Origin: an uncultured Clostridia bacterium
Lineage (GTDB): Bacteria > Bacillota > DTU025 > MWDF01
Length of the DNA: 64,000 nt
Assembly: GCA_964545975.1 (NCBI GenBank)
Contig: CAZJHY010000001.1
Span: 24,094 to 88,093 of the forward strand
Direction of reading: 5' to 3'
The position numbers and the translations under genes are program-made. Positions 1-64,000 of this stretch are shown one piece after another. Positions within the stretch are counted from its first letter, which is position 1. The number at the start of each line of letters is the position of its first letter. The notes beneath the pieces are model-generated. The model did no database searches. It saw only the letters and a list, made by a program, of their open reading frames with translations, and was not told the origin of the DNA.

Positions 1-328
1 AATCGTTTCCATATTGCGTGCGGCATTACTGATTAATATATTGCCTGCATGTATGGCATATCAATCTTCTTTGTGGCATATAGATGCGAAAATAGATAAT
101 GGAACAATGGGAACGGCTTGTGGTTACAGATTTGTAAAACTTTGTTGTATATCGCATCGCCACATGGCAAAGAACGAATAAAGTGCCATAGTATAAGCCG
201 ATTGCAGAACAATGGGGATTTTTGTGGAGAATGGAAGAGGATTTTCAATAACGATGGGGAATATCAATATTATATGAAATCCTTACCACATATGAGCGCA
301 GGTAAGTCTGTAGAAGGAAGGTGCGGCG

Positions 329-1339
329 ATGGCAACGATATACGAAATTGCCAAAGCGGCGAAGGTGTCACCCTCCACCGTGTCGCGGGCGCTTTCAGGA
401 AACGGTTACGTTAGCAGAGAGAAGAAGGAAAGAATAGAAGCAGTAGCTGCGACGCTATATTACAGGCCGAACGCGCTTGCAAGGGCCTTGGTTACGAAGA
501 GGAGCAATACGATTGCATTCGTTGTAGCTGATATCGGAAATCCTTTCTTCCCGGCGATTGCCCGCGGGGTGGAGGACGAGGCAAGCTCCAGCAACTACAA
601 CGTCATACTATGCAACACAGATTCGAACAGGATAAAAGCCGATGAATACATAAGGGCATTGAGCAGCAGGCAGACTGATGGGGTGATATTCTGCACAGCC
701 AGCGTAAATGACAGGCACGTGAAGGAAGTAATCTCCGGGGGCATCCCTGTAGTGCTCGGCTACCCTAGCAAGACTATCAAGTGCGACACTGTGTCCTGCG
801 ACAATCTGCACGGAGGGATGATCGCAACGGAACACCTCATAGGGTTGGGACATACGACTATCGGCATAATCAGCGCCCTTGTCAAAAGGGTTACAGGAGG
901 AGACAGGCTCAGAGGATATAAGAAGGCGCTTTCAAAACACGGACTGCCGCTTCGCAAGGAACTCATAGTTGAGGGCGATTACAGCATGGAAAGCGGCTAT
1001 GAGAAGGCCAGGCTTCTTCTCAGGCTTAAAGACCGGCCTACGGCGATTTTCGCTACGAACGACCTAATGGCGATAGGCGCCATGAATGCGATAGAGGAGA
1101 TCGGGCTAAGGGTGCCAGATGACATCGCGATTATCGGATACGACGACATACCGATGGCATCCATAGTGAAACCCAAGCTTACCACGGTCGCTCAGCCGAA
1201 ATATGAGATAGGGCAGCTTGCCTGCAAGGCGATCCTTGAAAGGATGGGCAACCCCAATAAACCATGGGAGAATACTGTCCTTAAGCCAAAGCTGATTGTT
1301 AGGAACTCAAGCGTGGTTATGGATACCGGCAGGTCCTAG
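329..1339 (+). CDS. LacI/GalR family transcriptional regulator
   Basis: N-terminal HTH (TIYEIAKAAKVSPSTVSRAL) followed by periplasmic-binding-like sugar-binding fold; RBS GAAGGAAGG upstream of ATG. Confidence 0.85.
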   Translation: MATIYEIAKAAKVSPSTVSRALSGNGYVSREKKERIEAVAATLYYRPNALARALVTKRSNTIAFVVADIGNPFFPAIARGVEDEASSSNYNVILCNTDSNRIKADEYIRALSSRQTDGVIFCTASVNDRHVKEVISGGIPVVLGYPSKTIKCDTVSCDNLHGGMIATEHLIGLGHTTIGIISALVKRVTGGDRLRGYKKALSKHGLPLRKELIVEGDYSMESGYEKARLLLRLKDRPTAIFATNDLMAIGAMNAIEEIGLRVPDDIAIIGYDDIPMASIVKPKLTTVAQPKYEIGQLACKAILERMGNPNKPWENTVLKPKLIVRNSSVVMDTGRS

Positions 1340-1352
1340 GAGCAGGATATGC

Positions 1353-2579
1353 ATGGACACGAAGAATAACAGGAAAGGAATGACCCAGATGTCTGTATTC
1401 GAGCTAAACCCAGCAGAAAGAATGAGGCAGGTTCCGTTCTCCGGGATCCGCCGGATGTTCGAGAAGGCCAAAGCCCTTGAAAGAGAGGGTAAAGACGTAA
1501 TCATGATGGAGACCGGGCGTCCAGACTTCGACACCCCGGCCCACATCAAGCTGGCTGCCATGAAGGCCCTCGAACTGGGTCATGTGCACTACACATCCAA
1601 TTTCGGAATACCGGAGCTAAGGTCCGCCATAGCAGACAAGCTTAGAACTGAAAACGGGCTAAACTATGATTACGAAACGGAAATCATCGTGACCGCCGGA
1701 GCCTCAGAGGCTGTACTTGATGCGTTCCTTGCATTCCTCAACCCGGGCGATGAGGTCCTCTTCCCCGAACCAAGCTGGTTGAACTACGCCGCCGCCGCAA
1801 GATTGACCGGAGCTGTTCCTGTTCCCATGCCTATGAGGGAGAAGGCGAATTTCCAGCTGGACCCCCAAGAGATTGAGAAGCTCATCACGCCAAAGACCAA
1901 GGCTATGGTGCTAGTATCCCCTCATAACCCTACAGGCACAGTCCAGCGTGGAGAAGTGGTGAAAGCGCTTGCTGAAATCGCCGTTAGGCACAACCTTCTT
2001 GTGATATCGGACGAGATATACGAGAGAATCATATTCGGGACAGCCAGACATGTAAGCATTGCATCCTTTCCCGGCTTGAAAGAGAGGACCATTGTCATCA
2101 ATGGTTTCTCCAAGGCCTACTCAATGACAGGCTGGAGGCTCGGATATCTGGCTGCCACGCCTCAACTCATACAGGCGATGAACAGAGTTCACCAGTACAA
2201 TACCGCGTGTGCGAACTCCTTTGCCCAGGAAGGCGCCGTGGCAGCGCTAAGAGGCCCGCAGGACTGCGTAAGGGACATGGTCGCTGAGTTTTCGAGAAGG
2301 CGCGACCTTGTTATAGGAGAGCTTCAGTCCATGAAGGGGATTACCTGCCCTACACCTGAGGGGGCTTTCTATGCGTTCATCAATGTCAGCGGCTTGAACC
2401 TTACCTCAGAGGAGTTCTGCGAAAAGCTTATAGAGGAAACGTACGTATCCTCTGTGCCAGGACCAGTATTCGGGGAGGCGGGGCGCGGCTTTGCCAGATT
2501 TTCCTATGCTACCTCCTACGAGAAGCTCCAGGAGGCAATGCGCAGGATCAGGAAATTCACCGAGAAATATGCCGAATAG
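1353..2579 (+). CDS. PLP-dependent aminotransferase class I/II (aspartate aminotransferase-like)
   Basis: SKAYSMTGWRLGY PLP-lysine motif, NPTG motif; start chosen at ATG 1353 after AGGAGCAGGA (alternative ATG 1380). Confidence 0.8.
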   Translation: MDTKNNRKGMTQMSVFELNPAERMRQVPFSGIRRMFEKAKALEREGKDVIMMETGRPDFDTPAHIKLAAMKALELGHVHYTSNFGIPELRSAIADKLRTENGLNYDYETEIIVTAGASEAVLDAFLAFLNPGDEVLFPEPSWLNYAAAARLTGAVPVPMPMREKANFQLDPQEIEKLITPKTKAMVLVSPHNPTGTVQRGEVVKALAEIAVRHNLLVISDEIYERIIFGTARHVSIASFPGLKERTIVINGFSKAYSMTGWRLGYLAATPQLIQAMNRVHQYNTACANSFAQEGAVAALRGPQDCVRDMVAEFSRRRDLVIGELQSMKGITCPTPEGAFYAFINVSGLNLTSEEFCEKLIEETYVSSVPGPVFGEAGRGFARFSYATSYEKLQEAMRRIRKFTEKYAE

Positions 2580-2605
2580 ATCGGAAGAGGCATCAATCAA
2601 GAACT

Positions 2606-4324
2606 ATGAGAAGCGAGGTGTATCGATTGGCATTTCTGCATTCTAAGGAGGAAAGCGTAGAAAGGTTGTCAGGGCTAAGCCTTAAAGGAACCATGCTCAC
2701 CACGACCCAGTATCACGACAGAAGGCATGTGCTGCCTTTTGTCCTTGAGAAGGGCGGCAAGAGCTATTTCCTGGTAAGGGAGATGGATAGCGGCAATGTA
2801 CAGGGGGCTGGATTCAATGCTCTTCCGCAGGTTCATTTCATGCCGTATTTCCTGCCTGGCGTGAAATCGGAGATTCCGGGCAATATGGCCAAGGTTGTCC
2901 TTTCCATGCTCGGGAAGGAACCTCTTGTTGTTGACGTCGAAATGCCCGTATCGGTATATAGGGAGCTCAAGGCATCAGCCGATGTCTCCATTGAGAAGCT
3001 TCCGACAAAACCGGTAGAGGCTTTCCGGATGACTGCCAAGCAAGTCCTATCAAAGTTCAACCATCACAGGGCGGACGTTGTAAGGGCTGCCAACGAGATT
3101 ACGGCGGGGCACCCGCAGTACAAGAGGCTTAATGCGCTATACAACCAGAAGGGAGATCCTTTCGGGATATTGGATGCCAAGGGCAAAGCAGCAGGGATAG
3201 GGGCTTTTCTTGGCACATGGGTTACTGACTTCCAGGAGCTCAGCGGACTTAAGGGCACCCTTTCAGAGTGCTGCGGTTATGCTGCGCTTTATCTTGCAGA
3301 GAAGGCCGAAACATGGATAATTGTCCCGGCTGGAGATGCCAAGGGGTATTCGAGCTCCTTCAGGTCGTTCGGAAGCTTCGCAGAGGCAGTGAGGGAACTT
3401 TCTGCAGGCGCAGTAGTCGGCATAGAGGAGGACACTCTGGGAGCGGAGCGCTTCGAGACCATGGCAAGACAGGGCGTGGCGATGAAGGACGCAGGGGCGA
3501 TGCTGAAAGAATGGCGCGACGAGAAAGTCAAATTCGACGTGCCATACTTCGTGCTTGCGGCGATGGCGACAAGATATGCAATGGAGGGAGCCTACGACTT
3601 CGCCGACCTTGCCATCAGGGCGAATGTGGCTGTGACTGAAAGGGAAGTGGACAGCGTATACCGCTCAAGGCTGGACGAATTTGCCAAGAAGTACAAGCTG
3701 CAGGTAGAGCTCAAGTTCTTCTTCGTGAACACACACGCAGGTTCACGGACCATCTTCCCTTCAAGGCCGACTGACTACGTAATCCATAAGGGAATCAACT
3801 CACTCAAGCTTGATTCGGGCATATTCGTGTTCGATGACGGCTTGTTCCATGCCTCGAGCGACATAGCTCGGACAGTCACGACAACGGAAGCTGCCGACGA
3901 AGTCGCGGACATCATGGAGAGGGTGCTCGTAGAGCAGACAATACCCGGTATCAAACCGGGAATGACAGGCGATGAGATACATCGTATGGGAGTAAACCAG
4001 ATGGCTGAGCAGGCAGAAGTGTTCCAGAGGAACGGATACATGCCTAGCTCATTCTCATGGAGGGATGGCTATCCCAGGGACATCGGACACTCCATGGATC
4101 GCCAGGAGACTACGCATTTCCATTTCAAACCAGGCGCTGCACTTAAAGTTCTCTCCGGAATGGTCGGTTGCATAGAGTACCATTGCGCTTACGACAATCA
4201 TGCGATAGCGGCAGAGGACACTTTCGTGCTGGATGATCAGGGCGCAATCATAATCAGCAGGGGTGCCGAGGAGTTCGGCCCCGACGGAAAAGTAACGAAG
4301 AGGCGCCGCTTGACTCGTATCTAG
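2606..4324 (+). CDS. M24 family metallohydrolase (creatinase/Xaa-Pro peptidase/ectoine-hydrolase-like)
   Basis: C-terminal pita-bread fold motifs (GHSMDRQE...; MVGCIEYHCAYDNHAIAAEDTFVLDD resembles M24 E-x-E metal ligands); start uncertain (2606 lacks a clear RBS). Confidence 0.55.
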   Translation: MRSEVYRLAFLHSKEESVERLSGLSLKGTMLTTTQYHDRRHVLPFVLEKGGKSYFLVREMDSGNVQGAGFNALPQVHFMPYFLPGVKSEIPGNMAKVVLSMLGKEPLVVDVEMPVSVYRELKASADVSIEKLPTKPVEAFRMTAKQVLSKFNHHRADVVRAANEITAGHPQYKRLNALYNQKGDPFGILDAKGKAAGIGAFLGTWVTDFQELSGLKGTLSECCGYAALYLAEKAETWIIVPAGDAKGYSSSFRSFGSFAEAVRELSAGAVVGIEEDTLGAERFETMARQGVAMKDAGAMLKEWRDEKVKFDVPYFVLAAMATRYAMEGAYDFADLAIRANVAVTEREVDSVYRSRLDEFAKKYKLQVELKFFFVNTHAGSRTIFPSRPTDYVIHKGINSLKLDSGIFVFDDGLFHASSDIARTVTTTEAADEVADIMERVLVEQTIPGIKPGMTGDEIHRMGVNQMAEQAEVFQRNGYMPSSFSWRDGYPRDIGHSMDRQETTHFHFKPGAALKVLSGMVGCIEYHCAYDNHAIAAEDTFVLDDQGAIIISRGAEEFGPDGKVTKRRRLTRI

Positions 4325-4355
4325 TGGACCAAGCCAAATTAAGGAGGACAGAACA

Positions 4356-5480
4356 ATGAAGCGTCTAATGGCAATGATGACACTAATGCTTGCGCTGCTC
4401 ATGGTTTCGGCGATGGTCGGGGCTGCCGCAGTGCCGTTCAAGGTCGGTTGCATAGTGCCCCTGACCGGCGGATCTGCAGCAAACGGCATGTACATCAAGA
4501 GGGGTTCTGAACTGGCGATTGCGGAAATCAACGCAAACGGTGGATTGGGCGGACGTCCCATAGAGCTCATAATGGCCGACGACGCAGGTGTACCGGCGAC
4601 TTCGGTCTCTGCCATGAACAAGCTCGTCTACCAGGACAAGGTCGACTTCCTCATCGGCGGCAACATCAGCTCGACAGTGCTTGCTCACATGCAAATCTCC
4701 GAGAAGGAAGGAATACCTTACATAGTGACCACAGCTTCCAATGCACAGATCACCACCAAAGCAAACAAATGGACAGTAAGGCTTCACCAGAATGACCTTA
4801 CTCAGGCAGTCCAACTTGCCGACTTCGTCGTGAACGTAATCAAGAAGACGAAGGTCGCTGTGATGTTTGACACAGGAGACTATGGCACCGGATGCAAGAA
4901 CGCCTTCAACGAGCAGCTCATTAAGCTGGGCTACCAGCCTCTTATCACAGTAGGCTTCAATACCGGCGACAAAGACTTCATGTCGCAGGTAATCCAGGTC
5001 AAGGGCAAGAACCCTGACGCGGTGATGGTGTTCGCAGTTCAGGCGGAGGCTGCCATAGTGACCAACCAGCTCAGGCAGATGGGCGTCAATGGAACCATCT
5101 GTGGCACCGGCGGCTACATTGTGCCTAAGTATATCGAGCTTGCTCCCGGATCCTCAGAAGGCGCGGTCGGAATGACAACCTACAGCCCGTTCGATCTGAC
5201 TCCCGAAATAAAGAAGTTCACTGATGCTTATCAGAAGACTTACGGCGAAGTTGCCACGCATCATGCCTGGAATACCTACGAGGCGTACATGTACCTGCTC
5301 AAGCCCATAACCGACAAGGTAGGGACTTCCGACAAGGCTGCTATTATGAACGCCTTGAAGTCATGGAAGTGGACAGTGGGAAGCAACTCCAAGTATTTCG
5401 ACGAGACTGGTCAGGTGATAATGCCCTCGATATTCATCTCGGTGCAGAATGGTCAGTGGAGACCCTTCAAGGCGCAGTAG
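4356..5480 (+). CDS. ABC transporter substrate-binding protein, LivJ/LivK (branched-chain amino acid/amide/hydroxy-acid) family
   Basis: signal peptide MKRLMAMMTLMLALLMVSAMVGAAA; type I PBP; RBS AAGGAGGA. Confidence 0.85.
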   Translation: MKRLMAMMTLMLALLMVSAMVGAAAVPFKVGCIVPLTGGSAANGMYIKRGSELAIAEINANGGLGGRPIELIMADDAGVPATSVSAMNKLVYQDKVDFLIGGNISSTVLAHMQISEKEGIPYIVTTASNAQITTKANKWTVRLHQNDLTQAVQLADFVVNVIKKTKVAVMFDTGDYGTGCKNAFNEQLIKLGYQPLITVGFNTGDKDFMSQVIQVKGKNPDAVMVFAVQAEAAIVTNQLRQMGVNGTICGTGGYIVPKYIELAPGSSEGAVGMTTYSPFDLTPEIKKFTDAYQKTYGEVATHHAWNTYEAYMYLLKPITDKVGTSDKAAIMNALKSWKWTVGSNSKYFDETGQVIMPSIFISVQNGQWRPFKAQ

Positions 5481-5491
5481 AGATTTTCCAA

Positions 5492-5524
5492 GGGCCGGGC
5501 CGCAGAATACCCGCGGTTCGGCCC
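5492..5524 (+). other. GC-rich intercistronic hairpin after SBP gene
   Basis: GGGCCGGGCCGC (loop 9) GCGGTTCGGCCC with 2-nt internal bulge. Confidence 0.45.
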
Positions 5525-5548
5525 ATCTCATGAATCGGGGGGATACGC

Positions 5549-6466
5549 TTGAGTTTTCTTACTCTTATACAGTACATCATTAGCGGACTTGCGATAGGCA
5601 GCATATATGCGTTGATAGCCGTCGGTTATGCTATGATTTGGAAAGCCATGGGTGTCCTGAATTTCTCGCAGGGCCAGGTCTTCATGCTGGGCGGGTTCTT
5701 CGGCCTAACATCCCTCAGGCTTATGGGAACTCCTAGTGCAGGAACCCTTCCGGTAATAATCGGAGTCGCCGTTTTCGTGGGAGGGCTGGCAATCTTGCTT
5801 GCGCTCTTCACTCAGACATTCGTGTTCGCTCCGATACAGAGAAGAACCCCGCCCGAGAGGCTTAAGGTGAATATGCTGGTCTCAACAATGGCCGTGGGCA
5901 TAATACTGGAAAATGCCGCAAGGCTCATATGGGGTACGGAGCCGATATTCTTTCCCAGGATATTCGGTTCAAGGGTATTCATGTTCGCAGACATATTCAT
6001 ACCTGAGCACTATATAAGGATCATCGGGCTTGCCGTGGTGCTGGTCGTGTTTCTTCAGGTACTCCTTTACAAGACAAAAATGGGCCGCGCTATGAGGGCC
6101 ATCGCACAGGACAGAGATACGGCTGCATTAATGGGTGTGAACGTGAAACAGGGTATCTATATAACGCTGTGCGTGACTTATGTCCTAGGAGCCCTGGCAG
6201 GCATGCTGGTTGCACCCCTGCTATATGTATCGTTTGACTACGGTGGGCTATTCGGCCTTAAAGGCTTCACTGCCGCTGTCATCGGCGGCATAGGCACTGT
6301 ACCGGGGGCAATTATAGGAGGGCTTGTCTTGGGCGTTGTAGAGAATGTGGGAGCTGGTCTCATAGATGCCACATACAAAAGCGCAATCGCATTCCTAATC
6401 TTGATCCTTGTGCTGCTGATTAAGCCATCCGGCCTGCTCGGCAAGCGCACGGTTCAGAAAGTGTAG
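5549..6466 (+). CDS. ABC transporter permease, LivH family
   Basis: multi-TM protein, LivH-like N-terminus and GGhGs motifs; TTG start. Confidence 0.8.
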   Translation: MSFLTLIQYIISGLAIGSIYALIAVGYAMIWKAMGVLNFSQGQVFMLGGFFGLTSLRLMGTPSAGTLPVIIGVAVFVGGLAILLALFTQTFVFAPIQRRTPPERLKVNMLVSTMAVGIILENAARLIWGTEPIFFPRIFGSRVFMFADIFIPEHYIRIIGLAVVLVVFLQVLLYKTKMGRAMRAIAQDRDTAALMGVNVKQGIYITLCVTYVLGALAGMLVAPLLYVSFDYGGLFGLKGFTAAVIGGIGTVPGAIIGGLVLGVVENVGAGLIDATYKSAIAFLILILVLLIKPSGLLGKRTVQKV

Positions 6467-6473
6467 GGCTGCG

Positions 6474-7451
6474 ATGAGGAAAAAACTGCCTAAGGTGACA
6501 ATCTGGATAGCGGTTGCACTTGCAGCACTCCTTCTGCCGACCGTATCACAGCAGTATACAGTCCATATAATGGTTCTAGCCGGGATATATCTTGTGATGG
6601 CCGTAGGCTTGAGCCTTGTAAGCGGGTTTGCCGGACAGCTGTCGCTGGGGCAGGCTGCCTTCTATGCGGTTGGGGCTTACATATCGGGCCTGCTTGCGGT
6701 CAATACAGGGCTCTCATTCTGGCTTGCGCTTATTGTCGGGACAGCCGCAGCCGGCCTTCTGGGGATAATACTCGGATTGCCGACGCTAAGGCTTTCGGGC
6801 GTCTATCTTACTGTGGCGACGGTAGGCTTCGGCGAGATAGTAAGGCTTGTCCTCCTTAACTGGACACCGGTCACCAGAGGGGCGATGGGAGTGCGCGGAG
6901 TGCCACCTCCATCACTTTTCGGGTTTCTGATAGACGATCCTTACAAATACTACTACCTCGTTCTTGCAGCAGTCGTCGTGAGCCTCTTCATTGCTTCGAG
7001 GATCGTCAACTCAAGGATAGGAAGGGCGTTCATCTCCGTTGCCGACAAAGAGGTGGCGGCAAAATCGGTAGGCATAAACCCTACTTACTATAAGACCTTA
7101 GCCTTTGTGATGGGAGCATGCTTCGCAGGAGCGGCGGGAAGCCTCTATGCGCACTATATTGGCTATATCCACCCTGATGCCTTCACTCAGGCTGAATCGA
7201 TAATGGTGGTCACGATAATGGCAGTGGGCGGTGTCAGGAGTTTTCTGGGTATAACGGTCTCAGCGCTGGTGCTTGTGACGGCCATGGAATACCTGAGGGC
7301 ATTCTCTGAGTTCAGGCTGATAATGTATGCTCTTATGCTGGTGCTTAGCCTGATATTCATGCCTAATGGGGTCGGTGGTTATGTTTCGGCGCTCATGTCC
7401 AAGTCGAGCAGGAAAAAAGCTAAAGCGACCGGAGAAGGGAGGGCATCCTGA
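6474..7451 (+). CDS. ABC transporter permease, LivM family
   Basis: multi-TM protein, LivM-like; follows LivH. Confidence 0.8.
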   Translation: MRKKLPKVTIWIAVALAALLLPTVSQQYTVHIMVLAGIYLVMAVGLSLVSGFAGQLSLGQAAFYAVGAYISGLLAVNTGLSFWLALIVGTAAAGLLGIILGLPTLRLSGVYLTVATVGFGEIVRLVLLNWTPVTRGAMGVRGVPPPSLFGFLIDDPYKYYYLVLAAVVVSLFIASRIVNSRIGRAFISVADKEVAAKSVGINPTYYKTLAFVMGACFAGAAGSLYAHYIGYIHPDAFTQAESIMVVTIMAVGGVRSFLGITVSALVLVTAMEYLRAFSEFRLIMYALMLVLSLIFMPNGVGGYVSALMSKSSRKKAKATGEGRAS

Positions 7452-8227
7452 TGGCTGACATGCTAAGAGTGGACAACCTCACAATGATGTTCGGCGGACT
7501 TGCTGCCCTTAAGGATGTGTCGCTGAATGTAGAGCAGGGAGAGCTCCTCTCAGTAATCGGGCCCAACGGTTCGGGAAAGACAACCCTGTTCAATGTGATT
7601 ACCGGAATCTATGTACCAACATCCGGGAAAGTAGGCTTTGACGGGCAGGACATCACGCGCTTGAGTGCATATGGTATATCAGCGCGGGGATTGGCGAGGA
7701 CCTTTCAGAACATCAACCTCTTTGATTCAATGACAGTCCTGGATAACGTTAAGGTGGGGCAGCACAGCTCTACCAAATCTGGTGTTGTCGATGCTGTACT
7801 GCGCAGCAGGCGCTACAAGCAGGAGGAGATGGAAACTGAAGCAAGGGCTAAGGAGCTCGTGGATTTCGTGGGCCTCTCGAAAGTATCCGGCGAGCTTGCC
7901 AAGAACCTTCCTTACGGAGAACAAAAAAGGCTGGAGATAGCAAGATCGCTTGCATCGAGCCCTAAGATGCTTCTTCTGGACGAACCTACCGCAGGTTTGA
8001 ACACGAGCGAGAAGGCAATGGTCGCGGACCTGATAAAAGCCGTACATGCTAAGGGGATAACCATAGTTCTCATAGAGCATGATATGCGCGTTGTTATGGG
8101 TATTTCCAGGAGGATCATAGTGCTTGACCATGGTGAGAAGATCGCTTCGGGCAACCCGATGGAGGTCAAGACCGACAAGAGGGTTATTGAGGCATACTTG
8201 GGAAAGCAGACAGCTGCAAATTGCTGA
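7451..8227 (+). CDS. ABC transporter ATP-binding protein, LivG family
   Basis: Walker A GPNGSGKTT, signature LSGGEQ-like (PYGEQKRLEI), Walker B LLLDEP; overlaps upstream stop (ATGA). Confidence 0.9.
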   Translation: MADMLRVDNLTMMFGGLAALKDVSLNVEQGELLSVIGPNGSGKTTLFNVITGIYVPTSGKVGFDGQDITRLSAYGISARGLARTFQNINLFDSMTVLDNVKVGQHSSTKSGVVDAVLRSRRYKQEEMETEARAKELVDFVGLSKVSGELAKNLPYGEQKRLEIARSLASSPKMLLLDEPTAGLNTSEKAMVADLIKAVHAKGITIVLIEHDMRVVMGISRRIIVLDHGEKIASGNPMEVKTDKRVIEAYLGKQTAANC

Positions 8228-8952
8228 GTCTGGAGGGAACGCCGTTGCTTAGAATTAAGGGACTGAATGTATATTATGGTGCCATCCACGCCCTTAAGGG
8301 CATATCCCTTGAAGTCAACGAGGGCGAGATAGTAACCCTGATAGGATCGAACGGAGCAGGGAAAAGCACCACGATTAAAACCATAAGCGGGCTGATCGCT
8401 CCACACTCAGGAAGCGTGGAATTCCTTAACAAGCAGATAGGTGGCTTCCCTGCCCATCAGATCAATGCAATGGGTATCATCCAGATCCCCGAGGGAAGGA
8501 GGGTATTCCCTGAGATGACCGTCGGGGAGAACCTTCTGATAGGGGCATTCCTAAGAAAGGACACGAAAGGAATCAAGGATGATCTTGATAAGGTCTACGA
8601 CAGGTTTCCAAGGATGAAGGAAAGAGAAAGACAGGTAGCAGCAACTCTCAGCGGAGGAGAGCAGCAGATGCTGGCCGTCGGTAGGGCGCTAATGGCGCGC
8701 CCGAAGCTCCTGCTCCTAGATGAGCCGTCGATGGGCTTGGCTCCGATACTCGTAGACGAAGTGTTCGAGATAGTACAGGAGATCAACAGGCAGGGAACGA
8801 CGATACTTCTCGTCGAGCAGAACGCCAAGATGGCTTTAAGCGTTGCCAACAGGGGTTATGTGCTGCAGACGGGTGAGGTTGCGCTTTCGGGCACCGCCTG
8901 TGAACTGCTTCAGACTGAGGAGGTTAGAAAAGTATACCTAGGAGAGAGCTAG
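8221..8952 (+). CDS. ABC transporter ATP-binding protein, LivF family
   Basis: Walker A GSNGAGKST, LSGGEQQM, LLLDEPS. Confidence 0.9.
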   Translation: MLSLEGTPLLRIKGLNVYYGAIHALKGISLEVNEGEIVTLIGSNGAGKSTTIKTISGLIAPHSGSVEFLNKQIGGFPAHQINAMGIIQIPEGRRVFPEMTVGENLLIGAFLRKDTKGIKDDLDKVYDRFPRMKERERQVAATLSGGEQQMLAVGRALMARPKLLLLDEPSMGLAPILVDEVFEIVQEINRQGTTILLVEQNAKMALSVANRGYVLQTGEVALSGTACELLQTEEVRKVYLGES

Positions 8953-8980
8953 CGACATAACATTAACGGAGGTGCAACCA

Positions 8981-9868
8981 ATGTCTCTTAAGGTCAGAGG
9001 AATCATCCCTGCAATGGTCACGCCATTCGACAAAGACGGCAAGTTAAATCTGCCAGCGCTAAGGAAGCTTACGGATCACCTGATAGATGCAGGAGTCCAT
9101 GGGCTCTTCGCAGTAGGAGGCCAGGGCGAGTTCTGGGCTTTGGATGCTGAGGAGAAGAAGAAGGTAATTGAGACCGTCGTCGATGAGACCCGTGGCCGTG
9201 TGCCGGTATATGCAGGCACGGGAGCTGAGACCACCTGGGAAACCATCAAGCTGACCCAGATGGCCGAAGCGGCAGGCGCTGATGCCGTGTCGATAATAAC
9301 CCCTTACTATGTTGCCCCATCACAGGACGAGATGCTAGAGCACTACAAGATGGTGGCCAAGGCTACAAAGCTGCCAGTACTCATATATAACAATCCTCCA
9401 AGAACTGGGAATAACGTTTCGCCTGCCACCATGGAGAAGGCTTCCAAAGTGGAGAATATTGTTGGGGTGAAGGATTCGGGTGGCGACATGACGCAGGCTT
9501 GTGAATACATCAGGCGTACAAACAAGGATTTTGCAGTCCTGATGGGTCGCGATACGATGATTTTCGCCGGGCTATGTGTCGGCGCTAAGGGATCGATAAC
9601 CGCAACAGCAAACGTTGCTCCGAGGCTCGTCGTGGAGATTTTTGAAGCCTTCGTTGCCGGAGATATGGCAAGGGCGATTAAGGGCCAAGAGCAGCTAGCT
9701 CCTTTACGCTTAGCTTTTGAGCTAGGAACATTCCCTGTGGTAATCAAGGAAGGCCTTGAGCTGATAGGAATCGAGGCAGGGCCAACAAGAATGCCGGTGG
9801 GACCTATGAAGCCTGACAAGCGGGAAGAGCTGAAGAAGGTCCTCATAGATATGGGTCTTGTCAATTAA
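8981..9868 (+). CDS. DapA/NAL family pyruvate-dependent class I aldolase (dihydrodipicolinate synthase family)
   Basis: GxxGE and Schiff-base lysine motif IVGVKDSGGD; RBS AACGGAGG then ATG 8981. Confidence 0.8.
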   Translation: MSLKVRGIIPAMVTPFDKDGKLNLPALRKLTDHLIDAGVHGLFAVGGQGEFWALDAEEKKKVIETVVDETRGRVPVYAGTGAETTWETIKLTQMAEAAGADAVSIITPYYVAPSQDEMLEHYKMVAKATKLPVLIYNNPPRTGNNVSPATMEKASKVENIVGVKDSGGDMTQACEYIRRTNKDFAVLMGRDTMIFAGLCVGAKGSITATANVAPRLVVEIFEAFVAGDMARAIKGQEQLAPLRLAFELGTFPVVIKEGLELIGIEAGPTRMPVGPMKPDKREELKKVLIDMGLVN

Positions 9869-9901
9869 CCGGGCAATAGAAACAGGCAGACAGTCAATAA
9901 T

Positions 9902-9945
9902 AGCCCCCTTGCCAGAGAGTTTATGGTAGGGGGCTTCTTGATATT
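9902..9945. terminator. candidate bidirectional rho-independent terminator between convergent genes
   Basis: AGCCCCCT (18-nt loop) AGGGGGCT followed by TCTTGATATT; lies between + DapA-like and - MarR. Confidence 0.45.
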
Positions 9946-9991
9946 ATGAGTATGCTCTGTAGCATGGATATCGAGTTTCTGGCAAAGGTCA

Positions 9992-10414
9992 TTACATTCG
10001 CAATATCCTATAGGCACCTTTATAAAGTGCTGAGAACTCCTCTTCAGTCAAATTCAGGCACTCTGCCATCTTGTCGGGAATGCCCTTGGCCTTGGCCTTC
10101 AAATCCTTGCCTTCCTTCGTAAGGTTGATTATGACGCTTCTCTCATCCCTGGGATCTCTCGCCCTGGTTATAAGCCTCTGCCCTTCAAGCGATTTAAGAA
10201 GGGGAGTGAGAGTCCCCGAGTCGAGGAAGAGCCTCTCTCCGATGTCCTTGAGCCCTATCCCGTCCTCCTCCCACAGCACAAGCATCACGATGTATTTTGT
10301 ATAAGTGAGTTGTAAAGGCTCAAGGAAGGGCCTGTATCTTTTTATTATCTCCCTGGAGCAAGCATATAGAGGGAAACACAACTGAGCGTCCAGCTTCAAT
10401 AGGTCCTTTTCCAT
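9992..10414 (-). CDS. MarR family transcriptional regulator
   Basis: winged-helix MarR pattern (TYTKYIVMLVLWEEDGIGLKDIGERLFLDSGTLTPLLKSLEGQRLITRARDPRDERSV). Confidence 0.8.
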   Translation of the reverse strand: MEKDLLKLDAQLCFPLYACSREIIKRYRPFLEPLQLTYTKYIVMLVLWEEDGIGLKDIGERLFLDSGTLTPLLKSLEGQRLITRARDPRDERSVIINLTKEGKDLKAKAKGIPDKMAECLNLTEEEFSALYKGAYRILRM

Positions 10415-10437
10415 ACGCAGCCCTCCCTGTATGCTGC

Positions 10438-10971
10438 CTATAGCAGCTCCGCTATCTTACCGTCAAGGTCTTCGGGCTTTACCGTGGGTGAGAACCTTCC
10501 AACGACCTTGCCGTTTCTATCCACGAGGAATTTCGTGAAGTTCCATCGGATGTCGTCTCCCAGCACTGTCTGCTTGAGCTCCTCTAGCCGTTTTTTGAAC
10601 CTAGGCATATCCTCGTTCTCAAGTTCCGCCCTCGCCTCTTTCTTGAGGAAGGTTATCAATGGTTCGGCATTTTGCCCGTTAACATCTATCTTGGAGAAAG
10701 TCCTGAACTTGGTGCCGAAATTGAGCTGGCAGAACTCAACTATCTCGTCATTTGTCCCCGGAGCCTGGTTCAGGAATTGGTTGCTGGGGAAGTCGAGCAC
10801 CTCAAAGCCCCTGTCGCGGTATTTCTCATACAGGGCTTCAAGCCCCTTATATTGAGGTGTGAAGCCGCATTTGGTTGCGGTGTTAACTATTAGAAGAACT
10901 TTTCCCTTGTAATCGGACATGGACAAATCGTTGTACTTTGCGTCCTTGACCTTGAAATCATATATCGTCAT
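10438..10971 (-). CDS. glutathione peroxidase family protein
   Basis: GPx motifs NTATKCGFT, FPSNQF, WNFTKFLV. Confidence 0.85.
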   Translation of the reverse strand: MTIYDFKVKDAKYNDLSMSDYKGKVLLIVNTATKCGFTPQYKGLEALYEKYRDRGFEVLDFPSNQFLNQAPGTNDEIVEFCQLNFGTKFRTFSKIDVNGQNAEPLITFLKKEARAELENEDMPRFKKRLEELKQTVLGDDIRWNFTKFLVDRNGKVVGRFSPTVKPEDLDGKIAELL

Positions 10972-11065
10972 GGGATAACCTCCTCGATGTTAACATGTTA
11001 GACGATTAAATTGTATCAAATACAAACGGCATGTCAACATCATCCAAGGGGCTCTCCTTGATTTT

Positions 11066-11713
11066 CTACTTGTTCTGCCCGTAAGTCCTGCCGAGGGTGG
11101 AGACCAATGCCTTCACCTGTTCGTCAGTTAGTGAGGATGCCCTGCCTATTTGCGAGGCGTGTATATAGCACGAGCACATCTTCTCCAGAAGCTCGCACCT
11201 TTCAAGGGCCTTCTCAGGCGTGTCAGCGACGCAGACTGACCCGTGATTGGACATTATTGCTGCATTCTTGCTTCCTAGCGCCTTCGCGACGTTCTTTGCT
11301 AGGTCGTCGCTTCCAGACATAGCATAATCCGCTACCTCTACAGCGCCTCCGAAGCTGAAAGCGCATATATCAGTTATGACCGGAAGAGGCATCCTTGCTA
11401 CGCCAAGGGCTATCGCCATGGGTGAATGAACATGAACGACGGCTTTAACCTCAGGCCTGGCAATGTAGATCTCCCTGTGCAGCATGCTTTCTACCGAGGG
11501 CTTAAGCTTTGATGAGGAATACAGTGTCGCCAGATCCAGCTCTACTATCTGCTCAGGGGAAAGCGCCTCATAAGGTATGCCGCTGGGGGTTATCAGCATC
11601 CCGGTTCCTGATTCATTCCTGCAGCTGACATTCCCTCCGGTGCCTATAGTAAGCCCCATTTCCATCATCTTGATGCCGGTCTGGATAATTCTTCTGTTAA
11701 GCTGCTCGTTCAT
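11066..11713 (-). CDS. class II aldolase/adducin family protein (L-fuculose-1-P aldolase / L-ribulose-5-P 4-epimerase-like)
   Basis: TGIKMMEMGLTIGTGGNVSCR N-terminal motif, HVHSPMAIA metal-His motif. Confidence 0.8.
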   Translation of the reverse strand: MNEQLNRRIIQTGIKMMEMGLTIGTGGNVSCRNESGTGMLITPSGIPYEALSPEQIVELDLATLYSSSKLKPSVESMLHREIYIARPEVKAVVHVHSPMAIALGVARMPLPVITDICAFSFGGAVEVADYAMSGSDDLAKNVAKALGSKNAAIMSNHGSVCVADTPEKALERCELLEKMCSCYIHASQIGRASSLTDEQVKALVSTLGRTYGQNK

Positions 11714-12151
11714 CTTTCTCCTCCATCTGTGGCTGTTGTATTGCCAGTACGAAATTATACAGTCAATTGCATATTAATATAGCACAATAACCTAACCAGG
11801 TGCGAAGGAGCACGCTGTTTTTAATGTGAGTCAAATACATTGCAAAAGCACAGCATAAAAGCGGTATTGCTTGCATCAGCAGGACACTGCTTCCTGAATA
11901 CTGGATTCAGCTTCCTGACGCTTGTCTAGGCAGTTTGATGTATATTTTCCTCCACATAAATGATATTCTATATTAAAGCGTTTCCGGATAGTTGTATATT
12001 ATTGGTACAATCTCCATTAGTATACAATCCAGAAAGGGGTGTTCGGCAGGCAGCTAACCACGGTAGTACCAAAATTACTAGCGACCAATCGCAAGTGGGA
12101 CAAGAAATCAATCTCCAGCGAGAAGTATAAGCAATTAGGGGAGGGAATCTT

Positions 12152-13162
12152 GTGAAGAGAACATTGTTAATCGCGGTTGTACTAGTCATGGCACTAACCA
12201 TCGTAACCGGCACTTTCGCAGCGACTACGCCTCTGTTGGTATCGGGCGGCGGTCTTAAGACGACCACTACCGTCAAGGCCAACTCGAAGTATCTCATCGC
12301 TTGCATCGTTAAGAACTCCACCAATCCTTACATGATCAAGCAGCTTGACGGCTTCAAAGCCGCCGGCGCATTCATGGGCTTCGACGCCGTCGCACTGGCT
12401 CCCGCCAAGGCCGACAACATCGAAGAGCAGGTCAAGATAATCGAAGACCTCATCCAGAAGGGCGTCAAGGGCCTCGTCATCCATCCTTCCGACTCCAACG
12501 GCATAGTCCCGATAGTCGAGAAGGCCATGTCGCTCGGCATCCCCGTGGTCGTAATAGGTACCCCGGCGAATACCGACAAGATATTCTTCCGCACCGGCAT
12601 GGACTATACCGACTCTGGCCGCAAGATCACCGAAGCTGCCATCCAGAAGATGGGCGGCAAGGGCAACGTCATAATACTTGAGGGCCCGCCCCAGGCGATC
12701 AACGCCAAGGAAAGGCTCAACGGCATGCTCGAAACTATAGCCAAGTACCCCGGCGTAAAGGTGCTTGACTCCCAGACCGCAAACTTCAACAGGCTCAACG
12801 CCCTCCAGGTCATGGAGAACCTCCTTCAGAAGCACAAGGACGTGCAGGGAGTCTTCGCGGCCAACGACGAGATGGCCCTCGGCGCGATCCAGGCTCTTGA
12901 AGCCGCCGGCAGGAAGAACGTGGTAGTCTCCGGCGTCGACGGAAGCAAGGACGCCTCGCAGGCGGTCCTCGAAGGCAGGCTCACAGTGACCTCGAATGCA
13001 GACCCCTATTCCAGCTCCTGGTGCGCCGCAGCATACATCGTGAAGTACTTGAACGACGGCACCATGCCGCCCTCCAAGTTCATCCCGTATCCCGCTGAAG
13101 TCGCCATCATCGACAAGAGCAACGTTCAGAACTACATCAACAACGACGCGTGGTGGAAGTAG
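12152..13162 (+). CDS. sugar ABC transporter substrate-binding protein (RbsB/ribose-type PBP family)
   Basis: signal peptide, type I PBP with FAANDEMALGA motif; GTG start after GGGGAGGGAA. Confidence 0.85.
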   Translation: MKRTLLIAVVLVMALTIVTGTFAATTPLLVSGGGLKTTTTVKANSKYLIACIVKNSTNPYMIKQLDGFKAAGAFMGFDAVALAPAKADNIEEQVKIIEDLIQKGVKGLVIHPSDSNGIVPIVEKAMSLGIPVVVIGTPANTDKIFFRTGMDYTDSGRKITEAAIQKMGGKGNVIILEGPPQAINAKERLNGMLETIAKYPGVKVLDSQTANFNRLNALQVMENLLQKHKDVQGVFAANDEMALGAIQALEAAGRKNVVVSGVDGSKDASQAVLEGRLTVTSNADPYSSSWCAAAYIVKYLNDGTMPPSKFIPYPAEVAIIDKSNVQNYINNDAWWK

Positions 13163-13180
13163 TCTCATAGAAGTCCTGCT

Positions 13181-13210
13181 ATGGAGCCCTGTCGCAAGAC
13201 GGGGCTCCAT
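13181..13210 (+). other. GC-rich intercistronic hairpin after SBP gene
   Basis: ATGGAGCCC (loop 12) GGGCTCCAT, 9 bp perfect stem. Confidence 0.5.
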
Positions 13211-13231
13211 GCACCCAAGGGGGCGTTATTT

Positions 13232-14752
13232 TTGGAGATAGTACCTATCCTCGAAGCGAGGAACATCAGCAAGGAGTTCCCGGGCGTAAAGGCGTTGGAT
13301 GAAGTATCCATACAGGTAAGGCCCGGCGAGGTCCATGTACTGATAGGAGAGAACGGGGCCGGAAAGAGCACGCTGTCCAAGATACTCATGGGAGTGTATA
13401 CCAGCGACAAGGGCGAGATCCTGTTCGATGGTAAGCCCGCCCACATTAGGAACCCTCATGACGCAAGGGCATTAGGCATATGCGGTGTCCATCAGGAGTT
13501 CATGCTTGTACCCTGGATGAACGTCGCACAGAACATCTTCATCAACAGAGAGCCCAGGATTTGGCCGGGGCTTCCCTTCATAGACCACAAGAAGATGCAC
13601 GAGGACAGCAGGAAGCTGCTTTCCTCCTTCAACGTGAACATCAACACCAAGCAGCCGGTGAAATACCTGGACACCGCGCTCCAGCAGATGGTGGAGATAG
13701 TAAAGGCGCTATCTACGAACCCCAAGGTCCTGATACTTGACGAACCGACTGCAGTCCTCACGGACAGGGAGGTCAACAGCCTCTTCGCCCATATAGAGGA
13801 GCTGAGAAGCCGAGGGGTTGCGATCATATACATATCGCACAGGCTTCCTGAGATCAGAAGGATAGGCGACAGGGTCACGGTCCTAAGAGACGGGAAGTAT
13901 GTAGCAACGGTTGACATCAAGGACACCCCCGACGAGGAGCTCATCAAGATGATGGTGGGCAGGAGCGTTTCGCAGCTTTATACCAGAAACCGCCAGGTTC
14001 CCGGGAAAGAGGCCCTGAGGCTTGAGAATTTCAGCGTGAAGGGCGGACCGCAGAATGTCGACCTGGTGCTGCACTACGGAGAGATCATTGGGCTTGCGGG
14101 CCTGATTGGTTCAGGGCGCACCGAGCTTGTCAGGGGCATCATGGGAATTGACCAGCAGACAGGCGGTTCCCTTTACATCGATGGCAACAAAGTCACGGTC
14201 GGAAGCCCTGACAAGGCGATAGGACTGGGGCTGGGGCTTCTGCCTGAGGACCGCAAGAGGTATGGCCTCGCCCTTAAGACGAACATCGCCTGGAATACCA
14301 TAATGGCGAGCCTCAAGCGGGAGTTCCCCAAGGGAGTAGTAAGGGAGCGCAAGGTGCGCGACATCGCCCAGGGCTATGTTAAGCAGCTGAAAATCGCCAC
14401 AGACTCGGTATCTAAGGTGGTGGGCTTCCTAAGCGGAGGCAACCAGCAGAAGGTTGTCGTCGCCAAGTGGATCAACACCAAGGCCAAGATCCTCATCTTC
14501 GACGAACCTACAAGGGGCATCGACGTGGGGGCCAAGGCAGAGGTGCACGCCCTCATGGACAAACTGGTGGCCGAAGGAAACGCGATCATAATGATTTCCT
14601 CCGACCTGCCGGAAGTCCTCGGGATGAGCGACCGCGTCTACACGATATTCCAGTGCCGTTCCATGGGGGACTGCTGCTTCCAGGAGGCGAACCAGCAGAG
14701 AATCGGCTCCCTTATGCTGGGAGTGGGGGTGAAGACAGATGCAAACCAGTAA
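13232..14752 (+). CDS. sugar ABC transporter ATP-binding protein with two NBDs (RbsA/MglA-like)
   Basis: two Walker A/signature sets (GENGAGKST; LSGGNQQK); TTG start at 13232 after AAGGGGG; the longer ORF from 13181 is rejected because it overlaps the hairpin. Confidence 0.8.
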   Translation: MEIVPILEARNISKEFPGVKALDEVSIQVRPGEVHVLIGENGAGKSTLSKILMGVYTSDKGEILFDGKPAHIRNPHDARALGICGVHQEFMLVPWMNVAQNIFINREPRIWPGLPFIDHKKMHEDSRKLLSSFNVNINTKQPVKYLDTALQQMVEIVKALSTNPKVLILDEPTAVLTDREVNSLFAHIEELRSRGVAIIYISHRLPEIRRIGDRVTVLRDGKYVATVDIKDTPDEELIKMMVGRSVSQLYTRNRQVPGKEALRLENFSVKGGPQNVDLVLHYGEIIGLAGLIGSGRTELVRGIMGIDQQTGGSLYIDGNKVTVGSPDKAIGLGLGLLPEDRKRYGLALKTNIAWNTIMASLKREFPKGVVRERKVRDIAQGYVKQLKIATDSVSKVVGFLSGGNQQKVVVAKWINTKAKILIFDEPTRGIDVGAKAEVHALMDKLVAEGNAIIMISSDLPEVLGMSDRVYTIFQCRSMGDCCFQEANQQRIGSLMLGVGVKTDANQ

Positions 14753-15704
14753 GCTCATGGGCTTTTTGAGGAAGGTCCCGCCGGCGACATACATCATACT
14801 GCTCATGATAGCCATATACGGCATCGCCGCGCCCGGCTTCTTCACCCTTGGAAACCTCGAGAACGTCGGAAACCAGGCGGCCCCCCTTCTCATCGTCGCC
14901 ATAGGTGTGACCATGGTCATCATGACGGAGGGTACAGACCTTTCGATCGGTTATGTGATGGGCATGGTCGGAGTCGTTGTATCGATTATGCTTAGGGCGA
15001 AAATCTGGATAGGCTGGGCGTTCCTTGCCGGCATCGCGGTAGGGGTGTTCTGCGGCTTCATAAACGGCGTCGCAGTCGCAAAGCTCAAGCTTCCTCCGTT
15101 CATTGCTACGCTTGGTACCGGAAACGTCATATTCGGAATAGGCCTCGTCATAACCGAAGGATACTCCATACAGGCACTTGATCCTGCGCTGCTTTTTCTG
15201 GCAAGCGGCAAGGTGTTCGGAATAAGCATGCCGATACTGATTGCCACGGTGGTCTTCGGGTTATGCTGGGTACTCATGAACTACACGCCGTTCGGGCGCA
15301 ACATAGTCTCTCTCGGAGGCAACTCCGAGGCGCTTAGAGGCGTTGGCCTTAACGTCGGGAAAGCCTCCATATCGGTATACATGATGTGTGGCTTCCTTGC
15401 GGCAATAGGAGGCCTCATAGTGGCGTCAAGGACAGGCTCAGGCTATTCGGCGGCTGCCATGGGATGGGAGTTCGACGCCATCGGAGCCAGTATAATCGGC
15501 GGTACATCCTTCGAGGAGGGCAATGGATCCATAAGCAGGACCGTAATTGGTGTCGCGCTCATATCGATACTCAGAAACGGCCTTAATGTCGTGGGCGTGC
15601 CGAACATGTACCAGTACGCGCTCATCGGCGCCATAGTGCTGACGGCCATAATCCTGGACGTTCGCTTCAGGCAGGCCGCGAAGGGAGGCGTCAAGAGAGT
15701 ATGA
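14739..15704 (+). CDS. sugar ABC transporter permease (RbsC family)
   Basis: multi-TM; overlaps ATPase stop. Confidence 0.8.
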   Translation: MQTSKLMGFLRKVPPATYIILLMIAIYGIAAPGFFTLGNLENVGNQAAPLLIVAIGVTMVIMTEGTDLSIGYVMGMVGVVVSIMLRAKIWIGWAFLAGIAVGVFCGFINGVAVAKLKLPPFIATLGTGNVIFGIGLVITEGYSIQALDPALLFLASGKVFGISMPILIATVVFGLCWVLMNYTPFGRNIVSLGGNSEALRGVGLNVGKASISVYMMCGFLAAIGGLIVASRTGSGYSAAAMGWEFDAIGASIIGGTSFEEGNGSISRTVIGVALISILRNGLNVVGVPNMYQYALIGAIVLTAIILDVRFRQAAKGGVKRV

Positions 15705-16696
15705 ACGAAGGTTCAAGGATGAAGGACACCCCCAAGGCGGTCGCAATCGTAAACGACAGGCTCAAGGCAAGGGAGGCCATAGCTCCCCTCTTCAGGCTCA
15801 CGTTCCTGATAGTCCTCATGATCGCACTTTCCATACTCAGCGAGGACTTCTTCACATGGAGCAACCTAATTAACGTTCTCAGGCAGTCGACTTTCCTGAT
15901 AGTAATCGGCCTCGGGCTCACAGGGGTGCTGCTTACCGGAGGCATCGACCTGTCCGTAGGCGGTGTGCTCGCATTCGTGGGCTGCGCGACTGGACAGATG
16001 ATGAGATCCGGCGTTCCGCTTTATCTTGCAGTGCCAATCGGTCTTCTAATCGGAGCGGGAGTCGGATGCTTCAACGGTTTCATGGTGGGGTACATCAAGC
16101 TTCCTCCGTTTGTGGCCACTTACGGTTCCAAGTGGATATCCGAGGGCATGGCGCTGCTTCTTATGCAGGGGCAGGTCATCTACGGCTTCCCGAGGGTGTA
16201 CCGCTGGATCGGCATCGGCTACATAGGACCCATACCAGTGCCCATCATAATTGCTGCCATCCTTGCGGTAATAATGAACTTCCTGTTCGTGAAGACCGTA
16301 TTCGGCAGGCAGGTATATGCACTGGGCGCCAACAAGGAAGCAGCATTCTACTCGGGCATCAAAGTCAAGAAGAACATCATGGTGGTATACACCCTTGCTG
16401 GCCTCATGGCGGGCATTGCCGGCCTTCTGATGCTTGCAAGGCTTGACGCCGCCGAGGTGAACATGGGAGAGGCCCTGCAGCTGCAGTCCCTCGCCGCGGT
16501 CATCATCGGGGGTGCATCCCTTCGCGGAGGCGAGGGCAGCATATTCGGCACGATAATTGGCGCCATAACCCTTACGCTGGTCGTAAACGGGCTTAACCTG
16601 CTTGGCGTGCGCTCTTTGTGGCACTCAGTGGTGCTCGGCGGCGTCATCCTGGCATCCGTGATAATGGACCTGCGCATGAAGAAGCTGGCGCAATAA
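15701..16696 (+). CDS. sugar ABC transporter permease (RbsC family, second copy)
   Basis: multi-TM paralog of preceding gene, ATGA overlap. Confidence 0.8.
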   Translation: MNEGSRMKDTPKAVAIVNDRLKAREAIAPLFRLTFLIVLMIALSILSEDFFTWSNLINVLRQSTFLIVIGLGLTGVLLTGGIDLSVGGVLAFVGCATGQMMRSGVPLYLAVPIGLLIGAGVGCFNGFMVGYIKLPPFVATYGSKWISEGMALLLMQGQVIYGFPRVYRWIGIGYIGPIPVPIIIAAILAVIMNFLFVKTVFGRQVYALGANKEAAFYSGIKVKKNIMVVYTLAGLMAGIAGLLMLARLDAAEVNMGEALQLQSLAAVIIGGASLRGGEGSIFGTIIGAITLTLVVNGLNLLGVRSLWHSVVLGGVILASVIMDLRMKKLAQ

Positions 16697-16727
16697 GGAT
16701 TAGCAGAAAGAAAAAGGAGGAACACCA

Positions 16728-17537
16728 ATGGCCAACCTTACGATCAGACCCATAAACACCGGTTACGCGGAAACCTACAAGAAGCAGTACCAGTACCATC
16801 ATTCTACCCACAAGTACCACAACGTCGACGACGGAAAGCTTCTTCTGCCCTGCATGGCATTCCTTATCGAGGGCGGAGACAAGCTCGTGCTGGTAGACAC
16901 CGGCATGTCCAACACCGAGATAGCCAACAAGTATCATCATCCGGGTTCGTACCAGCCTGACGGCTTTGCGATACATGAGCAGCTGGCGAAGCTGGGCATC
17001 AAGTGCGAGGACATCGACATTGTCATCTTCACGCACATGCACTGGGACCACATGCACAACATGGAGAAGTTCGTAAACGCCAGGTTCATCGCCCACAAGA
17101 AGGAATGGGAGTTCTGCCAGAACCCCATCCCGCTGTACTACAAATCATACGAGCATCCCAAGCTCGGCATAAAGGCTCCCTTCACTGGCCTTAAGATCGA
17201 GACCGTAGAGGGCGAGCAGGAGATAGTCCCCGGCATAAGGGTGTTCGAGAGCTTCGGGCATTCGCCGGGCCACATGTCCGTGGAAGTCGACTGCGAGGAC
17301 GGATCCTACATCCTCTGCGGCGATGCGGTATTCATCTACGACAACCTTAAGCCCGTGCCGGACATGTTCTATGAGATTACTCCCCCGGCCAGGTATGCCA
17401 ACATCGTCGAGTGCTGGAACAGCATAGTCGAGATGAAGCATAGGGCCAAGGAGCAGCGCTTCATACTGCCCTCCCATGAGCCTGAGATAGAGGAGCTCGC
17501 GAAGAAGTACGGAACTTTCCCGATACCCAAGAAGTAA
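16728..17537 (+). CDS. MBL-fold metallo-hydrolase (AiiA-like lactonase family)
   Basis: HxHxDH zinc motif in FTHMHWDHMHN; RBS AAAAGGAGG. Confidence 0.75.
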   Translation: MANLTIRPINTGYAETYKKQYQYHHSTHKYHNVDDGKLLLPCMAFLIEGGDKLVLVDTGMSNTEIANKYHHPGSYQPDGFAIHEQLAKLGIKCEDIDIVIFTHMHWDHMHNMEKFVNARFIAHKKEWEFCQNPIPLYYKSYEHPKLGIKAPFTGLKIETVEGEQEIVPGIRVFESFGHSPGHMSVEVDCEDGSYILCGDAVFIYDNLKPVPDMFYEITPPARYANIVECWNSIVEMKHRAKEQRFILPSHEPEIEELAKKYGTFPIPKK

Positions 17538-17619
17538 CATCACACCGATTGGGGGTGCGGCCGGGAGGCAGGTCCAAGGGGGCGCGGGCCTCCGAAGACA
17601 GCCAACCCGGCCTTGTCAT

Positions 17620-18843
17620 ATGAAGACTATCGCAGTGATAACCTCGCTGGACACGAAGGGGAAAGAGACCCTCTATATAAAGGATGCGATCGAGAGGTTC
17701 GGCTCGAAGGCTCTCATCATAGACGTAGGGGTCAAGGAGCCGCCATATTTCACGCCTGATATCGCAAGGCACGAGGTGGCCGCCGCCGCCGGCATCGACT
17801 GGGATACGGTGAAGGACAAGGAGAAAAGGGTGAGGATAAGCACCATGACCTCAGGCCTTGAGGTGCTTATACCCAAGCTATATGCCGAGGGGAAGCTTTC
17901 GGCCGTGTTCTCGATGGGAGGCCTTCAGAACACAACGATGGGAACATCGGCGATGAAGACCCTGCCGCTCGGGGTGCCTAAGCTCATGCTTTCCACGATG
18001 GCGTCCAGCAACAGGCCTTTCGGTCCGTTCGTGGGAACCAAGGACATGACCCTCATGCACTCGGTGGGCGACATCCTAGGGGTAAACCCCGTCACCAAGG
18101 CCGTGATGGATAACGCCGTCGGAGCCATCGTGGGGATGGCGGAGCACGCCGGAAACAGGGTGCAGAAAACTGACAGGATCCTTGTGGGTGCCACTATGCT
18201 CGGCGTAACGAACGACGGAGTGAGCCGCGCGGTATCCTACCTCGAGGAGGCAGGCTACGACGTGGTCACCTTCCATGCGAACGGTGCGGGAGGACCGGCC
18301 ATGGAGGAGCTCATAGGACAGGACACGATAGACGCCGCGATGGATCTTACGCTGCATGAGATAGACGCTGAATTCTTCGGGGGGCACTGTTCGGGGGCGA
18401 CCAACAGGCTCCTTATGGCCGCCGAGAAGGGGATACCCCAGGTTGTTTCGCTTGGTGCCTCCGACGTCATAGACTATGAGGTCGTGGACCTCGACAAGGT
18501 AAGGGAGTATGGAAGGCGCAAGTTCGTCTATCAGCACCCCACCATCCAGCACATAAAGCTCATAGAGGAAGAGGCGCACAAGGTCGGGACGGTAATCGGG
18601 GAGAGGCTCTCAAAGGCCAAGGGTCCCCTAACCCTCGTCATACCTAGGGGAGGCTTCCACCAGAGCAGCTACAAAGGCGGTCCCATATGGGATCCTGCCA
18701 TCGACGAGATAATCATAGGACACATACTAAGCAGGATTGCGCCTTCCACAAGGGTGGTAGAGACCGCAGCCCATATCAACGAGCCCGCCTTCAGCAGGGT
18801 GGCGGCCGATGAGATGATTAAGCTTCTGAAGGCCATGCGCTAA
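17620..18843 (+). CDS. UPF0261 (Tm-1-like N-terminal domain) family protein
   Basis: N-terminal MKTIAVITSLDTKGKE pattern and ~400 aa length typical of UPF0261; product by recollection of family only. Confidence 0.5.
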   Translation: MKTIAVITSLDTKGKETLYIKDAIERFGSKALIIDVGVKEPPYFTPDIARHEVAAAAGIDWDTVKDKEKRVRISTMTSGLEVLIPKLYAEGKLSAVFSMGGLQNTTMGTSAMKTLPLGVPKLMLSTMASSNRPFGPFVGTKDMTLMHSVGDILGVNPVTKAVMDNAVGAIVGMAEHAGNRVQKTDRILVGATMLGVTNDGVSRAVSYLEEAGYDVVTFHANGAGGPAMEELIGQDTIDAAMDLTLHEIDAEFFGGHCSGATNRLLMAAEKGIPQVVSLGASDVIDYEVVDLDKVREYGRRKFVYQHPTIQHIKLIEEEAHKVGTVIGERLSKAKGPLTLVIPRGGFHQSSYKGGPIWDPAIDEIIIGHILSRIAPSTRVVETAAHINEPAFSRVAADEMIKLLKAMR

Positions 18844-18875
18844 GCAGGGCCAGAAGCCTCACAAGGAGGATTCCG

Positions 18876-20132
18876 ATGTTCTACGGACTGCCTTTCGACA
18901 ACCCCGAGTCCATTTATGGCAGGGATTACGTTCTGGGCACCTATTTCGTGACCGGCGTCACAGGAGACGATGCGCTTAATAAGCTGGGCATGTTTGCAGT
19001 CGGCCAGTCCACCGGCACGTGGATGCCGGTGCCCGGCATAACCAGGCAGATGGTGGAGGATCATCAGGGAAGAGTCGTCGGATGCTATCCGGTGCCCGCC
19101 CAGGAGCCCGGCGCCTACGTTCTTAGGGTGGCGTTTCCCTACAGCAACATAGGCGGGTCCATCTCGATGCTGCTTACCACGCTTGCGGGAAACGACGCTT
19201 CGACTGCGCTGTGCGCGAAGCTCATAGACGTGGAGCTTGTCGGCAAGGCGAAGTCGGCCTTCCACGGTCCGCACTTCGGAATAGACGGGGTGAGGAAGCT
19301 CACGGGAGTCTACGACAGGCCCATAGTCATGAATATGATCAAGCCTTGCACGGGCTTTCCGGCTACGGCAGGGGCGGAGTTCTTCTACGCGTCCGGATCA
19401 GGCGGCGTAGACATAATAAAAGATGACGAGCTTATGGGCAACACCAGCTTCAATTCCGTCGCCGACAGGGTGAGGGAGTATGGTAAGGCTCAAGCGAGAA
19501 TCGGAGGAGAGAGGGGCAAGGCCCCTATATACCTTCCCAATGTGACCGACAGGCACGATAAAATGCGCGACAACATCAAGGCGGCGATAGACGGCGGAGC
19601 GAAGGGCGTCATGGTCAACTTCGTCTTCACCGGACTCGACAGCCTTGCCGCGCTTACATCGGAGTTCGGCGACAAGGTGATGTTCCTCGCTCATGCGGCA
19701 GGAGTTGGCGTCATGACCGGTTATCCGCAGGGCTTAAGCACCTCGCTTCTTCTAGGAAGGCTCGGAAGGCTGGCAGGCGCGGACGCGGTGGTCACCCTTT
19801 ATCCTCTCGGCATGGGAGGAGACGGCTTCCAGGAGCTTCAGATGACGGTGCAGAAGCACAGGCTGCCTCTGGGAGATGTCAAGCAAGCCTTGACCGTGGT
19901 CGGAGGAGGCGTCACGCCGCTTACCGTACCGTTTGCGGTGAAGAGCTTCGGCAAGGACATAATCATCGCCGTTGGCGGTGGCATCCAGGGCCACCCGGAC
20001 GGGGCGACGGCAGGCGCAAAGGCCATGATGGCTGCGGTGGATGCGACCATGAAGGGCGTAAGCCTGGAAGACGCGGTTAAGGACAGCCCGGAGCTCGGAA
20101 GGGCGATAACCAGATGGGGCAAGAAGGCTTAA
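18876..20132 (+). CDS. RuBisCO-like protein (form IV RuBisCO large-subunit homolog)
   Basis: GGVDIIKDDE aligns with RuBisCO GGLDFTKDDE (carbamylated Lys and Mg ligands retained); IKP (K175 equivalent) present; no small subunit or PRK nearby; RBS AAGGAGGA. Confidence 0.8.
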   Translation: MFYGLPFDNPESIYGRDYVLGTYFVTGVTGDDALNKLGMFAVGQSTGTWMPVPGITRQMVEDHQGRVVGCYPVPAQEPGAYVLRVAFPYSNIGGSISMLLTTLAGNDASTALCAKLIDVELVGKAKSAFHGPHFGIDGVRKLTGVYDRPIVMNMIKPCTGFPATAGAEFFYASGSGGVDIIKDDELMGNTSFNSVADRVREYGKAQARIGGERGKAPIYLPNVTDRHDKMRDNIKAAIDGGAKGVMVNFVFTGLDSLAALTSEFGDKVMFLAHAAGVGVMTGYPQGLSTSLLLGRLGRLAGADAVVTLYPLGMGGDGFQELQMTVQKHRLPLGDVKQALTVVGGGVTPLTVPFAVKSFGKDIIIAVGGGIQGHPDGATAGAKAMMAAVDATMKGVSLEDAVKDSPELGRAITRWGKKA

Positions 20133-20169
20133 GGGCCGCCCGAATGATGACCGTATGGAGGTAAAGCAG

Positions 20170-20793
20170 ATGGAAGATCTTATCATGAGCATAAAAAGGG
20201 ACGTGGAGCTCGCCTGCAGGAGGGCGTACACGAGGGGAATACAGACCGGAAGCGGCGGAAACGTCAGCGCAAGGATACCGGGCACGGACCATATGATAGT
20301 GAAGCCAAGCAAGGTGTCGCTCATCGAATGCGACCCCGAGACGCTTATCATAACCGACTTCGACGGAAACTTGGTGCAGGGCTCTCTTCCTCCTACGAGG
20401 GAGGCGGTGCTTCACGGCTGGCTGTATAAGAAGTTCGGCAAGATCGGAGCGGTGGTTCACACCCATTCGCCCTGGGCTATATCCTGGTCCTTCACCAGGA
20501 GGGACCTTCCCAATATTACCATGCATACTCAGCTTAAGCTGGGATGCCCCATCCCGGTCAGGTTCTTCTCCAGCCCCAAGGGGGTTCTGAAGGAGGAGAT
20601 GCCAGAAGTCTACGGCCTTTTCGAGAAGGAACCGAACCTCGCCGCCTTCATACTCGGTGCGCACGGTGTGGTCGCAGTCGGCGACAATATCATAGAGGCC
20701 GAGCACACGGCGGAGCTCATAGAGGAGACGGCACAGATAGCATACCTGCACGAGATGGGATTGAAGCTCGGGATGTTCCCCGAGGGCAGATAA
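20170..20793 (+). CDS. class II aldolase/adducin family protein
   Basis: GIQTGSGGNVSAR, HTHSPWAI motifs; start at ATG 20170 after GGAGGT. Confidence 0.8.
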   Translation: MEDLIMSIKRDVELACRRAYTRGIQTGSGGNVSARIPGTDHMIVKPSKVSLIECDPETLIITDFDGNLVQGSLPPTREAVLHGWLYKKFGKIGAVVHTHSPWAISWSFTRRDLPNITMHTQLKLGCPIPVRFFSSPKGVLKEEMPEVYGLFEKEPNLAAFILGAHGVVAVGDNIIEAEHTAELIEETAQIAYLHEMGLKLGMFPEGR

Positions 20794-20822
20794 GACGAAG
20801 ACAATCCGAACGGAGTGATCAT

Positions 20823-21284
20823 ATGTACAGGAAGATGGTAATAGGCTGCGACGAGGCGGCCTGTGAGCTGAAAAACGCCCTTATCGAGGTCCTTAAGAAG
20901 AAGGGAATTGAGTATGAGGACGTCGGAGTGCCGGATGCAAGCGACAAGACCTATTATCCCCTGGTGGCAGAGAAGGTGGCCGAGGCGATAATAGAAAGCG
21001 GCTATGAGAAGCACGGGATGCTCCTCTGCGGAACGGGCATCGGCATGGCCATATCCGCGAACAAGCACCCCGGGGTATTTGCCGCTGTATGCCACGACCA
21101 GTATTCTACCGAGAGGGCGAAGCTGAGCAACAACTGCAACGTCATCTGCATGGGGGCAAGGGTCATAGGGCCAGAGCTTGCCAAGAAGAACCTGGAGCAA
21201 TGGCTTGAGCTGACGTTCAAGGACGGCTCCTCGACCCCTAAGGTGGAGGCTGTGAAGGATATCGAGAAGAGGCATATGAAATGA
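20823..21284 (+). CDS. RpiB/LacA/LacB family sugar-phosphate isomerase (ribose-5-P isomerase B-like; possible tetrose-P isomerase)
   Basis: MVIGCDEAA...LLCGTGIGMAISANK with catalytic Cys-region; ~153 aa. Confidence 0.8.
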   Translation: MYRKMVIGCDEAACELKNALIEVLKKKGIEYEDVGVPDASDKTYYPLVAEKVAEAIIESGYEKHGMLLCGTGIGMAISANKHPGVFAAVCHDQYSTERAKLSNNCNVICMGARVIGPELAKKNLEQWLELTFKDGSSTPKVEAVKDIEKRHMK

Positions 21285-22075
21285 GGAGCCCGCTTCTTGT
21301 CGGCACGAACCTCAAGATGTACAAGGGCGTGAAGGAGACGCTGGAGTTCCTTTCGCGCCTTGCGGGAAACGTCAGCCACATAGGCAGCGAAGACATGACG
21401 CTCTTCGTCATACCCTCCTACCTTGCCCTTCATGCGGCATGCGGGTCTGATGCGCACAGCAGGATACTCCTTGGCGCGCAGAATCTGCACTGGGAGGACT
21501 CCGGGCAGTTCACCGGTGAGATATCCCCCATGATGCTCAAGGAGATAGGCATAGATATCGCTGAGATCGGCCACTCGGAACGAAGGCAGCTTTTCGGTGA
21601 GACGGACGTGACAGTGGGGCTTAAGGCCAAGGCAGCGCTCAGGCACGGCATGAGGGCCCTGGTATGCATAGGGGAGACCGCAGACGACAAGGCGTCGGGC
21701 ATTACCTATGAGAAGCTGAGGATGCAGGTGAAGGTGGCCTTAAAGGGGATTTCTGCGGATGAGCTCGAGGGGCTTTGGGTAGCATACGAGCCGGTATGGG
21801 CCATCGGGATCCACGGGGTCCCGGCTGAGCCCGGATACGCCGAGAAGAGCCACAGGATGATAAAAGACGTGCTGGAAGAGCTTTACCCTAATAAGGGCGC
21901 AGGCGTTCCCGTGCTGTACGGCGGAAGCGTCAACATGGAAAACGCCATGGAGCTCATCGTCCAGCCGAGCATAGACGGCTTGTTCATAGGAAGGACCGCT
22001 TGGGACGCGGACAGGTTCGCGTCGCTGATCAAGGATGTCCTCCCCTTGTGGAAGGCCAAGGCTGAGAGAGAATAG
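21281..22075 (+). CDS. triose-phosphate isomerase family protein (TpiA-like, divergent N-terminus)
   Basis: GHSERR, AYEPVWAIG (catalytic Glu), YGGSV; N-terminal GTNLKMYKG instead of canonical GNWKMNK. Confidence 0.8.
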   Translation: MRSPLLVGTNLKMYKGVKETLEFLSRLAGNVSHIGSEDMTLFVIPSYLALHAACGSDAHSRILLGAQNLHWEDSGQFTGEISPMMLKEIGIDIAEIGHSERRQLFGETDVTVGLKAKAALRHGMRALVCIGETADDKASGITYEKLRMQVKVALKGISADELEGLWVAYEPVWAIGIHGVPAEPGYAEKSHRMIKDVLEELYPNKGAGVPVLYGGSVNMENAMELIVQPSIDGLFIGRTAWDADRFASLIKDVLPLWKAKAERE

Positions 22076-22104
22076 GGCAAGGCTTACGAAGGCGGTGTGA
22101 TGCA

Positions 22105-22776
22105 ATGGCGGACATGGTCATGGAGGCGAAAAGGCAGTTAATAGAGATCGGAAGGCAGATAGCTGCCAAGGGACTTGTGATAGGACCCGGCGGAAATACC
22201 AGCTTAAGGGCAGGCGCCCTCATGGTGATATCCGCCAGCGGCTCTTCATTCGAGTGCTCCGACGAGAGCGACTACGTCGCGATAGACATAGAGACAGGAA
22301 AACAGGCCGACGGCGGCAAGAGGCCGTCTTCCGAAGTGCTGATGCACCTTGAGTGCTACAGGAGGCGCCCGGATGTAAACGCTGTAGTCCATACCCATCC
22401 GACGTGGTCGACATCTGTAGCAAGCTCGGGCACCAAGATGCCCCCGATGTTCCCGGATTACGTCGTGTTCGTGGGCAAGCCCGCGACCCTGGATTACGTG
22501 ATACCGACGACGAAGCTTCTGGCCGATGCCGTGGCCGAAGTCATAGGGGAGCATAATGTGGTGCTCATGAGCAATCACGGGGTGCTTGCCGTCGCAGGCG
22601 ACCTCAAGATGGCGCTATTAAGGGTGGAGCTGGCAGAGGAGAACGCAAGGATGCTCGTGATAGCAAACTCCCTCGGCAAGCCGCGATCCCTTACGGATGC
22701 CGAAGTCCAGGCGATATTTGACCTGGAGAGCGAGAAGTACAGGCAGAGGCTTCTGAAAAACGAGGGCGGGAAGTAG
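22105..22776 (+). CDS. class II aldolase/adducin family protein
   Basis: GLVIGPGGNTSLR, HTHPTWS motifs. Confidence 0.8.
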   Translation: MADMVMEAKRQLIEIGRQIAAKGLVIGPGGNTSLRAGALMVISASGSSFECSDESDYVAIDIETGKQADGGKRPSSEVLMHLECYRRRPDVNAVVHTHPTWSTSVASSGTKMPPMFPDYVVFVGKPATLDYVIPTTKLLADAVAEVIGEHNVVLMSNHGVLAVAGDLKMALLRVELAEENARMLVIANSLGKPRSLTDAEVQAIFDLESEKYRQRLLKNEGGK

Positions 22777-22798
22777 TCCTAAAAAGGAGGACGCACCA

Positions 22799-24271
22799 TT
22801 GTCCGACAGGCTTTTCATGGGGATAGACGTGGGCACGGGCGGAGCCAGGGTCATAGTCTGCGACGAGTACGGGTTGCCCCTGGCGGAAAGCTCGAGGCCG
22901 TTTGCCGCAGGTGCCGGCGCATCTGACATGCCCCAGGGCTGGCATCAGCAGTCGCCCGCAGCCTGGTGGGACGCGACTTCCGCATGTATAAGGCAGGTCA
23001 TGGGCTCACCCGGACTCGGCGGAAATCCTGGCAGGGTGTTCTCTGTTTCCGTCACATCCACATCAGGTACTGTGATCCCGCTTAGGGAGGATTGCGAACC
23101 GCTCTGGGATGCGGTCATGTACAACGACAGCAGGTCGTCCGCGCAGGCGGAAAGGGCGAACGAGGCGCTTAAGGAATTATGCGGGAAGCTCGCCTACAGG
23201 TTCGACACATCCTTCGGGCTTCCGAAGATGCTATGGTTCATGGACAGCAAGCCTGAGCTGTTCAGAAGGACCAGATTCTTCGTCCACGCTGGCGATTATA
23301 TTATCGGGAAGCTCTGCGGCTGCTTCGGTTTCACCGACTATTCCAACTCGCTGAAGTCTGGATACGACATCGATGAGCTGATATGGCCGAAGGAGATAGA
23401 GGAGAAACTGGGCGTCCCGGCGTCCAAACTGCCGGAAGTGCTCGCCCCGGGCACGGTAGTCGGGAAGGTCTGCGCCGCCTGCTCCGCAGAGACGGGCCTT
23501 CCGGAAAGCACCAACGTCGCGCTGGGCATGACGGACGGCTGCGCCTCGCAGATTGCATCGGGTGCCGCGTCCTTAGGCGACTGGAACACCACGATCGGCA
23601 CAACGCTTGTAATCAAGGGGGTCACCGAGAGGCTCCTCTTCGACCCGAAGGGAAGGATATACAGCCACAGGCATCCCGACGGGCACTGGATGCCAGGCGG
23701 GGCCAGCAACGTCGGCGGCGACTGCATAAGAAGCAACTTCCGCGACGATGAGCTGGATACGCTGAACGCGTCCGTGCGCCCTGAGAAGCCGACAGGCATG
23801 CTGGTGTACCCTCTGGAGAAGAAGGGCGAGAGGTTCCCGAACAGAGATCCTTTGGCAGAGGGGTTCATAATGGGAAGCCCATCAGGAAGGCCCGAGCTCT
23901 ATCAGGCCTACCTTGAGGGTGTTGCGCTGGTGGAGAAGATGTCATACGAGATGCTTCAGAGCTTGGGGGCGGCAATCGGTGACACGATCTTTGCGGCGGG
24001 AGGCGCCACGAAAAGCGAGCCATGGCTCAAGGTAAGGTCGAATATGCTCGACCGGCGCATTGCAGTCCCGGAGATTGCAGGAGGATTCATGGGAGCCGCC
24101 ATACTAGCAGCTTCCCTCTCCCATTGGGGCTCGCTCGGTGAGGCTGCCAAAAACATGGTAAAAATTTCCAAGACGATATGCCCGGACCCTGCCGCTGTCG
24201 ATGCCTATAAGGATAAGTACGGGCAGTTCATAAGAGAGATGGGAAGCAGGGGATATACCCTGGAGGGATGA
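22799..24271 (+). CDS. FGGY family carbohydrate kinase (xylulo-/ribulo-/erythritol-kinase-like)
   Basis: N-terminal GIDVGTGGARV, ~490 aa two-domain ASKHA kinase; TTG start after AAAGGAGG. Confidence 0.8.
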   Translation: MSDRLFMGIDVGTGGARVIVCDEYGLPLAESSRPFAAGAGASDMPQGWHQQSPAAWWDATSACIRQVMGSPGLGGNPGRVFSVSVTSTSGTVIPLREDCEPLWDAVMYNDSRSSAQAERANEALKELCGKLAYRFDTSFGLPKMLWFMDSKPELFRRTRFFVHAGDYIIGKLCGCFGFTDYSNSLKSGYDIDELIWPKEIEEKLGVPASKLPEVLAPGTVVGKVCAACSAETGLPESTNVALGMTDGCASQIASGAASLGDWNTTIGTTLVIKGVTERLLFDPKGRIYSHRHPDGHWMPGGASNVGGDCIRSNFRDDELDTLNASVRPEKPTGMLVYPLEKKGERFPNRDPLAEGFIMGSPSGRPELYQAYLEGVALVEKMSYEMLQSLGAAIGDTIFAAGGATKSEPWLKVRSNMLDRRIAVPEIAGGFMGAAILAASLSHWGSLGEAAKNMVKISKTICPDPAAVDAYKDKYGQFIREMGSRGYTLEG

Positions 24272-24275
24272 TGAT

Positions 24276-25673
24276 ATGAGCATTTACAAGGCCTGCGACA
24301 TAAGGGGAGTCTACCCTTCGTCGCTCGACGAGAAGACGTCATACGATATAGGAGCGGCTTTGGGGGAGATGCTCGGCCCTGTAAGCATGCTCGTCGCAGG
24401 CGACGTGAGGGTCAGCACGCCGCCTTTGAAGCAAAGCCTTATAAACGGCCTTGTGGACGCCGGATGCGAAGTAGTGGACATCGGCATGGCCCCGACCCCG
24501 GCCTTCTACTACGCGCTTCATAAGCTGGGCACCGAGTCGGGCGTGACGGTGACGGCATCCCATAATCCGGCCAAGTACAACGGCTTCAAGATAGCGCCGC
24601 ACGGGCAGCCCATGACTGAAGACGTGATGGACGACCTGAGGAAGATGGTCGAAGCTGGAGGATTCAAGCCATATGGGCAAGGGAGCGTAAGGAAGGCTGA
24701 GGTCATCGAGGATTACAAGAGATTCGTGCTTGATAAGATAGGAGAGCTAACGGGAACGAAGTGCAGCGCTCATGGTTCGAGTAATGCCCTCAAAGCCGTG
24801 GTGGACTGCGGCAACGGCTGCTACAGCACGATAGCCCCTGAAGTTCTAAGGCAAGCTGGCATCGCGGTTGAGGAGCTCTATTGCTGGGAGGATGGAACTT
24901 TCCCTAACAGGGAGCCAAACCCAGCTGTAGCTGAGAATCTCGAGGCTTTATGCGGCAAGGTCAGAGATACGGGGGCAGACCTTGGCATTGCCTTCGACGG
25001 GGACGGTGACAGGGTGGTCTTCGTGGACGAGCTGGGCAAAGTGGTCCCTAGCGACAATGCGATAGCACTTTTCGCCGGCTTCCTCCTTAAGAATCACCCC
25101 GGCTCGAAGGTGGTTTTCGACATCAAGTGCTCAAGCCTTGTGTCGGATTCGATCAAGGCGGCGGGCGGCATTCCAGTGATGGAGAAGTCAGGCCACGCTT
25201 ACATCAAGAACAACCTGCTGAGAAACGGCGCGGTTTTCGCAGGCGAGATCAGCGGGCACTTCTTCTTCCAGGTGCTCAAGGGGGATGACGGGCTGTTCGC
25301 GGCTCTTCTGATGGCCGAGATCATGATGTCGGAGGGCAGAAGCCTGGGGAAGATGGTGGAGTCGCAGCCGAAGTACTTCACTACAAGAGACTTCAGGATA
25401 CCGTTCTCGGGGAGCACGGCCGAGCTGTTCGGAAGGCTCAAAGCGCGCCTTGAGGCAAGCGGAGGCGCAAACCTGTCGTACCTGGACGGCATAAGGGCGG
25501 AGTTTTCTGAAGGCTGGGGGCTTATAAGGGCATCAGTCACTGAGCCACTGGTTACGCTGAGGTTCGAGGGGAAGTCGTTGGAGAGCCTTGATAGGATAAG
25601 GGATAGCTTCCTTGCTGCAGATGAGGACTTGCTTGATGCCGTAAGGGAGGTTTGGGCAAACCATCTTCCTTAG
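24276..25673 (+). CDS. phosphohexomutase (phosphomannomutase/phosphoglucomutase family)
   Basis: active-site TASHNPAKYNGFK phosphoserine loop. Confidence 0.85.
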   Translation: MSIYKACDIRGVYPSSLDEKTSYDIGAALGEMLGPVSMLVAGDVRVSTPPLKQSLINGLVDAGCEVVDIGMAPTPAFYYALHKLGTESGVTVTASHNPAKYNGFKIAPHGQPMTEDVMDDLRKMVEAGGFKPYGQGSVRKAEVIEDYKRFVLDKIGELTGTKCSAHGSSNALKAVVDCGNGCYSTIAPEVLRQAGIAVEELYCWEDGTFPNREPNPAVAENLEALCGKVRDTGADLGIAFDGDGDRVVFVDELGKVVPSDNAIALFAGFLLKNHPGSKVVFDIKCSSLVSDSIKAAGGIPVMEKSGHAYIKNNLLRNGAVFAGEISGHFFFQVLKGDDGLFAALLMAEIMMSEGRSLGKMVESQPKYFTTRDFRIPFSGSTAELFGRLKARLEASGGANLSYLDGIRAEFSEGWGLIRASVTEPLVTLRFEGKSLESLDRIRDSFLAADEDLLDAVREVWANHLP

Positions 25674-25685
25674 CCGAATGGACGT

Positions 25686-26372
25686 CTACTTCTCGGTGAA
25701 CTCCCTCATATAGCACTCGTATTTGCTGCAGTTCACCTGTATTCTCCTGTTTACGCTCCGGATGAATCCTTCGTTGGCAAGCTCGTTCATTAGCTTGCTT
25801 ACGGTCACCCTTGCAGCTCCTACGATGACTCCCAGCTCATAGTGCGTGTATCTCACCTTGAGCTCATACCAGCCGGGGTCGGCCTCGGCTTCCCTGTCGA
25901 CAGAGGAGCAGAGAAGCCTTGCTATCCTGTCCTTGCATGAGTTGAAGGTCAGGTTTTCAATCTCGAACCTGGTAATCAGGAGCTTCGTCGCCAGGCAACG
26001 GATGAATGCGTCCCTGAAGACAGCGCTGCTGTCCAGAAGCTGCCTCACCTTGTCCGGCGGTATCTTGCAAAGGACGACATCGGTCTCGGCTTGGGAGTAA
26101 AGTCCGGTCTTCCTTCCCAGGTAGAAGCCCATCTCACCGAAGAGCCAGCCCGGAGTGAGAGCATAGAGGACCTTTTCAAGCCCGTCCTCGTTCGCCATGA
26201 AATGCTTGGTCCTGCCCGACTTGATGTACAAGACGCCGCCGAAATCGCTCCCGGGCACAGAGAAGAGCGTCTTGGCAGGATAGGTAACCCTAATCGAGTT
26301 CTGCTCGATTATCTTCTCCAGTGCCTCGTTGTATGCATCGGGCATTAAGAGCCCCGTCTCCTCAAGGCGCAA
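25686..26372 (-). CDS. Crp/Fnr family transcriptional regulator
   Basis: cNMP-binding beta-roll then C-terminal HTH (HYELGVIVGAARVTVSKLMNELANEGFI). Confidence 0.8.
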   Translation of the reverse strand: MRLEETGLLMPDAYNEALEKIIEQNSIRVTYPAKTLFSVPGSDFGGVLYIKSGRTKHFMANEDGLEKVLYALTPGWLFGEMGFYLGRKTGLYSQAETDVVLCKIPPDKVRQLLDSSAVFRDAFIRCLATKLLITRFEIENLTFNSCKDRIARLLCSSVDREAEADPGWYELKVRYTHYELGVIVGAARVTVSKLMNELANEGFIRSVNRRIQVNCSKYECYMREFTEK

Positions 26373-26495
26373 AATGAACCACCTCCTGCAACTTTCATTC
26401 TACCATCACTGGAGATCCTTTTCCCTCTGCCTTGAGTTGAGGTGAAAAAGGTTTCATTAGCAGCAATGATGCAGAGCTGTTCCGTATTGCCGCAA

Positions 26496-26513
26496 TTGTA
26501 ACAAAGTATACAA
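26496..26513. promoter_or_regulatory. candidate palindromic operator TTGTA-N8-TACAA in divergent promoter region
   Basis: inverted repeat in the 226-bp gap between Crp/Fnr regulator and DapA-like/TAXI operon. Confidence 0.3.
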
Positions 26514-26598
26514 ATCCTATTCATATACTGAAATACTTTGAGCTTCGTCCTATATTTGAATCGGAGGCCATTAATCTTCCCGCATAAGGAGGGATATC

Positions 26599-27513
26599 TT
26601 GATAAAACCTACCGGCTCATGGGTGGCGATGCCGACCCCTTTCAATCAGGATGAAACCATCGACTTCGGTGGATTCAAGACGCTCATCGACAGGCAGATA
26701 GAGTACGGGACCTCTTTATTGTTCGTGCTCGGATCGTGCGGAGAGACCACGCTTCTTACGATTGATGAGAAGAAGCAGATAGTCAAGCAGGTCGTAGCGA
26801 TGACCAAGGGGCGCATTCCGGTGTTCTTCAACGCATCCGCCCCCACTACGGCCCAGAGCGTAGAGTTTGCCAAGTTCTGCGAGGCGGAGCACGCCGACGG
26901 TGTGATATTCACCGTGCCGCCATATGTGCTCATACCGCAGAATGCGGTATATGAGCACCTCAACACGTGCATGTCAGCGACCGGCCTTCCCTGCGGAATC
27001 TACAACAACCCTTCCAGGGTGGGCGTGCACATCGAACCTGAGACGATAGCGAAGCTTTCGGCCAACAATCCCAACTTCATAGTGGACAAGGAAGCCATGC
27101 CCAGCGTAAAGCAGCTTGTGGAAGTCAAGCGCAAGTGCGGCGACAACATCAACATACTCTGCTGCGACTTCCCTAACTACTCCATAGTGCTTCCAACACT
27201 AGCAATAGGTGGAAACGGAACCGCGAACATAGGAGGAAACGTCATACCTGAGGAGATGGCCGCAATCTCCAGGCCGTGGGACAGCATCGAGAAGATGTTT
27301 GAGGCGCGCGAGCTGTACTTCAAGTATTTCCCCGTCCTTCAGGGCCTGTATATGTTCTCGAACCCCATCGTGGTCAAGGCGGCCATGAAGATGCTCGGCC
27401 TTCCCGGCGGGCCGCTCAGGAAGCCCTACCTAGAGCTCTCAGGGCAGAAGTACGACGAGTTCGAGGCGCTCCTCAAGGAAATGGGCATAGTCGAGAAATA
27501 TGGCGTCAAGTAA
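26599..27513 (+). CDS. DapA/NAL family pyruvate-dependent class I aldolase (second paralog)
   Basis: GSCGE and lysine motif FIVDKEAMP; TTG start after AAGGAGGG. Confidence 0.75.
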   Translation: MIKPTGSWVAMPTPFNQDETIDFGGFKTLIDRQIEYGTSLLFVLGSCGETTLLTIDEKKQIVKQVVAMTKGRIPVFFNASAPTTAQSVEFAKFCEAEHADGVIFTVPPYVLIPQNAVYEHLNTCMSATGLPCGIYNNPSRVGVHIEPETIAKLSANNPNFIVDKEAMPSVKQLVEVKRKCGDNINILCCDFPNYSIVLPTLAIGGNGTANIGGNVIPEEMAAISRPWDSIEKMFEARELYFKYFPVLQGLYMFSNPIVVKAAMKMLGLPGGPLRKPYLELSGQKYDEFEALLKEMGIVEKYGVK

Positions 27514-27602
27514 GCTCGAAAGACCTGATCGAATAGAATTGGCAAGTTGCTTCGAAGCATAGTGGGAAGCAGATAAAAAGAAACGAAGGAGGAAGACCTG
27601 TC

Positions 27603-28577
27603 ATGAAGAAGACTTCCATGCGCCTGATGCTGGCAGCAGCCCTCGTGATCTCGATCATGTTCTCGTCCGTGGCAGCCGCACCTAAGTTCCTTACCATATC
27701 CACCGGCCCTGTGGGCGGGGAATGGTACATACTTGGCGGAATACTCTCCGAGCTCCTGAAACCGGTGCTTCCTGACACCAAGGTAACCGCAACAACCGGC
27801 GGCGGCGTCGCAAACCTCAGCACAGTGGCCTCCGGCAAGAGCGACATAGGCACCACGCAGGATCAGCTCCTGTATGATGCCCGCAATGGCACGACTGACT
27901 TCACCTCAGGAAAGCTCACCAACGTCGTCGCCATCGGATACCTGGCAGACATCTACATGAGCGTATTCCTCGTGCGCGAGGACTACAACATAACATCTCT
28001 TGATGACCTTGCAGCCAGGAAGATCGGCATGCGCATACTAACCGCCCCCACGGGCTCGACGCCTTCAAGGGCCGCGGTCAGGATGCTTGAGGAATACGGA
28101 GTGACCCCCGATCTCCTTAAGTCATGGGGGGGAAGCTTGAGCTACGTCGCCTATGCGGACGCAAGCTCGATGATCAGGGACGGCCATGCCGACGCCTATG
28201 TGGGCCCCATCATGCCCGCCATCATAGAGCTCACCGTCTCCCGCAAGATGAAGATGCTGCCGGTGAAAGAGACCGTCCTTAAGGCCATGACTGCCAAGTA
28301 CGCATATGGCAGGGCCACAATACCCGCTGGAGCATATGACTTCGTGAAGGCCAACACGCCCGTCATGACCGAGTCGCCCGTCCTCATCGTCAGGGATGAC
28401 GTCGACGAGCAGACCGTATACCTCATAACCAAGGCGATAGCCGAGAACCCTGCGAAGATCCAGGGCGCCGGCGCGACCTATGCAAAGTTCGACCCCAAGA
28501 TGATGCCCAACATATCGGGCGGTCCCATACATCCCGGAGCCCTCAGGTACTATAAGGAGAAGGGCTGGGTCAAGTAG
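27603..28577 (+). CDS. TAXI family TRAP transporter solute-binding protein
   Basis: signal peptide; TAXI-type SBP pattern (ISTGPVGGEWYILGG). Confidence 0.8.
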   Translation: MKKTSMRLMLAAALVISIMFSSVAAAPKFLTISTGPVGGEWYILGGILSELLKPVLPDTKVTATTGGGVANLSTVASGKSDIGTTQDQLLYDARNGTTDFTSGKLTNVVAIGYLADIYMSVFLVREDYNITSLDDLAARKIGMRILTAPTGSTPSRAAVRMLEEYGVTPDLLKSWGGSLSYVAYADASSMIRDGHADAYVGPIMPAIIELTVSRKMKMLPVKETVLKAMTAKYAYGRATIPAGAYDFVKANTPVMTESPVLIVRDDVDEQTVYLITKAIAENPAKIQGAGATYAKFDPKMMPNISGGPIHPGALRYYKEKGWVK

Positions 28578-28594
28578 GCTTCCTTAAAGCAGCA

Positions 28595-28617
28595 GAGGGG
28601 CCGGAAACCGGCCCCTC
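28595..28617 (+). other. GC-rich intercistronic hairpin after SBP gene
   Basis: GAGGGGCCGG AAA CCGGCCCCTC, 10-bp perfect stem, no U-tail. Confidence 0.55.
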
Positions 28618-28640
28618 CAAGACTTATGGGGGTATATGCC

Positions 28641-30506
28641 ATGAAGGACAACAAGATACTTAAGTCGGTCCTGGCGGTGCTTTCGCTCGCCTTTCTGTGC
28701 TTTCATCTCTATACAGCGGTCTACGGCACTTTCATCCCTCAGCTTCAGCGGCCGCTCCACCTGGCGTTCGCCGTCGTAATCGGCTTCCTGGCATATCCCA
28801 TGTTCCAGAAGAGGGACTACAAGTGGCTCGACATAATCCTTGCTCTGATATCGGCAGGGGCTTACGGGTACATTGCCGTGAAAGCCCAGGAGATATCGAT
28901 GAGGCAGACAATGGTGAGCCCCCTTTCGGCTCTTGACCTTATAGTAGGCGCAGTGATCATTGTGCTGCTTCTGGAGCTTACGAGAAGGGCCGTCGGCTGG
29001 ATAATGAGCTTCGTTGCCATAGTATTCCTCATCTATGCCGTGGCGGGCCCTTACTTGCCGGATCTTATCTCCCACAGGGGATTTCCCATCGCGGACCTCA
29101 TCGACTATCAGGTATTCGGCCTGGACGGCATCTATTCCATACCGCTTAGCATCTCTGCGACATACATCGTCCTGTTCATCATCCTGGGCACCTTGATGGA
29201 GTATACCGGGGCGGGCGATGTGATAATGGACATCGGCAAGGCAGTGGCGGGAGGATTCAGAGGCGGCCCCGCAAAGGTCGCGACTATATCCTCAGCCCTG
29301 TTCGGATCGATTTCAGGAAGCGCCGCTGCCAATGTATATGCAACAGGCACCTTCACCATCCCTATGATGAAGAAGATAGGATACAGCCCAGCGTTCTCTG
29401 GGGCCGTCGAGGCTGTCGCATCGACAGGAGGCCAAATAATGCCCCCCGTAATGGGCGCTGCGGCCTTCCTCATGGCTGAGCTTCTGGGAATGCCCTACAT
29501 CGAGATATGCAAAGTGGCCCTCATCCCGGCCATACTCTACTATGTATCCCTGTTCATAGTCCTGGATTTCGAGGCGGCAAGGATAGGAATCAAGGGGCTT
29601 GACAGGAAGGACCTGCCTAAGTGGAAGGACATCCTTCCCAGGCTCTACCTGATGCTTCCCCTGATAGTCCTGGTAGCGATACTTATGATGGGCTATACGC
29701 CGTTCCGCTCCGCTTATTATGCGATAGTGCTCACCTTCGCGCTCAGCTTCTTCAGCAAGAAGACGCGGTTTACAGTAGCGACCTTCATCGACGCAATGGT
29801 AGTGTCGGCGAAGCGCACAGTGATGATAGCGGCAGCCTGCGGGGCGGCGGGCATCGTAATAGGGGTGATAACGCTGACCGGAGTGGGGCTGTCCCTCTCC
29901 AGCGTGATAATCTCCCTGTCAGGCGGAGTGAAGATACTGGCGCTTATCATGGTGATGATATCTGCGATAATCATGGGGATGGGAACCCCCACAACAGTCG
30001 CCTACATCGTTGTATCGACCCTTGCTGTGCCTATCATGAAGGACCTGGGGTACGCAGCCCTTCCCTCGCACCTTTTCGTATTCTACTTTGCTGTGCTCTC
30101 AATGATAACCCCGCCTGTTGCGCTTGCTGCCTATGCGGCGGCTGACATCGCCAAGGAGAGCTCCATGAAAATCGGCTTCACCGCGATGAGGATAGGGGCA
30201 ATCGTGTTCACCATACCGTTCATCTTCCTTCTGGACCCGCCACTTCTCATGCAGGGTTCATGGGGGATGATAGCCTTCAGGTTCGTGATGACGGTGTTCT
30301 CGGCTGTGGCCTTCGCCGGAGCGGCGACAGGATGGTTCGGTAAGAGCATCAATATCATAGGAAGGCTGCTCATGCTAGCGATATTCGGACTGATAATCTC
30401 GCCTGAGACGGTGACTACATTCATCGGTCTGGGCCTTCTCTGTGGGATGTGGTTTCTTAAGGGTCTGTTTGAAGTAAAGCGCGTGGCTAATGCGGGACGC
30501 GCTTAA
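28641..30506 (+). CDS. TRAP transporter fused permease (TAXI-associated DctQM-like)
   Basis: ~620 aa polytopic membrane protein downstream of TAXI SBP; start at ATG 28641 after GGGGGT. Confidence 0.8.
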   Translation: MKDNKILKSVLAVLSLAFLCFHLYTAVYGTFIPQLQRPLHLAFAVVIGFLAYPMFQKRDYKWLDIILALISAGAYGYIAVKAQEISMRQTMVSPLSALDLIVGAVIIVLLLELTRRAVGWIMSFVAIVFLIYAVAGPYLPDLISHRGFPIADLIDYQVFGLDGIYSIPLSISATYIVLFIILGTLMEYTGAGDVIMDIGKAVAGGFRGGPAKVATISSALFGSISGSAAANVYATGTFTIPMMKKIGYSPAFSGAVEAVASTGGQIMPPVMGAAAFLMAELLGMPYIEICKVALIPAILYYVSLFIVLDFEAARIGIKGLDRKDLPKWKDILPRLYLMLPLIVLVAILMMGYTPFRSAYYAIVLTFALSFFSKKTRFTVATFIDAMVVSAKRTVMIAAACGAAGIVIGVITLTGVGLSLSSVIISLSGGVKILALIMVMISAIIMGMGTPTTVAYIVVSTLAVPIMKDLGYAALPSHLFVFYFAVLSMITPPVALAAYAAADIAKESSMKIGFTAMRIGAIVFTIPFIFLLDPPLLMQGSWGMIAFRFVMTVFSAVAFAGAATGWFGKSINIIGRLLMLAIFGLIISPETVTTFIGLGLLCGMWFLKGLFEVKRVANAGRA

Positions 30507-30520
30507 GACGGAGGTTACAT

Positions 30521-30907
30521 ATGCCTGATCTTAGAATGCTTGACGGGGCCATTGCAGGTGTCCTTCATCTGGAGGAGCACTCGGACCTCTTCTCTGAGCT
30601 GAGGGAGTTCCTCACCGAAGGAGGATGGACCGAGGTGGTCATCACAGGATGCGCCGGTTCCCTTGAGAAAGCGGTGGCAAATTACCCCAGGGACATGACG
30701 CTTCCTCCCATAGTGGAGCATGTGGTCATGGAAGGGGCATACGAGGTGTGCACCCTGAACGGGAACGTAACCTGGTACGAGGGGAAACCCAAGGTGCACA
30801 TACACGGATCGTTTGCGGAGAAGGGCACCAAGGTCTACGGAGGGGCCATCGGGGACGGCACCAGGATATTCAAGTCTGCGGACCTGTTCGTCCTCTGCCA
30901 TAAGTAG
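30521..30907 (+). CDS. PPC/DUF296 domain protein
   Basis: ~128 aa; pattern of PPC (plants and prokaryotes conserved) domain; RBS ACGGAGGT. Confidence 0.5.
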   Translation: MPDLRMLDGAIAGVLHLEEHSDLFSELREFLTEGGWTEVVITGCAGSLEKAVANYPRDMTLPPIVEHVVMEGAYEVCTLNGNVTWYEGKPKVHIHGSFAEKGTKVYGGAIGDGTRIFKSADLFVLCHK

Positions 30908-30912
30908 TCGCA

Positions 30913-30941
30913 GCAGCCCGCCTCGACCAGAGGCGGGCTGC
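30913..30941 (+). terminator. stem-loop downstream of PPC gene (weak terminator)
   Basis: GCAGCCCGCCT (loop) AGGCGGGCTGC 11-bp stem; no clear U-tail. Confidence 0.4.
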
Positions 30942-31079
30942 CTCACTGGCAAAACTTTACATAGTGCAATATATATGTTTTAATACTGTTGTCGGTCCGC
31001 CCTCAGGACCGAATTCCATCCTATTGTCATCGATTTGCCGCCAAGGCTTTGTTTACGTAGTTTGAGGGGTGTATACGAA

Positions 31080-31109
31080 ATGACGATTATTACCTGTTGG
31101 CACAGATAA
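31080..31109 (+). other. 9-codon upstream ORF (MTIITCWHR) with its own SD
   Basis: GAGGGGTGTATACGAAATG context repeated at the start of downstream gene 31250. Confidence 0.35.
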
Positions 31110-31249
31110 CTGAATAGGGTTCATGAAGGCGGCGAGGCTCCTGTTCATTCATGTGGGCCTTTCGGTCCTTCGCTTTCCCGCGGAGGGGGCTTAACCTCCC
31201 CGCTTCAAGATAGAACCGGTGCTGTTTACTAAGAAAGGGGTGTCTACAA

Positions 31250-31618
31250 ATGGCTTCAGTAAGGGATCTGACTTCATTCATCAGAAGACCGGGCGCGTTC
31301 GAGAGCATAAGGTGTGGAGTATGCGGAAGCATATGTGATGTGGAGAGGGGCGCGATGGGGCCTACGTGCTTCGTGGAGGCCATGGCCGGCAGGTCAAGAG
31401 AACATGACAGGTTCGAGTGCCCTCACACAGGCGAGGCTTGGCACGACAGGTGCCTCATATTCCACTCTGCATGGAGGCACATCGACGACTGGGAGCTGAC
31501 AGAAGTCGCCCGCGAGGAGCTTCTGGCGGCAGTGAGGGAGAATGCCGGGGGCGACAATGCTGAATGGGTGGAATCCGCCTCCGAATGCGAAGGCGGCGCG
31601 GTCAGGTGGCGGGAATAA
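31250..31618 (+). CDS. hypothetical Cys/His-rich small protein
   Basis: CGVCGSIC...CPH...C motifs; RBS GAAAGGGG; terminator downstream. Confidence 0.5.
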   Translation: MASVRDLTSFIRRPGAFESIRCGVCGSICDVERGAMGPTCFVEAMAGRSREHDRFECPHTGEAWHDRCLIFHSAWRHIDDWELTEVAREELLAAVRENAGGDNAEWVESASECEGGAVRWRE

Positions 31619-31637
31619 GGGTACTGCTTGAACAGTT

Positions 31638-31665
31638 AGGAGGGCGCAAGCCCTCCTTTATTCTT
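31638..31665 (+). terminator. rho-independent terminator
   Basis: AGGAGGGC GCAA GCCCTCCT followed by TTATTCTT. Confidence 0.7.
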
Positions 31666-31772
31666 ATGGTATATTCCTGCGCTTTTTGGTATTAATTATT
31701 TCATATGGATATCGGGAAAAGGTAGCGTCCTTCGGCAGGAACTAGCCTCGGTTATCTTCAGGGAGGGAACAT

Positions 31773-32711
31773 ATGCCGTTCAGCAGGAACGAAAAGATGG
31801 GATATGCAGCGTTTTTAGGAGCCTCGCTCATCTGGGGCTTCTCTTTCATGTTCACCAAGAGGGCGCTTGACCACTTGGACGGGAGGCTGTTCGACCTTCT
31901 GACATACAGGTTTGTAATCAGCTCCGCAGTCATGCTAATCCTGTGGGCGGCAAAGGCAATAAAGATAGACTTCAGGGGCAAGGACATGAAGGGCCTAATG
32001 GTGATGGCTATACTTCAACCCGGCGCCTACTTCATCTTCGAGACCATGGGCATCGACAGGGTGGCGACCTCTGAAGTGGGCCTCATCCTAGCGATGTTCC
32101 CCATAGTCACGACCGTCTTCGGCGTAGCCTTCCTGAAAGAGAAGGTCACGTCGAAGCACTGGGGATTCATCATCTTCTCCGTGATAGGCGTGGTAATAAT
32201 AAACGGGTTCGGATACAAACCGGGAAGCAGCACCAACCTGGGAAGGCTACTTCTGATGATGGCGGTGCTAATCGGCACTATTTACAACATGCTTTCAAGG
32301 AAGCTGTCCACTCAGTTCACAGCCGAGGAGAGGACGCTTGCGATGATGGTCCTCGGTGCGGTATTCTTCGGGGCCATCTCCCTGACAAACCACATCAAGG
32401 CGGGAACGCTTGGCATGCTAGTGACCAGCCTCATTGATCCAAGCTTCACTTTCTCTATCGCCTACCTATCTATAGGCTGCTCGCTGTTGGCCTTCTTCTT
32501 CGTCAGCTTTTCGGCAACGCACCTTGAGCTTTCCAGGGCTTCCGTGCTGGGTAACACCAACACGCTTGTGTCGGTTCTGGCCGGAGTTCTGATTCTGAAG
32601 GAGCCCTTCTATTGGTACCACGTCCTGGGGGGCCTGGTGATAGTATCAGGCGTCATAGGTGCGGCGCTTGCATCAAGGGCTATGGTGAGCGATACAAGGA
32701 AGCTGACCTAA
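31773..32711 (+). CDS. DMT superfamily (EamA) transporter
   Basis: 10-TM duplicated EamA pattern. Confidence 0.75.
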   Translation: MPFSRNEKMGYAAFLGASLIWGFSFMFTKRALDHLDGRLFDLLTYRFVISSAVMLILWAAKAIKIDFRGKDMKGLMVMAILQPGAYFIFETMGIDRVATSEVGLILAMFPIVTTVFGVAFLKEKVTSKHWGFIIFSVIGVVIINGFGYKPGSSTNLGRLLLMMAVLIGTIYNMLSRKLSTQFTAEERTLAMMVLGAVFFGAISLTNHIKAGTLGMLVTSLIDPSFTFSIAYLSIGCSLLAFFFVSFSATHLELSRASVLGNTNTLVSVLAGVLILKEPFYWYHVLGGLVIVSGVIGAALASRAMVSDTRKLT

Positions 32712-32895
32712 GGTCGGTAAGGCTGACATTGCCGTCCGCCTGATGCATCATTTTGCCTGGGGAAACCTGCACCCCTGGCGTTCTATCTTTCTGCGCCAGA
32801 TTCATAATATTATAAGGTTATCAGGGGAAATGTAAACAAGTGCTTCAGTAGTAAGGTCCAGTTGCAAGCCTTGAAGAAGGAAAGCGGTGGAGACG

Positions 32896-34758
32896 ATGAG
32901 AGAAACCATTGTTATCGGTGCAGGGCTGTCGGGTCTGGCAGCAGCAAGCCTTTTAGCCAAAAGGGGACTTAAGGTTACCGTCGTGGAGCACGCATTCAAG
33001 CCGGGCGGCTCATGCGGCATCTTCAAAAGGGACGGAGCGATATTCGACCAAGGCGCCGCGATGATGTACGGTTTCGGCAAAAGGGGCTTCAACTCCCATC
33101 GCTTCATATTCAACTGCCTTGAAGAACCTATAGACGTGATTAGAAACGAAGCGCTCTACGACGTCCATTACCAAGGGCACAGGATCAGGTTCCATAGGGA
33201 CATCGACAGGTACATCGATGAGCTGACAAAGGTGTTTCCGAACGAGAAGGAGAACCTCAGGCGCTTCTACGCAGACATGAAGGTGCTCTACAATGACGTT
33301 ATAGCAAACGAACCCAACTTCACGACTCCGGACAGGACCGACCGTATAGGGGCTATAAAGCAGGTGCTTAAGCACCCGGTCTCCTTCATCAAGTTCCTTA
33401 CATACCTGAACAGGAGCACTGAGAGCGTCCTCAGGAGCTACTTCAAGGATGGGGCGATACTGGCCTACTTCAACAAGCTCACTTCGACATACTGCTATAC
33501 TGATGTATCCGAGACACCTGCTGTAATGGCCGCTGTGATGTTCGTTGACAACCATATGGGCGGAAGCTTCTACCCCAAAGGCTCCACCATATTCGTTCCA
33601 GGTAAGCTAGAGAAGTCGATAGAGGAGCATGGGGGCACCATGCTTTACGAGAAGACTGTAGAGAGGATATTGGTGGAGAACAACAGGGCTACGGGCGTCC
33701 TGCTTGATGACGGCACCCGGCTAATGGCCGACGCAGTCATTTACTCAGGCACTGTATGGAACCTCTATGGCAAGCTTCTTGAGGATGCGCCGGTACCTGA
33801 TACCAGGAGGAAGTGGGCGCAGGGCCTCAAAGCCTCTTATCCGAGCGTTCTTCTGTACACCATCGTGAAAAAGGATGCCATCCCGGAAGGCACCGGCCCC
33901 ATCACTCTTTTCTCGAACGACTCGGACCGCCTCGACGATAACGAGGTCACTACCTATATCTTCAGCATCGACGACCCTTCCATATGCCCTCCGGACTGCC
34001 ATGCGGTGACTGTCATAGGGCCTACCTACAAGAAGTGGCCCGAATTCACCGAGCGCTATCAGTCCTCAGAAGAGTACAGGAGGCTCAAGTCCGAGGAGGA
34101 AGAAAGGCTTCTTGCCCTTCTTGAAAGCAAGTTCCCCGGCTTCAGCTCGAAGGTGGTGCACAAGGAGGTGGCAACGCCCCTTAGCATAGAAAGGTATACC
34201 ATGAAGAACCGCGGAAGCGTGGCAGGCCCGCTGCAGTCCATGGGGCAGCACATGTTCAGGAGGCTTCATATCAATTCTGAGTTCACAGGGCTGTACTATT
34301 GCGGGGAATCGACGATCATGGGCACCGGGACTCCGACTGTCACAGTCTCTGGGATCAGCGCGGCGAACGCCCTTCTTAAGGAGCTTGGCATGGAGGAGTT
34401 CAAATATCGCGAGGGGATGAAGGATTACGTGCGCGAGCATGCTCCCGGAGCAGTCGTCGTACAGGACGAAGAGCCGAAGGGCGATATAACCGAGCTGGCT
34501 AGGCTTGCGTGGAGATGCGAATTCTGCGAGCATCCGGCCTGTATGGCTGGCATCGGGCTTGATATCCGCGGCATCAACAGGAGGCTTGCTGTAGGCAACG
34601 TCTGCGGAGCAAACAAGCTGGCAAAAGCCTCCCCGCAAGCAGATGACGCCCTTGAAGCTGCCGAGAGAAGGTGCGTGCTCGGCAGGAGGGGCGAGCCGGT
34701 CGCAATCAAGAGGATCATAGGCATGCTTACGAGAACAGAAGACCCGGATTGTATGTGA
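32896..34758 (+). CDS. FAD-dependent oxidoreductase, phytoene desaturase (CrtI)/amine-oxidase-like, with Cys-rich C-terminal extension
   Basis: Rossmann GAGLSGLAAA...VVE; C-terminal CEFCEHPAC...C...C tail. Confidence 0.7.
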   Translation: MRETIVIGAGLSGLAAASLLAKRGLKVTVVEHAFKPGGSCGIFKRDGAIFDQGAAMMYGFGKRGFNSHRFIFNCLEEPIDVIRNEALYDVHYQGHRIRFHRDIDRYIDELTKVFPNEKENLRRFYADMKVLYNDVIANEPNFTTPDRTDRIGAIKQVLKHPVSFIKFLTYLNRSTESVLRSYFKDGAILAYFNKLTSTYCYTDVSETPAVMAAVMFVDNHMGGSFYPKGSTIFVPGKLEKSIEEHGGTMLYEKTVERILVENNRATGVLLDDGTRLMADAVIYSGTVWNLYGKLLEDAPVPDTRRKWAQGLKASYPSVLLYTIVKKDAIPEGTGPITLFSNDSDRLDDNEVTTYIFSIDDPSICPPDCHAVTVIGPTYKKWPEFTERYQSSEEYRRLKSEEEERLLALLESKFPGFSSKVVHKEVATPLSIERYTMKNRGSVAGPLQSMGQHMFRRLHINSEFTGLYYCGESTIMGTGTPTVTVSGISAANALLKELGMEEFKYREGMKDYVREHAPGAVVVQDEEPKGDITELARLAWRCEFCEHPACMAGIGLDIRGINRRLAVGNVCGANKLAKASPQADDALEAAERRCVLGRRGEPVAIKRIIGMLTRTEDPDCM

Positions 34759-35101
34759 AAATATTCACAGCTAAGCGAAGGAATCCGCCCAAGAGCCATA
34801 CAAGCAAATAAGAGTCACAATACTGCCTGAGGCCTTTCCTTAGCTCGAACAAGGACGGAACGGGCATACTACGCTCCGTATATGGCGATTTCACTGCTAC
34901 TGCAACTATCATTGCTAAGTAGACCTGGAAACAGCGGCAACCGGAGAGGCGACCAATCAGTAAGCCATGGCTTACCGGAACCGCCGGAGCCAACTGCCCC
35001 AATTTGAAAATGGTATAATCCTCAGTAATGATGCGACCTGGCGGGATGCCGGGTCGTTCGGGCGCCGAGGGCAGAAAAGCTTCGCGCCCGGGAGGGATAC
35101 C

Positions 35102-35758
35102 ATGGCAGCGGACCCAAGGCAGGAGATAGTTTCGACAGGGCAGTACCTTCTTTCCCATCAGCTCGCATGGGGAAGCACCGGCAACATCAGCGCGCGCTTC
35201 GACGACAGCTCATTTTTCATAAGCGCATCAGGTGCGAGCCTCGGGACCCTTACGACCGAGAGCCTCTCTTTGTGCAAGGTCAACGGCGAGATGGTCACCC
35301 ACAACGTAACCCCGTCGAAAGAGCATAGGGTGCACGCCGCAGTCTATATAAACGATCCGAAGGCGCGGGCCGTGATACACACTTCGCCTCCTTATGTGTC
35401 GCTGATAGCGGCAGCCAGGAATTTCGGGGATTTCACCGTGGAGCATTTCATCGAAGCGGCTGTCATGCTGCAGAAGGTAGCATGGATAACGTTCATGCTG
35501 CCCGGAAGCGCTGAGATAATTGAGGCTGTTGGTAAAGCAGCAAAGGAATCCGATGTGCTCATGATGCAGAACCACGGCATCATGGTGACAGGCGAGAGCA
35601 TGAGGAAGGCGCTCAACAAGGTGGACACTATGGAGTTCCTTTGCCGCATGGTTATAACCGCCAGGTCCGCCGGGATAGACCTCAGGGCGCTTTCTAGGGA
35701 AGAGCTGGAGATGCTTCTAAGCGATTCGCGAGCAAGGAACCTAAACTACGGCTCCTGA
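35102..35758 (+). CDS. class II aldolase/adducin family protein
   Basis: AWGSTGNISAR, HTSPPYV motifs; start at ATG 35102. Confidence 0.7.
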   Translation: MAADPRQEIVSTGQYLLSHQLAWGSTGNISARFDDSSFFISASGASLGTLTTESLSLCKVNGEMVTHNVTPSKEHRVHAAVYINDPKARAVIHTSPPYVSLIAAARNFGDFTVEHFIEAAVMLQKVAWITFMLPGSAEIIEAVGKAAKESDVLMMQNHGIMVTGESMRKALNKVDTMEFLCRMVITARSAGIDLRALSREELEMLLSDSRARNLNYGS

Positions 35759-35856
35759 TTTGTTAGAATCCATAGCAGGGAAAGCCTGTTCCCGACCATC
35801 TAAAGTAGGGATTAACTATCATCACCACTGCACTGGTCTGCTAGAGAGATTCGGCA

Positions 35857-37152
35857 GTGGCGGATTTCTGCTCGGAGGATATGGCAATGAACAAGATGAA
35901 ACAAGAGCATATTAGGGCTGGTAAAGGCGAAGTCCTTTTCTTCATTGTCCTCCTTGCCGCTTATTTTCTTACATACTTTTTCAGAGTGTCAGCCTCTGTG
36001 GTTATGCCCATGATTGCTTCTCAGTGGGGGCTTACTGCCACCATTACAGGGCTTCTTTCATCAATGTACTTCTATACATATGCCTTGATGCAACCGATAA
36101 GTGGCGTGCTTAACGACAGCTTCGGACCCTCCAGGGTAGTGTCGGCAGGACTGCTTGTCGCAGGATCGGGGGCTCTGCTGATGGCTTTCGCAAGAGGGGC
36201 TTTTATAATGGGACTGGGACGCCTTCTGACAGGGCTCGGTCTTGCGCCGATGCTGTCCGGAGCCCTTGTTTTCCAGGGCGCTGCCTTTAACCCGGAAAGG
36301 TATTCGACATATTCAGGACTAATTCTGTTCATCGGAAACTTGGGAGCGGTAAGCTCTGTGGTGCCTCTTCAGAAGGCGTTGGACGCATGGGGAAGAGAGA
36401 GCGTTTTCACTGGCATATTCCTTATCACGTTATTAATCGCAGCCTTGCTCATCATAGGAAGAGGGTTTGACAAGGTTGCAATTCGGAGCACAGGCAGAAA
36501 AACATCATTATTAGTTGCCATCAAAGGCCTTGGTCCAGCTTTTAAGGTAGTTTTCTCTTCGAGGCCACTAATTGCGATTACTTTCATATGGTGCGGTTCG
36601 ATGAGCGCGCTTATGTCCTTGCAAGGCTTATGGGCAGTGACATGGAGCAGGCAGATCTATGGATCGGGAGAAGGAGTTGCCGGTCTATGGGCAACCTTGA
36701 TAGGAGTAGGTGTAATGGCAGGAAGTCTTGCGGGTGCATCGGTTCTTATGAACAGGAAGCGACGCAGAATGGCTGTGGTGCAACTACAGGTTCTACTCCT
36801 GGCTTCATGGGCGGTTCTTCTTGCTGGCATGCACTATGTATTGCCATTCTGGTTCACTGCGGGAGTATGCTTTCTAATCGGAGCGATTGTTGGGTTCTTG
36901 CATACGCATCTTACCGCGGCAGTGAACGAGCTTGCTCCTGTAGGGCAGGGAGGTTCTGTGTTCGGGGCAGCTAACATGCTCATCTTCGGCTCTGTGATAA
37001 TCATGCAGTCATTAACCGGGGTAATCATAACGAGGATATCAGGAGGAAGCGGATACAGCTCTGAAGCATTCCTGGGAGCCTTTGGCATGGTAGGGTTAGT
37101 GTTGCTGCTAGGAATGCTTGCAGTACCAGCATTATTAAGTGAAGATAGATGA
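35857..37152 (+). CDS. MFS transporter
   Basis: 12-TM pattern; start may be ATG 35881. Confidence 0.75.
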   Translation: MADFCSEDMAMNKMKQEHIRAGKGEVLFFIVLLAAYFLTYFFRVSASVVMPMIASQWGLTATITGLLSSMYFYTYALMQPISGVLNDSFGPSRVVSAGLLVAGSGALLMAFARGAFIMGLGRLLTGLGLAPMLSGALVFQGAAFNPERYSTYSGLILFIGNLGAVSSVVPLQKALDAWGRESVFTGIFLITLLIAALLIIGRGFDKVAIRSTGRKTSLLVAIKGLGPAFKVVFSSRPLIAITFIWCGSMSALMSLQGLWAVTWSRQIYGSGEGVAGLWATLIGVGVMAGSLAGASVLMNRKRRRMAVVQLQVLLLASWAVLLAGMHYVLPFWFTAGVCFLIGAIVGFLHTHLTAAVNELAPVGQGGSVFGAANMLIFGSVIIMQSLTGVIITRISGGSGYSSEAFLGAFGMVGLVLLLGMLAVPALLSEDR

Positions 37153-37651
37153 ATCTGCACAAGCGCTCCGCGTAAAGCAGCAACCATGATGCTAGTCAAT
37201 AATAGTGGAGTAATCGGCGATAAAATGGCTATCTGAGGGAGCAGAGACATGAAGAGGAGCATGAACTTCCGTGCTCAAGAAGTTCAGCTGGGTTCACCAG
37301 TCGAGGAAATATTCTAAAAATGCTAACCAGAGAGCATTTCTTAGGCGGAGACTGTGTTCGTAGGGATTCCTCCGGAAGGCATTTGTCCTGAAGTAATATT
37401 AATCAGGAAAACTCTAAGTTCAGGGAGGCACTTGAGGAGCCAGGCATGGATAGGGTCATGTTGCAGGATTCGTAATCCTATCAGAAGAATTCTGTAACCT
37501 ACCCGCCACTGCAAGATAATCCGCATGTATCGCTCTAAGGCAATAGAAGCAAGTGCAGGCTTCCTAGGAAAAAAGGCTAGCAATCACATGCGCATTCGTG
37601 GCGCCATTTAAGAGAAGAGGTCTTTGTGTGGCAGGGGAGAAAGGGAAGATC

Positions 37652-38182
37652 ATGGACAAAAACATTGAAGCTAAGTTAATTAAAAGGGCATTTGAAACAG
37701 GGTTCAATTATGAGAAGACTTATCGCGGGTGCGCACAGTGCACATTGGCAACTTTCTTCGACATTTCCGGGCACACGGATCCTGCACTTTTCAAAGCTGC
37801 AAGCGGTTTATCGGCCGGAATCGGAATCAATGGAGACGGTTCCTGTGGCGGATACACAGGAGGGGTGCTCTTCATGAGTTCGCTCGTTGGGCGCAGGCTT
37901 GATCGCATACCTATCGATAGAGACAGGGCAGCCCAGCTGAAATCCTATGAGATGGCGCAAAAGCTCCATGACAAGTTCATTGAGACTTATGGCAGCGTCA
38001 CTTGTGCTGAGATTCATAAGAGCATCTTCGGTAAGTCCTATTGCTTAAGGGAACCTGGAGTACTGGAAGCATTCGAAGAGGCGGGCGCCCATGTTGATAA
38101 GTGCACAACCGTTGTAGGGAATGCATGTGCCTGGGTGGCGAAAATTCTAATAGACGAAGGATTGCTCAATATCGAAGAATGA
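37652..38182 (+). CDS. C_GCAxxG_C_C family protein
   Basis: YRGCAQCTLATF motif and downstream Cys pair. Confidence 0.65.
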   Translation: MDKNIEAKLIKRAFETGFNYEKTYRGCAQCTLATFFDISGHTDPALFKAASGLSAGIGINGDGSCGGYTGGVLFMSSLVGRRLDRIPIDRDRAAQLKSYEMAQKLHDKFIETYGSVTCAEIHKSIFGKSYCLREPGVLEAFEEAGAHVDKCTTVVGNACAWVAKILIDEGLLNIEE

Positions 38183-38567
38183 TGCCCTGGGTGTTCCAAT
38201 TTACCTCGAGCAATACTGGCTTCGTCATTCTGAATTGCCCTCATGCGAGAATTCCCATTTATGAGGTTTGAGGTGGATTTCCATTTGGTGAGGCTCGGGC
38301 ATATCTTCAGTGGCAGAGTGCAGAAGGCAAAGCGCCTTATTGTTGTTGTCCTGCTAGGCGCGGACGATGACCATCTTTCTGCTGATTGGCCAACTAAAGG
38401 TAAGGGGAACGCAGGTCATATTGTTGAATGCAGAAATGCACGGAAATCTCTGTGCCGTTTAGCTAACAATGGAAACCGGTTCATTAGCAATACCTGTATA
38501 AAGGGAATGGCTATGATGACGTAGAAGATACCCACATATGAAGGATGATAGCTAAGGAGATGTTTAT

Positions 38568-39245
38568 ATGAAGCTTTTGAGAGCGTCTAAGATCCTACTT
38601 GTGATGATAATACTAGTTATGCTTTCCGGGTGTTTAAATGCCAGCTACTATTTCAATTTTGCAGATGAGCAGTCTGTTTCGAATGCCGAGGGCGAATGGT
38701 TGCTGCAGGGGGAGGGCCTCACCGGGTTCAATGCTTTCGGGATTTATGTAAACGGAGTGTGTCTAACATCCCCTTTGAAATTCGCAGGAGACTTCTCGGT
38801 AACAGCCAACTTCTGGCTTGGAGTTACTGCCGAGTATCCGGGTTATGTTGGGGTCGTGCTCTCTGATTTGCCCTTCGAGGGATTACCCGGAAATTGGTTG
38901 GACATCGAATTCTTAGACTTAGCCACAGATAACGAGACGCTCAGGATAACAGACAGCGACGGTACTGAGTTATTCACCCATGCGGATGCATTAGGCGAGA
39001 TAAAGGCATTGAACAAAGGTCATTGGAACAAGCTGGAGGTCAGTAAGAAAGGCAATAGGATCACCCTGAGCGTGAACTCGAGAAGGCTTTCTGCGTTCGA
39101 CATTGTTTATTGCTCGGCTGACTACCTGTACTTAAATATCGTATCTGAGTCAAGTTCCGTAGAGGATCCAACCGACCCATCGCTTGGCTTCATACTAAAA
39201 GATGTGAAGGTCGATTACATGGAAGGACAGGCCGCAACTTTGTAA
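38568..39245 (+). CDS. hypothetical lipoprotein
   Basis: signal peptide with lipobox LSGC; no recognisable domain. Confidence 0.55.
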   Translation: MKLLRASKILLVMIILVMLSGCLNASYYFNFADEQSVSNAEGEWLLQGEGLTGFNAFGIYVNGVCLTSPLKFAGDFSVTANFWLGVTAEYPGYVGVVLSDLPFEGLPGNWLDIEFLDLATDNETLRITDSDGTELFTHADALGEIKALNKGHWNKLEVSKKGNRITLSVNSRRLSAFDIVYCSADYLYLNIVSESSSVEDPTDPSLGFILKDVKVDYMEGQAATL

Positions 39246-39279
39246 GAGCCCCGTTCAAGATACTGAGAACGAAAGCTTA

Positions 39280-39311
39280 CCGGCCCTCCTAAGCAGGGCC
39301 GGTTTCTTGTT
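39280..39311 (+). terminator. rho-independent terminator
   Basis: CCGGCCCT CCTAAGC AGGGCCGG followed by TTTCTTGTT. Confidence 0.75.
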
Positions 39312-39590
39312 AAGATCGCACAAGATTTTCCCTTGGTAGGACCAAGGCGGGAAGCTTTCTGCGATCAAGCAGTCAAATGATTGTTGTAATCGCCAGCGCG
39401 CGGCCTTCAGGCTATTTAAGTGCAGATATATGAAGTTGACTGAAATGAGTCTGGAATAATTGTTTGCTGATATGAGTATGTGAAATAAATATTTATGTTT
39501 GAGAAGCGCGAAATATGGTGTAGGATTTAGTTGGTTGTCATACCATCATACAAAGCAAGCCTAAATGCTAATGAAGGTTATGGTGGAACG

Positions 39591-40286
39591 ATGAGGATAC
39601 AGCCAATAGAACGTAGTACCCTGCCGGATGCCATTATCGAGCGGATTAAAGGAATGATCATCGACGGGAATCTCAAACCCGGCGACAAGCTCCCTCCCGA
39701 AAGGGATCTGGCTGCCAGCATGCAAGTAGGGAGAGCCACTGTAAGGGAGGCTCTAAAGGCGTTATCTTCAATCGGTCTCCTGCAAAGAAGCACCGAAGGG
39801 ACATATATAAAAGAGAAGATCGAGTACTTCCAGCAACCTCTTACATACAGCCTAATAATGGACCACATAACGCTCAAGGAGCTAATCGAGGCTAGAAGGA
39901 TACTTGAAGTCAAGATTTCTGAATTGGCAGCATTAAGGGCTACTGACGAAGAAATCGCTGGCATAGAAGATGCTGTTATGATACAGAAGATGCACCCGAG
40001 AGATACAGATTACCTCTTCTATGAGGCCGACTTGAAGTTTCATCTGACATTAGCAGCTGCTGCAAAGAATAGGGTTCTCAGCGAGACCATTGTCTGTACA
40101 AGGCATTTGTTGTTTAAGGCGCAGCAGGCAGTGGGTAAACTCCCGGGAATGACAGATAAAGCCCTAGTTAGTCATTCAGCCCTCTTGGAAGCAATCAAGA
40201 GCAAAGATGCCGAGAAGGCCAGAAGCGTAATGGAAGATCATATAGATGACGTGGAAGAAGGCTTCAGGAAGCTCAACTTGATTTAG
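39591..40286 (+). CDS. GntR family transcriptional regulator (FadR/FCD subfamily)
   Basis: N-terminal wHTH (ERDLAASMQVGRATVREALKAL) plus C-terminal all-helical FCD-like domain. Confidence 0.8.
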   Translation: MRIQPIERSTLPDAIIERIKGMIIDGNLKPGDKLPPERDLAASMQVGRATVREALKALSSIGLLQRSTEGTYIKEKIEYFQQPLTYSLIMDHITLKELIEARRILEVKISELAALRATDEEIAGIEDAVMIQKMHPRDTDYLFYEADLKFHLTLAAAAKNRVLSETIVCTRHLLFKAQQAVGKLPGMTDKALVSHSALLEAIKSKDAEKARSVMEDHIDDVEEGFRKLNLI

Positions 40287-40482
40287 TTGGCGATTGGCCT
40301 TCTTTTCTATTTGGGTTCATCATTGGTAGGACAATGCGACCATTGGCAATCGCTACAAAAAAGCCATGACTGATGCTGAAGCATAATGAAAATGCTAAGA
40401 CTATTGCGAGTAGCGAGATACCATTAATAGCAATAGATAGGGGCAAGAACCGAACATTCCATCTTGTTAGGAGGAATATCAG

Positions 40483-41451
40483 ATGAGTGGGATCAAGAAA
40501 GTGCTCGTTACAGACTACGTATTCCCCAACTTAGATCCGGAGAAGGCGATCATTGGAGCTGCTGGCGGAGAAGTCATATTCGCCGGAAAAGACGCCGATG
40601 ATGCCAAGATCTTGGAGCTTGCCAAGGACGCGGATGCAATCCTCAACTGCTACAAGAAGATACCTGCCGAGCTTTACTCAACTGCAAGTAAGTGCAAGCT
40701 CATCGTAAGATACGGCATCGGCACAGACACCATAGACATCCCAGAGGCCACGAAGCACCATATTGCGGTGAGCAATATGCCCGACTATTGCATAGACGAG
40801 GTTTCAGACCACGCTTTGACACTCATACTAAGCAGCATAAGGAAGATCACCACTGCCAACAAGCTTATCAAGAGCGGAACTTGGAGCCTCGGTCCTTTGA
40901 AGCCGATAAGAAGACTTAAGACCCTCACGCTTGGTTTGCACGGCTTCGGCCGCATCCCGAGGATGGTAGCTGAGAAGGCGAAGTCATTCGGGTTTAAGAT
41001 CATCGCCTGCGATCCGTACATTAGCAAGGAGTTGGCCGATAAGATGGGAGTCCAGACGGTAAGCTTCGATGAGCTTTGCGCAATGTCGGACGTCATATCG
41101 ATACATGCCCCCCTTACGAAGGAGACCAGCGAGATATTCAACGGAGAAGCTTTTGCAAAGATGAAAGACGGTGTAGTGATAGTTAACACAGCAAGAGGCG
41201 GGCTTATAAAAGAAGCCGACCTGGTTGAGGCACTTAAGTCTGGCAAAGTCGGGGCTGCTGGCTTAGACGTAACCAATCCCGAGCCACCGGCAAAGAACAA
41301 TCCGCTATTCGACTTCGATAATGTGACCTTCACACCGCATGAGGCATGGTATAGCGAGGAAGCGTTGGTAGAGCTACAGAACAAGGCAGCTGGCGAAATT
41401 GCCCGCTCACTTAAGGGAGAACCTCTCAAGTACCAACTCAATAAGCTCTAG
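40483..41451 (+). CDS. D-isomer-specific 2-hydroxyacid dehydrogenase (PGDH/CtBP-like)
   Basis: NAD-binding GLHGFGRIPRM, catalytic R...E...H triad region (TPHEAW). Confidence 0.8.
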   Translation: MSGIKKVLVTDYVFPNLDPEKAIIGAAGGEVIFAGKDADDAKILELAKDADAILNCYKKIPAELYSTASKCKLIVRYGIGTDTIDIPEATKHHIAVSNMPDYCIDEVSDHALTLILSSIRKITTANKLIKSGTWSLGPLKPIRRLKTLTLGLHGFGRIPRMVAEKAKSFGFKIIACDPYISKELADKMGVQTVSFDELCAMSDVISIHAPLTKETSEIFNGEAFAKMKDGVVIVNTARGGLIKEADLVEALKSGKVGAAGLDVTNPEPPAKNNPLFDFDNVTFTPHEAWYSEEALVELQNKAAGEIARSLKGEPLKYQLNKL

Positions 41452-41462
41452 GAAGGGTGCAG

Positions 41463-42677
41463 ATGTATAAGACTGCCTGGAGAATTGCGCCTAGGGAGTA
41501 TCCCGGGGTGCCCAATATTAGAGAGGCCGTCAAAGAAGCTCTAAGGAAGCCTTTGGGGATTGGCCTTGCTGAACTGGTCAAGCCTGGCAACAAAGTAGCG
41601 ATTGCCGTGGATGATCTTACCAGGCCTACACCACAGGCGGAGCTTCTACCCGTCATCCTAGATGAGCTGGCAATGCTGGGCATCGACGAAAAGGACATAA
41701 CAATTATCATCGGGCTCGGTGCGCACAGGCGCATGAGCAAGGCAGAGATCGAGACCCGTTTCGGGGCTGCAGCGCAGAGGGTAGGCGCAATAATCAACCA
41801 CGATGTGGAAGACTGTATAGCGATAGGAAGGACCTCAACGGGTGGCGATATTGCCGTTAATAGGATTTTCTGTGAGGCTGATGCCAAAATTGCGGTTGGT
41901 TGCATTCTGCCCCACATATATGCGGGGTGGAGCGGCGGCGCAAAAATGATTCAACCTGGAATATCCAGCGTGAAGACCACAACGCACGTACACAGAATTG
42001 CCAATTTGCACCTTTACGAGATACTCGGCAATACCGAGAACCTCGTGAGAATTGAAATGGAACAGATAGCAGCACTTGCTGGTCTGAAATTCATTATCAA
42101 TGTCGTGCTCAATGACAAAAACGAAGTTATCGCCGTCGTCGCTGGGGACACAGTGGAGGCTCACAGGAAGGGCGTCGGCAAAGCCGAGAAGGTTTACGGT
42201 TGGAACGGCTTGAAACCCGTGGACGTAGCGGTAGCGTACGCACCTGGTGTAGCAACAGACCTCTGGCAAAGCGCAAAGAGCCTTACGGTCGGTGCGATGG
42301 CAATCAAGCAGGGTGGAACTGTGGTGCTAGTCGCAGCCTGCCCCGAGGGGATTGCGCCTGGGCACCCGATAATAAAGGAATTGGGAACAGCCTCTTTCGA
42401 AGAGGTGCTGTACAAGGTAGATAATGGGCTCTTGGAAGATACGGTAGGGGCGTTGGTCCATATGACCATAGCCAAATGCCGGGAAAAAGGCAGGGTGATA
42501 CTAGTGTCATCCGGCATATCAAAACAAGAGGCAACCTGTCTGGGAATGGAGTCAGCAGCCGATGTGGAAGAGGCATTGAGAATGGCCGTCAGCCGTTACA
42601 ATGTTGCGCCTGAGGTCGGCTTCATAGAGTGCGCTGGCGAGTTGTCTATTTCAATTAAGGAGGAATACTGCAAATGA
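41463..42677 (+). CDS. LarA-like (lactate racemase family, DUF2088) 2-hydroxyacid racemase/epimerase
   Basis: N-terminal DUF2088-like organisation, GLGAHRRM His motif, WSGGAKM lysine region, HVH; ~400 aa. Confidence 0.65.
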   Translation: MYKTAWRIAPREYPGVPNIREAVKEALRKPLGIGLAELVKPGNKVAIAVDDLTRPTPQAELLPVILDELAMLGIDEKDITIIIGLGAHRRMSKAEIETRFGAAAQRVGAIINHDVEDCIAIGRTSTGGDIAVNRIFCEADAKIAVGCILPHIYAGWSGGAKMIQPGISSVKTTTHVHRIANLHLYEILGNTENLVRIEMEQIAALAGLKFIINVVLNDKNEVIAVVAGDTVEAHRKGVGKAEKVYGWNGLKPVDVAVAYAPGVATDLWQSAKSLTVGAMAIKQGGTVVLVAACPEGIAPGHPIIKELGTASFEEVLYKVDNGLLEDTVGALVHMTIAKCREKGRVILVSSGISKQEATCLGMESAADVEEALRMAVSRYNVAPEVGFIECAGELSISIKEEYCK

Positions 42678-43924
42678 GCGAATGGAAAAAGGAAGAGCTA
42701 AACGGCAAACCTTGGTTCGACAATGAGAAATTCTGGGGATCCCCGCATAACTACTCGCCCAGTATCACGAAGCTTCTACCTAAGAGCGTCTATATCCATG
42801 ACGTGACTCTCCGGGACGGCGAGCAGACCCCGGGAGTGGCATTCAAAGCTGACGAAAGAATAGTTATCGCCGAAGCCCTTAACGAATTGGGAGTGGCGAG
42901 AATCGAAGCCGGGATGCCCATAGTCTCCAAGGATATCGCCAACGGCATAAAGAAGCTCGTCAATATGAACCTCAAGTCGCAGGTAGTCGCCTTCGCCAGA
43001 GCACATAAGGACGACATCAATGCCTCTCTCGACTGTGGTGTTAAGGCAATCGTAGTAGAGCATACAGTAAACCCGTACCTTTGCAGATGGGGCTATGACC
43101 TCACAGAGGACAAGGTAATCGAGAGGCTCATCACCAGCGTCAGGATGGCTAAGGACAATGGTCTGCATACAACGTTCATGGGTTGGGACTTCTTCAGAGC
43201 CCCGCTCGATTTCTCCAAGAAGATCTACACAGAAGTAGTCAAGAACGCACATCCCGACGCCCTTACATTAGTAGACACCCTCGGCGTTGCCACACCGGCA
43301 GCAGTCCAGGAGACCTTCGTCGAGTTCAGGAAGATGTTCCCCGATATGGTGCTTGAGTTCCACGTGCATAACGACTATGGTATGGCAGTAGGCGCAGTCC
43401 TCGCAGCAGTGATTGGCGGCGCAAACGGCATCCACACCGCAATGAACGGCATAGGCGAGAGGACCGGCAACGTTGCGACAGAGGAAGTCTGTATGGCCCT
43501 TGAAATGCTCTGGGGCATAAAGACCGGCGTAGACACCACCAAGTTCATGTATGTCAGCAAGATAGTGGAGGAGATCTCCAAGTTCAAGCTCGCCAAGAAC
43601 AAGCCCATAGTCGGCGAACACCTCTTCGATATCGAATCCGGCGTTGTTACCCATATCGTCAACGAGATGAATAAGCAGGGCTTCAAGCCTGTTATGACAC
43701 CGTTCACACCCGAAATGGTTAATCAGAAGCCCGTCCGTTTCGTCCTTGGCAAGGGATCAGGAAAGGTCACCATTCTACAGCATTTGGACAAGCTTGGTAT
43801 CAAGTGCACTGATGAGCAGGCAGACGAGATAACCGAAGAAGTCAAGGCCTACGGAAGAGTCATGAAGGCTCTACTCAGCGATGACGACCTCGTAAGAATA
43901 ACTAAGCGCATCCTGGCAAAGTAA
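42674..43924 (+). CDS. HMGL-like (pyruvate carboxyltransferase/DRE-TIM) family aldolase/synthase
   Basis: DVTLRDGEQ, FHVHNDYGMA, LVDTLG motifs. Confidence 0.75.
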   Translation: MSEWKKEELNGKPWFDNEKFWGSPHNYSPSITKLLPKSVYIHDVTLRDGEQTPGVAFKADERIVIAEALNELGVARIEAGMPIVSKDIANGIKKLVNMNLKSQVVAFARAHKDDINASLDCGVKAIVVEHTVNPYLCRWGYDLTEDKVIERLITSVRMAKDNGLHTTFMGWDFFRAPLDFSKKIYTEVVKNAHPDALTLVDTLGVATPAAVQETFVEFRKMFPDMVLEFHVHNDYGMAVGAVLAAVIGGANGIHTAMNGIGERTGNVATEEVCMALEMLWGIKTGVDTTKFMYVSKIVEEISKFKLAKNKPIVGEHLFDIESGVVTHIVNEMNKQGFKPVMTPFTPEMVNQKPVRFVLGKGSGKVTILQHLDKLGIKCTDEQADEITEEVKAYGRVMKALLSDDDLVRITKRILAK

Positions 43925-43959
43925 GGGTCCAGCTAAAAAAGAAAGGAGTCTAAAAAAGA

Positions 43960-45099
43960 ATGAAGCTGAACAGAATTCTAGTTGCATTCTCAATCCTGGC
44001 GCTAATGATGGTAGCGACAGTAGGAGCAGCAGCTCCGAAGACTTACAAAATCGCCCATCTATCGCCACTGACCGGCTCCGCATCATCCTACGGCTACTAC
44101 ATGGTAAACGCCGCCAAGATGGCCGTTGAGGAAATCAACGCCAAAGGTGGAGTCAACGGAGTAATGCTGGAGTACATGGAAATCGATGAGACTTCCAACT
44201 CGGCTCAAGCCATTGACGCAGCTTACAAGGCAGTCGCATGGGATCCGCTAGTAATACTAGGCCCCAACCGCTCCGGCGGTGTACTTGCCGCAGAGTTCGT
44301 ATGGAAAGAGGCCAAGATCCCCACAATAACCGACGGAACGAGCGCTGAGACAACTAGGAAGGGCAACCCCTATACTTTCAGGATGCAGATCTCCTCTGAG
44401 TATTGGATCCCGTTGCTCGTCCGTACGGCCGTTGAAGTATACAAGTCGAAGAAGATTGCCGTCATGTACGGCCTCAATGACTATTCCAAGGCCAACTGGG
44501 TTGCCACTGAACCCGCGATGAAGAAGTACGGCATCACCCCAGTAACGGTTCAGACGTTCAACGACGGCGACCAGGACTTCACAGCCCAGCTGCTGAAGGT
44601 AAAGGCCTCCGGCGCCGATGCTCTGTTCGTATACTCCTACACGCCTGAAATCGGCATGATCCTCAAGCAGAGGGCCGAGCTTGGTATGCCTAACCTGCTC
44701 GTATTCAGCGAGCGCGCGGCAAGCGTCCCCTCAGTTGAGGACCTCGCTGGCACCAAGAACTATGAGGGTCTCGTCTGCACAACCACCCTGTCCCCCGGAG
44801 ACCCAAGGCCAGGCGTGCAGAAGTTCATTAAGGACTACGAAGCCAAGTATAAGCACATCGTATCCTCGACGCATATCAATCACTACGACTCCGTATACAT
44901 CGTAGCTGACATTATCAAGAGGGTCGGTCCCGACCGTGAGAAGATCAGGCAGGAACTCGCCAAGCTGGATTACGTAGGCGTACTAGGCCACTATGTAGCC
45001 GATAAGGAAGGCAACTTCGTACACACCATGTACACCCAGGTCCGCGAGAACGGCAAGTGGAAGCTGCTCTTGACGGAGGAGTATCCGGTAGTAAGGTAG
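43960..45099 (+). CDS. ABC transporter substrate-binding protein, LivJ/LivK family
   Basis: signal peptide; type I PBP. Confidence 0.8.
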   Translation: MKLNRILVAFSILALMMVATVGAAAPKTYKIAHLSPLTGSASSYGYYMVNAAKMAVEEINAKGGVNGVMLEYMEIDETSNSAQAIDAAYKAVAWDPLVILGPNRSGGVLAAEFVWKEAKIPTITDGTSAETTRKGNPYTFRMQISSEYWIPLLVRTAVEVYKSKKIAVMYGLNDYSKANWVATEPAMKKYGITPVTVQTFNDGDQDFTAQLLKVKASGADALFVYSYTPEIGMILKQRAELGMPNLLVFSERAASVPSVEDLAGTKNYEGLVCTTTLSPGDPRPGVQKFIKDYEAKYKHIVSSTHINHYDSVYIVADIIKRVGPDREKIRQELAKLDYVGVLGHYVADKEGNFVHTMYTQVRENGKWKLLLTEEYPVVR

Positions 45100-45113
45100 T
45101 CTAGTAACAGTCG

Positions 45114-45137
45114 CCCGGCGCGGGTAACCGCGCCGGG
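45114..45137 (+). other. GC-rich intercistronic hairpin after SBP gene
   Basis: CCCGGCGCGG GTAA CCGCGCCGGG 10-bp stem. Confidence 0.55.
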
Positions 45138-45169
45138 TAACCTTGCTTATCGTAAGGAGGCTTAAGCCC

Positions 45170-46057
45170 TTGAACCTCACAACTTTGATTCAATTGGTTA
45201 TCAACGGACTGGCCATGGGCCTTCTCTATGCGCTTCCCGCGCTGGGCATCTCCCTTATCTGGAACGCCTCCGGGCTTTTCAACTTCGCTCAAGGGGACCT
45301 GCTTACATTTGGGGCATACATCATGCTATCGCTCTTCAGCAAAGTGGGCCTGCCTTACGTGCTGTCCTTCCTGCTCACATTTCTGCTTTTGGGTTCGATA
45401 GGCTACATACTCAGCTCAATCTACTTCTACCCGATGTTCCGGGCTAGGATAAACCCCCAGATCATACTAATAGGCACGGTCGCCCTTTCTGTATTCATAA
45501 GGAATGCGATCCTTCTAATCTGGGGCCCCCATGCTCAGTCCTACCAGAACCCGTTCGGCTCGTCCGCCATCCAGTTTGGCGAGGTATATGTCATGCCGCA
45601 CATTTTCGGCATATTCATAATAGTCACCCTGCTGTTGGGCGCTTTACAGCTGTTCCTCAGGGGCACGATCACAGGCATCGGCATGAGGGCGGTCGCCCAA
45701 AGGCCCGTAGCCTCGTCTCTGATGGGAATAAAGAACAACAGGATGGTGGCCCTCACATTCTTCATGTCGACAGGCATAGCTGCTGTGTCAGGCATATTGA
45801 TCGCCCCAATACTTCCTCTGACGCCTGAAACCGGCGGCATGATAGCCATCAAGGCCTTCGCTGCGGTACTTATCGGAGGCCTGGGAAGCTTCTCAGGAGC
45901 GCTCGTAGGAGGCATAGCCGTCGGCATAACCGAGATGGTTTTTGCCACCTTGCTGGCTCCGACCTACAAGGACGTCTTCATATTCATAGTCCTTGCGATA
46001 TTCCTGGTATTAAGGCCCGGCGGCATATTCAGGGCCCAGATATCAGAGAAAGTGTAG
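45170..46057 (+). CDS. ABC transporter permease, LivH family
   Basis: TTG start after AGGAGG; LivH-like N-terminus LVINGLAMGLLYAL. Confidence 0.75.
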   Translation: MNLTTLIQLVINGLAMGLLYALPALGISLIWNASGLFNFAQGDLLTFGAYIMLSLFSKVGLPYVLSFLLTFLLLGSIGYILSSIYFYPMFRARINPQIILIGTVALSVFIRNAILLIWGPHAQSYQNPFGSSAIQFGEVYVMPHIFGIFIIVTLLLGALQLFLRGTITGIGMRAVAQRPVASSLMGIKNNRMVALTFFMSTGIAAVSGILIAPILPLTPETGGMIAIKAFAAVLIGGLGSFSGALVGGIAVGITEMVFATLLAPTYKDVFIFIVLAIFLVLRPGGIFRAQISEKV

Positions 46058-46067
46058 GAGGGGTCAC

Positions 46068-47021
46068 ATGCGTGCAGTGTTAAAGTTTTTGAAGGACAAA
46101 GCATTCTTCGCCCTGGCGCTGTTCCTTGTGATCGCACCTTATGTGATGCAGCGCTACCAGTTCTACATCCTGCAGCGCGGGGTGCAGAACTCGATACATG
46201 TGCTGGGCTTGGTCATACTAGTAGGCTTCACGGGCCTTCTGTCATTGGGTCATGCGGGCTTCGTGGCGCTGGGGGCCTACGCCTACGGGATTGCAATGGT
46301 GAAGCTGGGGCTTCCTGTATGGGCGGCGCTCATTATAGCGCCCCTATTCTCTATGCTCATCAGCATGTTGCTGGCATATCCTTCCTTCAAGCTATCGGGC
46401 CCGTTCCTAGTGGTTATCACGATAGCCTTCGGCGAGATAGTGAGGATATTGATACTTAACCTGCAGGGCATCACAGGAGGTCCTTACGGACTGACGGGGT
46501 ACAAAGTGCTCTTCACAAACTCCAAGGTGCTCTACTACGTCATGCTCGGAACATTGTTCCTGCTTGCCCTGTTTGTTCGGAGGCTCGGCAACTCCAGAAT
46601 CGGACTTGCTTTCAAGGCAATCAAGGAGGACGAGGTCGCAGCAGACGTCATGGGCGTAAACGTCAGGAAGCACAAGCTCATGGCATTCATGCTAAGCTCG
46701 GCGCTGGCCGGCCTTTCAGGCGTGTTCCTTGCGAGCCTTACAAGGTACATCAACCCAGACTCGTTCACGTTCGCGGAGAGCTCGACCTACCTTCTGATGG
46801 TGGTCATGGGCGGTATGCAGAATGTGTTCGGCGCGATAACCTCGACCATAGTCATCACAGCGCTCCCTGAGGTGTTGAGGTTCCTTGCGCGCAGCAGGCT
46901 GCTTATATACTCACTAACGCTTCTGGTATATCTCAGGATGTACGGCAACAAGGGCGGCCTACTGCAGATGTTCGGCATTAAGCCCAAGAAGGCGAATATA
47001 AATACAGGTTCGAGGAGCTGA
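46068..47021 (+). CDS. ABC transporter permease, LivM family
   Basis: multi-TM. Confidence 0.75.
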   Translation: MRAVLKFLKDKAFFALALFLVIAPYVMQRYQFYILQRGVQNSIHVLGLVILVGFTGLLSLGHAGFVALGAYAYGIAMVKLGLPVWAALIIAPLFSMLISMLLAYPSFKLSGPFLVVITIAFGEIVRILILNLQGITGGPYGLTGYKVLFTNSKVLYYVMLGTLFLLALFVRRLGNSRIGLAFKAIKEDEVAADVMGVNVRKHKLMAFMLSSALAGLSGVFLASLTRYINPDSFTFAESSTYLLMVVMGGMQNVFGAITSTIVITALPEVLRFLARSRLLIYSLTLLVYLRMYGNKGGLLQMFGIKPKKANINTGSRS

Positions 47022-47025
47022 GACT

Positions 47026-47808
47026 ATGGAACTACTAAGGACTGAGGGCATAGTCAGGAAGTTCGGCGGCCTTGTGGCTGTCAGCGAACTTTGCGTGAAC
47101 GTCAACGAGGGCGAGATAGTGGCACTTATCGGTCCCAACGGTTCAGGAAAGACCACAGCCCTGAACCTCATCACGGGCATCTACTCATGCGATGAGGGAA
47201 AGATACTGCTGAAGGGCCAGGAGATCCAGAGCGCGGCCCCCTTCTCGATAACGCAGAAGGGAATAGCCAGGACCTTCCAGAACATAAGGATACTCGAGTC
47301 CCTCTCCGTTTTCGACAACGCGAGGCTTGGAACCATATTCTCCACGAAGTCCAACCTGCTGGACATCGCCCTTGAGACGCCAAGGTTCAGAAGGGAGAAG
47401 AAGGCGGTGACAGAGGAGGTCAACAAGGTCCTGGATTTCGTGGGACTTCTGGACCAGGCGAATGAGATTGCCGCCAACTTGCCTTACGGCAAGAAGAGGG
47501 CGCTTGAGATCGCAAGGGCGCTTGTAACGAAGCCCAACCTGCTTCTTCTGGACGAGCCCGCGGCTGGTCTGAATACGCAGGAAGTCTACAACCTAATGGA
47601 GCTCATTAAGAAGATAAGAGGCCTTGGCATCACCATATTCCTGGTAGAGCATAGGATGGAGCTAGTCGGCGGCCTCGCTGACAGGGTCTACGTGCTCAAC
47701 TACGGCAAAAAGATCTGCGAGGGCCCGTTCTGCGACATCAAAGAGGACACCTCCGTCATCGAGGCGTATCTCGGCAAGAGGAGGCAGGTCGATGCTAAAG
47801 GTAGATAA
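47026..47808 (+). CDS. ABC transporter ATP-binding protein, LivG family
   Basis: GPNGSGKTT, LLLDEPAAGL. Confidence 0.85.
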   Translation: MELLRTEGIVRKFGGLVAVSELCVNVNEGEIVALIGPNGSGKTTALNLITGIYSCDEGKILLKGQEIQSAAPFSITQKGIARTFQNIRILESLSVFDNARLGTIFSTKSNLLDIALETPRFRREKKAVTEEVNKVLDFVGLLDQANEIAANLPYGKKRALEIARALVTKPNLLLLDEPAAGLNTQEVYNLMELIKKIRGLGITIFLVEHRMELVGGLADRVYVLNYGKKICEGPFCDIKEDTSVIEAYLGKRRQVDAKGR

Positions 47809-48517
47809 GGTCGTAGTCGCCTACGGCGTAGCCCCGGTAATCCATGAAGTCTCGCTTACCGTCCCCGACGGCAAGATCGTAACGCTCCTCGGTGCCAACG
47901 GCGCCGGCAAGTCTACGATACTGAAGACCATATCCGGCCTCTTGAAGCCCATAAGCGGAGAGGTAACATTCGACGGAGCGGTAATATCAAAGGAGCCGCC
48001 CGAAGCGATAGTAAAAAGAGGTATAGCTCACGTTCCGGAGGGAAGGCTCGTGTTCCCCGGGCTCACTGTGCTTGAGAACCTGAAGATGGGATCCTACGTG
48101 ATAAGGCACAAGCGGAAGAACCTCAAAGAGAACTTAGAAAAGGTGTATGAGCTGTTCCCCAGGCTACTTGAGAGGAAGAACCAGACCGCCGGTACGCTAT
48201 CAGGCGGAGAGCAGCAGATGCTCGCCATCGGCAGGGGCCTCATGAGCGAGCCTAAGCTTCTTATGCTTGACGAGCCGTCGCTGGGGCTTGCTCCCGTAAT
48301 CATCGACAGCATCATCGACAAGATAATCGAGATCAACAAGCAGGGGATGACCATCCTCCTGATAGAGCAGAACGCGCATCTGGCCCTTGAAGTCTGCGAC
48401 TATGGTTACTTGCTTTCTGTCGGCAACATAATGATGCACGGCGAGAAGCAGAAGCTGGTGAGCGAAGAGGGCATGATTAATGCCTATCTGGGCGGAGGCA
48501 AGCAGGAGGCCGTCTGA
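47792..48517 (+). CDS. ABC transporter ATP-binding protein, LivF family
   Basis: GANGAGKST, LSGGEQQML, LMLDEPS. Confidence 0.85.
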   Translation: MLKVDKVVVAYGVAPVIHEVSLTVPDGKIVTLLGANGAGKSTILKTISGLLKPISGEVTFDGAVISKEPPEAIVKRGIAHVPEGRLVFPGLTVLENLKMGSYVIRHKRKNLKENLEKVYELFPRLLERKNQTAGTLSGGEQQMLAIGRGLMSEPKLLMLDEPSLGLAPVIIDSIIDKIIEINKQGMTILLIEQNAHLALEVCDYGYLLSVGNIMMHGEKQKLVSEEGMINAYLGGGKQEAV

Positions 48518-49704
48518 TGAAGATCCTTATATGCAATGTGGGTAGCACTTCATTGAAGTACCGCCTGTTCGAGGACACTGCATGGGAATGCATATCAAAG
48601 GGCAAGGTGGAGAGGATCGGCAGCGATAGCTCCACCTTCCAGTTTTCATTGCTCAATGGGGCAGTCCAAAGCGGCACAGTCGCGATAACGGACTATGAGT
48701 CCGCGATATCCCTGATGCTAGAGCACCTGGTGGGGGCTGCAGCTCCGCTAAAAAGCCTGGAAGAGCTGTCTGCCGTAGGCTTCAAGGTAGTGCACGCTAA
48801 GGGCATAACTGGCGTGCAGCTGCTGGATGAGCGGGTCATAAAGGCCATGGAGGACTACAACTCCATAGCGCCTGCGCATAATCCCCCCTATATAAAGGCC
48901 ATTAAGATATTCTCCAAACTTCTTCCCGGAGTGCCGATGGTGGGAAGCTTCGAGACCGGCTTTCATTCCAGGATGCCGAGATGCGCATATCTCTACGGCA
49001 TACCCTATGAGTGGTATGAGAAGTACGGTATAAGAAGGTACGGATTTCACGGGGCATCGCACCAGTACGTATCGGAGAGGATCACGGCGCTTCTCGGTCA
49101 CAGGCCAAAGAGGCTTATTACATGCCACCTTGGCGGAAGCTCATCGCTTTGCGCCATCAAGGACGGCGTATCTATAGATACTAGCCTTGGCTTCTCTCTT
49201 CAAAGCGGCGTCGAGCACCAATACAGGTGCGGGGACATCGATTCATTTATCATGCCGTTTCTTATGAAAAGCGCAGGTATGAGCGAGGAAGATATCGAGA
49301 TTGGCATGACGAAGAAGGGCGGCTTAGCCGGAATCTCCGGGCTGTCGGGAGACATAAGGGACCTTGAGGAGGCTTCGGGGGCCGGCAACGACCGCGCCCT
49401 TGCGGCGCTCGAAGTGTTCGCCTATGAGGTGAAGAAATACATAGGGGCATATGCCGCGGCTTTAGGAGGCGCCGATGCCATCTGCTTTGCAGGCGGAATC
49501 GGTGAAAACGGTTCAAAGATGCGCGCAAGGATTCTGAAAGGTATGGAATACCTGGGTATCGAGATAGACGAAACAAAAAATTACGAGCTCAAGGGCGAAG
49601 GGGAGATTTCTGCGCCTGAATCCAAAGTGAAGGTCTTCATAATCCCGACCGATGAAGAGCAGATAGTAGCTAAGCTAACAATAAACCTTGTAAAAGGGGC
49701 ATAG
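48517..49704 (+). CDS. acetate/propionate/butyrate kinase family protein
   Basis: N-terminal ILICNVGSTSLKY ASKHA motif; ~395 aa; start overlaps LivF stop (TGATGA). Confidence 0.75.
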   Translation: MKILICNVGSTSLKYRLFEDTAWECISKGKVERIGSDSSTFQFSLLNGAVQSGTVAITDYESAISLMLEHLVGAAAPLKSLEELSAVGFKVVHAKGITGVQLLDERVIKAMEDYNSIAPAHNPPYIKAIKIFSKLLPGVPMVGSFETGFHSRMPRCAYLYGIPYEWYEKYGIRRYGFHGASHQYVSERITALLGHRPKRLITCHLGGSSSLCAIKDGVSIDTSLGFSLQSGVEHQYRCGDIDSFIMPFLMKSAGMSEEDIEIGMTKKGGLAGISGLSGDIRDLEEASGAGNDRALAALEVFAYEVKKYIGAYAAALGGADAICFAGGIGENGSKMRARILKGMEYLGIEIDETKNYELKGEGEISAPESKVKVFIIPTDEEQIVAKLTINLVKGA

Positions 49705-49732
49705 TTGCCGGTTGTCCGGTAGAGGAGCAAAA

Positions 49733-50020
49733 ATGGACAAGCGTACATTGATGATTAATGAGGAAGACAACGTTGCGACTGCTATGCAAAAGATCATGCC
49801 AGGAGACAAGCTGGACGGTTACGTCGCCCTTCAGGTGATACCGTTCGGGCACAAGGTTTCGGTAGTCCCGATTATGAAGGGAGAGCACATTATCAAATAT
49901 GGCGAAGTGATAGGGGTCGCCAGCGTCGATATAAGAGCTGGTGAACACGTGCATATTCACAACATGGATGGGATCAGGGGAAGAGGGGATGTTTACTCAG
50001 AACCGGGTCATAAGGAGTAG
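49733..50020 (+). CDS. SAF-domain small subunit of split UxaA/GarD/SuyA-like dehydratase/lyase
   Basis: ~96 aa SAF-like beta protein immediately upstream of UxaA-C-terminal-domain gene. Confidence 0.6.
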   Translation: MDKRTLMINEEDNVATAMQKIMPGDKLDGYVALQVIPFGHKVSVVPIMKGEHIIKYGEVIGVASVDIRAGEHVHIHNMDGIRGRGDVYSEPGHKE

Positions 50021-50023
50021 ACA

Positions 50024-51196
50024 ATGAATCAAAATACAAACCAGTTCATGGGGTACCTCAGGGAGAACGGCACAGTCGGCGTTAGGAACTACGTTTTAAT
50101 CCTACCTACCGTAGTTTGCGCCAATGCCACTGCAAGATCGATTGCTTCCATGGTGCCGGGCAGCACCGTTGTAACTCACCAGCACGGTTGTGCCCAGCTA
50201 GGAGCGGATTTTGCGCAGACACAAAGGACGCTTATTGGCTTAGGAAAGAACCCTAATGTCAGATCTGTACTTGTTGTGGGGCTCGGCTGCGAGAACATGG
50301 AAGGTGAGGTTGTCGCGGTTTCAATTGCAACAACTGGCAAGAAAGTAGAGCTCATCACCATACAGAAGCTTGGCGGCACATTGAAGGCAACCGAGCTGGG
50401 AGTTCGCATCGCATCTGAGATGATGCGATCAAAGTCAACCGACTTAAGGGTCCCAGTAGGAATAGAGAAGCTTACGCTCGCACTCGAGTGCGGGGCCTCT
50501 GATTCGACTTCGGGAATAACAGCTAACCCCGCAACCGGGATTGCTGTGGATATGCTTGTCGAAAAGGGAGGCTCAGCCATACTCTCAGAGACTCCGGAAA
50601 TGATAGGAGCGGAACACATTCTGGCCAAGAGATGCTTCTCGATAGTAGTTAAAGACGCCTTGTACGGTATTATCGGAGATGCTGAGAGGGGCATAAGTGG
50701 CATGGGCGTAGACGTTAGAGGCTCGAATCCGACACCTGGGAATATTGCAGGTGGCTTAAGCAGCATAGAGGAGAAGTCCCTTGGTTGCATCTACAAGGCT
50801 GGGTCTGGCAAGATAATGCAGGTAGTCAGATATGCCGAGACACCCACCGAGAAGGGTCTTGTTATAATGGACACACCAGGTCATGATGTAGAATCGATGA
50901 CAGGGATGGCTGCAGGTGGTGCTCAGGTTTGCGTTTTCACGACCGGCCTTGGCGCAGTAACAGGATTTCCTATAATGCCTGTCATCAAGGTATGCGGCAA
51001 TCCTAGGACAAGCGCCTTCATAAGCGATAACATTGATATCGACGCGGGCCAAGTGCTAGATGGCAAGGCTAGCCTCCAGCAGGTGGCGGAGCAGATTTTA
51101 TGCGAGGTCATGGAAGTCTCGTCGGGCAAAGCCACCAAGGCTGAGAGCCTCGGATATGCAGACATCGCGATTAACAGAATCGGCCCTACTACATGA
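50024..51196 (+). CDS. large subunit of split UxaA/GarD/SuyB-like (altronate dehydratase family) dehydratase/lyase
   Basis: ~390 aa; GD_AH_C-like pattern; 4-bp gap to small subunit. Confidence 0.6.
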   Translation: MNQNTNQFMGYLRENGTVGVRNYVLILPTVVCANATARSIASMVPGSTVVTHQHGCAQLGADFAQTQRTLIGLGKNPNVRSVLVVGLGCENMEGEVVAVSIATTGKKVELITIQKLGGTLKATELGVRIASEMMRSKSTDLRVPVGIEKLTLALECGASDSTSGITANPATGIAVDMLVEKGGSAILSETPEMIGAEHILAKRCFSIVVKDALYGIIGDAERGISGMGVDVRGSNPTPGNIAGGLSSIEEKSLGCIYKAGSGKIMQVVRYAETPTEKGLVIMDTPGHDVESMTGMAAGGAQVCVFTTGLGAVTGFPIMPVIKVCGNPRTSAFISDNIDIDAGQVLDGKASLQQVAEQILCEVMEVSSGKATKAESLGYADIAINRIGPTT

Positions 51197-52215
51197 TTGT
51201 AGATAAGGAAATGAGGGATTCTTCGGAAAGGTACAGAATGCAGAAGTTCAAGAAATGGGTCGAAGAGAACGGCTTGAGGTTCGCTTTCTTCAGAAGCTGC
51301 GATATCGACATGGCGGTGTCTAGGGTACGCAACCTTGCTCCTGCCATAGACCAGGTGATCTTCAATAGGTATTTCGAAAGCTTCAAGACGTCTGGCGAGC
51401 TTGGGCTTTCAGCGGAAGAGCTGGCTCTCATTATCTACATCCCCAAGGAAGTCCGCACTGTTCAGTTCGAACTCTGCGATAAACGATATGAGGCGAGCAT
51501 CCCACCGCCCATATACTGCGATGAACCTTCCGATATCGATGAGTTCGACAAGGCGGTGAACGATAGGCTCGACGGTAAAGCAAGACCAGTAAGATTGCCC
51601 ATGAAATCATTGAGCGTGCTGCTTGGCATCTCACGCTATGGCAGGAACAACATCACCTATATCGATGGATTAGGAAGCCTTTTCATCATGCGATCTTATG
51701 CGGTGAAGGGGCTTGATGAGAACGATATCGAAATCAGCAAGCCGCTGGGTGGGTTCATCGATGAGGACTTGCAATGCCCGGAGTGCGATGGCTGTTTCGC
51801 ATGTATTGCCTCATGCCCTACAGGCGCTATCTCAAACGATCGTTTCCTATTGCATGCTGAGAGGTGTATGACCTACCATAACAAGAATGACAAGGAATTT
51901 CCAGCATGGATTGACGGAAGCTCTCACAATTGCATCTTCGGATGCCTTCAATGCCAAGTCTGCTGCCCGATGGATTTTGGCAAGCTAATCAAGAAGCCAT
52001 CGGGAGTAGTTTTCGATGAAGATGAGACCAGGTACCTTGTAGGAATCCACGAGACTTCTGAAGTCAAGGCCATCGAGGCAGGAATTGAAAGTAAGCTCGC
52101 AAAACTGGGCATAGCATATCTGAGAGAGTTGATGCCAAGAAACCTAAGAGCCCTCTTCGCAAGCGGGAATCTTATAAACACGGAGCCAAAGTTGGAGGAA
52201 ACTGATGCCAAGTAA
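51193..52215 (+). CDS. QueG-like (epoxyqueuosine reductase/reductive-dehalogenase-like) 4Fe-4S protein
   Basis: LGISRYGRNNITYIDGLGS...CPECDGCFACIASCPTGAI matches QueG cluster region; second CxxCxxCC site. Confidence 0.5.
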   Translation: MIVDKEMRDSSERYRMQKFKKWVEENGLRFAFFRSCDIDMAVSRVRNLAPAIDQVIFNRYFESFKTSGELGLSAEELALIIYIPKEVRTVQFELCDKRYEASIPPPIYCDEPSDIDEFDKAVNDRLDGKARPVRLPMKSLSVLLGISRYGRNNITYIDGLGSLFIMRSYAVKGLDENDIEISKPLGGFIDEDLQCPECDGCFACIASCPTGAISNDRFLLHAERCMTYHNKNDKEFPAWIDGSSHNCIFGCLQCQVCCPMDFGKLIKKPSGVVFDEDETRYLVGIHETSEVKAIEAGIESKLAKLGIAYLRELMPRNLRALFASGNLINTEPKLEETDAK

Positions 52216-53095
52216 AAGAAGTCAACAACTTCTAGGCTACCTTTTCATAATGTTCACTGGGGTGATGTTCGGCTCGTTGGAAGTCGCTTCCAAGCTTGTG
52301 CCCCATATAAACCCATTCCAGATGAACTTCGTTCGTTTTTTGATCGGAGGGCTAGTCATCATACCGTTCGCATTGTACGAAGTTAGATCCAGGAAGCTCA
52401 AAGTAAGCTTCGGAGATATCGTCTATTCAGGGTTCCTGGGGTTGATCTTGGTCGGTTTCTCCATGACGCTCATGCAGGTAGGAATATCGAAAGTGCCTGC
52501 ACCTCAGGTAGCTTTTATATTCGCCTCTAACCCGATAATCATCGCTGTGCTCGCGGCCTTCATATTAAAGGAGAAGCCGGGGTTGTTCACCTTCATATTC
52601 ATAGCACTGGGCATGACAGGCATAGTGTTCATTGTCGACCCCTTCCAGAAATCATTCAACCTGGACGTGTTATACCCTATAGCGGCTGTGACCCTTATGG
52701 GGACCTATATAGTGCTTGCTAGGAAGCTGTCCATGAGGCTTGGAAGCCTATATGTAACTGGTACGGCGATAATCCTGGGAACAATAGGATTAGGCATATT
52801 CAACCTGATTATCGGAAAGGGGTTATTCTCTGACATAAGGCCTGCGGATGTTCCTATCGTTTTCTTCATGGGGGCGTTCATCTCAGGGCTTGCGTACGTT
52901 ACCTATTTCAAGGGTATGGAGTTCATTAACACGAGCACGGGCAGCATTACATTCTTTTTAAAGGCCATAACTGCGACTGTACTATCCATATTGGTACTGA
53001 AGGATACCCCTGCGTTGTCCACGTACATAGGTGCAGCTTTCATCTTGGCCGGTACCGTGGTCCTAATAATCTCAAACAACCGTGCAGTTCGGTAA
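52205..53095 (+). CDS. DMT superfamily (EamA) transporter
   Basis: 10-TM EamA pattern; overlaps upstream gene. Confidence 0.75.
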   Translation: MPSKRSQQLLGYLFIMFTGVMFGSLEVASKLVPHINPFQMNFVRFLIGGLVIIPFALYEVRSRKLKVSFGDIVYSGFLGLILVGFSMTLMQVGISKVPAPQVAFIFASNPIIIAVLAAFILKEKPGLFTFIFIALGMTGIVFIVDPFQKSFNLDVLYPIAAVTLMGTYIVLARKLSMRLGSLYVTGTAIILGTIGLGIFNLIIGKGLFSDIRPADVPIVFFMGAFISGLAYVTYFKGMEFINTSTGSITFFLKAITATVLSILVLKDTPALSTYIGAAFILAGTVVLIISNNRAVR

Positions 53096-53145
53096 AGAAG
53101 TAGCGTAAAGACGTCACTACAATACTAAGAATGGAGGTAATCTGA

Positions 53146-53331
53146 ATGCCAATCATCGAGGTTAAGGTGCTTGAAGGTAAGTCCATCGAGCAGAAGCGCA
53201 AGGTGGCGGAAGGAATTACTCAGGTGTGCATAAACGAGTTCGGTGTAGCTCCAGATGCGGTAAGGGTAATCTTCACGATTATGAGGAAGGAAGACTTTGC
53301 GGTCGCTGGAAAGCTTAGAAGCGACAGCTAG
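53146..53331 (+). CDS. 4-oxalocrotonate tautomerase family protein
   Basis: 61 aa starting MPIIEVK (Pro1 catalytic base). Confidence 0.75.
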   Translation: MPIIEVKVLEGKSIEQKRKVAEGITQVCINEFGVAPDAVRVIFTIMRKEDFAVAGKLRSDS

Positions 53332-53483
53332 TAGCATCAAATAGCTGGGAGCAAGAGAAGGTGCGACCCCAAAGCCCTCTTTTTCATACTATATGCTTCA
53401 CATCTTGAGAGGCAGTCGGAGAGAGGGTTGCTTATGGTGGTTCTTGGACCTTAGAACGTACGAGGGAGAATTCTCCATAATGG

Positions 53484-53525
53484 TGACCTGCCCCCGAAGC
53501 TAGTGGCATCCAAGGGGGAAGGTCA
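53484..53525. terminator. long imperfect hairpin in convergent intergenic gap
   Basis: TGACCTGCCCCC (18-nt loop) GGGGGAAGGTCA, 11/12 pairs. Confidence 0.3.
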
Positions 53526-53608
53526 CTTCGCTTATGCAGACGCTGCCTCCTTTGCATATTCTGAGTGCGCCTCTATGTCCACTTAGGGGGGATCATATCA
53601 ACCCGCCC

Positions 53609-54487
53609 CTACCTTTCCTGTTTTACTTGTTCATAACGCACTTCCACCTGATAATAGGACCTTATGTGCCGAAAGCCGCAGGCGATTGCGGTCCTGAAAG
53701 AAGGGGTGTTATCGGAGTAGCAGTTCCAGCCAACTTTCTGCATGCCATGGTCGCTGCACTCCACGAGGAACCTGTCTGTAAGGGCTTTGGCTATGCCGCG
53801 CCCTCTGTGATCTTCCAGGACTTCTATCCCTATCTCGCATCCGACCGAACACATATACTCGCTCAGGCACCATCCGGCCAGAGCGTTTCCGTGAATCGCA
53901 GCAACTCCCAGGAAACCGTCGGATTTCTTTGTCATGCTGTCGAAGCGGTAAGCGCATTCAGATCTGAGAAGGTCAATATCCGATATCGTGTCGTCTCTCA
54001 ATAGGTCATTTTCGACATCTGCGAAGCGGTAGCCCTCGATTAGAGGGTGAGGCATCGATTCGAAAGGCAGGGAAGCCTCAAGATACTCCCTGCCCCGTGC
54101 AGTATGCGCAATTCCCTTCAGCATCCCCGACAGGGCGTCACCGATGGTTCGGTCGAATGCCCGCACGATCGCCCTGTCATGGGCGTGCCCCTCGAGCTTT
54201 CGCAAGGACACCTCTTTTCTGACGAACTTTCCGAGGAAATCTGCGTCCTGCTGTGTGTTTATTGATCCGGCCAGGTAGAGCTTGTTCTCAAACCTTATCG
54301 CCCCGAAACGAGGGTTCTCTTCGTCGTCCACCCAGGCATCGCAATCTTTTATCCCCTCAAGCACCGCAACAAGGCGGACTATCCGGGAGCTGTCCCCGAG
54401 CAGTTCGATTACCTGCCTTATAGTTTTCCTTCGGAAATGCATCTTCTGCCTCCGCGCCTGAAAAGGGCTTTGGCAACCACGCCCCAT
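53609..54487 (-). CDS. GNAT family N-acetyltransferase with N-terminal extra domain
   Basis: C-terminal GNAT motif RGRGIAKAL and acetyl-CoA site. Confidence 0.65.
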   Translation of the reverse strand: MGRGCQSPFQARRQKMHFRRKTIRQVIELLGDSSRIVRLVAVLEGIKDCDAWVDDEENPRFGAIRFENKLYLAGSINTQQDADFLGKFVRKEVSLRKLEGHAHDRAIVRAFDRTIGDALSGMLKGIAHTARGREYLEASLPFESMPHPLIEGYRFADVENDLLRDDTISDIDLLRSECAYRFDSMTKKSDGFLGVAAIHGNALAGWCLSEYMCSVGCEIGIEVLEDHRGRGIAKALTDRFLVECSDHGMQKVGWNCYSDNTPSFRTAIACGFRHIRSYYQVEVRYEQVKQER

Positions 54488-54590
54488 AGGCGCTTTTTGC
54501 CATTATGAACCGGACTGGGGCTTTTTTCAACTGCCAGACAGGGCGACGGGCTGCGTTAATTGCAGCCCGTCACTGCATTTACCCTTCTTG

Positions 54591-55016
54591 CTACTTGGCA
54601 GGCATATCGGGCCTCTCAAGCTCACCATAGGCCTTAAGAAGGATGCCTATCTGACCTGAGAGCCTCTCCATGCGCCTCATCCAGGAAGCTAGCTGGACCA
54701 TGCCCTCTTCGCTAAGCATGTAGACCCGCCTTGCCGGACCTGTGCCGCTTGTGTCCCACTCGGAGTAGGTGAAACCCATCATGTCCATCCTTCTGAGGGT
54801 GCGATAGACAGCTGCCTGATCCATCTCAGTGTCTGCAACAGATAGCCTGGATGCCTCCTGGGCTATCTGGTACCCGTGCGCCTTTCCCAGCTTTGCAAGG
54901 GCTATGGCGACTACAGGCACCATGAACCTGAACATCTTGCCGAGCCCGTGTCCCTCCATGCCCCCCTCAATGCCGCGCATCCTGCCCAACCCGAAACCGC
55001 CTCTTGCTCCGTGCAT
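54591..55016 (-). CDS. PadR family transcriptional regulator
   Basis: GYQIAQ...YRTLRRM...RRVYMLSEEG wHTH; Gly-rich N-terminus; true start may be Met at 54935. Confidence 0.7.
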   Translation of the reverse strand: MHGARGGFGLGRMRGIEGGMEGHGLGKMFRFMVPVVAIALAKLGKAHGYQIAQEASRLSVADTEMDQAAVYRTLRRMDMMGFTYSEWDTSGTGPARRVYMLSEEGMVQLASWMRRMERLSGQIGILLKAYGELERPDMPAK

Positions 55017-55143
55017 GATATCACTCCTTTAAGTGTCATTAACATCTATATACATTAAGCATAATGATGTGTCAATAGAGAAAGTAAAGCGATGGCGTTG
55101 ACACGGAAGCTTTGCTGTGCGATTTTCATATTGAGGTGATCGA

Positions 55144-55362
55144 ATGATTGAGATAAGGGGCAGGGTTCCCCTCGAGAAGTACTCCGGTTTCTTACCAGTC
55201 TCTTCTGACACAAAGGTAAGGCAGCTCTTCGACATCCTCGGCATCCCCGAGGATCTCAGAGGTTACATACTTGCCATAAGAAACGGCAAGATAATCCAGC
55301 ACAGCGACATTGTTGCGGACGGAAGCGCAATCGATCTGATTATTATCCCCGAGGGCGGTTGA
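55144..55362 (+). CDS. ThiS/MoaD-like ubiquitin-fold small protein ending in Gly-Gly
   Basis: 72 aa, C-terminal IRNGKII...ADGSAIDLIIIPEGG. Confidence 0.65.
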   Translation: MIEIRGRVPLEKYSGFLPVSSDTKVRQLFDILGIPEDLRGYILAIRNGKIIQHSDIVADGSAIDLIIIPEGG

Positions 55363-55496
55363 TCCTCGAAGGCATCCGAAAAACATGTGAAATGTGCCGC
55401 TGAAAAGGCGGCACATCTCTTATACCTGAAGGAATATGTCAACAGATGAAGAAACATACTCCGACGGGCCGACAGCCCGTAAAAGGAGTGAGGCAT

Positions 55497-57107
55497 ATGG
55501 CAATGAGGATGATCAAATTCCTCGCGGCGGCTATCCTTCTATCAATGCTAACCGGCGCAGCCGCCGGAGCGCCTGTTCCTGTGACGCCCCTGATAAACCT
55601 TCCGCCTTCTGTCCTTACTACGAAGATAACCAGCCTTGCCCTCTCAAACCTCATAACCATGGGCGATGTCGAGGGGACCACCTTCGGGGCATCAAGAAAC
55701 CAGATGGTGGCTCTTGACGCTGAGGGCAAGGTGACAAGGACCATAGCGATACCGATAGAGCAGCCCGCAGGCATATCGGCATATACGGCGGGCAAGGCGA
55801 TAGTGGGCGACGCTGGGACCGGCTCGGTTTTCTCGGTGGACGTCAGGTCAGGCCAGGCGATTAAGCTGCTGGACTTAAGGTCCACCCAAGCCGGAAGCCT
55901 GATTGCAGGCGATATCCTGAAAAGCGGCAGGCTTTCGAGCGTGGCATTCGACGGCAAATATGTATACGTGGCGATATCGGCAGGATACTCAAGCTCCATT
56001 TTCGCGGTCGACCCTGCGACCAACAGGGCGCTCATGCAGGCATGGTCGCCTGGAGACGAACCGACCGCCATGCAGTTCACGGCAGGAAACCTCTATGTGC
56101 TGGACGGGGCGAACGGACAGCTGAGGCTCTATGATTCCGCGTTCAAGCTAAGCATGCAGTCCATCGACCTTGCAGTACCCGATGCGAAAGGCATAGTCAT
56201 AAGGGGCAACGAAGTAAGGGTGCTCTCGCCTACGGAAAGGAGCATCACCCTTCTTAAGCCGGACCTGAACCTTCTCAAGATACAGCTGATAGAACCGGTC
56301 TGGCGGCCGATAGATGTGGTGATCGGCCCCATACTCACACTTGCGAGGCACTATGCCCTCCTTATCTGCGGCGATGTCGCCGAGAGCGGGTACGATGAGT
56401 TCTGGAACGACACCGTATGGATGTACAAGACGCTTCTTGACGCAGGGTACAAGGAGGACAATATTTATGTCCTCTATGGCTGGGGAAACGATTACATCTC
56501 AGCCAATCCAAACTACAAGCACGCCAGCAAGGTCACCGACTTCCCGGCTACAGTCGCATGGGTGAACAAAGTCCTGAACGGCTTGAAGAACGGAGACTCC
56601 TCCATAGGGGTCAACAAGCTGACGGCGAATGACAGCCTGTTCATTTGGGTGTTCGACCATGGAGGAGGGGGAAACCCCGCATACTTCTGCCTTAGAGACG
56701 GAGTGTATTACGATTCGGATTTCGCCAACAGCCTGAACCCCCTTCCTTACAGCAAGAGGGCGATTTTCATGCAGCAGTGCAGAAGCGGAGGCTTCCTGGA
56801 CAACATGCAGAATGACAGGAGCTTCGTGTCTACAGCCTGCCTTTGGAGCGAGAATGCGCACAGGTCAGATTCGGAGAATGAAACCTACGGAGGGAAAATA
56901 TACCATCACGGCGAGTACAATTACTATGTAATAAGCGCTTTGGCAGGCAAGACCGCGACTGGCGCCTCCGTGAACGCGGACAGCAACGGAGACGGCAAGA
57001 TAAGCGCCAGGGAGATGCACCAGTTCATGAGCGCCAGGGAGAATCAGCCCGAGACCCCGCAGATATGGGACAGCTTCGGAATAGGTAGCAGCTTCGCGGT
57101 GAAGTAA
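55497..57107 (+). CDS. secreted beta-propeller plus C13 (legumain-like) cysteine peptidase domain protein
   Basis: signal peptide; C-terminal LFIWVFDHGGGG (His motif) and AIFMQQCRSGGF (Cys motif) as in legumain/GPI8. Confidence 0.65.
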   Translation: MAMRMIKFLAAAILLSMLTGAAAGAPVPVTPLINLPPSVLTTKITSLALSNLITMGDVEGTTFGASRNQMVALDAEGKVTRTIAIPIEQPAGISAYTAGKAIVGDAGTGSVFSVDVRSGQAIKLLDLRSTQAGSLIAGDILKSGRLSSVAFDGKYVYVAISAGYSSSIFAVDPATNRALMQAWSPGDEPTAMQFTAGNLYVLDGANGQLRLYDSAFKLSMQSIDLAVPDAKGIVIRGNEVRVLSPTERSITLLKPDLNLLKIQLIEPVWRPIDVVIGPILTLARHYALLICGDVAESGYDEFWNDTVWMYKTLLDAGYKEDNIYVLYGWGNDYISANPNYKHASKVTDFPATVAWVNKVLNGLKNGDSSIGVNKLTANDSLFIWVFDHGGGGNPAYFCLRDGVYYDSDFANSLNPLPYSKRAIFMQQCRSGGFLDNMQNDRSFVSTACLWSENAHRSDSENETYGGKIYHHGEYNYYVISALAGKTATGASVNADSNGDGKISAREMHQFMSARENQPETPQIWDSFGIGSSFAVK

Positions 57108-57160
57108 TGCAACAGAAAACCGAGCCACAGGAACCCGGCTGAGCATCAGGAAGCGGCAGG

Positions 57161-58297
57161 TCAGGACCTGCCGCTTTCCTTCTTGTTCTTGTACATAAGC
57201 TCGTCAATCCTTCTTAGGAACTGCTCCGCCGTCATCTTCGACTCCGGCATGTATATCGACCAGCCGTAGCTAAGGACCAGAGGGAAAGGAAACCTTTCAA
57301 GCCTGTTGAAGTCGTTGAAGCTCTCCCTTATCCTTTCAACGGTCCTTGTCAGGGCCTCATCCGAGCTCATCTTGGGAGCTATGACCAGGAATTCATCGCC
57401 GCCGTACCTGGCGATGAAGTCGTCTGACCTGAGGCTTCTTTTCAGTATGTCCGCGGTGACTCTAAGCGCCTCATCGCCGGTGCTGTGGCCGTACTTGTCA
57501 TTTATCTCCTTGAAACCGTCTATATCCATGAATATTCCGCTGAAGCCTCCATCCTTGGAGGCGGATCTGATCTGGGAGTTGAGGAAGGAATCTATGTCCC
57601 GCCTGTTAGACACCCCCGTCAGATAATCGGAACCCAGCTCAGTCTCCTGAAGGTTCATATAGGTGAATAGGAGCATAAGCGTCACTCCTGCCCACATCGA
57701 CGGCATGCCGTAAAGGAAAGCCTGCAGTATGCCGCCTGCAGTTGGAGGAACATTGAAAAGCAGGAGGGTATAAAAAGCCCTTTTAGAAAATCTCCGCCTG
57801 TTCAGATAGGTTATGCAAAGTGAGTAGAAGATATAAAGGGTATACATGGCGGCAATCAGCGCGAAACCAGGCCCTCTTTCATATACATTTGCGCTGTCTA
57901 CGCTGAACATGAAACCCGTGTAAGCCGTAGCGAGAGTCGGGATCACCTGCACAAGCCCCGGGATGATGAGGATTGCATTGAGAGTTCTGTTCCATACCGT
58001 GTCCCCGAATATCTTGGAATGCAGGTAGACTATCCATAGATAGAAGGCCAGAGCCCCCGATGTATAATAAGCGATGTTGAAAGCGTAGTTCAGAAGGATG
58101 CAATAAGGATGTGGCCTCTTGTCTACCGCCCAGGCAAGGGCTTCGAAGGCGATGACAAGGATGGTGGCATAGATAAGCCGTATAAATGGCCTCTGCTTAT
58201 GCGACCTCAGCTCGTTCTGATTCCTTATGCCGGTGAGTATAGCCCCCAGAATCATCATTGAGAAGAGGCTCATGCTCACCTGAAGAATCGTATACAT
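57161..58297 (-). CDS. membrane-anchored GGDEF diguanylate cyclase
   Basis: 6-7 TM N-terminus; RYGGDEF motif. Confidence 0.85.
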   Translation of the reverse strand: MYTILQVSMSLFSMMILGAILTGIRNQNELRSHKQRPFIRLIYATILVIAFEALAWAVDKRPHPYCILLNYAFNIAYYTSGALAFYLWIVYLHSKIFGDTVWNRTLNAILIIPGLVQVIPTLATAYTGFMFSVDSANVYERGPGFALIAAMYTLYIFYSLCITYLNRRRFSKRAFYTLLLFNVPPTAGGILQAFLYGMPSMWAGVTLMLLFTYMNLQETELGSDYLTGVSNRRDIDSFLNSQIRSASKDGGFSGIFMDIDGFKEINDKYGHSTGDEALRVTADILKRSLRSDDFIARYGGDEFLVIAPKMSSDEALTRTVERIRESFNDFNRLERFPFPLVLSYGWSIYMPESKMTAEQFLRRIDELMYKNKKESGRS

Positions 58298-58421
58298 GGG
58301 ATCCTCCGGTGATACGATTGTTTGACTTTACAAATACTTTACTACATCCTGCGTTTGAATACCTGCACATACTGATGCTGCCCATGGATTATAATACGAG
58401 TATCGTCAGTGAGGTGATCTG

Positions 58422-60044
58422 ATGGAAAACCCGGCGAGGGATGCTTCGAAGGCGAAGCTATTCAAAGGAGCTGCCATACTTGCGGCTGCCAGCCTGTTTG
58501 CAAGGGTCCTGGGGGCAGTGTACCGCATACCTCTGGCCAACATGCTTGGAGACGAGGGCATGGGTCTGTTCGAGATGGCAAACCCCATATACTTCTTCCT
58601 GCTTTCGATATCCGTATCGGGCATACCACTTGCCATATCGAAGCTCATAGCTGAGAAGAAGGCAAAAGAGGACGGCCTGGGGGCAAGCAGGGTAGTGAAG
58701 GTCGCAGTGGCAATGATGGCAGCGGCAGGGCTTGCCGCGAGCCTCTCGCTTTTCATCCTTGCTCCCTATATTGCAGAGAGGGTCTTCCACGATCCAAGGT
58801 CGGTTCTTCCCCTGCGGGCGATTTCACCTGCGCTTGCGTTCATGACGGTCATGTCTGCGATGAGGGGCTACTTCCAGGGGATGCAAAGAATGGGTCCATC
58901 GGCTGTCTCCCAGATGATCGAGCAGGTGGCTAGGGTGGCCTTCATGCTGCTTATGGCGATGCTGCTTCTCCCGAAGGGCATCGAATACGGCGCGGCTGGC
59001 GCTGCAAGCGGTGCTGCAGTTGGCGCCTTCATGGGGATGGGCTTCCTGCTTATGGCCTACTACCTTCTCAGGAAAAGGACTGACTACCACATACCACGCG
59101 GGAATGCCGCTCAAGAATCCGGCAAGGGCATAGCCTACAGGATACTGAGGCTTGCCGTGCCGGTGTCGATAACAGGATCCCTGGCATCGATAAAAAGCGT
59201 CATAGATGCGGCTATCGTGCCTGGAAGGCTCGCTCGCGCCGGGTTTGCCCAAAGCGAGGCCACCGCGCTCTACGGCCAGTTCAACGGCATGGCCTATCCT
59301 ATAGTGTACTTCCCCACTTCAATAACAGCCGGCATAGCATCTGCCGCCGTGCCTTCAATTGCGGAATGCCACGCCAGGGGGGATGCAGCAGGAATCCGCG
59401 AAAGGTCGATATATGTCCTGAAGCTGACCAGCATAATCGCCATACCGGCAACAGCGGGGCTGCTGGTCCTGGCCTCCCCTATTACCTCCCTGCTGTACGG
59501 AAGGCCGGATGTAGGCCCGATTCTCGCAACGCTTTCGGCGGCGAGCGCCCTTCTGTGCCTGCAGCAGACCAGCGCGTCCATATTAAGCGGAATGGGGTTC
59601 GTTGCAGACCCTCTAATAAGCGCGCTCATAGGGGTGCTGGCGAAAATCGCCCTTGAGTTCTGGCTGACGTCCATGCCCGGGCTCAATGTGAAGGGGGCTG
59701 CCATCAGCACGGTGGTCGGATCGCTTATTACAGTTGTGATTAACCTCATGAGGGTTGAGAAGAGGCTTGGCATAAAGGTGGGCTATGCCAAAGCATTCTC
59801 GGGTCCGATGGTAGCCTCACTGATCATGGGTGCCGCAGTATTCGCGTTCAGGGCGCTTGCTTTGCGGCTCTTGCCCGAAGGCAGGCTCATAACAGTTGCA
59901 GCGGTGGGAGTAGGAGGCGCGGTCTATGCCGCAGCAGTGCTTCTCATGGGCATAATGACTGCAGAGGAGCTGGAGGCTATACCGCTTATGGGAAGGCATG
60001 CGGCAAGGCTTTCGTCCAAATTGGGGGCAAGGAGGGGCAGATGA
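58422..60044 (+). CDS. MOP superfamily flippase (SpoVB/MurJ-like polysaccharide biosynthesis protein)
   Basis: ~540 aa, 14-TM pattern typical of SpoVB/MurJ. Confidence 0.7.
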   Translation: MENPARDASKAKLFKGAAILAAASLFARVLGAVYRIPLANMLGDEGMGLFEMANPIYFFLLSISVSGIPLAISKLIAEKKAKEDGLGASRVVKVAVAMMAAAGLAASLSLFILAPYIAERVFHDPRSVLPLRAISPALAFMTVMSAMRGYFQGMQRMGPSAVSQMIEQVARVAFMLLMAMLLLPKGIEYGAAGAASGAAVGAFMGMGFLLMAYYLLRKRTDYHIPRGNAAQESGKGIAYRILRLAVPVSITGSLASIKSVIDAAIVPGRLARAGFAQSEATALYGQFNGMAYPIVYFPTSITAGIASAAVPSIAECHARGDAAGIRERSIYVLKLTSIIAIPATAGLLVLASPITSLLYGRPDVGPILATLSAASALLCLQQTSASILSGMGFVADPLISALIGVLAKIALEFWLTSMPGLNVKGAAISTVVGSLITVVINLMRVEKRLGIKVGYAKAFSGPMVASLIMGAAVFAFRALALRLLPEGRLITVAAVGVGGAVYAAAVLLMGIMTAEELEAIPLMGRHAARLSSKLGARRGR

Positions 60045-60367
60045 TGCTAAACGAGCTGGCAGCAAGGCTCAATGACACCGCCGTAAGGCACGGATGGTGG
60101 GATGAGGACAAGCCTTTTCCGGAGGTGATAGCCCTTTGCCATAGCGAGCTGTCTGAAGCCCTGGAGGAGTACCGGGCGCACAGAAGGCTGGATGAGGTCT
60201 ATTTGAACGGCGGCAAACCGGAGGGGATACCGGTAGAGCTGGCTGACTGCATGATAAGGATACTTGATTTCTGCGGAAGGCATGGCATCGACATAGATGC
60301 AGCCCTGGAGGCTAAGGCTGCCTATAACGAATCAAGGCCATTCAGGCACGGCGGAAAGAGGATCTGA
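60041..60367 (+). CDS. MazG-like nucleotide pyrophosphohydrolase domain protein
   Basis: EAxE-type motifs HSELSEALEE and ELADCMIRILD; overlaps upstream stop. Confidence 0.6.
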   Translation: MMLNELAARLNDTAVRHGWWDEDKPFPEVIALCHSELSEALEEYRAHRRLDEVYLNGGKPEGIPVELADCMIRILDFCGRHGIDIDAALEAKAAYNESRPFRHGGKRI

Positions 60368-60434
60368 TAGGCAAGGCATAATGGCGAAGGACTCATTAAG
60401 GCGCTGCGGCGTAGGATGGGTTGCCTGCGGCGCC

Positions 60435-61646
60435 TTAAAGCTGCTTGAAACCCCTGACCTTAAGAAGAAACAGCGAGGCTGACATTATTAGAAGCCCTGT
60501 CACGGCGGGGAAGTAGAACACGAGGTCCATATTCGCACGCGCCACAAGGCTGAAAAGTGCAAGGCTTATTGGAGACAGAAGCGATGTAATGAAATGTGTG
60601 AAAGCGGTCATCTTTCCCCTCATGTTGTCAGGGGTATGCGAAAGCAGGAGCACACCGGCGTTTATCGTTATGATGACCATCATGAAGCCAGAGACCACGC
60701 TAATAGCGTAGAACCACCAAAGTGTGGGGATCATTATCCAGGAGATAAGCGCTAATCCTATGCCTATGCCCGCAAGGACTATCATGGGCGAGCGCCTTCT
60801 GGGGTTCTTCATCGTACCCATCATCACAGACCCGGTAATGCTCCCGATGCTAAGAAACGTCATCACGAGCCCAAGCTCGGTAGCCGTCTTTCCCAGCCTG
60901 TCCTTAATGATGTACGGGACGGTCACGCTTGAAAGCGGCGCGAGGGCGAAGTTCATCAGGCCGAACACGAGCAGAATCCCGATTATGGTGGGAGTGCCGA
61001 AAGTGAAGTCCACGGCTTTCTTGAGGGCCTTCCAGCCATCTGCCTCGTTGTCTAAGGGCATGTATCCGCACCTTATGAACACCTCGGAGATTCCTGACAG
61101 CATCAGGGCGATAGCGTTCACCAGGAAAGCCGTCGCATAACCGAAGCTTGATACAAGCAGGCCACCGATGACAGGACCGAAGATGCCGACCATGCCGCCG
61201 AAGGCCTGCGTAACGCTTTGGGCTCTTTGCAGGTTCTCCACCCCGACGAGCTGGGGTATCAAGGCCGAGCATGCGGGGCTGAAGAAAGAGGAGATTATCC
61301 CGATCAGCACGCTTGACAGGACGACGTGCCAAATCCGAAGCCTGCCGTAAAAGGCGAGAAGGGCTATGGCTCCTATCACCGCCGCCCGGCAGAAGTCCAT
61401 GCTGTATACTATCCTCCTCCTGTCCAGCCTGTCGGCAAGCACTCCAAGGTAAGGGCCGAGCACGAGGGCGGGTATCATCGCCGCCATTGTCAGCAGCCCT
61501 GTGGTTCCGGGGGAGCCCGTTACGTTATAAAGCCACCAGATGAGGGCAACCTGGTGTATGCTGTCTCCGCAAAGCGAAGTGAAGTAACCTATGGCTAGCA
61601 GAGCGAAGTTCCTGTTGATAAGCGGATTGAAGCGCAAAGCATCCAC
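60435..61646 (-). CDS. MFS transporter (EntS/YbdA-like)
   Basis: 12-TM; N-terminus nearly identical in pattern to next gene. Confidence 0.75.
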   Translation of the reverse strand: MDALRFNPLINRNFALLAIGYFTSLCGDSIHQVALIWWLYNVTGSPGTTGLLTMAAMIPALVLGPYLGVLADRLDRRRIVYSMDFCRAAVIGAIALLAFYGRLRIWHVVLSSVLIGIISSFFSPACSALIPQLVGVENLQRAQSVTQAFGGMVGIFGPVIGGLLVSSFGYATAFLVNAIALMLSGISEVFIRCGYMPLDNEADGWKALKKAVDFTFGTPTIIGILLVFGLMNFALAPLSSVTVPYIIKDRLGKTATELGLVMTFLSIGSITGSVMMGTMKNPRRRSPMIVLAGIGIGLALISWIMIPTLWWFYAISVVSGFMMVIITINAGVLLLSHTPDNMRGKMTAFTHFITSLLSPISLALFSLVARANMDLVFYFPAVTGLLIMSASLFLLKVRGFKQL

Positions 61647-61726
61647 TCCTTAATAAAGACTGACAGGCCGGCGCCTCCATAAGCTTGCCAGTTATGGCCT
61701 CGATTATTCCTTACTGCATAATTCTA

Positions 61727-62929
61727 TCAAAGCTCCCTGTATCCCTTTATGGCGAGCATGCCCAATGTTATCGATAATATGAGAATCCCGCTTACGACCG
61801 GGTAGTAGAAGATCAGCCCTTCATTGGACTTGGCCGCAAGGCTGAAGAGCGACAGGCCTATTGGTGCCATGAACTGGGTTAACGAGTTCATGAAGGCGCT
61901 AAGTTTTCCCATCATCCGGTCCGGTGTGACCTGCACGAAGATTACTCCGGCGTTGATGTTTATGAGAGATGCGGCGAAACCCACAGCCGCGTTGATTACA
62001 TACAGCCACATGAGCTGCGGAAGAATCACCCATGAGGCTAAGAATCCGCCCATTACGACAGCGCCGGCTGTAATCAGGTTTGAGCGCCTCTTCGGGTTCT
62101 TGAGCACCCCCATAAGAAGCGAGCCTGCGATACCACCGACGCTTATCGCCGTCATTGAGAAGCCCAGCTCCGCTGATCCTGCTGCAAGTCTTGCCTTGAT
62201 GAGATATGGGAGAGTGAGCGAGCCGAGGTGCGAGACAGAGAAGTTCATCATTGCGAAAACGAGGAGGATTCCCATTATAGTGGGCATTCCAAGTGCGAAG
62301 CGCATCGCCTCGGCCATCTCTGCGAAATGGCCCCGCTTGGAAGCATGCACAGCCTGCTTATACTTTATGAACATCTCCGATACGGCAGACAGGACGAAGG
62401 AGATTGCGTTCATAAGGAACACCGCCGAATAGCCTATGGCCGCAACAAGCGCGCCGCCCAGAGCCGGGCCGATTATCCCGACCATACCCATCATCATCTG
62501 AAGCATGCCCTGCGCCTTCTGCAGCTTGTCCATGCCTACCAGGCCCGGGATCATAGCACTCACGGCGGGATTGAACAATGAGGAGCATGCGCTCACAAGC
62601 ACGCTTGATGCCACGAGGTGCCAAGTCCTCAGGCTCCCTGTGAAGGACAGGACCGCTACTGCCGCGATGACAGCCCCTCTTGCATAGTCCATCATGTACA
62701 CTATCTTGCGCCTGTCCCACCTGTCGGCAAGCACCCCCATGTAAGGGGAGAGAAGTATCGATGGTATCATGGATGCAAGGGACAGGAGTCCGGTGGTGGA
62801 GGGCGAACCGGTCACATTGTAGATCCACCAGATAAGGGCCACCCTATGGATGCCGTCGCCGATTGCGGAGACGAACTGCCCTATGGAAAGCAGGGCGAAA
62901 TCCCTATTGATTAGAGGGTTGACCGCCAT
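61727..62929 (-). CDS. MFS transporter (tandem paralog)
   Basis: 12-TM; ~60% identity by eye to 60435..61646. Confidence 0.75.
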   Translation of the reverse strand: MAVNPLINRDFALLSIGQFVSAIGDGIHRVALIWWIYNVTGSPSTTGLLSLASMIPSILLSPYMGVLADRWDRRKIVYMMDYARGAVIAAVAVLSFTGSLRTWHLVASSVLVSACSSLFNPAVSAMIPGLVGMDKLQKAQGMLQMMMGMVGIIGPALGGALVAAIGYSAVFLMNAISFVLSAVSEMFIKYKQAVHASKRGHFAEMAEAMRFALGMPTIMGILLVFAMMNFSVSHLGSLTLPYLIKARLAAGSAELGFSMTAISVGGIAGSLLMGVLKNPKRRSNLITAGAVVMGGFLASWVILPQLMWLYVINAAVGFAASLININAGVIFVQVTPDRMMGKLSAFMNSLTQFMAPIGLSLFSLAAKSNEGLIFYYPVVSGILILSITLGMLAIKGYREL

Positions 62930-62953
62930 GGTTATCCTCCTTTGCAGGTATCT

Positions 62954-63754
62954 CTACAGTTTTATTAAGCTTCGTTTCCTTTCGCTGAACGTAGCCGCAC
63001 AGGTGAAACCGGCCGACTTCGCATATTCGGCCAGATCTCCGAAACCATAGGCTACATGCTCCGGGTAGTGCGCATCTGAGGCGAGGCTTATATGGCATCC
63101 GGCTTTGAAGGCGGCTTTCAGGAGCATCCTGCCGGGATAGTATTCGCCCACCGGCTTTCTCAACCCTGCCGAGGAGACCTCAAGGCAGGTATCCGATCCC
63201 GCAGCAGCTTCAGCAAGCGCCCTGTGCCATCCAGCAAGCTCCTCATCGAAGCCTGGTCCGGGCCTAATGCCGAAGACCTTGATAACGTCCGGGTGGGCGA
63301 AGATGTCGAACATCCCGGAAGAGACCGCCTTCACCGCCGTCTTGAAATATGACCTCCAGACATCCTCGACGGACATGCCCTCCCATGCCTCCGATTTCCA
63401 ATCGAAGACCCAGCCTTCCAGCCAGTGCACAGAACCAATGCAGTAGTCGAACGGGTTAGACTCAAGATATGCCCTCAGCTCGTTTTCGGTCTCGGGTATG
63501 TAGTCGGCTTCGATTCCAACCTTTGCGCCGGATGCCTTCACGGCATCTATGTAGGAGGAGGTGGACCAGCCGAGAAGAGGGATTCCTTCCGGCAGAGGCC
63601 TACCTAAAAGCGCGGGCCCCATGTCAAGGTTGTGAAGATGCTCTGATATGCCGTAGTCGCTCAAACCGGCCTTCCTTGCCGCCTCCGCATAAAGCCTAAG
63701 GTATCCGGGTTCTGGAGAACCGTTCTCAATGTGCATGTGATAGTCCGCTGCCAA
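62954..63754 (-). CDS. PHP-domain phosphoesterase (histidinol-phosphatase HisK-like)
   Basis: N-terminal YHMHIE metal motif, PHP fold length. Confidence 0.7.
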   Translation of the reverse strand: MAADYHMHIENGSPEPGYLRLYAEAARKAGLSDYGISEHLHNLDMGPALLGRPLPEGIPLLGWSTSSYIDAVKASGAKVGIEADYIPETENELRAYLESNPFDYCIGSVHWLEGWVFDWKSEAWEGMSVEDVWRSYFKTAVKAVSSGMFDIFAHPDVIKVFGIRPGPGFDEELAGWHRALAEAAAGSDTCLEVSSAGLRKPVGEYYPGRMLLKAAFKAGCHISLASDAHYPEHVAYGFGDLAEYAKSAGFTCAATFSERKRSLIKL

Positions 63755-64000
63755 AACAATGCCCCCTATCGGAGTAGAATCGCCGTCATGCTTCGTTTCA
63801 TATTATGATTAAGATATCATAGCTTGGAGGAGCGCGCCTCCCCGGCACCTTGTTATTTCCCACGGGAGGCGCTTCGCTGGTGATTATTGATTGGCCGAGC
63901 CTCTTAAGGGATTATCCTGTCACCTGCATCTGGCCTTGGGAAACCAAAGGGTCGGGAGAAGGCGGTATGGCAGGAAGGAAGGCGCCGGTAAGCGCAATGG

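Follow-up and report, generated by a model that had tools for sequence, protein, structure and literature searches.

In the OiaX branch of apiose catabolism, a RuBisCO-like protein (RLP) reportedly decarboxylates 3-oxo-isoapionate-4-phosphate, after which LerI and then DerI act. Tetronates are said to be degraded through DUF1537/OtnC pathways. In the Ula system, UlaG has the MBL fold and UlaF is an aldolase II family member. The lower tetritol pathway of Brucella and Mycobacterium smegmatis is composed of EryC, a D-erythrulose-1-phosphate 3-epimerase that makes L-erythrulose-1-phosphate from the D form, and of EryH/LerI and EryI/DerI, which turn the L form into erythrose-4-phosphate (PMC10733421). 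For the UPF0261 family, ADP-forming, ATP-dependent kinase activity was demonstrated in 2025 with MarK, whose substrate is the phenolic acetovanillone of an aromatic pathway (PMC12624787).

The locus described here lies in a window of 64,000 nucleotides from an uncultured Clostridia bacterium. A sequence-only reading had described it as one sugar-catabolic operon of co-directional genes around an RLP, with an importer, an MBL-fold protein, UPF0261, aldolase-like proteins, isomerases, a kinase and a mutase, and Pfam confirmed all 15 genes at the coordinates and with the domains given there. Thirteen co-directional plus-strand genes span 12152–25673, and neighbours either overlap or lie no more than 82 bp apart. 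The "many 4-bp overlaps" of that reading were overstated, as we counted two of 4 bp (permease 1/permease 2 and RpiB/TIM) and one of 14 bp (ATPase/permease 1), the remaining junctions being gaps of 4–82 bp. A terminator scan of 12152–25673 found no plus-strand terminator-like site in any intergenic gap; the one plus-strand match, at 23280, was weak and lay inside the FGGY gene, and total matches did not exceed the shuffled expectation. The 13 genes are a genuine operon without a convincing internal terminator, and the tight junctions, together with the recurrence of the core order in relatives, bear out the single unit. Also as described, an aldolase-like gene (AldA, 11066–11713, minus strand) is divergent upstream and a Crp/Fnr-family regulator (25686–26372, minus strand; PF00027 and PF13545), whose tie to the operon is uncertain, is convergent downstream. 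TGTATA/TATACA half-sites recur in the divergent AT-rich control region delimited by sequence inspection (11714–12151), where GGAGGG forms the ribosome-binding site ahead of the GTG start of the SBP gene. Blocks of this region are conserved in one relative, L002, and an Rfam search found no riboswitch in it.

Gene counts were taken over 50 RLP loci of at least 6 kb each. When neighbourhoods were compared across RLP homologs, as the sequence-only reading had suggested, the order of the core genes (importer of the ABC type, lactonase-like MBL protein, UPF0261, RLP, RpiB, TIM and a single type of aldolase II, AldB) recurred at 12 or more independent loci from metagenomes or MAGs, where RLP identity was 38–82%. 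L002 carries all 15 genes in the same order (RLP identity, 82%) and the further loci keep the core order at 38–61%, so the arrangement exceeds chance and is not a random mosaic. UPF0261 was found in 29/50 loci, the TIM paralog and aldolase II in 24 each, RpiB in 22 and MBL in 19. Many uncultured anaerobes keep the operon core, and the family has no member from an organism that has been cultured or studied.

AldB orthologs occur in most core loci. Other genes were distributed more narrowly: AldA has an ortholog in L002 only, AldC in L002 and L009 only, and the FGGY kinase in L002, L009 and L020 only. FGGY, PGM and AldC therefore form an accessory module limited to the window and three relatives, and AldA likewise belongs to an accessory set outside the conserved core. 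The Crp/Fnr regulator is conserved in L002 only; other loci have instead DeoR, GntR/UTRA or GntR/FCD regulators, the last of which (15/50), like GntP and galactonate-type transporters and a LarA-like isomerase, are signs of acid sugars in related loci, as is the Amidohydro_2 or SGL lactonase that further variants carry. Because the contexts in L092 (URO-D/DeoC) and L088 (aminotransferases) differ strongly, the RLP family might not share one substrate.

The RLP itself (18876–20132, plus strand; RuBisCO_large, PF00016) has the active-site signature T48/W49, N106-D107, K156-P-C158, K182/D184/E185, H273, G343-345 and G367-368. It retains the residues of RuBisCO for enolisation and C1-phosphate binding (RuBisCO numbering: T65/W66, N123, K175, K201/D203/E204, H294, G380/G381 and G403/G404), and it has neither the C5-phosphate site nor the carboxylation residues R295, H327 and K334. 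Throughout the family K177 is Cys, H327 is Val and S379 is Gly; the R295 position is Ala here and other non-Arg residues in relatives, and Lys is not conserved at the K334 position of loop 6. In sequence the RLP is closest to MtnW/YkrW and the unassigned PDB entry 4nas (about one-third identity, judged by eye), MtnW-type RLPs being its best relatives in both NCBIfam and PDB, and the Mg2+/carbamyl-Lys centre, the single phosphate site and the loss of carboxylation residues are common to both. Many homologs are moreover named "DK-MTP-1-P enolase" by JGI auto-annotation, and members of the class II aldolase family, to which MtnB belongs, are close by. It is nevertheless extremely unlikely that the RLP is MtnW (2,3-diketo-5-methylthiopentyl-1-phosphate enolase) and the cluster a methionine-salvage variant. 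The RLP scored below the cut-offs of both MtnW models (266 bits against 409; 220 bits against 514), the catalytic Lys98 of G. kaustophilus MtnW is replaced by Asn106, invariant across the whole family, and "KPC" and "GGG" are found in place of "K(G/A)x" and "SAG". MtnK, MtnA, MtnX and MtnD were not found among the window genes scanned, and the genomic context, with a sugar ABC importer, a lactonase-like protein, a LerI-like protein and RpiB, is wholly unlike.

The scores for type III RuBisCO nearly equalled those for MtnW (207 bits; 181 bits for 2cwx in PDB), N123 and H294 are retained, and the cluster includes RpiB, a kinase and a mutase of the PGM family. Even so, we find it scarcely credible that the RLP is a form III-like RuBisCO of a nucleoside/pentose-bisphosphate pathway in which FGGY, the mutase and RpiB supply ribulose-1,5-bisphosphate, given the family-wide changes at K177, R295, H327, S379 and K334, a score that falls short of the type III threshold (497), the absence of AMP phosphorylase, R15P isomerase and PRK, and the lack of conservation of FGGY and PGM with the RLP. 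The RLP, which scored under every NCBIfam cut-off, those of MtnW, OiaX and form III RuBisCO included, belongs to a distinct, uncharacterised family.

The gene directly upstream of the RLP encodes UPF0261 (17620–18843, plus strand; N- and C-terminal domains, PF06792 and PF23189). Its best PDB match, at 153 bits, was 9mpy ("UPF0261 domain-containing protein"), with Tm-1 next; we took 9mpy as the MarK E16K crystal because its chain position 16 is Lys. Lys13 of the window protein aligns with this residue, and position 16 of MarK has been equated with K20 of Tm-1, an ATP contact (PMC12624787). The two-domain fold family and the ATP-contact Lys are thus common to both proteins, whereas MarK works in an aromatic pathway and the window protein is found in a carbohydrate and RLP context. 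By analogy, UPF0261 is predicted to be an ATP-dependent kinase that supplies the phosphorylated substrate of the RLP. The sequence-only reading had assigned phosphorylation to the FGGY kinase (22799–24271, plus strand; PF00370 and PF02782; 194 bits to XylB, cut-off 380), and this did not hold, as the kinase that is conserved alongside the RLP is UPF0261 and FGGY is accessory, as is its neighbour, the PGM/PMM-family phosphosugar mutase (24276–25673, plus strand; PGM_PMM domains I–IV; 354 bits to archaeal-type GlmM, cut-off 439). In loci without UPF0261, an FGGY kinase or a Gat/ascorbate-type PTS adjoins the RLP instead, suggesting that a phosphorylating step always lies ahead of the RLP.

Weak matches of the SBP to LsrB (44 bits) and of FGGY to LsrK (123 bits) could point to an AI-2 (Lsr-like) or diketo-pentose-phosphate system, with the SBP importing DPD/AI-2, FGGY acting as its kinase and the RLP as isomerase of the diketone phosphate, 2,3-diketo phosphates being substrates of MtnW-type RLPs. 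We regard this as very unlikely: both scores are far under the cut-offs (528 for LsrK), LsrG and LsrF are absent, and the conserved partners are not FGGY but UPF0261, MBL, the LerI-like protein and RpiB.

The two isomerases bear on the product. The TIM paralog (21281–22075, plus strand; TIM domain in Pfam) marginally passes the generic TPI equivalog model of NCBIfam, and its best PDB match is 11ef, "L-erythrulose-1-phosphate isomerase" (202 bits; the top-scoring true TPI reached 179). Two of its loop motifs, IG(xx)G(V/I)PA and GLFIGR(S/T)AW, are those of LerI, and TPI has IGTGKxAT and LVGGASL in their place; by these sequence criteria the paralog is LerI-like. The RpiB/LacAB-family protein (20823–21284, plus strand; PF02502) most likely starts at ATG 20823 and not at the ORF start 20544, because GGAG just precedes the former. 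At 159 bits it clears the cut-off of the RpiB subfamily model (135), and its 151 bits against DerI fall below the equivalog cut-off of 240; it is predicted to be DerI-like, converting D-erythrulose-4-phosphate to D-erythrose-4-phosphate. Together they would make erythrose-4-phosphate the product, consistent with the earlier suggestion of two isomerases that feed a tetrose/pentose phosphate, here a tetrose phosphate, into central metabolism.

The claim that the cluster matches no known RLP pathway stands for methionine salvage, the MTA-isoprenoid shunt and the DUF1537 apiose/tetronate routes, but the cluster is not wholly unlike what is known. Its nearest functional analogues are the EryC-LerI-DerI tetritol module and the OiaX branch, which would make the pathway a variant of known logic. 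As in the tetritol pathway, a LerI-like TIM paralog and RpiB occur together downstream of a kinase, a step delivering L-erythrulose-1-phosphate is required, and some relatives carry an extra glycerol-3-phosphate-dehydrogenase-like gene in an EryB-like position. Entry here, however, would be through a lactone or acid and not a polyol, and an AP_endonuc_2 EryC homolog is absent; the RLP in its position would be a putative non-homologous replacement.

Like the OiaX branch, the cluster combines an ABC importer's ribose-type SBP with a lactonase and a predicted kinase for a 4-phospho-3-oxo acid; in both, an RLP is followed by TIM-family LerI and RpiB-family DerI, with erythrose-4-phosphate as the endpoint. 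The triad of RLP, LerI-like protein and RpiB matches that branch as reported, and the cluster might belong to the oxidative D-apiose pathway already described, its RLP being OiaX or OiaT acting on 3-oxo-isoapionate-4-phosphate. The SBP (12152–13162, plus strand; Peripla_BP_4, PF13407, 200 bits; CUT2, type I signal peptide) is related to apiose-binding SBPs (5ibq, 117 bits), its best match being the ribose-binding protein 2ioy (168 bits) with changed ribose contacts (D89/R90 to G136/T137; F15/F16 to Y60/M61). A Blautia locus (L093) has a LerI-like paralog of 54% identity alongside PdxA, DUF1537 and RpiB, and PMC6302742 cites RLP decarboxylase and transcarboxylase activities. We still consider the apiose pathway unlikely. 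The RLP is from another clade (128 bits, where the OiaX equivalog model requires 700), UPF0261 takes the place of the DUF1537 kinase, and the lactonase is MBL-fold. The apiose (ApsD-position) dehydrogenase, the PdxA-family oxidoisomerase ApnO and the DUF1537 kinase are absent from the window cluster and annotated RLP loci, hence there is no redox step, and the cluster has an additional conserved aldolase-II protein, AldB.

The MBL-fold hydrolase (16728–17537, plus strand; Lactamase_B, PF00753) was lactonase-like as first described: its best NCBIfam matches, all below cut-off, were 4-pyridoxolactonase, AiiA and YtnP, and its best PDB matches were AiiA lactonases (68 bits). The folds of UlaG and UlaF would also allow a Ula-type aci-reductone lactone pathway with MBL as UlaG, the RLP replacing the 3-keto-acid-phosphate decarboxylase UlaD, and AldB as UlaF; L-ascorbate, erythorbate or D-erythroascorbate (the C5 analogue) would then be the compound degraded. 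A Gat/ascorbate-type PTS (EIIC-GAT, IIB, EIIA_2) with RpiB and aldolase II adjoins the RLP in L029, L050 and L086, a redox-free route requires a keto- or enediol-lactone, and the C5 analogue would after decarboxylation give a tetrulose phosphate, fitting RpiB. This too seems improbable, as the NCBIfam matches listed for MBL comprise lactonase and beta-lactamase models and none of UlaG type, UlaE was not found, a C6 substrate would give pentulose-5-phosphate and leave LerI and RpiB unexplained, and the phosphate of 3-keto-aldonate phosphates is not next to the carbonyl while the RLP keeps only the C1-phosphate site.

Only part of the proposed role of the aldolase-like proteins stood: AldB (20155–20793, plus strand; PF00596) is conserved with the RLP, and AldA and AldC are accessory. 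AldB is short, keeps the Zn His triad and Glu and lacks the FucA tail, and scored below cut-off against PRK06557 (117 bits) and OtnC (85 bits, second-best NCBIfam match, cut-off 250); it is predicted to be a decarboxylase, lyase or epimerase. The DUF1537/OtnC route similarly leads from an acid sugar through a kinase and a class II aldolase-family decarboxylase to a ketose phosphate, but its product is DHAP and not a tetrulose phosphate, and the window cluster has no DUF1537 and none of its dehydrogenase or isomerase steps. AldA (PF00596, 163 bits) keeps the triad, Glu and a FucA-like C-terminal tail, with fuculose-phosphate aldolase and Ru5P-epimerase models as best NCBIfam matches, all below cut-off; AldC (22105–22776, plus strand; PF00596) also carries the tail. 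The roles of MBL, AldB and UPF0261 are predicted by family-level analogy at 25–35% identity.

We tentatively propose, with slightly less than even confidence, that the operon serves to take up a small compound, probably C5 and either a keto-sugar lactone or a sugar acid, and to degrade it in a redox-neutral way to D-erythrose-4-phosphate. The compound would be imported by the CUT2 system, comprising the SBP, an ATPase with two nucleotide-binding domains (13181–14752; PF00005, two stretches) and two BPD_transp_2 permeases (14739–15704 and 15701–16696; PF02653), all on the plus strand. The AiiA-like MBL hydrolase would then open the gamma-lactone, and UPF0261, judging from its family's activity, would phosphorylate the product to give a CH2OP-C(=O)-C(OH) motif. 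At the core of the model, the RLP would hold this motif via its C1-phosphate site and Mg2+/carbamyl-Lys centre and form a 2,3-enediolate, from which L-erythrulose-1-phosphate would be released. It may do so by OiaX-like decarboxylation of a 3-oxo-acid 4-phosphate, a reaction with a reported RLP precedent (Carter 2018, cited by both PMC6302742 and PMC10176493), or by EryC-like epimerisation of D- to L-erythrulose-1-phosphate at C3. AldB would complement it by decarboxylating the free 3-keto acid or by an epimerase or lyase reaction; the C–C bond may be broken by the RLP or AldB, either being compatible with the sequences. In the best-supported step the LerI-like paralog would convert L-erythrulose-1-phosphate to D-erythrulose-4-phosphate, and RpiB would then deliver D-erythrose-4-phosphate to the pentose-phosphate pathway. 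AldC, AldA, FGGY and PGM may form an accessory route for a related free ketose. The conserved core contains no oxidoreductase, so the imported compound must itself have the oxidation level of a keto acid or aci-reductone; such compounds have limited natural sources, which counts against this model. If UPF0261 does act beside the RLP, this would mean a new substrate class for the UPF0261 family.

ORF listing and Pfam scans bore out each of the genes that the sequence-only reading had placed around the RuBisCO-like protein (RLP). Thirteen genes run in one direction on the forward strand: an SBP (Peripla_BP_4, 12152-13162), an ABC ATPase with two NBDs (13181-14752), two BPD_transp_2 permeases (14739-15704 and 15701-16696), an MBL-fold hydrolase (16728-17537), a two-domain UPF0261 protein (17620-18843), the RLP, a RuBisCO large-chain homolog (18876-20132), the class II aldolase AldB (20155-20793), RpiB (20823-21284), a TIM-family protein (21281-22075), the class II aldolase AldC (22105-22776), an FGGY kinase (22799-24271) and a PGM/PMM mutase (24276-25673). 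The most likely start of RpiB is the ATG at 20823, which has a GGAG motif upstream, and not the ORF start at 20544. A further class II aldolase, AldA (11066-11713, reverse strand), is divergent, and a Crp/Fnr regulator (25686-26372, reverse strand) lies convergent, downstream of the mutase gene. The SBP gene is fully overlapped by a slightly longer antisense ORF of 338 aa (12194-13210, reverse strand). We took this to be a shadow ORF that does not code for a protein; it could mislead automatic gene callers.

Within the 13-gene block, neighbouring genes overlap by 4 bp at two junctions and by 14 bp at one, and elsewhere lie 4-82 bp apart. The terminator scan, whose total was not above the shuffled expectation, placed no terminator-like site on the forward strand between the genes of the block. 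The block is preceded by an AT-rich, divergent control region of 438 bp, the AldA-SBP intergenic region (11714-12151), and no Rfam riboswitch was found in the SBP leader or anywhere in the window. Repeats of the half-site TGTATA/TATACA, together with several sequence blocks, are kept between this region and positions 2724-3223 of L002, a homologous locus, and these repeats are a candidate operator. The window lacks a GntR/FCD gene next to it, unlike 15 other loci.

Hundreds of RLP homologs were found, nearly all of them from uncultured Bacillota/Clostridia MAGs and from metagenomes, and no cultured-organism name appeared among the members of the cluster. In L002, whose RLP is 82% identical, all 15 genes named above are present in unchanged order. 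At RLP identities of 38-61%, numerous contigs, independent of each other and drawn from metagenomes of peat, fermentation and other sources, keep a core order of SBP, ATPase, two permeases, MBL, UPF0261, RLP, RpiB, TIM and AldB-type aldolase (for example L007, L009, L010, L013, L022, L026, L040, L061, L069, L075 and L095). When all ORFs from 50 RLP loci of at least 6 kb each were clustered, UPF0261 co-occurred with the RLP in 29 loci, TIM and aldolase II in 24 each, RpiB in 22, permeases in 20, MBL in 19, the ATPase in 18, and the SBP and a GntR/FCD regulator in 15 each. The cluster is thus conserved and is no chance mosaic. Because FGGY, PGM and AldC are found with the core in no loci other than the window, L002, L009 and, in part, L020, these three genes form an accessory module. 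The FGGY kinase had been proposed earlier as the phosphorylating enzyme of the pathway; its accessory status, set against the frequent presence of UPF0261 with the RLP, speaks against this assignment. The earlier interpretation therefore holds in part: it falls for the identity of the kinase and for which genes make up the conserved core, and the exit route can now be described more specifically.

The RLP itself scored below all curated NCBIfam cut-offs. Its closest solved relatives, each at about one-third identity, are 4nas (function unassigned), the MtnW proteins of G. kaustophilus and B. subtilis, and a type III RuBisCO from Pyrococcus. We defined the signature of the family from alignments of 25 homologs and 47 metagenomic members. 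The family keeps (RuBisCO numbering in brackets) T48/W49 (T65/W66), N106-D107 (N123), K156 (K175), K182/D184/E185 (carbamyl-K201/D203/E204), H273 (H294), G344/G345 (G380/G381) and G367/G368 (G403/G404). Altered positions are K177, which is Cys158, H327, which is Val, S379, which is Gly, E60, which is Gly43, and R295, which is Ala in the window and Tyr, Ser or Thr in relatives; there is no conserved Lys at the loop-6 position of K334. In the GQSTGTW/ESSTGTW register, Gly43 corresponds to E60, and the invariant Gln44 to S61. The alignment register is valid because a true RuBisCO in the set, L005, shows the expected N, KPK, HR and SGG in the matching columns. Judged from these residues, the Mg2+/carbamate centre is intact in the family, as are the C1-phosphate site and the residues for enolisation; the C5-phosphate site is gone, along with the residues for carboxylation. 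The signature is unchanged across all genomic contexts, and this independence of context suggests one type of substrate, a CH2OP-C(=O)-C(OH) compound.

Two functions known for relatives can be set aside on this basis. A carboxylating RuBisCO of forms I-III is ruled out, as K177, R295, H327, K334 and S379 are not kept and the type III model gave a score of 207 against a cut-off of 497. The RLP is also not MtnW, the DK-MTP-1-P enolase: it scored 265.8 with model NF007095 (cut-off 409) and 220 with TIGR03332 (cut-off 513.6), and the general base of MtnW, Lys98 in G. kaustophilus numbering, is Asn106, which is invariant in 25/25 homologs and 47/47 metagenomic members. Domain scans of the cluster genes and of further genes in the window gave no match to MtnK, MtnA, MtnX or MtnD. 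Methionine salvage is excluded because of the Lys98-to-Asn exchange and this absence of mtn genes. With N123, K175, H294 and the C1-phosphate site, the family retains more of the enolisation apparatus of RuBisCO than MtnW does. Public annotations of the family are misleading, as JGI records name many members 2,3-diketo-5-methylthiopentyl-1-phosphate enolase, a further misannotation is as generic RuBisCO domain protein, and a single MAG record at NCBI labels a member as a transcriptional regulator.

The partner enzymes point to the fate of the product. [quoted passage not shown] No TPI structure scored above 179 bits with the TIM paralog, whose best PDB match, at 202 bits, was 11ef, titled as an L-erythrulose-1-phosphate isomerase. 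Both proteins have IGxxG(V/I)PA in loop 6 and GLFIGR(S/T)AW in loop 8, where TPIs instead have IGTGKxAT and LVGGASL. The paralog also scored narrowly above the generic TPI equivalog model (295.8 vs 293). Being nearer to a characterised LerI than to TPIs, and carrying the LerI-specific motifs of both loops, it is a putative LerI. The window RpiB stays below the cut-off of the DerI model NF051858 (150.9, cut-off 240) and passes the generic RpiB subfamily model NF004051 (159 vs 135).

The UPF0261 protein is probably the kinase. The family was without known activity until MarK, an aromatic kinase, proved to be an ADP-forming kinase (PMC12624787). The window protein contains PF06792 and PF23189 and resembles Tm-1 and 9mpy, a UPF0261 entry that is taken to be the MarK E16K crystal. 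In the alignment with 9mpy, its Lys13 falls on chain residue 16; residue 16 of MarK corresponds to K20 of Tm-1, which contacts the ATP alpha-phosphate (PMC12624787). Having both domains and the ATP-contact Lys, it is predicted to be a MarK-type kinase. The MBL hydrolase is nearest, at low identity, to gamma-lactonases such as AiiA and 4-pyridoxolactonase, and its listed NCBIfam matches are to lactonase and beta-lactamase models only. The three aldolase paralogs have all retained their Zn His triad as well as the catalytic Glu. AldB, which is the conserved paralog, is shorter than AldA and AldC and lacks the FucA C-terminal tail, and its NCBIfam matches, the OtnC decarboxylase included, are all below cut-off. 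The SBP is of the ribose type and an apiose-binding SBP is among its relatives; ribose as its ligand is ruled out by the partial replacement of the ribose-contact residues, in which an Asp-Arg pair has become Gly-Thr. It has a type I signal peptide (12152-12220) with predicted cleavage after TFA and no lipobox Cys, which is odd for an SBP of a monoderm Firmicute and could mean that the lineage is diderm or that the protein is membrane-anchored.

We compared the cluster with known systems that share some of these parts. The LerI-like TIM and RpiB, adjacent in the window and present in 24/50 and 22/50 loci, make it resemble the oxidative D-apiose pathway with its RLPs OiaX and OiaT. However, canonical membership is rejected: the RLP scored 128 with the OiaX model NF042437 (cut-off 700), and the ApsD dehydrogenase, the PdxA-family ApnO and the DUF1537 kinase OiaK are absent from the window cluster and from the annotated homologous RLP loci. 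The OiaX branch thus differs in RLP clade, kinase family, lactonase family and these three enzymes. The window cluster likewise resembles the EryC-LerI-DerI module but lacks EryC, so that it functions like both systems, yet is a member of neither. The L-ascorbate (Ula) system is rejected, as there is no OMPdecase or AP_endonuc_2 protein and no UlaG-type model among the listed matches of the MBL; a Gat/Asc-type PTS occurs only in distant RLP variants. The AI-2 (Lsr) system is rejected by the scores for LsrB (44 vs 384) and LsrK (123 vs 528) and the lack of LsrG and LsrF.

The neighbourhoods of the RLP vary. Beside the window type (variant a: ABC importer, MBL, UPF0261, RLP, RpiB, TIM and AldB-type aldolase), a peat clade (b) has an NAD-dependent glycerol-3-phosphate-dehydrogenase homolog after AldB, with GntP or galactonate-type transporters or a LarA-like isomerase as neighbours. 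In Chloroflexota-type loci (c), which contain neither UPF0261 nor MBL, FGGY-RLP-TIM-RpiB is accompanied by an SDR, a protein of the inositol-monophosphatase family, aminotransferases and a GntR/UTRA regulator. Variant d combines the RLP with Amidohydro_2, PEP_hydrolase, UPF0261, MBL, RpiB and a DeoR regulator. PF09370 (PEP hydrolase-like), the usual partner of UPF0261, accompanies it near the RLP in L043, L064, L042, L059, L062, L076 and L082, the first two of which also have the Amidohydro_2 protein beside the RLP; window-type loci lack PF09370. In variant e (L029 3494-9807, L050 and L086) a Gat/ascorbate-type PTS (EIIA_2, IIB and EIIC-GAT) stands by RpiB and/or TIM, RLP, aldolase II and a HAD phosphatase, without a separate kinase. 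In variant g, MBL, UPF0261, RLP and aldolase II occur together with an SGL lactonase gene in divergent orientation, a tautomerase and an ABC system of the ribose type. In variant f (L092 3528-11275, also L027 and L036) the order is UTRA, MBL, UPF0261, URO-D, DeoC, UPF0261, URO-D and RLP; L092 contains the UPF0261/URO-D pair twice and lacks RpiB, TIM and aldolase II, which points to a different downstream chemistry behind the same RLP signature. Most contexts pair the RLP with a phosphorylating step (UPF0261, FGGY or PTS), and most with the LerI-like/RpiB pair, and the variants often include hydrolases of the lactonase type and proteins that sense or transport acids.

A locus without an RLP is informative here. 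On a Blautia sp. contig (L093, 3757-8786), a LerI-like TIM paralog with 54% identity is divergent from PdxA, a DUF1537 kinase, RpiB and a KdgT permease, which is probably a C5 acid-sugar (apionate-like) route to erythrose-4-phosphate in a gut Firmicute. It shows the logic of the RLP cluster in known enzymes: an acid sugar, a kinase, a decarboxylating step, a tetrulose phosphate and erythrose-4-phosphate.

The best-supported part of the mechanism that we propose is the exit, in which the TIM paralog would convert L-erythrulose-1-phosphate to D-erythrulose-4-phosphate and RpiB would convert the latter to D-erythrose-4-phosphate. The RLP would supply L-erythrulose-1-phosphate from a CH2OP-C(=O)-C(OH)R compound via a Mg2+-stabilised 2,3-enediolate, and this could happen in two ways. 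In an OiaX-like reaction, for which there is direct precedent, it would decarboxylate a 3-oxo-acid 4-phosphate; this is the only class of beta-keto acid in which the phosphate adjoins the carbonyl as the C1-phosphate site requires. In an EryC-like reaction, it would epimerise D- to L-erythrulose-1-phosphate at C3, with the invariant Cys158 at the K177 position as the candidate second proton donor; AldB would decarboxylate a ring-opened 3-keto acid, and UPF0261 would be the 1-kinase of the resulting tetrulose. The epimerisation employs every core enzyme and also fits variants b and c, which are ery-operon-like without EryC. RuBisCO is known for a mis-protonation side reaction from RuBP to xylulose-1,5-bisphosphate, of which such an epimerisation would be the truncated equivalent. 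The fullest form of this reading is rather unlikely in our estimation: the RLP would be a dedicated D- to L-erythrulose-1-phosphate 3-epimerase, a RuBisCO side reaction made the main function, that replaces the non-homologous EryC and uses Cys158 as second proton donor, UPF0261 would be the first kinase within its family to act on a carbohydrate or keto acid, and a widespread, unseen route from keto-sugar lactones to erythrose-4-phosphate would exist in anaerobic Bacillota. The conserved core contains no oxidoreductase, and the substrate must therefore be a keto- or enediol-lactone or acid from the outset. Speculative candidates are aci-reductones of the ascorbate type, for example the C5 compound D-erythroascorbate.

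The window is unusually rich in aldolase II paralogs, with a fifth family member of 263 aa (34967-35758, forward strand) between an FAD amine-oxidase-like gene (32887-34758) and an MFS transporter gene (35857-37152). DHDPS-family genes lie on both sides of the RLP operon, at 8972-9868 and in the region 26599-30506, the downstream one being followed by a TAXI-type TRAP system (NMT1_3 SBP and fused DctM). A long co-directional block at 40483-53095 (forward strand) may be another organic-acid pathway; the genes scanned there encode a D-2-hydroxyacid dehydrogenase, a LarA-like (nickel-pincer) homolog of a racemase, a lyase/synthase resembling HMGL, an SBP and a permease of a branched-chain-type ABC system, an acetate kinase and a dehydratase of the UxaA/GarD type.

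Taken together, the cluster is best read as an RLP-dependent sugar-acid pathway feeding erythrose-4-phosphate, whose overall logic has precedent, and the reaction of the RLP may well be new. Among the papers open to full-text searching, none links an RLP with UPF0261, MBL, LerI, RpiB or this gene set, and we know of no paper connecting an RLP with UPF0261 or with this set. To our knowledge, the RLP reactions described so far are few (enolase, 1,3-isomerase, decarboxylase, transcarboxylase/hydrolase and oxygenase), and all of them have informed the view of how RuBisCO chemistry evolved. The present family is coherent and widespread, abundant in metagenomes and routinely mis-annotated. Once assigned, its reaction would add a new RLP function and bring the large UPF0261 family into carbohydrate metabolism for the first time; it would also provide a source of L-erythrulose-1-phosphate as a new part for synthetic erythrulose-monophosphate cycles, and would reveal an unrecognised carbon source for anaerobic Bacillota of soil, peat and fermentations.

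Follow-up and report, generated by a model that had tools for sequence, protein, structure and literature searches.

A conserved operon linking a class II aldolase-fold protein to a RuBisCO-like protein in an uncultured Clostridia bacterium may serve sugar-acid breakdown

Among the described systems closest to the locus reported here is the oiaX cluster of Rhizobium etli p42f, in which the oiaX RuBisCO-like protein (RLP) is accompanied by a DUF1537 kinase, a TIM, an RpiB, a ribose-type ABC importer and a Gfo/Idh/MocA dehydrogenase, as well as by a gene with a phosphogluconate-dehydrogenase C-domain that we take to encode an oxidoisomerase. Carter et al. 2018 reportedly described such clusters for an oxidative D-apiose / D-apionate pathway, and on that basis the R. 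etli TIM and RpiB are presumably like LerI, the L-erythrulose-1-phosphate isomerase, and DerI. On the side of the class II aldolase fold, the relevant enzymes are the fuculose-1-phosphate and 5-deoxyribulose-1-phosphate aldolases FucA and DrdA, the L-ribulose-5-phosphate 4-epimerases of the AraD/UlaF clade, the 3-oxo-tetronate 4-phosphate decarboxylase OtnC (YgbL), and the methylthioribulose-1-phosphate dehydratase MtnB, whose gene in Bacillus lies in one operon with that of the DK-MTP-1-P enolase MtnW, with only mtnX between. OiaC, which the original prediction had listed with OtnC as an aldolase-fold decarboxylase, is itself an RLP, and of the two only OtnC has this fold (PMC6302742). We analyzed a 64,000-nucleotide stretch of DNA from an uncultured Clostridia bacterium (hereafter the window), for which that prediction had announced five paralogs of the aldolase fold within 25 kb, three of them flanking an RLP gene.

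The window contains four PF00596 (Aldolase_II) genes, A1 to A4 (Table 1; Pfam E-values 6e-48 to 5e-36), and not five. The four genes for which coordinates had been proposed are all genuine members of the family. When all four proteins were searched by tblastn against the whole window, only these four loci were found and the next matches had E > 0.03, and all remaining large ORFs from 8.9 to 38 kb were assigned by Pfam to other families. The start codons chosen earlier for A2 and A4 are supported by their homologues (207 aa and 218 aa), and for A2 also by a GGAGG 6 nt before ATG 20170. The description of three genes flanking the RLP is loosely right: A2, which starts 37 nt past the RLP stop codon, and A3 share its operon; A1, encoded on the opposite strand, is 7.2 kb upstream, and A4 is 15 kb downstream. 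E. coli K-12 has about six class II aldolase-fold genes in 4.6 Mb (five of which were seen in our analysis), and against the ~0.03 per 25 kb that this rough yardstick predicts, the density in the window is far above expectation. With pairwise identities of 18-32%, A1-A4 are ancient paralogs and not recent duplicates.

Table 1. Features of the window discussed in the text
Feature	Position	Strand	Assignment
A1	11066-11713	-	PF00596, 163 bits; FucA-like
Ribose-type (CUT2) ABC importer	12152-16696	+	Pfam Peripla_BP_4, ABC_tran x2, BPD_transp_2 x2
Importer SBP	12152-13162	+	Pfam
Importer ATPase	13181-14752	+	Pfam
Importer permease	14739-15704	+	Pfam
Importer permease	15701-16696	+	Pfam
MBL-fold hydrolase, AHL / 4-pyridoxolactonase type, putative lactonase	16728-17537	+	Pfam Lactamase_B
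UPF0261 protein, putative ATP-dependent kinase	17620-18843	+	UPF0261 domains PF06792 and PF23189
RLP, form IV, "NMIKPCTG / GNDAST" family	18876-20132	+	Pfam RuBisCO_large
A2	20170-20793	+	PF00596; RLP-cluster member, "T-R-E" clade
RpiB/LacAB-family sugar-phosphate isomerase, DerI-like	20823-21284	+	Pfam LacAB_rpiB
TIM-family paralog, LerI-like	21281-22075	+	Catalytic N, K, H, E kept; altered loops
A3	22105-22776	+	PF00596; FucA/DrdA-like
FGGY-family sugar kinase	22799-24271	+	Pfam; best NCBIfam match XylB, 194 bits vs 380 cut-off
PGM/PMM-family phosphomutase	24276-25673	+	Pfam
Crp/Fnr-type regulator, convergent with operon end	25686-26372	-	Pfam cNMP_binding and HTH_Crp_2
A4 module	32887-37152	+	Pfam
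FAD amine-oxidase-like protein	32887-34758	+	Pfam
A4	35102-35758	+	PF00596; separate module
MFS transporter	35857-37152	+	Pfam

None of the four proteins reached the NCBIfam cut-offs for FucA, AraD, MtnB, OtnC or RhaD. The FucA models gave 141 (A1), 130 (A3), 87 (A4) and 69 bits (A2) with NF005302 (cut-off 264) and 127, 75, 67 and 37 bits, respectively, with TIGR01086 (cut-off 400); OtnC NF043034 (cut-off 250) gave 116 for A4, 102 for A1, 98 for A3 and 85 for A2, AraD/UlaF TIGR00760 (cut-off 389) at most 79, and MtnB TIGR03328 (cut-off 137) 66-77. An alignment of metal ligands and acid/base positions, together with neighbor-joining (NJ) trees including MtnB, FucA, AraD and OtnC, separated the paralogs into four subfamilies, none of them grouping with MtnB or placed tightly with FucA, AraD or OtnC, which agrees with the diversified specificities that had been expected. 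The metal ligands (FucA Glu73, His92, His94 and His155) are complete in A1, A2 and A3, and A4 has Ser at position 94; the fourth ligand position is Glu in all four, where AraD has Asp76. In the FucA Tyr113 column we found Asp in A1, Met in A2 and Pro beside a Tyr in A3. A1 and A3 have kept the C-terminal Tyr209, which A2 lacks.

A2 belongs to a well-separated clade (NJ bootstrap 96-98%) marked by T/S-R-E instead of S-S-E/D, by an Arg that is invariant in the column of FucA residue 72 and by a conserved TxHxxLK. Its predicted structure (AF2) has a pLDDT of 95. Source databases label it L-ribulose-5-phosphate 4-epimerase. AraD/UlaF is the nearest characterised clade (sister at 62-79%), with a mid-domain insertion and a T-x-H motif common to both, but A2 has Glu and not Asp as fourth ligand, Arg for Ser75, no Tyr229 tail and a position equivalent to Asp120 that varies within its clade, and it scores 79-80 bits with the NCBIfam models, whose cut-offs are 257-389. 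With OtnC, its second-best NCBIfam match, A2 shares the fold, the site of Glu and three His, a basic residue at FucA position 72 (its Arg corresponds to a Lys in both OtnC and A4), a short C-terminus without the catalytic Tyr and a presumed place directly after an acid-sugar kinase. On the other hand, A2 and A4 both score far from the OtnC cut-off, A4 has lost the second His, and A2 groups with OtnC in 2% of NJ bootstraps; no neighbor of the OtnK (DUF1537), OtnI or LtnD/tetronate dehydrogenase type was found by Pfam among the ORFs between 8.9 and 38 kb. OtnC-type decarboxylation is the most likely reaction of A2, with AraD-type epimerisation as the alternative; because the tree lies nearer AraD/UlaF than OtnC, the decarboxylase reading draws on a few residues and the logic of the cluster.

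The recurrent association of this fold with RLPs was supported: an A2 ortholog adjoins 27 of the 28 close RLP homologues (at least 47% identity), and some Aldolase_II gene adjoins 15 of 29 more distant RLPs. The RLP cluster on a Brucella anthropi plasmid contains an aldolase/SDR fusion. Orthologs of A3 and A1 occur at only 2/28 and 1/28 of the close-RLP loci, and no locus that we examined had A4 beside an RLP. A2 is the only one of the four paralogs evolutionarily tied to the RLP, and the proposed link is supported for this gene and not for the other three. UPF0261 genes are present at all 28 close-RLP loci, and the MBL hydrolase and UPF0261 protein lie beside A2 in 21/21 well-flanked A2-anchored loci, with RpiB/TIM in 15 and an RLP in only 13, although some of the contigs behind these counts of cluster architecture are nearly identical, so that the counts are not independent. 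One gene order, SBP-ABC-permease-permease-MBL-UPF0261-RLP-RpiB-TIM-A2, is found again and again in four phyla (Bacillota, Acidobacteriota, Chloroflexota and Spirochaetota), and the importer genes are conserved in synteny among related loci. The only extra conserved gene encodes a GntR/FCD regulator, which 36/48 related loci carry instead of a Crp/Fnr-type regulator like that of the window; several loci carry a transketolase, and related RLP clusters carry a PTS EIIC of the UlaA/GatC family. No dehydrogenase is conserved among the related loci surveyed. The habitats represented include gut and plant litter, and we infer a widespread, uncharacterised A2/RLP operon for sugar-acid breakdown in soil and gut anaerobes. 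Clusters without an RLP (RpiB-TIM-KdgT-MBL-UPF0261-A2) keep every active-site motif of A2, so its substrate cannot be the RLP product, and A2 most likely acts before the RLP; such clusters might nevertheless carry an RLP elsewhere in the genome. The suggestion that the paralogs make or consume the RLP substrate narrows to a single paralog that likely makes it.

The operon of the window (12152-25673) runs in the order ribose-type ABC uptake, lactonase, kinase, RLP, A2, RpiB, TIM paralog, A3, FGGY kinase and PGM, with intergenic gaps of -4 to 82 nt across the stretch from MBL to PGM. Among solved structures, the SBP comes closest to ribose-binding proteins (2IOY, 168 bits). The best NCBIfam and PDB matches of the MBL hydrolase are lactonases, all below cut-off; the label putative lactonase names the characterised MBL activity that comes closest, the scores falling far short of the family cut-offs, and the protein is unrelated to UlaG beyond the metal motif. 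The UPF0261 protein matches PDB entry 9MPY with 153 bits. This entry is deposited solely as "UPF0261 domain-containing protein", and the Lys at its residue 16, with which the native Lys13 of the window protein aligns, suggests that it is MarK E16K. The UPF0261 proteins are a family of kinases, and the MarK paper equates residue 16 with the ATP-contacting Lys20 of Tm-1 at the alpha-phosphate site (PMC12624787). With both UPF0261 domains and Lys at the ATP site, the features of a MarK-type kinase, the window protein is a putative ATP-dependent kinase.

The RLP has MtnW NF007095 as its best NCBIfam match (266 bits vs 409 cut-off; TIGR03332, 220 vs 514) and MtnW/YkrW-type proteins as its best PDB matches. 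It keeps equivalents of RuBisCO K175, K201, D203, E204, H294 and N123, has Cys for K177 and Ala for R295, and no longer has counterparts of the distal-phosphate ligands R295 and H327. The catalytic Lys98 of G. kaustophilus MtnW aligns with its Asn106, which is invariant in the distinct "NMIKPCTG / GNDAST" family to which the RLP belongs. The RpiB, whose start at ATG 20823 has GGAG upstream, passes the generic RpiB subfamily model and falls short of DerI (151 vs 240) and of the rpiB equivalog (124 vs 139). The TIM paralog reads DGLFIGRTAW in loop 8 (vs GGASL) and WAIGIHG in loop 6 (vs WAIGTGK), which suggests that it is not a standard triose-phosphate isomerase; the loop-8 pattern is matched in 40 of the 55 cluster TIMs compared.

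The operon can be compared with the R. etli p42f oiaX cluster. Both loci have a ribose-type ABC importer, a kinase directly beside the RLP, a TIM paralog and an RpiB (44% identity between the two RpiB proteins), and the TIMs, 49% identical, share the signature DGLF(I/V)GR(S/A/T)AW plus WAIG(V/I)xG. Because the altered phosphate loops of the window TIM match those of this D-apiose-type cluster, we propose the exit presumed there, from erythrulose phosphate to erythrose-4-phosphate, to which the signature points. The reactions of LerI and DerI are set out in PMC10733421. The two clusters differ in their kinases, UPF0261 in the window and DUF1537 in R. etli, whose DUF1537 kinase found no match by tblastn against the whole window. 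The window RLP is only 29% identical to R. etli OiaX (128 bits vs a cut-off of 700 with NF042437, the model for 3-oxo-isoapionate-4-phosphate enzymes), the window lacks the Gfo/Idh/MocA dehydrogenase and the phosphogluconate-dehydrogenase-C-domain homologue, and it adds the MBL lactonase and A2.

The identities of the genes, the statistics of their synteny, the patterns of residues and the shared TIM signature are established, and from them we infer an order of steps, reaction types and a substrate class. The ribose-type importer would take up a furanose-like sugar-acid lactone, the AHL-lactonase-like hydrolase would open it, and the UPF0261 protein would phosphorylate the released acid with ATP. 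A2 would then act on a phosphorylated, carboxylate-bearing keto-sugar through a metal-bound enediolate, by beta-keto-acid decarboxylation or by epimerisation. The RLP would carry out a second enediolate step, either decarboxylation, by analogy with the RLP of the D-apiose cluster, or epimerisation or a 1,3-shift of a tetrulose phosphate; as two decarboxylases would be redundant where both genes occur, one of A2 and the RLP must do something else. The LerI-like TIM and DerI-like RpiB would finally convert erythrulose phosphate to erythrose-4-phosphate. Since no dehydrogenase is conserved, the route would be redox-neutral, and its substrate would either already be as oxidised as a keto-aldonate or ascorbate or be a sugar with a C-carboxy branch. 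We hold with moderate confidence that this is a conserved catabolic operon working in this way, with A1 and A3 as add-ons and A4 separate, and, as part of the same explanation, that A1-A4 represent four different subfamilies gathered by operon assembly and not by local duplication. More tentatively, the invariant triad of MBL lactonase, UPF0261 kinase and Arg-bearing A2 could be the front end of an undescribed redox-neutral pathway, joined to a new K-P-C-type RLP family and/or to LerI-/DerI-like isomerases, by which anaerobes of peat, soil and gut would make erythrose-4-phosphate from a sugar-acid lactone of plant origin, either a keto or a C-carboxy-branched one. Candidate substrates are an ascorbate-type lactone or aceric acid, a sugar of rhamnogalacturonan-II for which we know of no described catabolism. 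If this is true, A2 and the RLP each catalyse a reaction new to their superfamilies, and UPF0261 gains its first carbohydrate substrate.

The same genes could be arranged into a pentose route, which we regard as unlikely. Here the pathway starts from L-ascorbate or a closely similar lactone, which the MBL and UPF0261 proteins turn into 3-keto-L-gulonate-6-phosphate; the RLP decarboxylates this to L-xylulose-5-phosphate, A2 as an AraD-like 4-epimerase yields D-ribulose-5-phosphate, and RpiB acts as a genuine ribose-5-phosphate isomerase, with the TIM as a helper triose-phosphate isomerase. Such a route would be redox-neutral, like ascorbate fermentation, and the position of A2 as sister to AraD/UlaF, its database name, the UlaA/GatC-family EIIC, the transketolases and the gut and plant-litter habitats all fit it. 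The residues of A2 do not, as it departs from AraD at Asp76, Asp120, the Tyr229 tail and the phosphate-binding Ser; nor does an MBL protein unrelated to UlaG or an RLP without the distal-phosphate ligands, and the loop signature shared with the apiose-cluster TIM argues for tetrulose phosphates over trioses.

The analogy with methionine salvage that had been drawn for the paralogs, in which MtnB-like dehydratases make a 2,3-diketo-1-phosphate that an MtnW-type RLP tautomerises as an enolase, fares worse and is largely refuted; we give it very little credence. The MtnW/YkrW-type best matches of the RLP, the arrangement of the Bacillus mtnW operon and a probable place of A2 upstream of an RLP of the YkrW-like branch speak for it. 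However, no MtnK, MtnA, MtnX or MtnD match was found in the window at E <= 1e-3, the RLP lies well below the MtnW cut-off and has Asn for the catalytic Lys98, and a sugar importer, lactonase and TIM and RpiB paralogs fill the operon instead. None of the paralogs is MtnB-like: all score about half the MtnB cut-off, 2% of bootstraps join A2 to MtnB, and a search with the Bacillus MtnB gives no A2 match at E <= 1e-3. That the four genes belong to independent neighboring operons, where they would encode ordinary aldolases or epimerases of sugar phosphates and lie near the RLP by chance, is quite improbable as a whole and, for A2, already contradicted by synteny, as it is kept beside the RLP in a tightly packed operon across four phyla. 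This reading gains from A4 having its own conserved module, from A1 lying on the other strand and being conserved only in the two closest relatives, and from the absence of A3, FGGY and PGM from most RLP clusters, but A3 sits within the same operon as A2.

Within the explanation of a sugar-acid operon that we favor, and with the same moderate confidence, A1 and the group of A3, FGGY kinase and PGM would be modules built on FucA-type ketose-1-phosphate aldolases, gained in this lineage alone. A1 and A3 resemble FucA and DrdA in the S-x-E motif (S-S-E in A3), three His and the C-terminal Tyr, but fall below all FucA equivalog cut-offs and have no fuc/drd operon context, and A1 has Asp at Tyr113. 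A1 is divergent from the first gene of the operon and probably monocistronic; its best PDB match is FucA 7X78 (118 bits), and an ortholog in the same position was found only in locus L007 and, split into two ORFs, in L001. A3 lies 2 kb beyond A2 with gaps of 22-29 nt around it, has as its best PDB match 6BTD, an aldolase of the 5-deoxyribose pathway (108 bits), and has a sugar kinase as its partner, just as FucA has FucK. Its orthologs occur only in L001, L002/L005 and L007, and the FGGY kinase and PGM co-occur with it in the same four loci. A4 belongs to a module unrelated to the RLP operon. Its family comprises about ten clusters only, all of 218 aa, with the motif H-T-S/A-P at the lost second His ligand and S-K-E as in OtnC, and the same arrangement of FAD oxidase, A4 and MFS transporter is found in L174. 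Finally, the Crp/Fnr-type regulator at the end of the operon is conserved in L007 at 74% identity.

The original prediction counted five class II aldolase-fold paralogs around the gene of a RuBisCO-like protein (RLP); we found four (A1 to A4), three of them within the RLP locus. A tblastn search with all four proteins against the whole 64 kb returned the same four loci only, and by Pfam the remaining sizeable ORFs between 8.9 and 38 kb belong to families other than PF00596; therefore, there is no "fifth" gene in the window. The starts proposed for A2 and A4 were right, with homologues uniformly of 207 and 218 aa respectively and GGAGG ahead of the ATG at 20170. Pairwise identity of 18-32% marks A1-A4 as old paralogs and not as a local amplification. 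The expectation of diversified specificities held, as the paralogs have diverged and all score below the curated NCBIfam cut-offs for FucA, AraD, MtnB, OtnC, RhaD and ribulose-1-phosphate aldolase; neither these scores nor NJ trees gathered all of them with FucA or AraD of known specificity. The metal ligands (Glu and three His) are kept in A1, A2 and A3, but A4 lacks the second His.

Coordinates of the aldolase-fold genes, the RLP operon and flanking features in the window
Feature	Position	Strand	Identification
DHDPS-family gene	8972-9868		
Strong promoter-scan site	11037-11010	-	
A1	11066-11713	-	Aldolase_II (PF00596); ORF listing and Pfam
Spacer, A1 to SBP gene	11714-12151		438 bp
Inverted repeat	~11995-12030		TTGTATA-N22-TATACAA
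Operon	12152-25673	+	
Operon genes 1-4	start 12152	+	ribose-type SBP, double ABC ATPase, two permeases
Operon gene 5 (MBL)		+	MBL-fold hydrolase; closest characterised relatives AHL and 4-pyridoxolactonases
Operon gene 6		+	UPF0261 protein
Operon gene 7	18876-20132	+	RLP
Operon gene 8 (A2)	20170-20793	+	Aldolase_II (PF00596); ORF listing and Pfam
Operon gene 9	20823-21284	+	RpiB
Operon gene 10 (TIM)	21281-22075	+	TIM-family protein
Operon gene 11 (A3)	22105-22776	+	Aldolase_II (PF00596); ORF listing and Pfam
Operon gene 12		+	FGGY kinase
Operon gene 13	end 25673	+	PGM/PMM mutase
Regulator gene	25686-26372	-	Crp/Fnr-type
DHDPS/TRAP set	26599-30952		
FAD oxidase-A4-MFS	32887-37152		
A4	35102-35758	+	Aldolase_II (PF00596); ORF listing and Pfam

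The operon is encoded on one strand throughout, and its intergenic gaps between MBL and PGM measure -4 to 82 nt. A1 and the SBP gene diverge from a common spacer that holds an AT-rich inverted repeat, and the Crp-type regulator gene is convergent with the operon end. Promoter and terminator scans gave counts at background, and the sole strong site was rejected as the operon promoter, belonging to the glutathione-peroxidase (GPx)-MarR genes past A1 on A1's strand. As for clues to the ligand, there was no Rfam match in 8000-38500, and the SBP had ribose-binding-protein relatives only, with no ligand-specific match. The locus is bracketed by two DHDPS-family genes. After the second come a TAXI-type TRAP transporter (NMT1_3 SBP and fused DctM, 626 aa) and a PCC-domain protein, and this set probably forms a module of its own, for an acid sugar or a keto acid.

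The proposed association of the aldolase fold with RLPs is real, and strong for A2. In an RLP-anchored scan we used one genome per species, labelled neighbours by homology to window proteins and counted loci with enough flank. Among 28 loci with an RLP at least 47% identical to that of the window, found in Bacillota, Acidobacteriota, Chloroflexota and Spirochaetota, orthologs of A2 were present in 27, UPF0261 in 28, MBL in 24, RpiB in 22, TIM in 23, A3 in 2 and A1 in 1. At less than 47% identity (n = 29), the figures were A2 10, UPF0261 14, MBL 12, RpiB 20, TIM 21 and neither A3 nor A1; some Aldolase_II gene lay near 15 of these 29 RLPs, including a different subtype in PTS-linked clusters. 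An A2-anchored scan of metagenomes gave 21 loci with enough flank, with MBL and UPF0261 at all of them (21/21), RLP at 13/21 and RpiB/TIM at 15/21. Both these counts and the RLP-anchored ones draw in part on contigs related to each other, and the samples are not independent. Since MBL and UPF0261 accompany A2 at all 21 of the A2-anchored loci while RLP, RpiB and TIM vary, the invariant unit is lactonase, kinase and A2. We found no published description of an RLP/UPF0261/lactonase/A2 cluster in the literature within our search reach.

Three architectures were observed: (i) MBL-UPF0261-RLP-RpiB-TIM-A2, which is found in peat and soil and is that of the window; (ii) ABC-MBL-UPF0261-A2-GntR-RLP, without RpiB or TIM; and (iii) RpiB-TIM-KdgT-MBL-UPF0261-A2-GntR, where no RLP lies closer than 10 kb. 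Eight of the 21 A2 loci have RpiB/TIM only, six RLP only and seven both (mostly peat/soil), a natural comparison by which the sequence of steps can be tested. A2 motifs are the same across all three architectures, and because they are unchanged without a nearby RLP, A2 cannot consume the RLP product; its most plausible substrate is what the kinase itself produces. Thus, of the original idea that the paralogs make or consume the RLP substrate, the form that fits is that A2 probably supplies the RLP. In gut A2 clusters, RLP and RpiB plus TIM look mutually exclusive (loci L166-L170, L141 and L149 versus L137, L144, L153 and L160), which suggests alternative downstream branches. Among 48 related loci there was no conserved dehydrogenase, and the sole recurrent extra was a GntR/FCD regulator (36/48); AOR, 2-hydroxyacid dehydrogenase and transketolase were sporadic. 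The window has no GntR/FCD regulator, and a Crp/Fnr-type gene is found instead.

Databases label the A2 clade "L-ribulose-5-phosphate 4-epimerase", and an AraD-like epimerase is the role favoured by the tree: in NJ trees of 26-33 representatives, A2 founds a clade of its own (bootstrap 96-98%) with AraD/UlaF as sister (62-79%), and groups with OtnC or with MtnB in 2% of bootstraps each. The MtnB/MtnW analogy first drawn for this locus is wrong. Residues, truncation and architecture (iii) favour an OtnC-like decarboxylase. The Glu and three His are kept across the 49 A2 orthologs compared; FucA and AraD read S-S-E/D where A2 reads T/S-R-E, the phosphate-binding Ser being replaced by Arg (Gln in 3/49), and the OtnC counterpart of this Arg is Lys. 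The basic residue at position 72 thus speaks for a decarboxylase, as does an OtnC-like truncation, A2 lacking the C-terminal tail that carries Tyr209 in FucA and Tyr229 in AraD. Moreover, in architecture (iii) no enzyme but A2 is a candidate for the step that links kinase and isomerases. A2 is also without Tyr113 or a conserved Asp120, and has a conserved motif of its own, T-x-H-x-x-L-K. Fold comparison did not discriminate, as the AF2 model (pLDDT 95) matched DrdA, YgbL/OtnC and AraD equally at E ~1e-14.

To our knowledge, each RLP given a function to date has brought to light enediolate chemistry not seen before. A function is known for only a handful of these proteins (PMC10176493). The RLP of the window keeps equivalents of RuBisCO K175, K201, D203, E204, H294 and N123, the last in a GNDAST motif, and has R295 changed to Ala and Asn in place of MtnW Lys98. 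The invariant motif of its family is NMIKPCTG, in which Cys (C158 in the window) occupies the position of RuBisCO Lys177 (window, L067, L073 and L090), in contrast to KPALG in OiaX and KGVIG in MtnW. By residues and scores it is not MtnW and probably not OiaX, and the K-P-C-type RLPs look like a distinct family, which is large and spans at least four phyla, soil and gut. Among the cultured carriers of such clusters are Hydrogenispora ethanolica, which has the full cluster (L089), Clostridium magnum, Petroclostridium sp. X23 and Lactonifactor longoviformis DSM 17459. The cluster partners of this RLP family without an assigned role are the UPF0261 kinase, the AHL-lactonase-like hydrolase and the distinct aldolase-fold clade; in practical terms, the annotation is corrected and enzyme discovery gains a concrete target.

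Related K-P-C-type RLPs without A2 exist, adjoining UPF0261, TIM and RpiB paralogs, and RLP and A2 may therefore be partly interchangeable enediolate enzymes, as is the case for OiaC and OtnC in known pathways. OiaC had been named as an aldolase-fold member; that of the apiose pathway is an RLP (PMC6302742). In cultured C. magnum DSM 2767 (L067, 8649-19162) the cluster comprises DeoR, RLP, Amidohydro_2, a PEP-hydrolase-like TIM barrel, UPF0261, DUF1097, MBL, TIM paralog, RpiB and transketolase, with no Aldolase_II gene. An Erysipelotrichaceae cluster (L073, 3517-13337) comprises a PTS regulator/EIIA, an EIIC of the UlaA/GatC family, RpiB, TIM paralog, RLP, a 209-aa protein without Pfam match, a different Aldolase_II subtype and a HAD phosphatase; kinase and lactonase are both absent. 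Brucella anthropi plasmid pOANT04 (L172, 1-10095) also pairs an RLP with the aldolase fold, though the type is another one: the neighbours are mtnK, mtnA, a split transketolase and a gene annotated "bifunctional aldolase/short-chain dehydrogenase". This plasmid cluster is at most a candidate for the published hamamelose RLP cluster.

In the most likely order of reactions, the lactone would be hydrolysed and the product phosphorylated before A2 acts, with RLP and/or the paralogs of TIM and RpiB coming last. A UlaG-like lactonase was discarded, MBL being unrelated to UlaG. UPF0261 is a kinase family, its first activity, on aromatic substrates, having been reported in 2025 for MarK, which forms ADP (PMC12624787). 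By alignment, the Lys that had to be introduced into MarK is already native to the window protein. We know of no other UPF0261 catalytic activity reported so far. The apiose-cluster dehydrogenase, putative oxidoisomerase and DUF1537 kinase have no homologue in the window. A redox-neutral route from lactone to tetrose phosphate and CO2 implies either a C-carboxy branched sugar or a substrate that starts out as oxidised as a keto-aldonate or ascorbate; as candidates we infer lactones of the ascorbate type, or the rhamnogalacturonan-II sugar aceric acid. The cluster is best filed among known RLP-containing acid-sugar pathways, as a variant.

Asn, Lys, His and Glu, the catalytic residues, are all retained in the cluster TIM, which narrowly passes the NCBIfam triose-phosphate isomerase equivalog (296 versus 293). 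E. coli TpiA has GGASL in loop 8 and WAIGTGK in loop 6; the window protein reads DGLFIGRTAW and WAIGIHG, and of 55 cluster TIMs that we compared, most carry the signature DGLF(I/V)GR(S/A/T)AW and WAIG(V/I)xG. Its consensus (DGLFIGRSAW, WAIGVNG) also occurs in a Rhizobium etli p42f TIM (49% overall identity; L176, 8989-9792), adjoining oiaX (RLP), a four-carbon-acid-sugar kinase, RpiB, ribose-type ABC and Gfo/Idh/MocA genes, a gene set that we take to be of the oxidative D-apiose type (Carter et al. 2018). There, a TIM-family and an RpiB-family isomerase reportedly turn L-erythrulose-1-phosphate, made by the RLP, into erythrose-4-phosphate. This shared signature points to an exit from tetrulose phosphate to erythrose-4-phosphate. 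Apiose RLPs decarboxylate or transcarboxylate 3-oxo-isoapionate-4-phosphate (PMC6302742); PMC10733421 gives a summary of the reactions of LerI, DerI and EryC, and PMC11508834 deals with EryH and EryI. A class-II FBP aldolase adjoining RpiB-TIM in architecture (iii) and transketolases in several loci fit erythrose-4-phosphate assimilation. With altered phosphate-gripping loops and 308 plasmid records matching at E <= 1e-20 (163 of them Rhizobium), the TIM paralog is probably widely mis-annotated as tpiA.

A1 and A3 are FucA-like, keeping the C-terminal Tyr beside the Glu and three His; their closest solved structures are FucA 7X78 (118 bits) for A1, with Asp at the Tyr113 position, and the 5-deoxyribose-pathway aldolase 6BTD (108 bits) for A3. 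In an 80%-identity relative (L001, 2071-2822) the A1 ortholog is broken into a 117-aa and a 91-aa ORF, either a frameshift/pseudogene or an assembly error. A4, 15 kb downstream, is a long-branch relative of OtnC, with best matches to 6VOQ (YgbL) and NF043034 (116 against a cut-off of 250) and the motif S-K-E. Its family forms about ten clusters in a 5.8-billion-protein set, followed by a gap to ~30% identity, and loss of the second His ligand (H-T-S/A-P) is common to all its members. The A4 flanks were seen in two loci, the window and L174 (7914-12078), with an FAD amine-oxidase-like gene (~620-635 aa) on one side and an MFS transporter on the other.

Follow-up and report, generated by a model that had tools for sequence, protein, structure and literature searches.

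A UPF0261 (Tm-1-like) protein as a probable small-molecule kinase in a conserved catabolic operon that encodes a RuBisCO-like protein

We propose that the UPF0261 gene at positions 17620-18843 (forward strand) of the 64,000-nucleotide stretch of DNA analyzed here (the window) encodes a stand-alone enzyme that would serve as an ATP-dependent kinase of a small hydroxylated acid or lactone within a catabolic operon of 13 genes (12152-25673); we give this reading a probability of about 0.5. The operon most likely represents a widely conserved, uncharacterized type of sugar or lactone breakdown in which UPF0261 supplies the ATP-dependent kinase, and, by analogy, the protein is probably a sugar-acid or lactone kinase that functionally resembles the DUF1537 kinases. 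Since UPF0261 is a probable kinase of a conserved operon that contains a RuBisCO-like protein (RLP), it would represent a new kinase type rather than a helper of the RLP. The UPF0261 family spans bacteria, archaea, and eukaryotes, the plant virus-resistance protein Tm-1 included. It had no known catalytic activity before 2025 and has since gained a single one, on lignin-derived phenols. If the conserved link to lactonase-like, class II aldolase-family, and RuBisCO-like enzymes is true, the family would have a second, probably much commoner, role in carbohydrate-acid catabolism, and the uncharacterized RLP subfamily would gain a testable handle.

The gene is a genuine, full two-domain, stand-alone member of the family. 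It starts with ATG and encodes 407 amino acids, of which residues 2-176 match the N-terminal UPF0261 domain (Pfam PF06792, E=4.3e-54, profile positions 1-173 of 176) and residues 187-402 match UPF0261_C (PF23189, E=2e-61, profile positions 2-217 of 218). The protein also clears the curated cut-off of NCBIfam NF002674 (397.2 bits against 335), and these HMM searches bear out the family assignment made in an earlier sequence-only reading of this DNA. Its sequence matches to solved structures include MarK (9mpy, E=1.3e-43) and Tm-1 (3wry, E=6e-41). The AF2 model (pLDDT 93.5, pTM 0.85) has the two-domain alpha/beta/alpha fold of both proteins; in Foldseek (E about 1e-35) it reached a TM-score of up to 0.86 with Tm-1 (3wrx_A) and of 0.63 with MarK 9mpy, and beyond these it weakly resembled Rossmann-like epimerases and glycosyltransferases (sugar-nucleotide enzymes). 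A motif search of the 407 residues returned no Walker A motif (GxxxxGK[ST]), and the Foldseek matches of the model include no AAA+ or MoxR fold. The P-loop fold with Walker A that marks RuBisCO activases (AAA+ in Rca and CbbX, MoxR in CbbQO) is thus absent from the protein.

The sole UPF0261 protein to have been characterized biochemically is MarK (Saro_1862, PDB 9MPY) of Novosphingobium aromaticivorans, reported in 2025 to phosphorylate acetovanillone and related phenols at the expense of ATP, with ADP as a product (PMC12624787). Its domains are described as ATP-grasp-like; its G195 and H219 hydrogen-bond the phosphoryl-acceptor oxygen, and H348, H304, F283, and I285 surround the aromatic ketone. 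An E16K change boosts its activity about 1600-fold, wild-type MarK being nearly inactive before. In an alignment of 38 UPF0261 homologs, D11, K13, G195, F218, and H219 of the window protein are invariant. K13 corresponds by alignment to MarK K16 and Tm-1 K20, the lysine in contact with the alpha-phosphate of ATP; likewise, G195 and H219 correspond to the MarK residues of the same numbers. The pocket is not of the MarK type: the acceptor-binding pair is kept, and the four aromatic-pocket residues F283, I285, H304, and H348 are replaced by V283, D285, Q305, and S349, which on this HMMER pairwise alignment form a more polar set. Nor are the neighbors of the MarK type, since in place of acvCDEF/hpeCBAD-type genes the operon encodes sugar-transport and sugar-phosphate enzymes. 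The sequence-only reading had offered the protein as a kinase-like accessory of the RLP; the kinase half of that suggestion gains from the ADP-forming activity of MarK (PMC12624787) and the retained K13, and the accessory half is not supported.

The next gene (18876-20132, forward strand) encodes a 418-residue RLP of an uncharacterized form IV subfamily (RuBisCO_large PF00016, E=2.5e-39). As that reading had noted, the two genes share a strand and are 32 nt apart, the UPF0261 stop codon ending at 18843 and the RLP ATG lying at 18876; the RLP has its own Shine-Dalgarno sequence (AAGGAGG) 7 nt upstream of the start. Its signature is Q44, N106, K156-P-C158, K182-D-D184-E185, and H273. On a reading of its RuBisCO motifs, the protein preserves the carbamylated-lysine/metal motif K-D-D-E and the equivalents of K175, H294, and N123, and the carboxylase residues are lost (E60 to Q, K177 to C, R295 to A; H327 and K334 absent). 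A RuBisCO large fold with a retained carbamate/metal site and lost carboxylase residues places the protein, on its sequence, among the form IV RLPs. The RLP functions known so far are few, and all characterized RLPs use phosphorylated RuBP-like substrates and chemistry that is initiated by enolization (PMC10176493).

The RLP scores below every curated NCBIfam cut-off for MtnW, form III RuBisCO, and OiaX, and among solved structures it is closest to 4nas and the DK-MTP-1-P enolases (E=2e-60 to 1e-55). It shares K-D-D-E and the K175 and H294 equivalents with MtnW/YkrW (2OEK, 2ZVI) and the Alicyclobacillus RLP 4NAS. We rejected an identity as MtnW/YkrW: Asn106 stands in place of the enolase base Lys98 (Geobacillus kaustophilus numbering), reportedly the general base of DK-MTP-1-P enolase; the NCBIfam scores fall short (265.8 bits against 409 and 220 against 513.6); and no methionine-salvage genes lie nearby. 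OiaX was rejected as well, with 128 bits against an equivalog cut-off of 700 and with DUF1537 and dehydrogenase domains absent from the operon genes scanned. RLPs of the present type are named methionine-salvage enolases in JGI, which is a mis-annotation.

The operon, entirely on the forward strand, opens with a sugar ABC transporter. Its first gene encodes a periplasmic sugar-binding protein of the CUT2/ribose-binding type (12152-13162; Peripla_BP_4, 4.6e-59), which is below all NCBIfam cut-offs (top RbsB, 153 bits against 337) and has the ribose-binding protein 2ioy as its top PDB match. An ATPase with two ABC domains (13181-14752; Pfam ABC_tran; xylose/ribose-type NCBIfam matches all below cut-off) and two permeases (14739-15704 and 15701-16696; BPD_transp_2, 2.4e-40 and 3.1e-38) follow. 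Between the transporter and UPF0261 lies an MBL-fold, lactonase-like hydrolase (MBL, 16728-17537; Lactamase_B, 3e-24), whose top NCBIfam matches, 4-pyridoxolactonase and AiiA, are both below cut-off and whose top PDB matches are AiiA lactonases (~1e-17). Downstream of the RLP, the operon encodes a class II aldolase/adducin-family enzyme of the aldolase, decarboxylase, or epimerase type (AldA, 20155-20793; Aldolase_II, 9.4e-37), an RpiB/LacAB-family sugar-phosphate isomerase (20823-21284, with the start picked from the sequence; LacAB_rpiB, 2.5e-46), a triose-phosphate-isomerase (TIM)-family protein (21281-22075; TIM, 1.5e-72; NF000722, 295.8 bits against a cut-off of 293), a second class II aldolase-family enzyme that is fuculose-1-P aldolase-like (AldB, 22105-22776; Aldolase_II, 1.7e-42), an FGGY-family carbohydrate kinase (22799-24271; FGGY_N/C; top NCBIfam xylulokinase, 194 bits against 380), and, last, a PGM/PMM-family phosphosugar mutase (24276-25673; PGM_PMM_I-IV; NCBIfam matches below cut-off).

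AldA misses the cut-offs for OtnC, the 3-oxo-tetronate-4-P decarboxylase (84.9 against 250), and for the L-ribulose-5-P 4-epimerase PRK06557 (117.4 against 251), and the columns that we take to be the FucA zinc-ligand histidines and catalytic glutamate are invariant in 8 sequences; we therefore treat it as a family member without a set specificity. The RpiB-like protein passes the NCBIfam RpiB subfamily cut-off (159 bits against 135), and its second-best match is the D-erythrulose-4-phosphate isomerase DerI (151 bits against 240). AldB is restricted to the closest relatives of the window locus, and the FGGY kinase of the operon to three loci (L003, L005, and L006) plus one that lacks UPF0261 (L103). 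Pfam and NCBIfam scans of the operon genes found no dehydrogenase or oxidoisomerase, the Pfam scan found no PEP-hydrolase-like PF09370, and a sugar dehydrogenase is also absent from ten further window ORFs (329-9868 and 28626-37152). An Rfam scan of the whole window gave no match and therefore no riboswitch clue to the ligand. Promoter and terminator counts between 11000 and 27000 equaled the shuffled expectation and hence have no bearing on the operon boundaries.

Related genome loci were sought with a 16-sequence UPF0261 alignment, and neighbor labels (MBL, AldA, etc.) and all statistics are by tblastn similarity to the window proteins. Taking 56 species-representative genomes with a UPF0261 of 36% identity or more, we find an RLP no further than 6 kb from the gene in 32, MBL in 42, AldA in 40, and the PEP-hydrolase-like gene in none; in 44 fetched loci, drawn from several phyla, the RLP directly follows UPF0261 on the same strand, at a distance of 300 nt or less. 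The pairing is far beyond chance, so that the co-occurrence on which the sequence-only reading depended is present. We found no published report of it in the literature on RLPs with Tm-1, apionate, or erythrulose. Genomes of Bacillota, Acidobacteriota, and Chloroflexota contain clusters with both genes, as do metagenome contigs from gut and soil. Their carriers (Christensenellaceae, Oscillospiraceae, Ruminiclostridium, Acidobacteriota) are anaerobes of gut, soil, and peat, so the pathway may play a part in turning over sugars from plants; one carrier, Ruminiclostridium cellobioparum DSM 1351 (L017), is in culture.

Within the UPF0261 subfamily, the steadiest partners are MBL (upstream) and AldA (downstream) rather than the RLP. 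The MBL-UPF0261-AldA trio is also found without an RLP, beside carboxylate-type transporters (TRAP DctP, KdgT) and GntR/FCD regulators, and the place of the MBL gene is taken in some anaerobes by a tungsten aldehyde:ferredoxin oxidoreductase. In more distant UPF0261 clades, the partner is a creatininase-family hydrolase in 17 of 23, sometimes with AldA too. UPF0261 is generally strongly linked to COG5564 (PF09370; STRING 0.988; PMC8963296), and the sequence-only reading had the RLP occupy the position of this partner. The neighborhoods do not support that idea: PF09370 lies within 6 kb in 0 of 79 genome loci of the window subfamily, whose constant neighbors are the lactonase-like and class II aldolase-family genes, and it accompanies only distant UPF0261 proteins (28-33% identity; L124, L126, L127). 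Because L124 and L127 carry the RLP, UPF0261, and PF09370 together, the RLP does not replace PF09370. The window protein differs from the established pair in having neither a PF09370 partner nor a PF09370 fusion.

Viewed from the RLP, UPF0261 is present in 14 of 19 loci whose flanks each extend for 3 kb or more; three of the other five have FGGY kinases and one has a PTS permease. The distribution of UPF0261 and other kinases at RLP loci is complementary. RLPs without UPF0261 adjoin FGGY kinases, polyol-phosphate dehydrogenase, or PTS genes, and their active-site signature is identical whichever kinase adjoins, an apparent invariance that is inflated for some residues by the retrieval of metagenome loci with RLP motif patterns. 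Across loci, the RLP co-varies with the TIM-like and RpiB-like isomerases.

We therefore envisage two modules whose junction would be the adjacency of UPF0261 and the RLP, with no physical accessory relationship between the proteins. The ribose-type ABC system would import a sugar or sugar lactone, the MBL-fold enzyme would open the lactone to an acid, UPF0261 would phosphorylate the acid, and AldA would decarboxylate or cleave the phospho-acid to a ketose phosphate. The RLP and the TIM-like and RpiB-like isomerases would then feed the product into central metabolism, e.g., as erythrose-4-phosphate, with the RLP possibly epimerizing or isomerizing a ketose-1-phosphate through RuBisCO-type enolization. 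In known acid-sugar pathways, the unrelated DUF1537 kinases OtnK and OiaK do the job that UPF0261 would have here. That it phosphorylates a pathway intermediate is, in our judgment, likely; the order from kinase to AldA to RLP, rather than from kinase straight to RLP, is a tentative preference. For C4-C6 sugar acids, an established scheme leads from a 3-oxo acid via a kinase to a class II aldolase-family decarboxylase (PMC12994016).

Some observations weigh against a sugar-acid kinase. The sole biochemical precedent, MarK, acts on phenols rather than sugars, and about 25 Å separate its ATP and substrate sites. The pathway chemistry may also differ from the analogy, because the operon encodes no dehydrogenase and known RLP and acid-sugar routes oxidize to a 3-oxo acid; and a kinase is not otherwise lacking, because the window and its closest relatives also encode the FGGY kinase. 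A broader and more tentative reading makes UPF0261 a second, unrecognized family of sugar-acid/lactone kinases that replaces the non-homologous DUF1537 and works with an uncharacterized RLP subfamily (Q44/N106/K-P-C) in a dehydrogenase-free route from an oxidized plant or microbial sugar (lactone, branched-chain, or keto acid) to erythrose-4-phosphate. In its boldest version, the kinase would make an enol- or acyl-phosphate and the RLP would perform new C-C chemistry.

Alternatively, UPF0261 and the RLP could catalyze consecutive steps, in which UPF0261 makes a phosphorylated (keto-)acid that the RLP decarboxylates or cleaves, and AldA, TIM, and RpiB act later. We consider this unlikely on balance, yet it is the best of the alternatives. 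Its model is OiaK and the RLP OiaX of D-apiose catabolism, a route that reportedly comprises a lactonase, a kinase, an RLP, and TIM-like and RpiB-like isomerases; the functional classes of the operon match it, and the RpiB-like protein resembles DerI. The order of UPF0261 then RLP and the short gap, conserved in the 44 loci, fit consecutive steps equally well, and RLP linkage recurs in at least four separate UPF0261 lineages, the PF09370-paired one included. Against it stand the MBL-UPF0261-AldA clusters without any RLP, the RLPs of the same signature that lack UPF0261 and AldA and adjoin FGGY, polyol-phosphate dehydrogenase, or PTS genes, the low OiaX score of the RLP (128 against 700), and the lack of an oxidoisomerase or dehydrogenase to yield the beta-keto acid.

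Far less probable is an activating role, in which UPF0261, instead of being a simple kinase of alcohols, would phosphorylate an acidic oxygen to give an acyl- or enol-phosphate and so enable C-C chemistry by the RLP, possibly carboxylation or transcarboxylation. MarK does phosphorylate an acidic phenolic hydroxyl with ATP-grasp-like domains, and a carboxylation step encoded by its operon, acvCDEF, is said to follow this phosphorylation. The cluster substrates also appear to be carboxylates (TRAP, KdgT, and GntR context), and the usual partner of the family is PEP-hydrolase-like, i.e., indicative of enol-phosphate chemistry. However, carboxylase residues are missing from the RLP (Q for E60, C for K177, and neither K334 nor H327), and such a role is without precedent. 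We also think it very improbable that UPF0261 is a sensor that binds ATP or a ligand without catalysis or that the adjacency is functionally meaningless. The near inactivity of wild-type MarK until E16K and the long uncharacterized state of the family would agree with this, but the gene is conserved in the operon across several phyla, its catalytic-site lysine is native and invariant, and its distribution is complementary to that of other kinases. Least probable of all is the kind of role entertained in the sequence-only reading, in which UPF0261 would bind the RLP and serve it as a nucleotide-dependent activase, chaperone, or regulatory accessory: only adjacency and the ability of Tm-1 to bind another protein through an ATP bridge favor it, whereas UPF0261 has no Walker A motif or AAA+/MoxR fold, conserves its small-molecule acceptor-site residues, and keeps MBL and AldA when the RLP is missing, and same-signature RLPs occur without it.

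The preferred reading, a small-molecule kinase, can be set beside several known systems. The window protein and MarK belong to one two-domain family (phmmer E=1.3e-43 over residues 4-395; Foldseek TM 0.63), each is a stand-alone protein whose gene comes first or early in its catabolic operon, and the acceptor-binding Gly195 and His219 are conserved, with the ATP-site lysine native in the window protein (K13). The two differ in overall sequence (about 26-27% identity in the Foldseek alignment), in the pocket (F283V, I285D, H304Q, and H348S), and in neighbors, which are an ABC sugar transporter, lactonase-like enzyme, class II aldolase, RLP, TIM, and RpiB here and acvCDEF for MarK. The N-terminal region of tomato Tm-1 (PDB 3WRV-3WRY) shares the fold (TM up to 0.86) and the ATP-binding lysine; unlike the proposed kinase, Tm-1 is a protein-binding inhibitor of a viral replicase and not a metabolic enzyme.

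As to substrates, the sugar-binding protein matches 5ibq and 4ry0, which we take to be structures of apiose-related binding proteins, but it matches ribose-binding proteins better, and as a sequence-based pointer to D-apiose this is not decisive. An AI-2 (Lsr) route, prompted by weak Lsr matches of the transporter and the FGGY kinase, was rejected, with no LsrF or LsrG found and the FGGY gene confined to the closest relatives. The ascorbate route was considered by pure analogy. In the L-ascorbate Ula system of Escherichia coli, UlaG is an MBL-fold lactonase, UlaD a decarboxylase, and UlaF a class II aldolase-family epimerase, with UlaE as a further member. The proposed pathway would likewise be a dehydrogenase-free lactone route with an MBL-fold lactonase, a class II aldolase-family enzyme, and phosphorylated intermediates; Ula differs in using PTS phosphorylation and an OMPDC-family decarboxylase, and UlaG is not among the NCBIfam matches of the window MBL protein.

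The isomerases recall the erythritol module of Brucella, which reportedly consists of the racemase EryC, EryH/TpiA2, and EryI/RpiB, in that TIM- and RpiB-family isomerases lie side by side in a sugar cluster. One erythritol-like cluster (L131) combines the RLP with an FGGY kinase, a GlpA-like FAD dehydrogenase, TIM, RpiB, and transketolase, and its kinase and GlpD/GlpA-like dehydrogenase are reminiscent of EryA and EryB. No AP_endonuc_2-type (EryC-like) gene was found among its scanned neighbors; the RLP stands at the place of that racemase, a function that it may, by position, perform.

Finally, a parallel in pathway logic can be drawn with the DUF1537 acid-sugar pathways, in which the kinases OtnK and OiaK are reported to act with the class II aldolase-family decarboxylase OtnC and, in D-apiose catabolism, with the RLPs OiaX and OiaT. 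In both cases, a lactone-derived acid would pass through an ATP-dependent kinase to a class II aldolase-family enzyme and/or an RLP and on to TIM-like and RpiB-like isomerases. The window operon differs from these systems in lacking a dehydrogenase or oxidoisomerase, in its RLP subfamily (OiaX model, 128 bits against 700), in its AldA (OtnC, 85 against 250), and in its kinase, the non-homologous UPF0261.

The gene at 17620-18843 (+) codes for 407 aa, and its assignment to UPF0261 in the sequence-only reading is confirmed: PF06792 (4.3e-54) and PF23189 (2e-61) each span their full domain length in Pfam, and the ORF scores 397 bits against the NCBIfam subfamily NF002674, above the curated cut-off of 335. 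Its sequence matches both solved members of the family, the kinase MarK (Saro_1862; 9mpy, E=1.3e-43) and the tomato virus-resistance protein Tm-1 (3wry, E=6e-41). An AlphaFold2 model (input alignment of 38 homologues; pLDDT 93.5) superposes on Tm-1 with a TM-score of up to 0.86 and on MarK with 0.63, and no other entry in a PDB structure search fits both domains. MarK, the sole source of biochemical data on the family, phosphorylates acetovanillone and related phenols at the expense of ATP, which it converts to ADP (PMC12624787). Its residue 16, equivalent to the Tm-1 K20 that contacts the ATP alpha-phosphate, lies in the ATP site, where the change E16K raises the rate ~1600-fold; its G195 and H219 form hydrogen bonds with the phosphoryl-accepting oxygen (PMC12624787). 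In HMMER alignments, window K13 corresponds to MarK K16, and G195 and H219 to their MarK namesakes; all three, together with D11, are invariant across the 38 homologues. The MarK aromatic-pocket residues F283, I285, H304 and H348 align with V283, D285, Q305 and S349. Since K13, G195 and H219 are kept and these four residues are replaced, the protein appears to retain the catalytic scaffold around a different, more polar pocket. Judged from these sequence comparisons, it is probably an ATP-dependent kinase.

The association with a RuBisCO-like protein (RLP), which the same reading expected to recur, is found in other genomes. We sampled 79 loci around UPF0261 relatives (species-representative genomes) and 80 around RLP relatives (metagenomes), scoring neighbours by tblastn with window proteins and proteins assigned by Pfam in other loci as queries. 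Where the UPF0261 relative is at least 36% identical (n=56), an RLP lies within 6 kb in 32 loci, the lactonase-like MBL gene in 42, the class II aldolase-family gene AldA in 40, the isomerase genes RpiB and TIM in 26 and 23, and a creatininase-family gene in 3; among the 36 such loci with 3 kb on both flanks, the counts are RLP 23, MBL 30, AldA 31, RpiB 19, TIM 17 and creatininase 1. Below 36% (n=23), they are RLP 0, MBL 1, AldA 3, RpiB 0, TIM 1 and creatininase 17. The window arrangement, with the RLP at most 300 nt downstream on the same strand, recurs in 44 loci, of which 25 come from species genomes and 19 from metagenome contigs. Their record titles include Acidobacteriota, Anaerolineaceae and, within Bacillota, Clostridia, Christensenellaceae and an Aneurinibacillus MAG; in Ruminiclostridium the gene set is the same but its order differs. 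Of the 19 RLP-centred loci that extend 3 kb or more in both directions, 14 contain UPF0261. Chance cannot explain this co-occurrence, given the rarity of RLP genes. Across the RLP clusters, UPF0261 and the FGGY kinases or PTS complement one another (14 + 3 + 1 of 19 loci), the pattern expected if UPF0261 provides the phosphorylation step.

As an overall explanation we favour, with a probability of roughly 0.5, a UPF0261 kinase acting in a two-module acid-sugar or lactone pathway with the RLP. The very strict conservation of the UPF0261-RLP gene order makes a serious rival of a route in which the kinase product passes directly to an RLP decarboxylase, as in apiose catabolism. That UPF0261 is an activase for the RLP is highly improbable, as the protein has no Walker A motif and no AAA+ fold appears among the structural matches of its model; of the activase or kinase-like accessory first suggested, the kinase half is supported by the retained K13, G195 and H219 and the FGGY/PTS complementarity.

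The RLP is not the core partner of UPF0261. An MBL-UPF0261-AldA trio without any RLP is found in Spirochaetota, Treponema primitia, Agromyces, Oscillospiraceae, Lachnospiraceae, SAR324 and Rhodospirillales, often beside carboxylate transporters (TRAP DctP; KdgT) and GntR/FCD regulators, and in a neighbour-joining tree of 117 UPF0261 sequences the RLP-less contexts are nested inside a large, mostly RLP-linked clade. In distant clades (33-37% identity), a creatininase-family hydrolase replaces MBL (the 17 of 23 loci below 36%), AldA is sometimes retained and the RLP never. One UPF0261-RLP subclade (L028, 7757-13683; also L023, L026, L031, L035-L037) has no MBL and carries directly upstream a tungsten-type aldehyde:ferredoxin oxidoreductase (AOR) and a 99-aa ORF without a Pfam match. 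L028 also has a URO-D-like gene downstream of the pair, and L024 has both MBL and AOR. Presence of the RLP varies together with that of the TIM-like and RpiB-like genes, and the three also occur without UPF0261, MBL or AldA: metagenome locus L103 runs RLP-RpiB-TIM-FGGY-PGM with no UPF0261, and L131 (2275-13481) runs transketolase-RpiB-TIM-(DeoR)-RLP-GlpA-like FAD dehydrogenase-Pyr_redox_2-DUF1667-FGGY-PTS IIA/IIB.

The usual pairing of UPF0261 with a PEP-hydrolase-like gene (PF09370) holds family-wide (COG5441-COG5564, STRING 0.988, quoted in PMC8963296) but not in this subfamily, with 0 PF09370 genes within 6 kb in the 79 loci. Nor does the RLP take that partner's place, as had been proposed, since L124, L126 and L127 carry both. 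L124 (human gut, 8887-15232; L126 alike) reads DeoR-RLP-Amidohydro_2-PEP_hydrolase(PF09370)-UPF0261(28% identity)-MBL, and in L127 the RLP is close to two PF09370 genes and one UPF0261. UPF0261 in L124 belongs to an independent, distant lineage; it has its canonical PF09370 partner and clusters with two lactonase-type hydrolases and an RLP of the subfamily seen in the window. Elsewhere, L117, L121 and L151 each carry two UPF0261 paralogues, MBL, an RLP and URO-D-like genes, and L121 also has a DeoC-family aldolase. In freshwater actinobacteria (L075, 7571-12163, plus some 15 further loci from acI/Planktophila and Actinomycetota), UPF0261 genes of 33-35% identity lie in a different conserved cluster, between a xylose-isomerase-like TIM barrel (AP_endonuc_2), itself preceded by an FAD-linked oxidase, and a creatininase-family hydrolase; this is another uncharacterised UPF0261 pathway.

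The RLP gene (18876-20132, 418 aa) follows UPF0261 after 32 nt, with AAGGAGG 7 nt upstream of its start. Its product has the RuBisCO large-chain catalytic domain (Pfam) and falls below every curated NCBIfam cut-off tested (MtnW, form III RuBisCO, OiaX). The signature Q44, T48, W49, N106, K156, C158, K182, D184, E185, H273, R298 is identical across UPF0261-, FGGY- and PF09370-linked loci; this invariance is partly built in for L083-L162, which were collected by the patterns N-M-I-K-P-C and G-G-x-x-Q-G-H-P-x-G, and the same signature is carried by L006-L050, collected via UPF0261 alone. All characterised RLPs use phosphorylated RuBP-like substrates and enolisation-initiated chemistry, as enolase, isomerase, decarboxylase or oxygenase (PMC10176493). 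Because the window RLP retains the carbamate/metal site and the K175, H294 and N123 equivalents, lacks K177, R295, H327 and K334, and has Q at the E60 position, its residues would suit a reaction that abstracts and returns a proton better than they would suit carboxylation. Members of this subfamily named in public data are annotated as DK-MTP-1-P enolase, which the absence of Lys98 contradicts. A Spirochaetaceae MAG (L025, 2579-12727) has an equivalent cluster of MBL, ABC transporter, UPF0261, SorC-type regulator, AldA, RLP and RpiB, with an RLP of another type (28% identical; Glu at the N106 and Asn at the C158 position).

In the window, the pair lies in a tightly spaced same-strand run of 13 genes (12152-25673) that includes a sugar-binding protein, an ABC ATPase, two permeases, MBL (16728-17537), UPF0261, the RLP and AldA (20155-20793), then RpiB- and TIM-family isomerases, a second class II aldolase AldB (22105-22776), an FGGY kinase and a PGM/PMM-type mutase; AldB, this extra kinase and the mutase are shared by the window with its closest relatives, and the window is similar to an uncultured Clostridia MAG (L004, 97% identity). 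No dehydrogenase was found among the operon genes, and no sugar dehydrogenase in ten further window ORFs (329-9868 and 28626-37152); the nutrient may already be oxidised, the oxidising enzyme may be encoded at an unlinked site, or the chemistry may differ. Promoter and terminator consensus scans gave background counts, and Rfam gave no match. The 82-nt MBL-UPF0261 spacer (17538-17619) holds a GC-rich inverted repeat, GGAGGC...GCCTCC (about 17565-17595), that could be an mRNA-processing or translation-control element; the UPF0261 ATG has no obvious Shine-Dalgarno sequence, in contrast to the RLP. An ORF of 338 aa on the strand opposite the sugar-binding-protein gene (12194-13210, -) has zero Pfam/NCBIfam matches and is almost certainly spurious.

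Four class II aldolase/adducin-family genes lie within the 64 kb: AldA and AldB (both +) in the operon, one divergent just upstream (11066-11713, -) and one 12 kb downstream (34967-35758, +), adjoining an MFS transporter. There are two DHDPS-family genes, at 8972-9868 and within 26599-30506. After the second come an NMT1_3-type binding protein and a large TRAP permease of the DctM type; this region, possibly a locus of its own for the use of organic acids, is set apart from the operon by a Crp-family regulator (25686-26372, -).

In the favoured two-module pathway, uptake would be followed by ring opening by the MBL-fold enzyme, or in some anaerobes by direct acid formation by AOR; UPF0261 would then phosphorylate the acid with ATP, and AldA would decarboxylate or cleave the product. 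In the second module, the RLP, TIM-like and RpiB-like enzymes would turn the resulting ketose phosphate into a central metabolite. AldA retains the columns matching the zinc-ligand His residues and catalytic Glu of E. coli FucA, a class II aldolase. Our literature search found no paper that ties UPF0261 to either RLPs or sugar metabolism. The known element would be an acid-sugar or lactone pathway that depends on a kinase and includes an RLP; the new ones would be a kinase family non-homologous to DUF1537 and an uncharacterised RLP subfamily.

The second module resembles the three-isomerase endgame of erythritol (EryC/EryH/EryI) and apiose (LerI/DerI) catabolism, a likeness that fits both the second-best NCBIfam match of the RpiB-like protein, D-erythrulose-4-phosphate isomerase, and the content of L131. 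That locus looks like an erythritol cluster in which the scanned neighbours include an RLP and no gene of the EryC type; its gene content suggests a tetrulose or ketose phosphate as the substrate of the RLP subfamily. The first module would follow the logic of known acid-sugar routes, in which a 3-oxo acid passes to a DUF1537 kinase and then to a class II aldolase-family decarboxylase, enzymes also active on C6 acids in vitro (PMC12994016).
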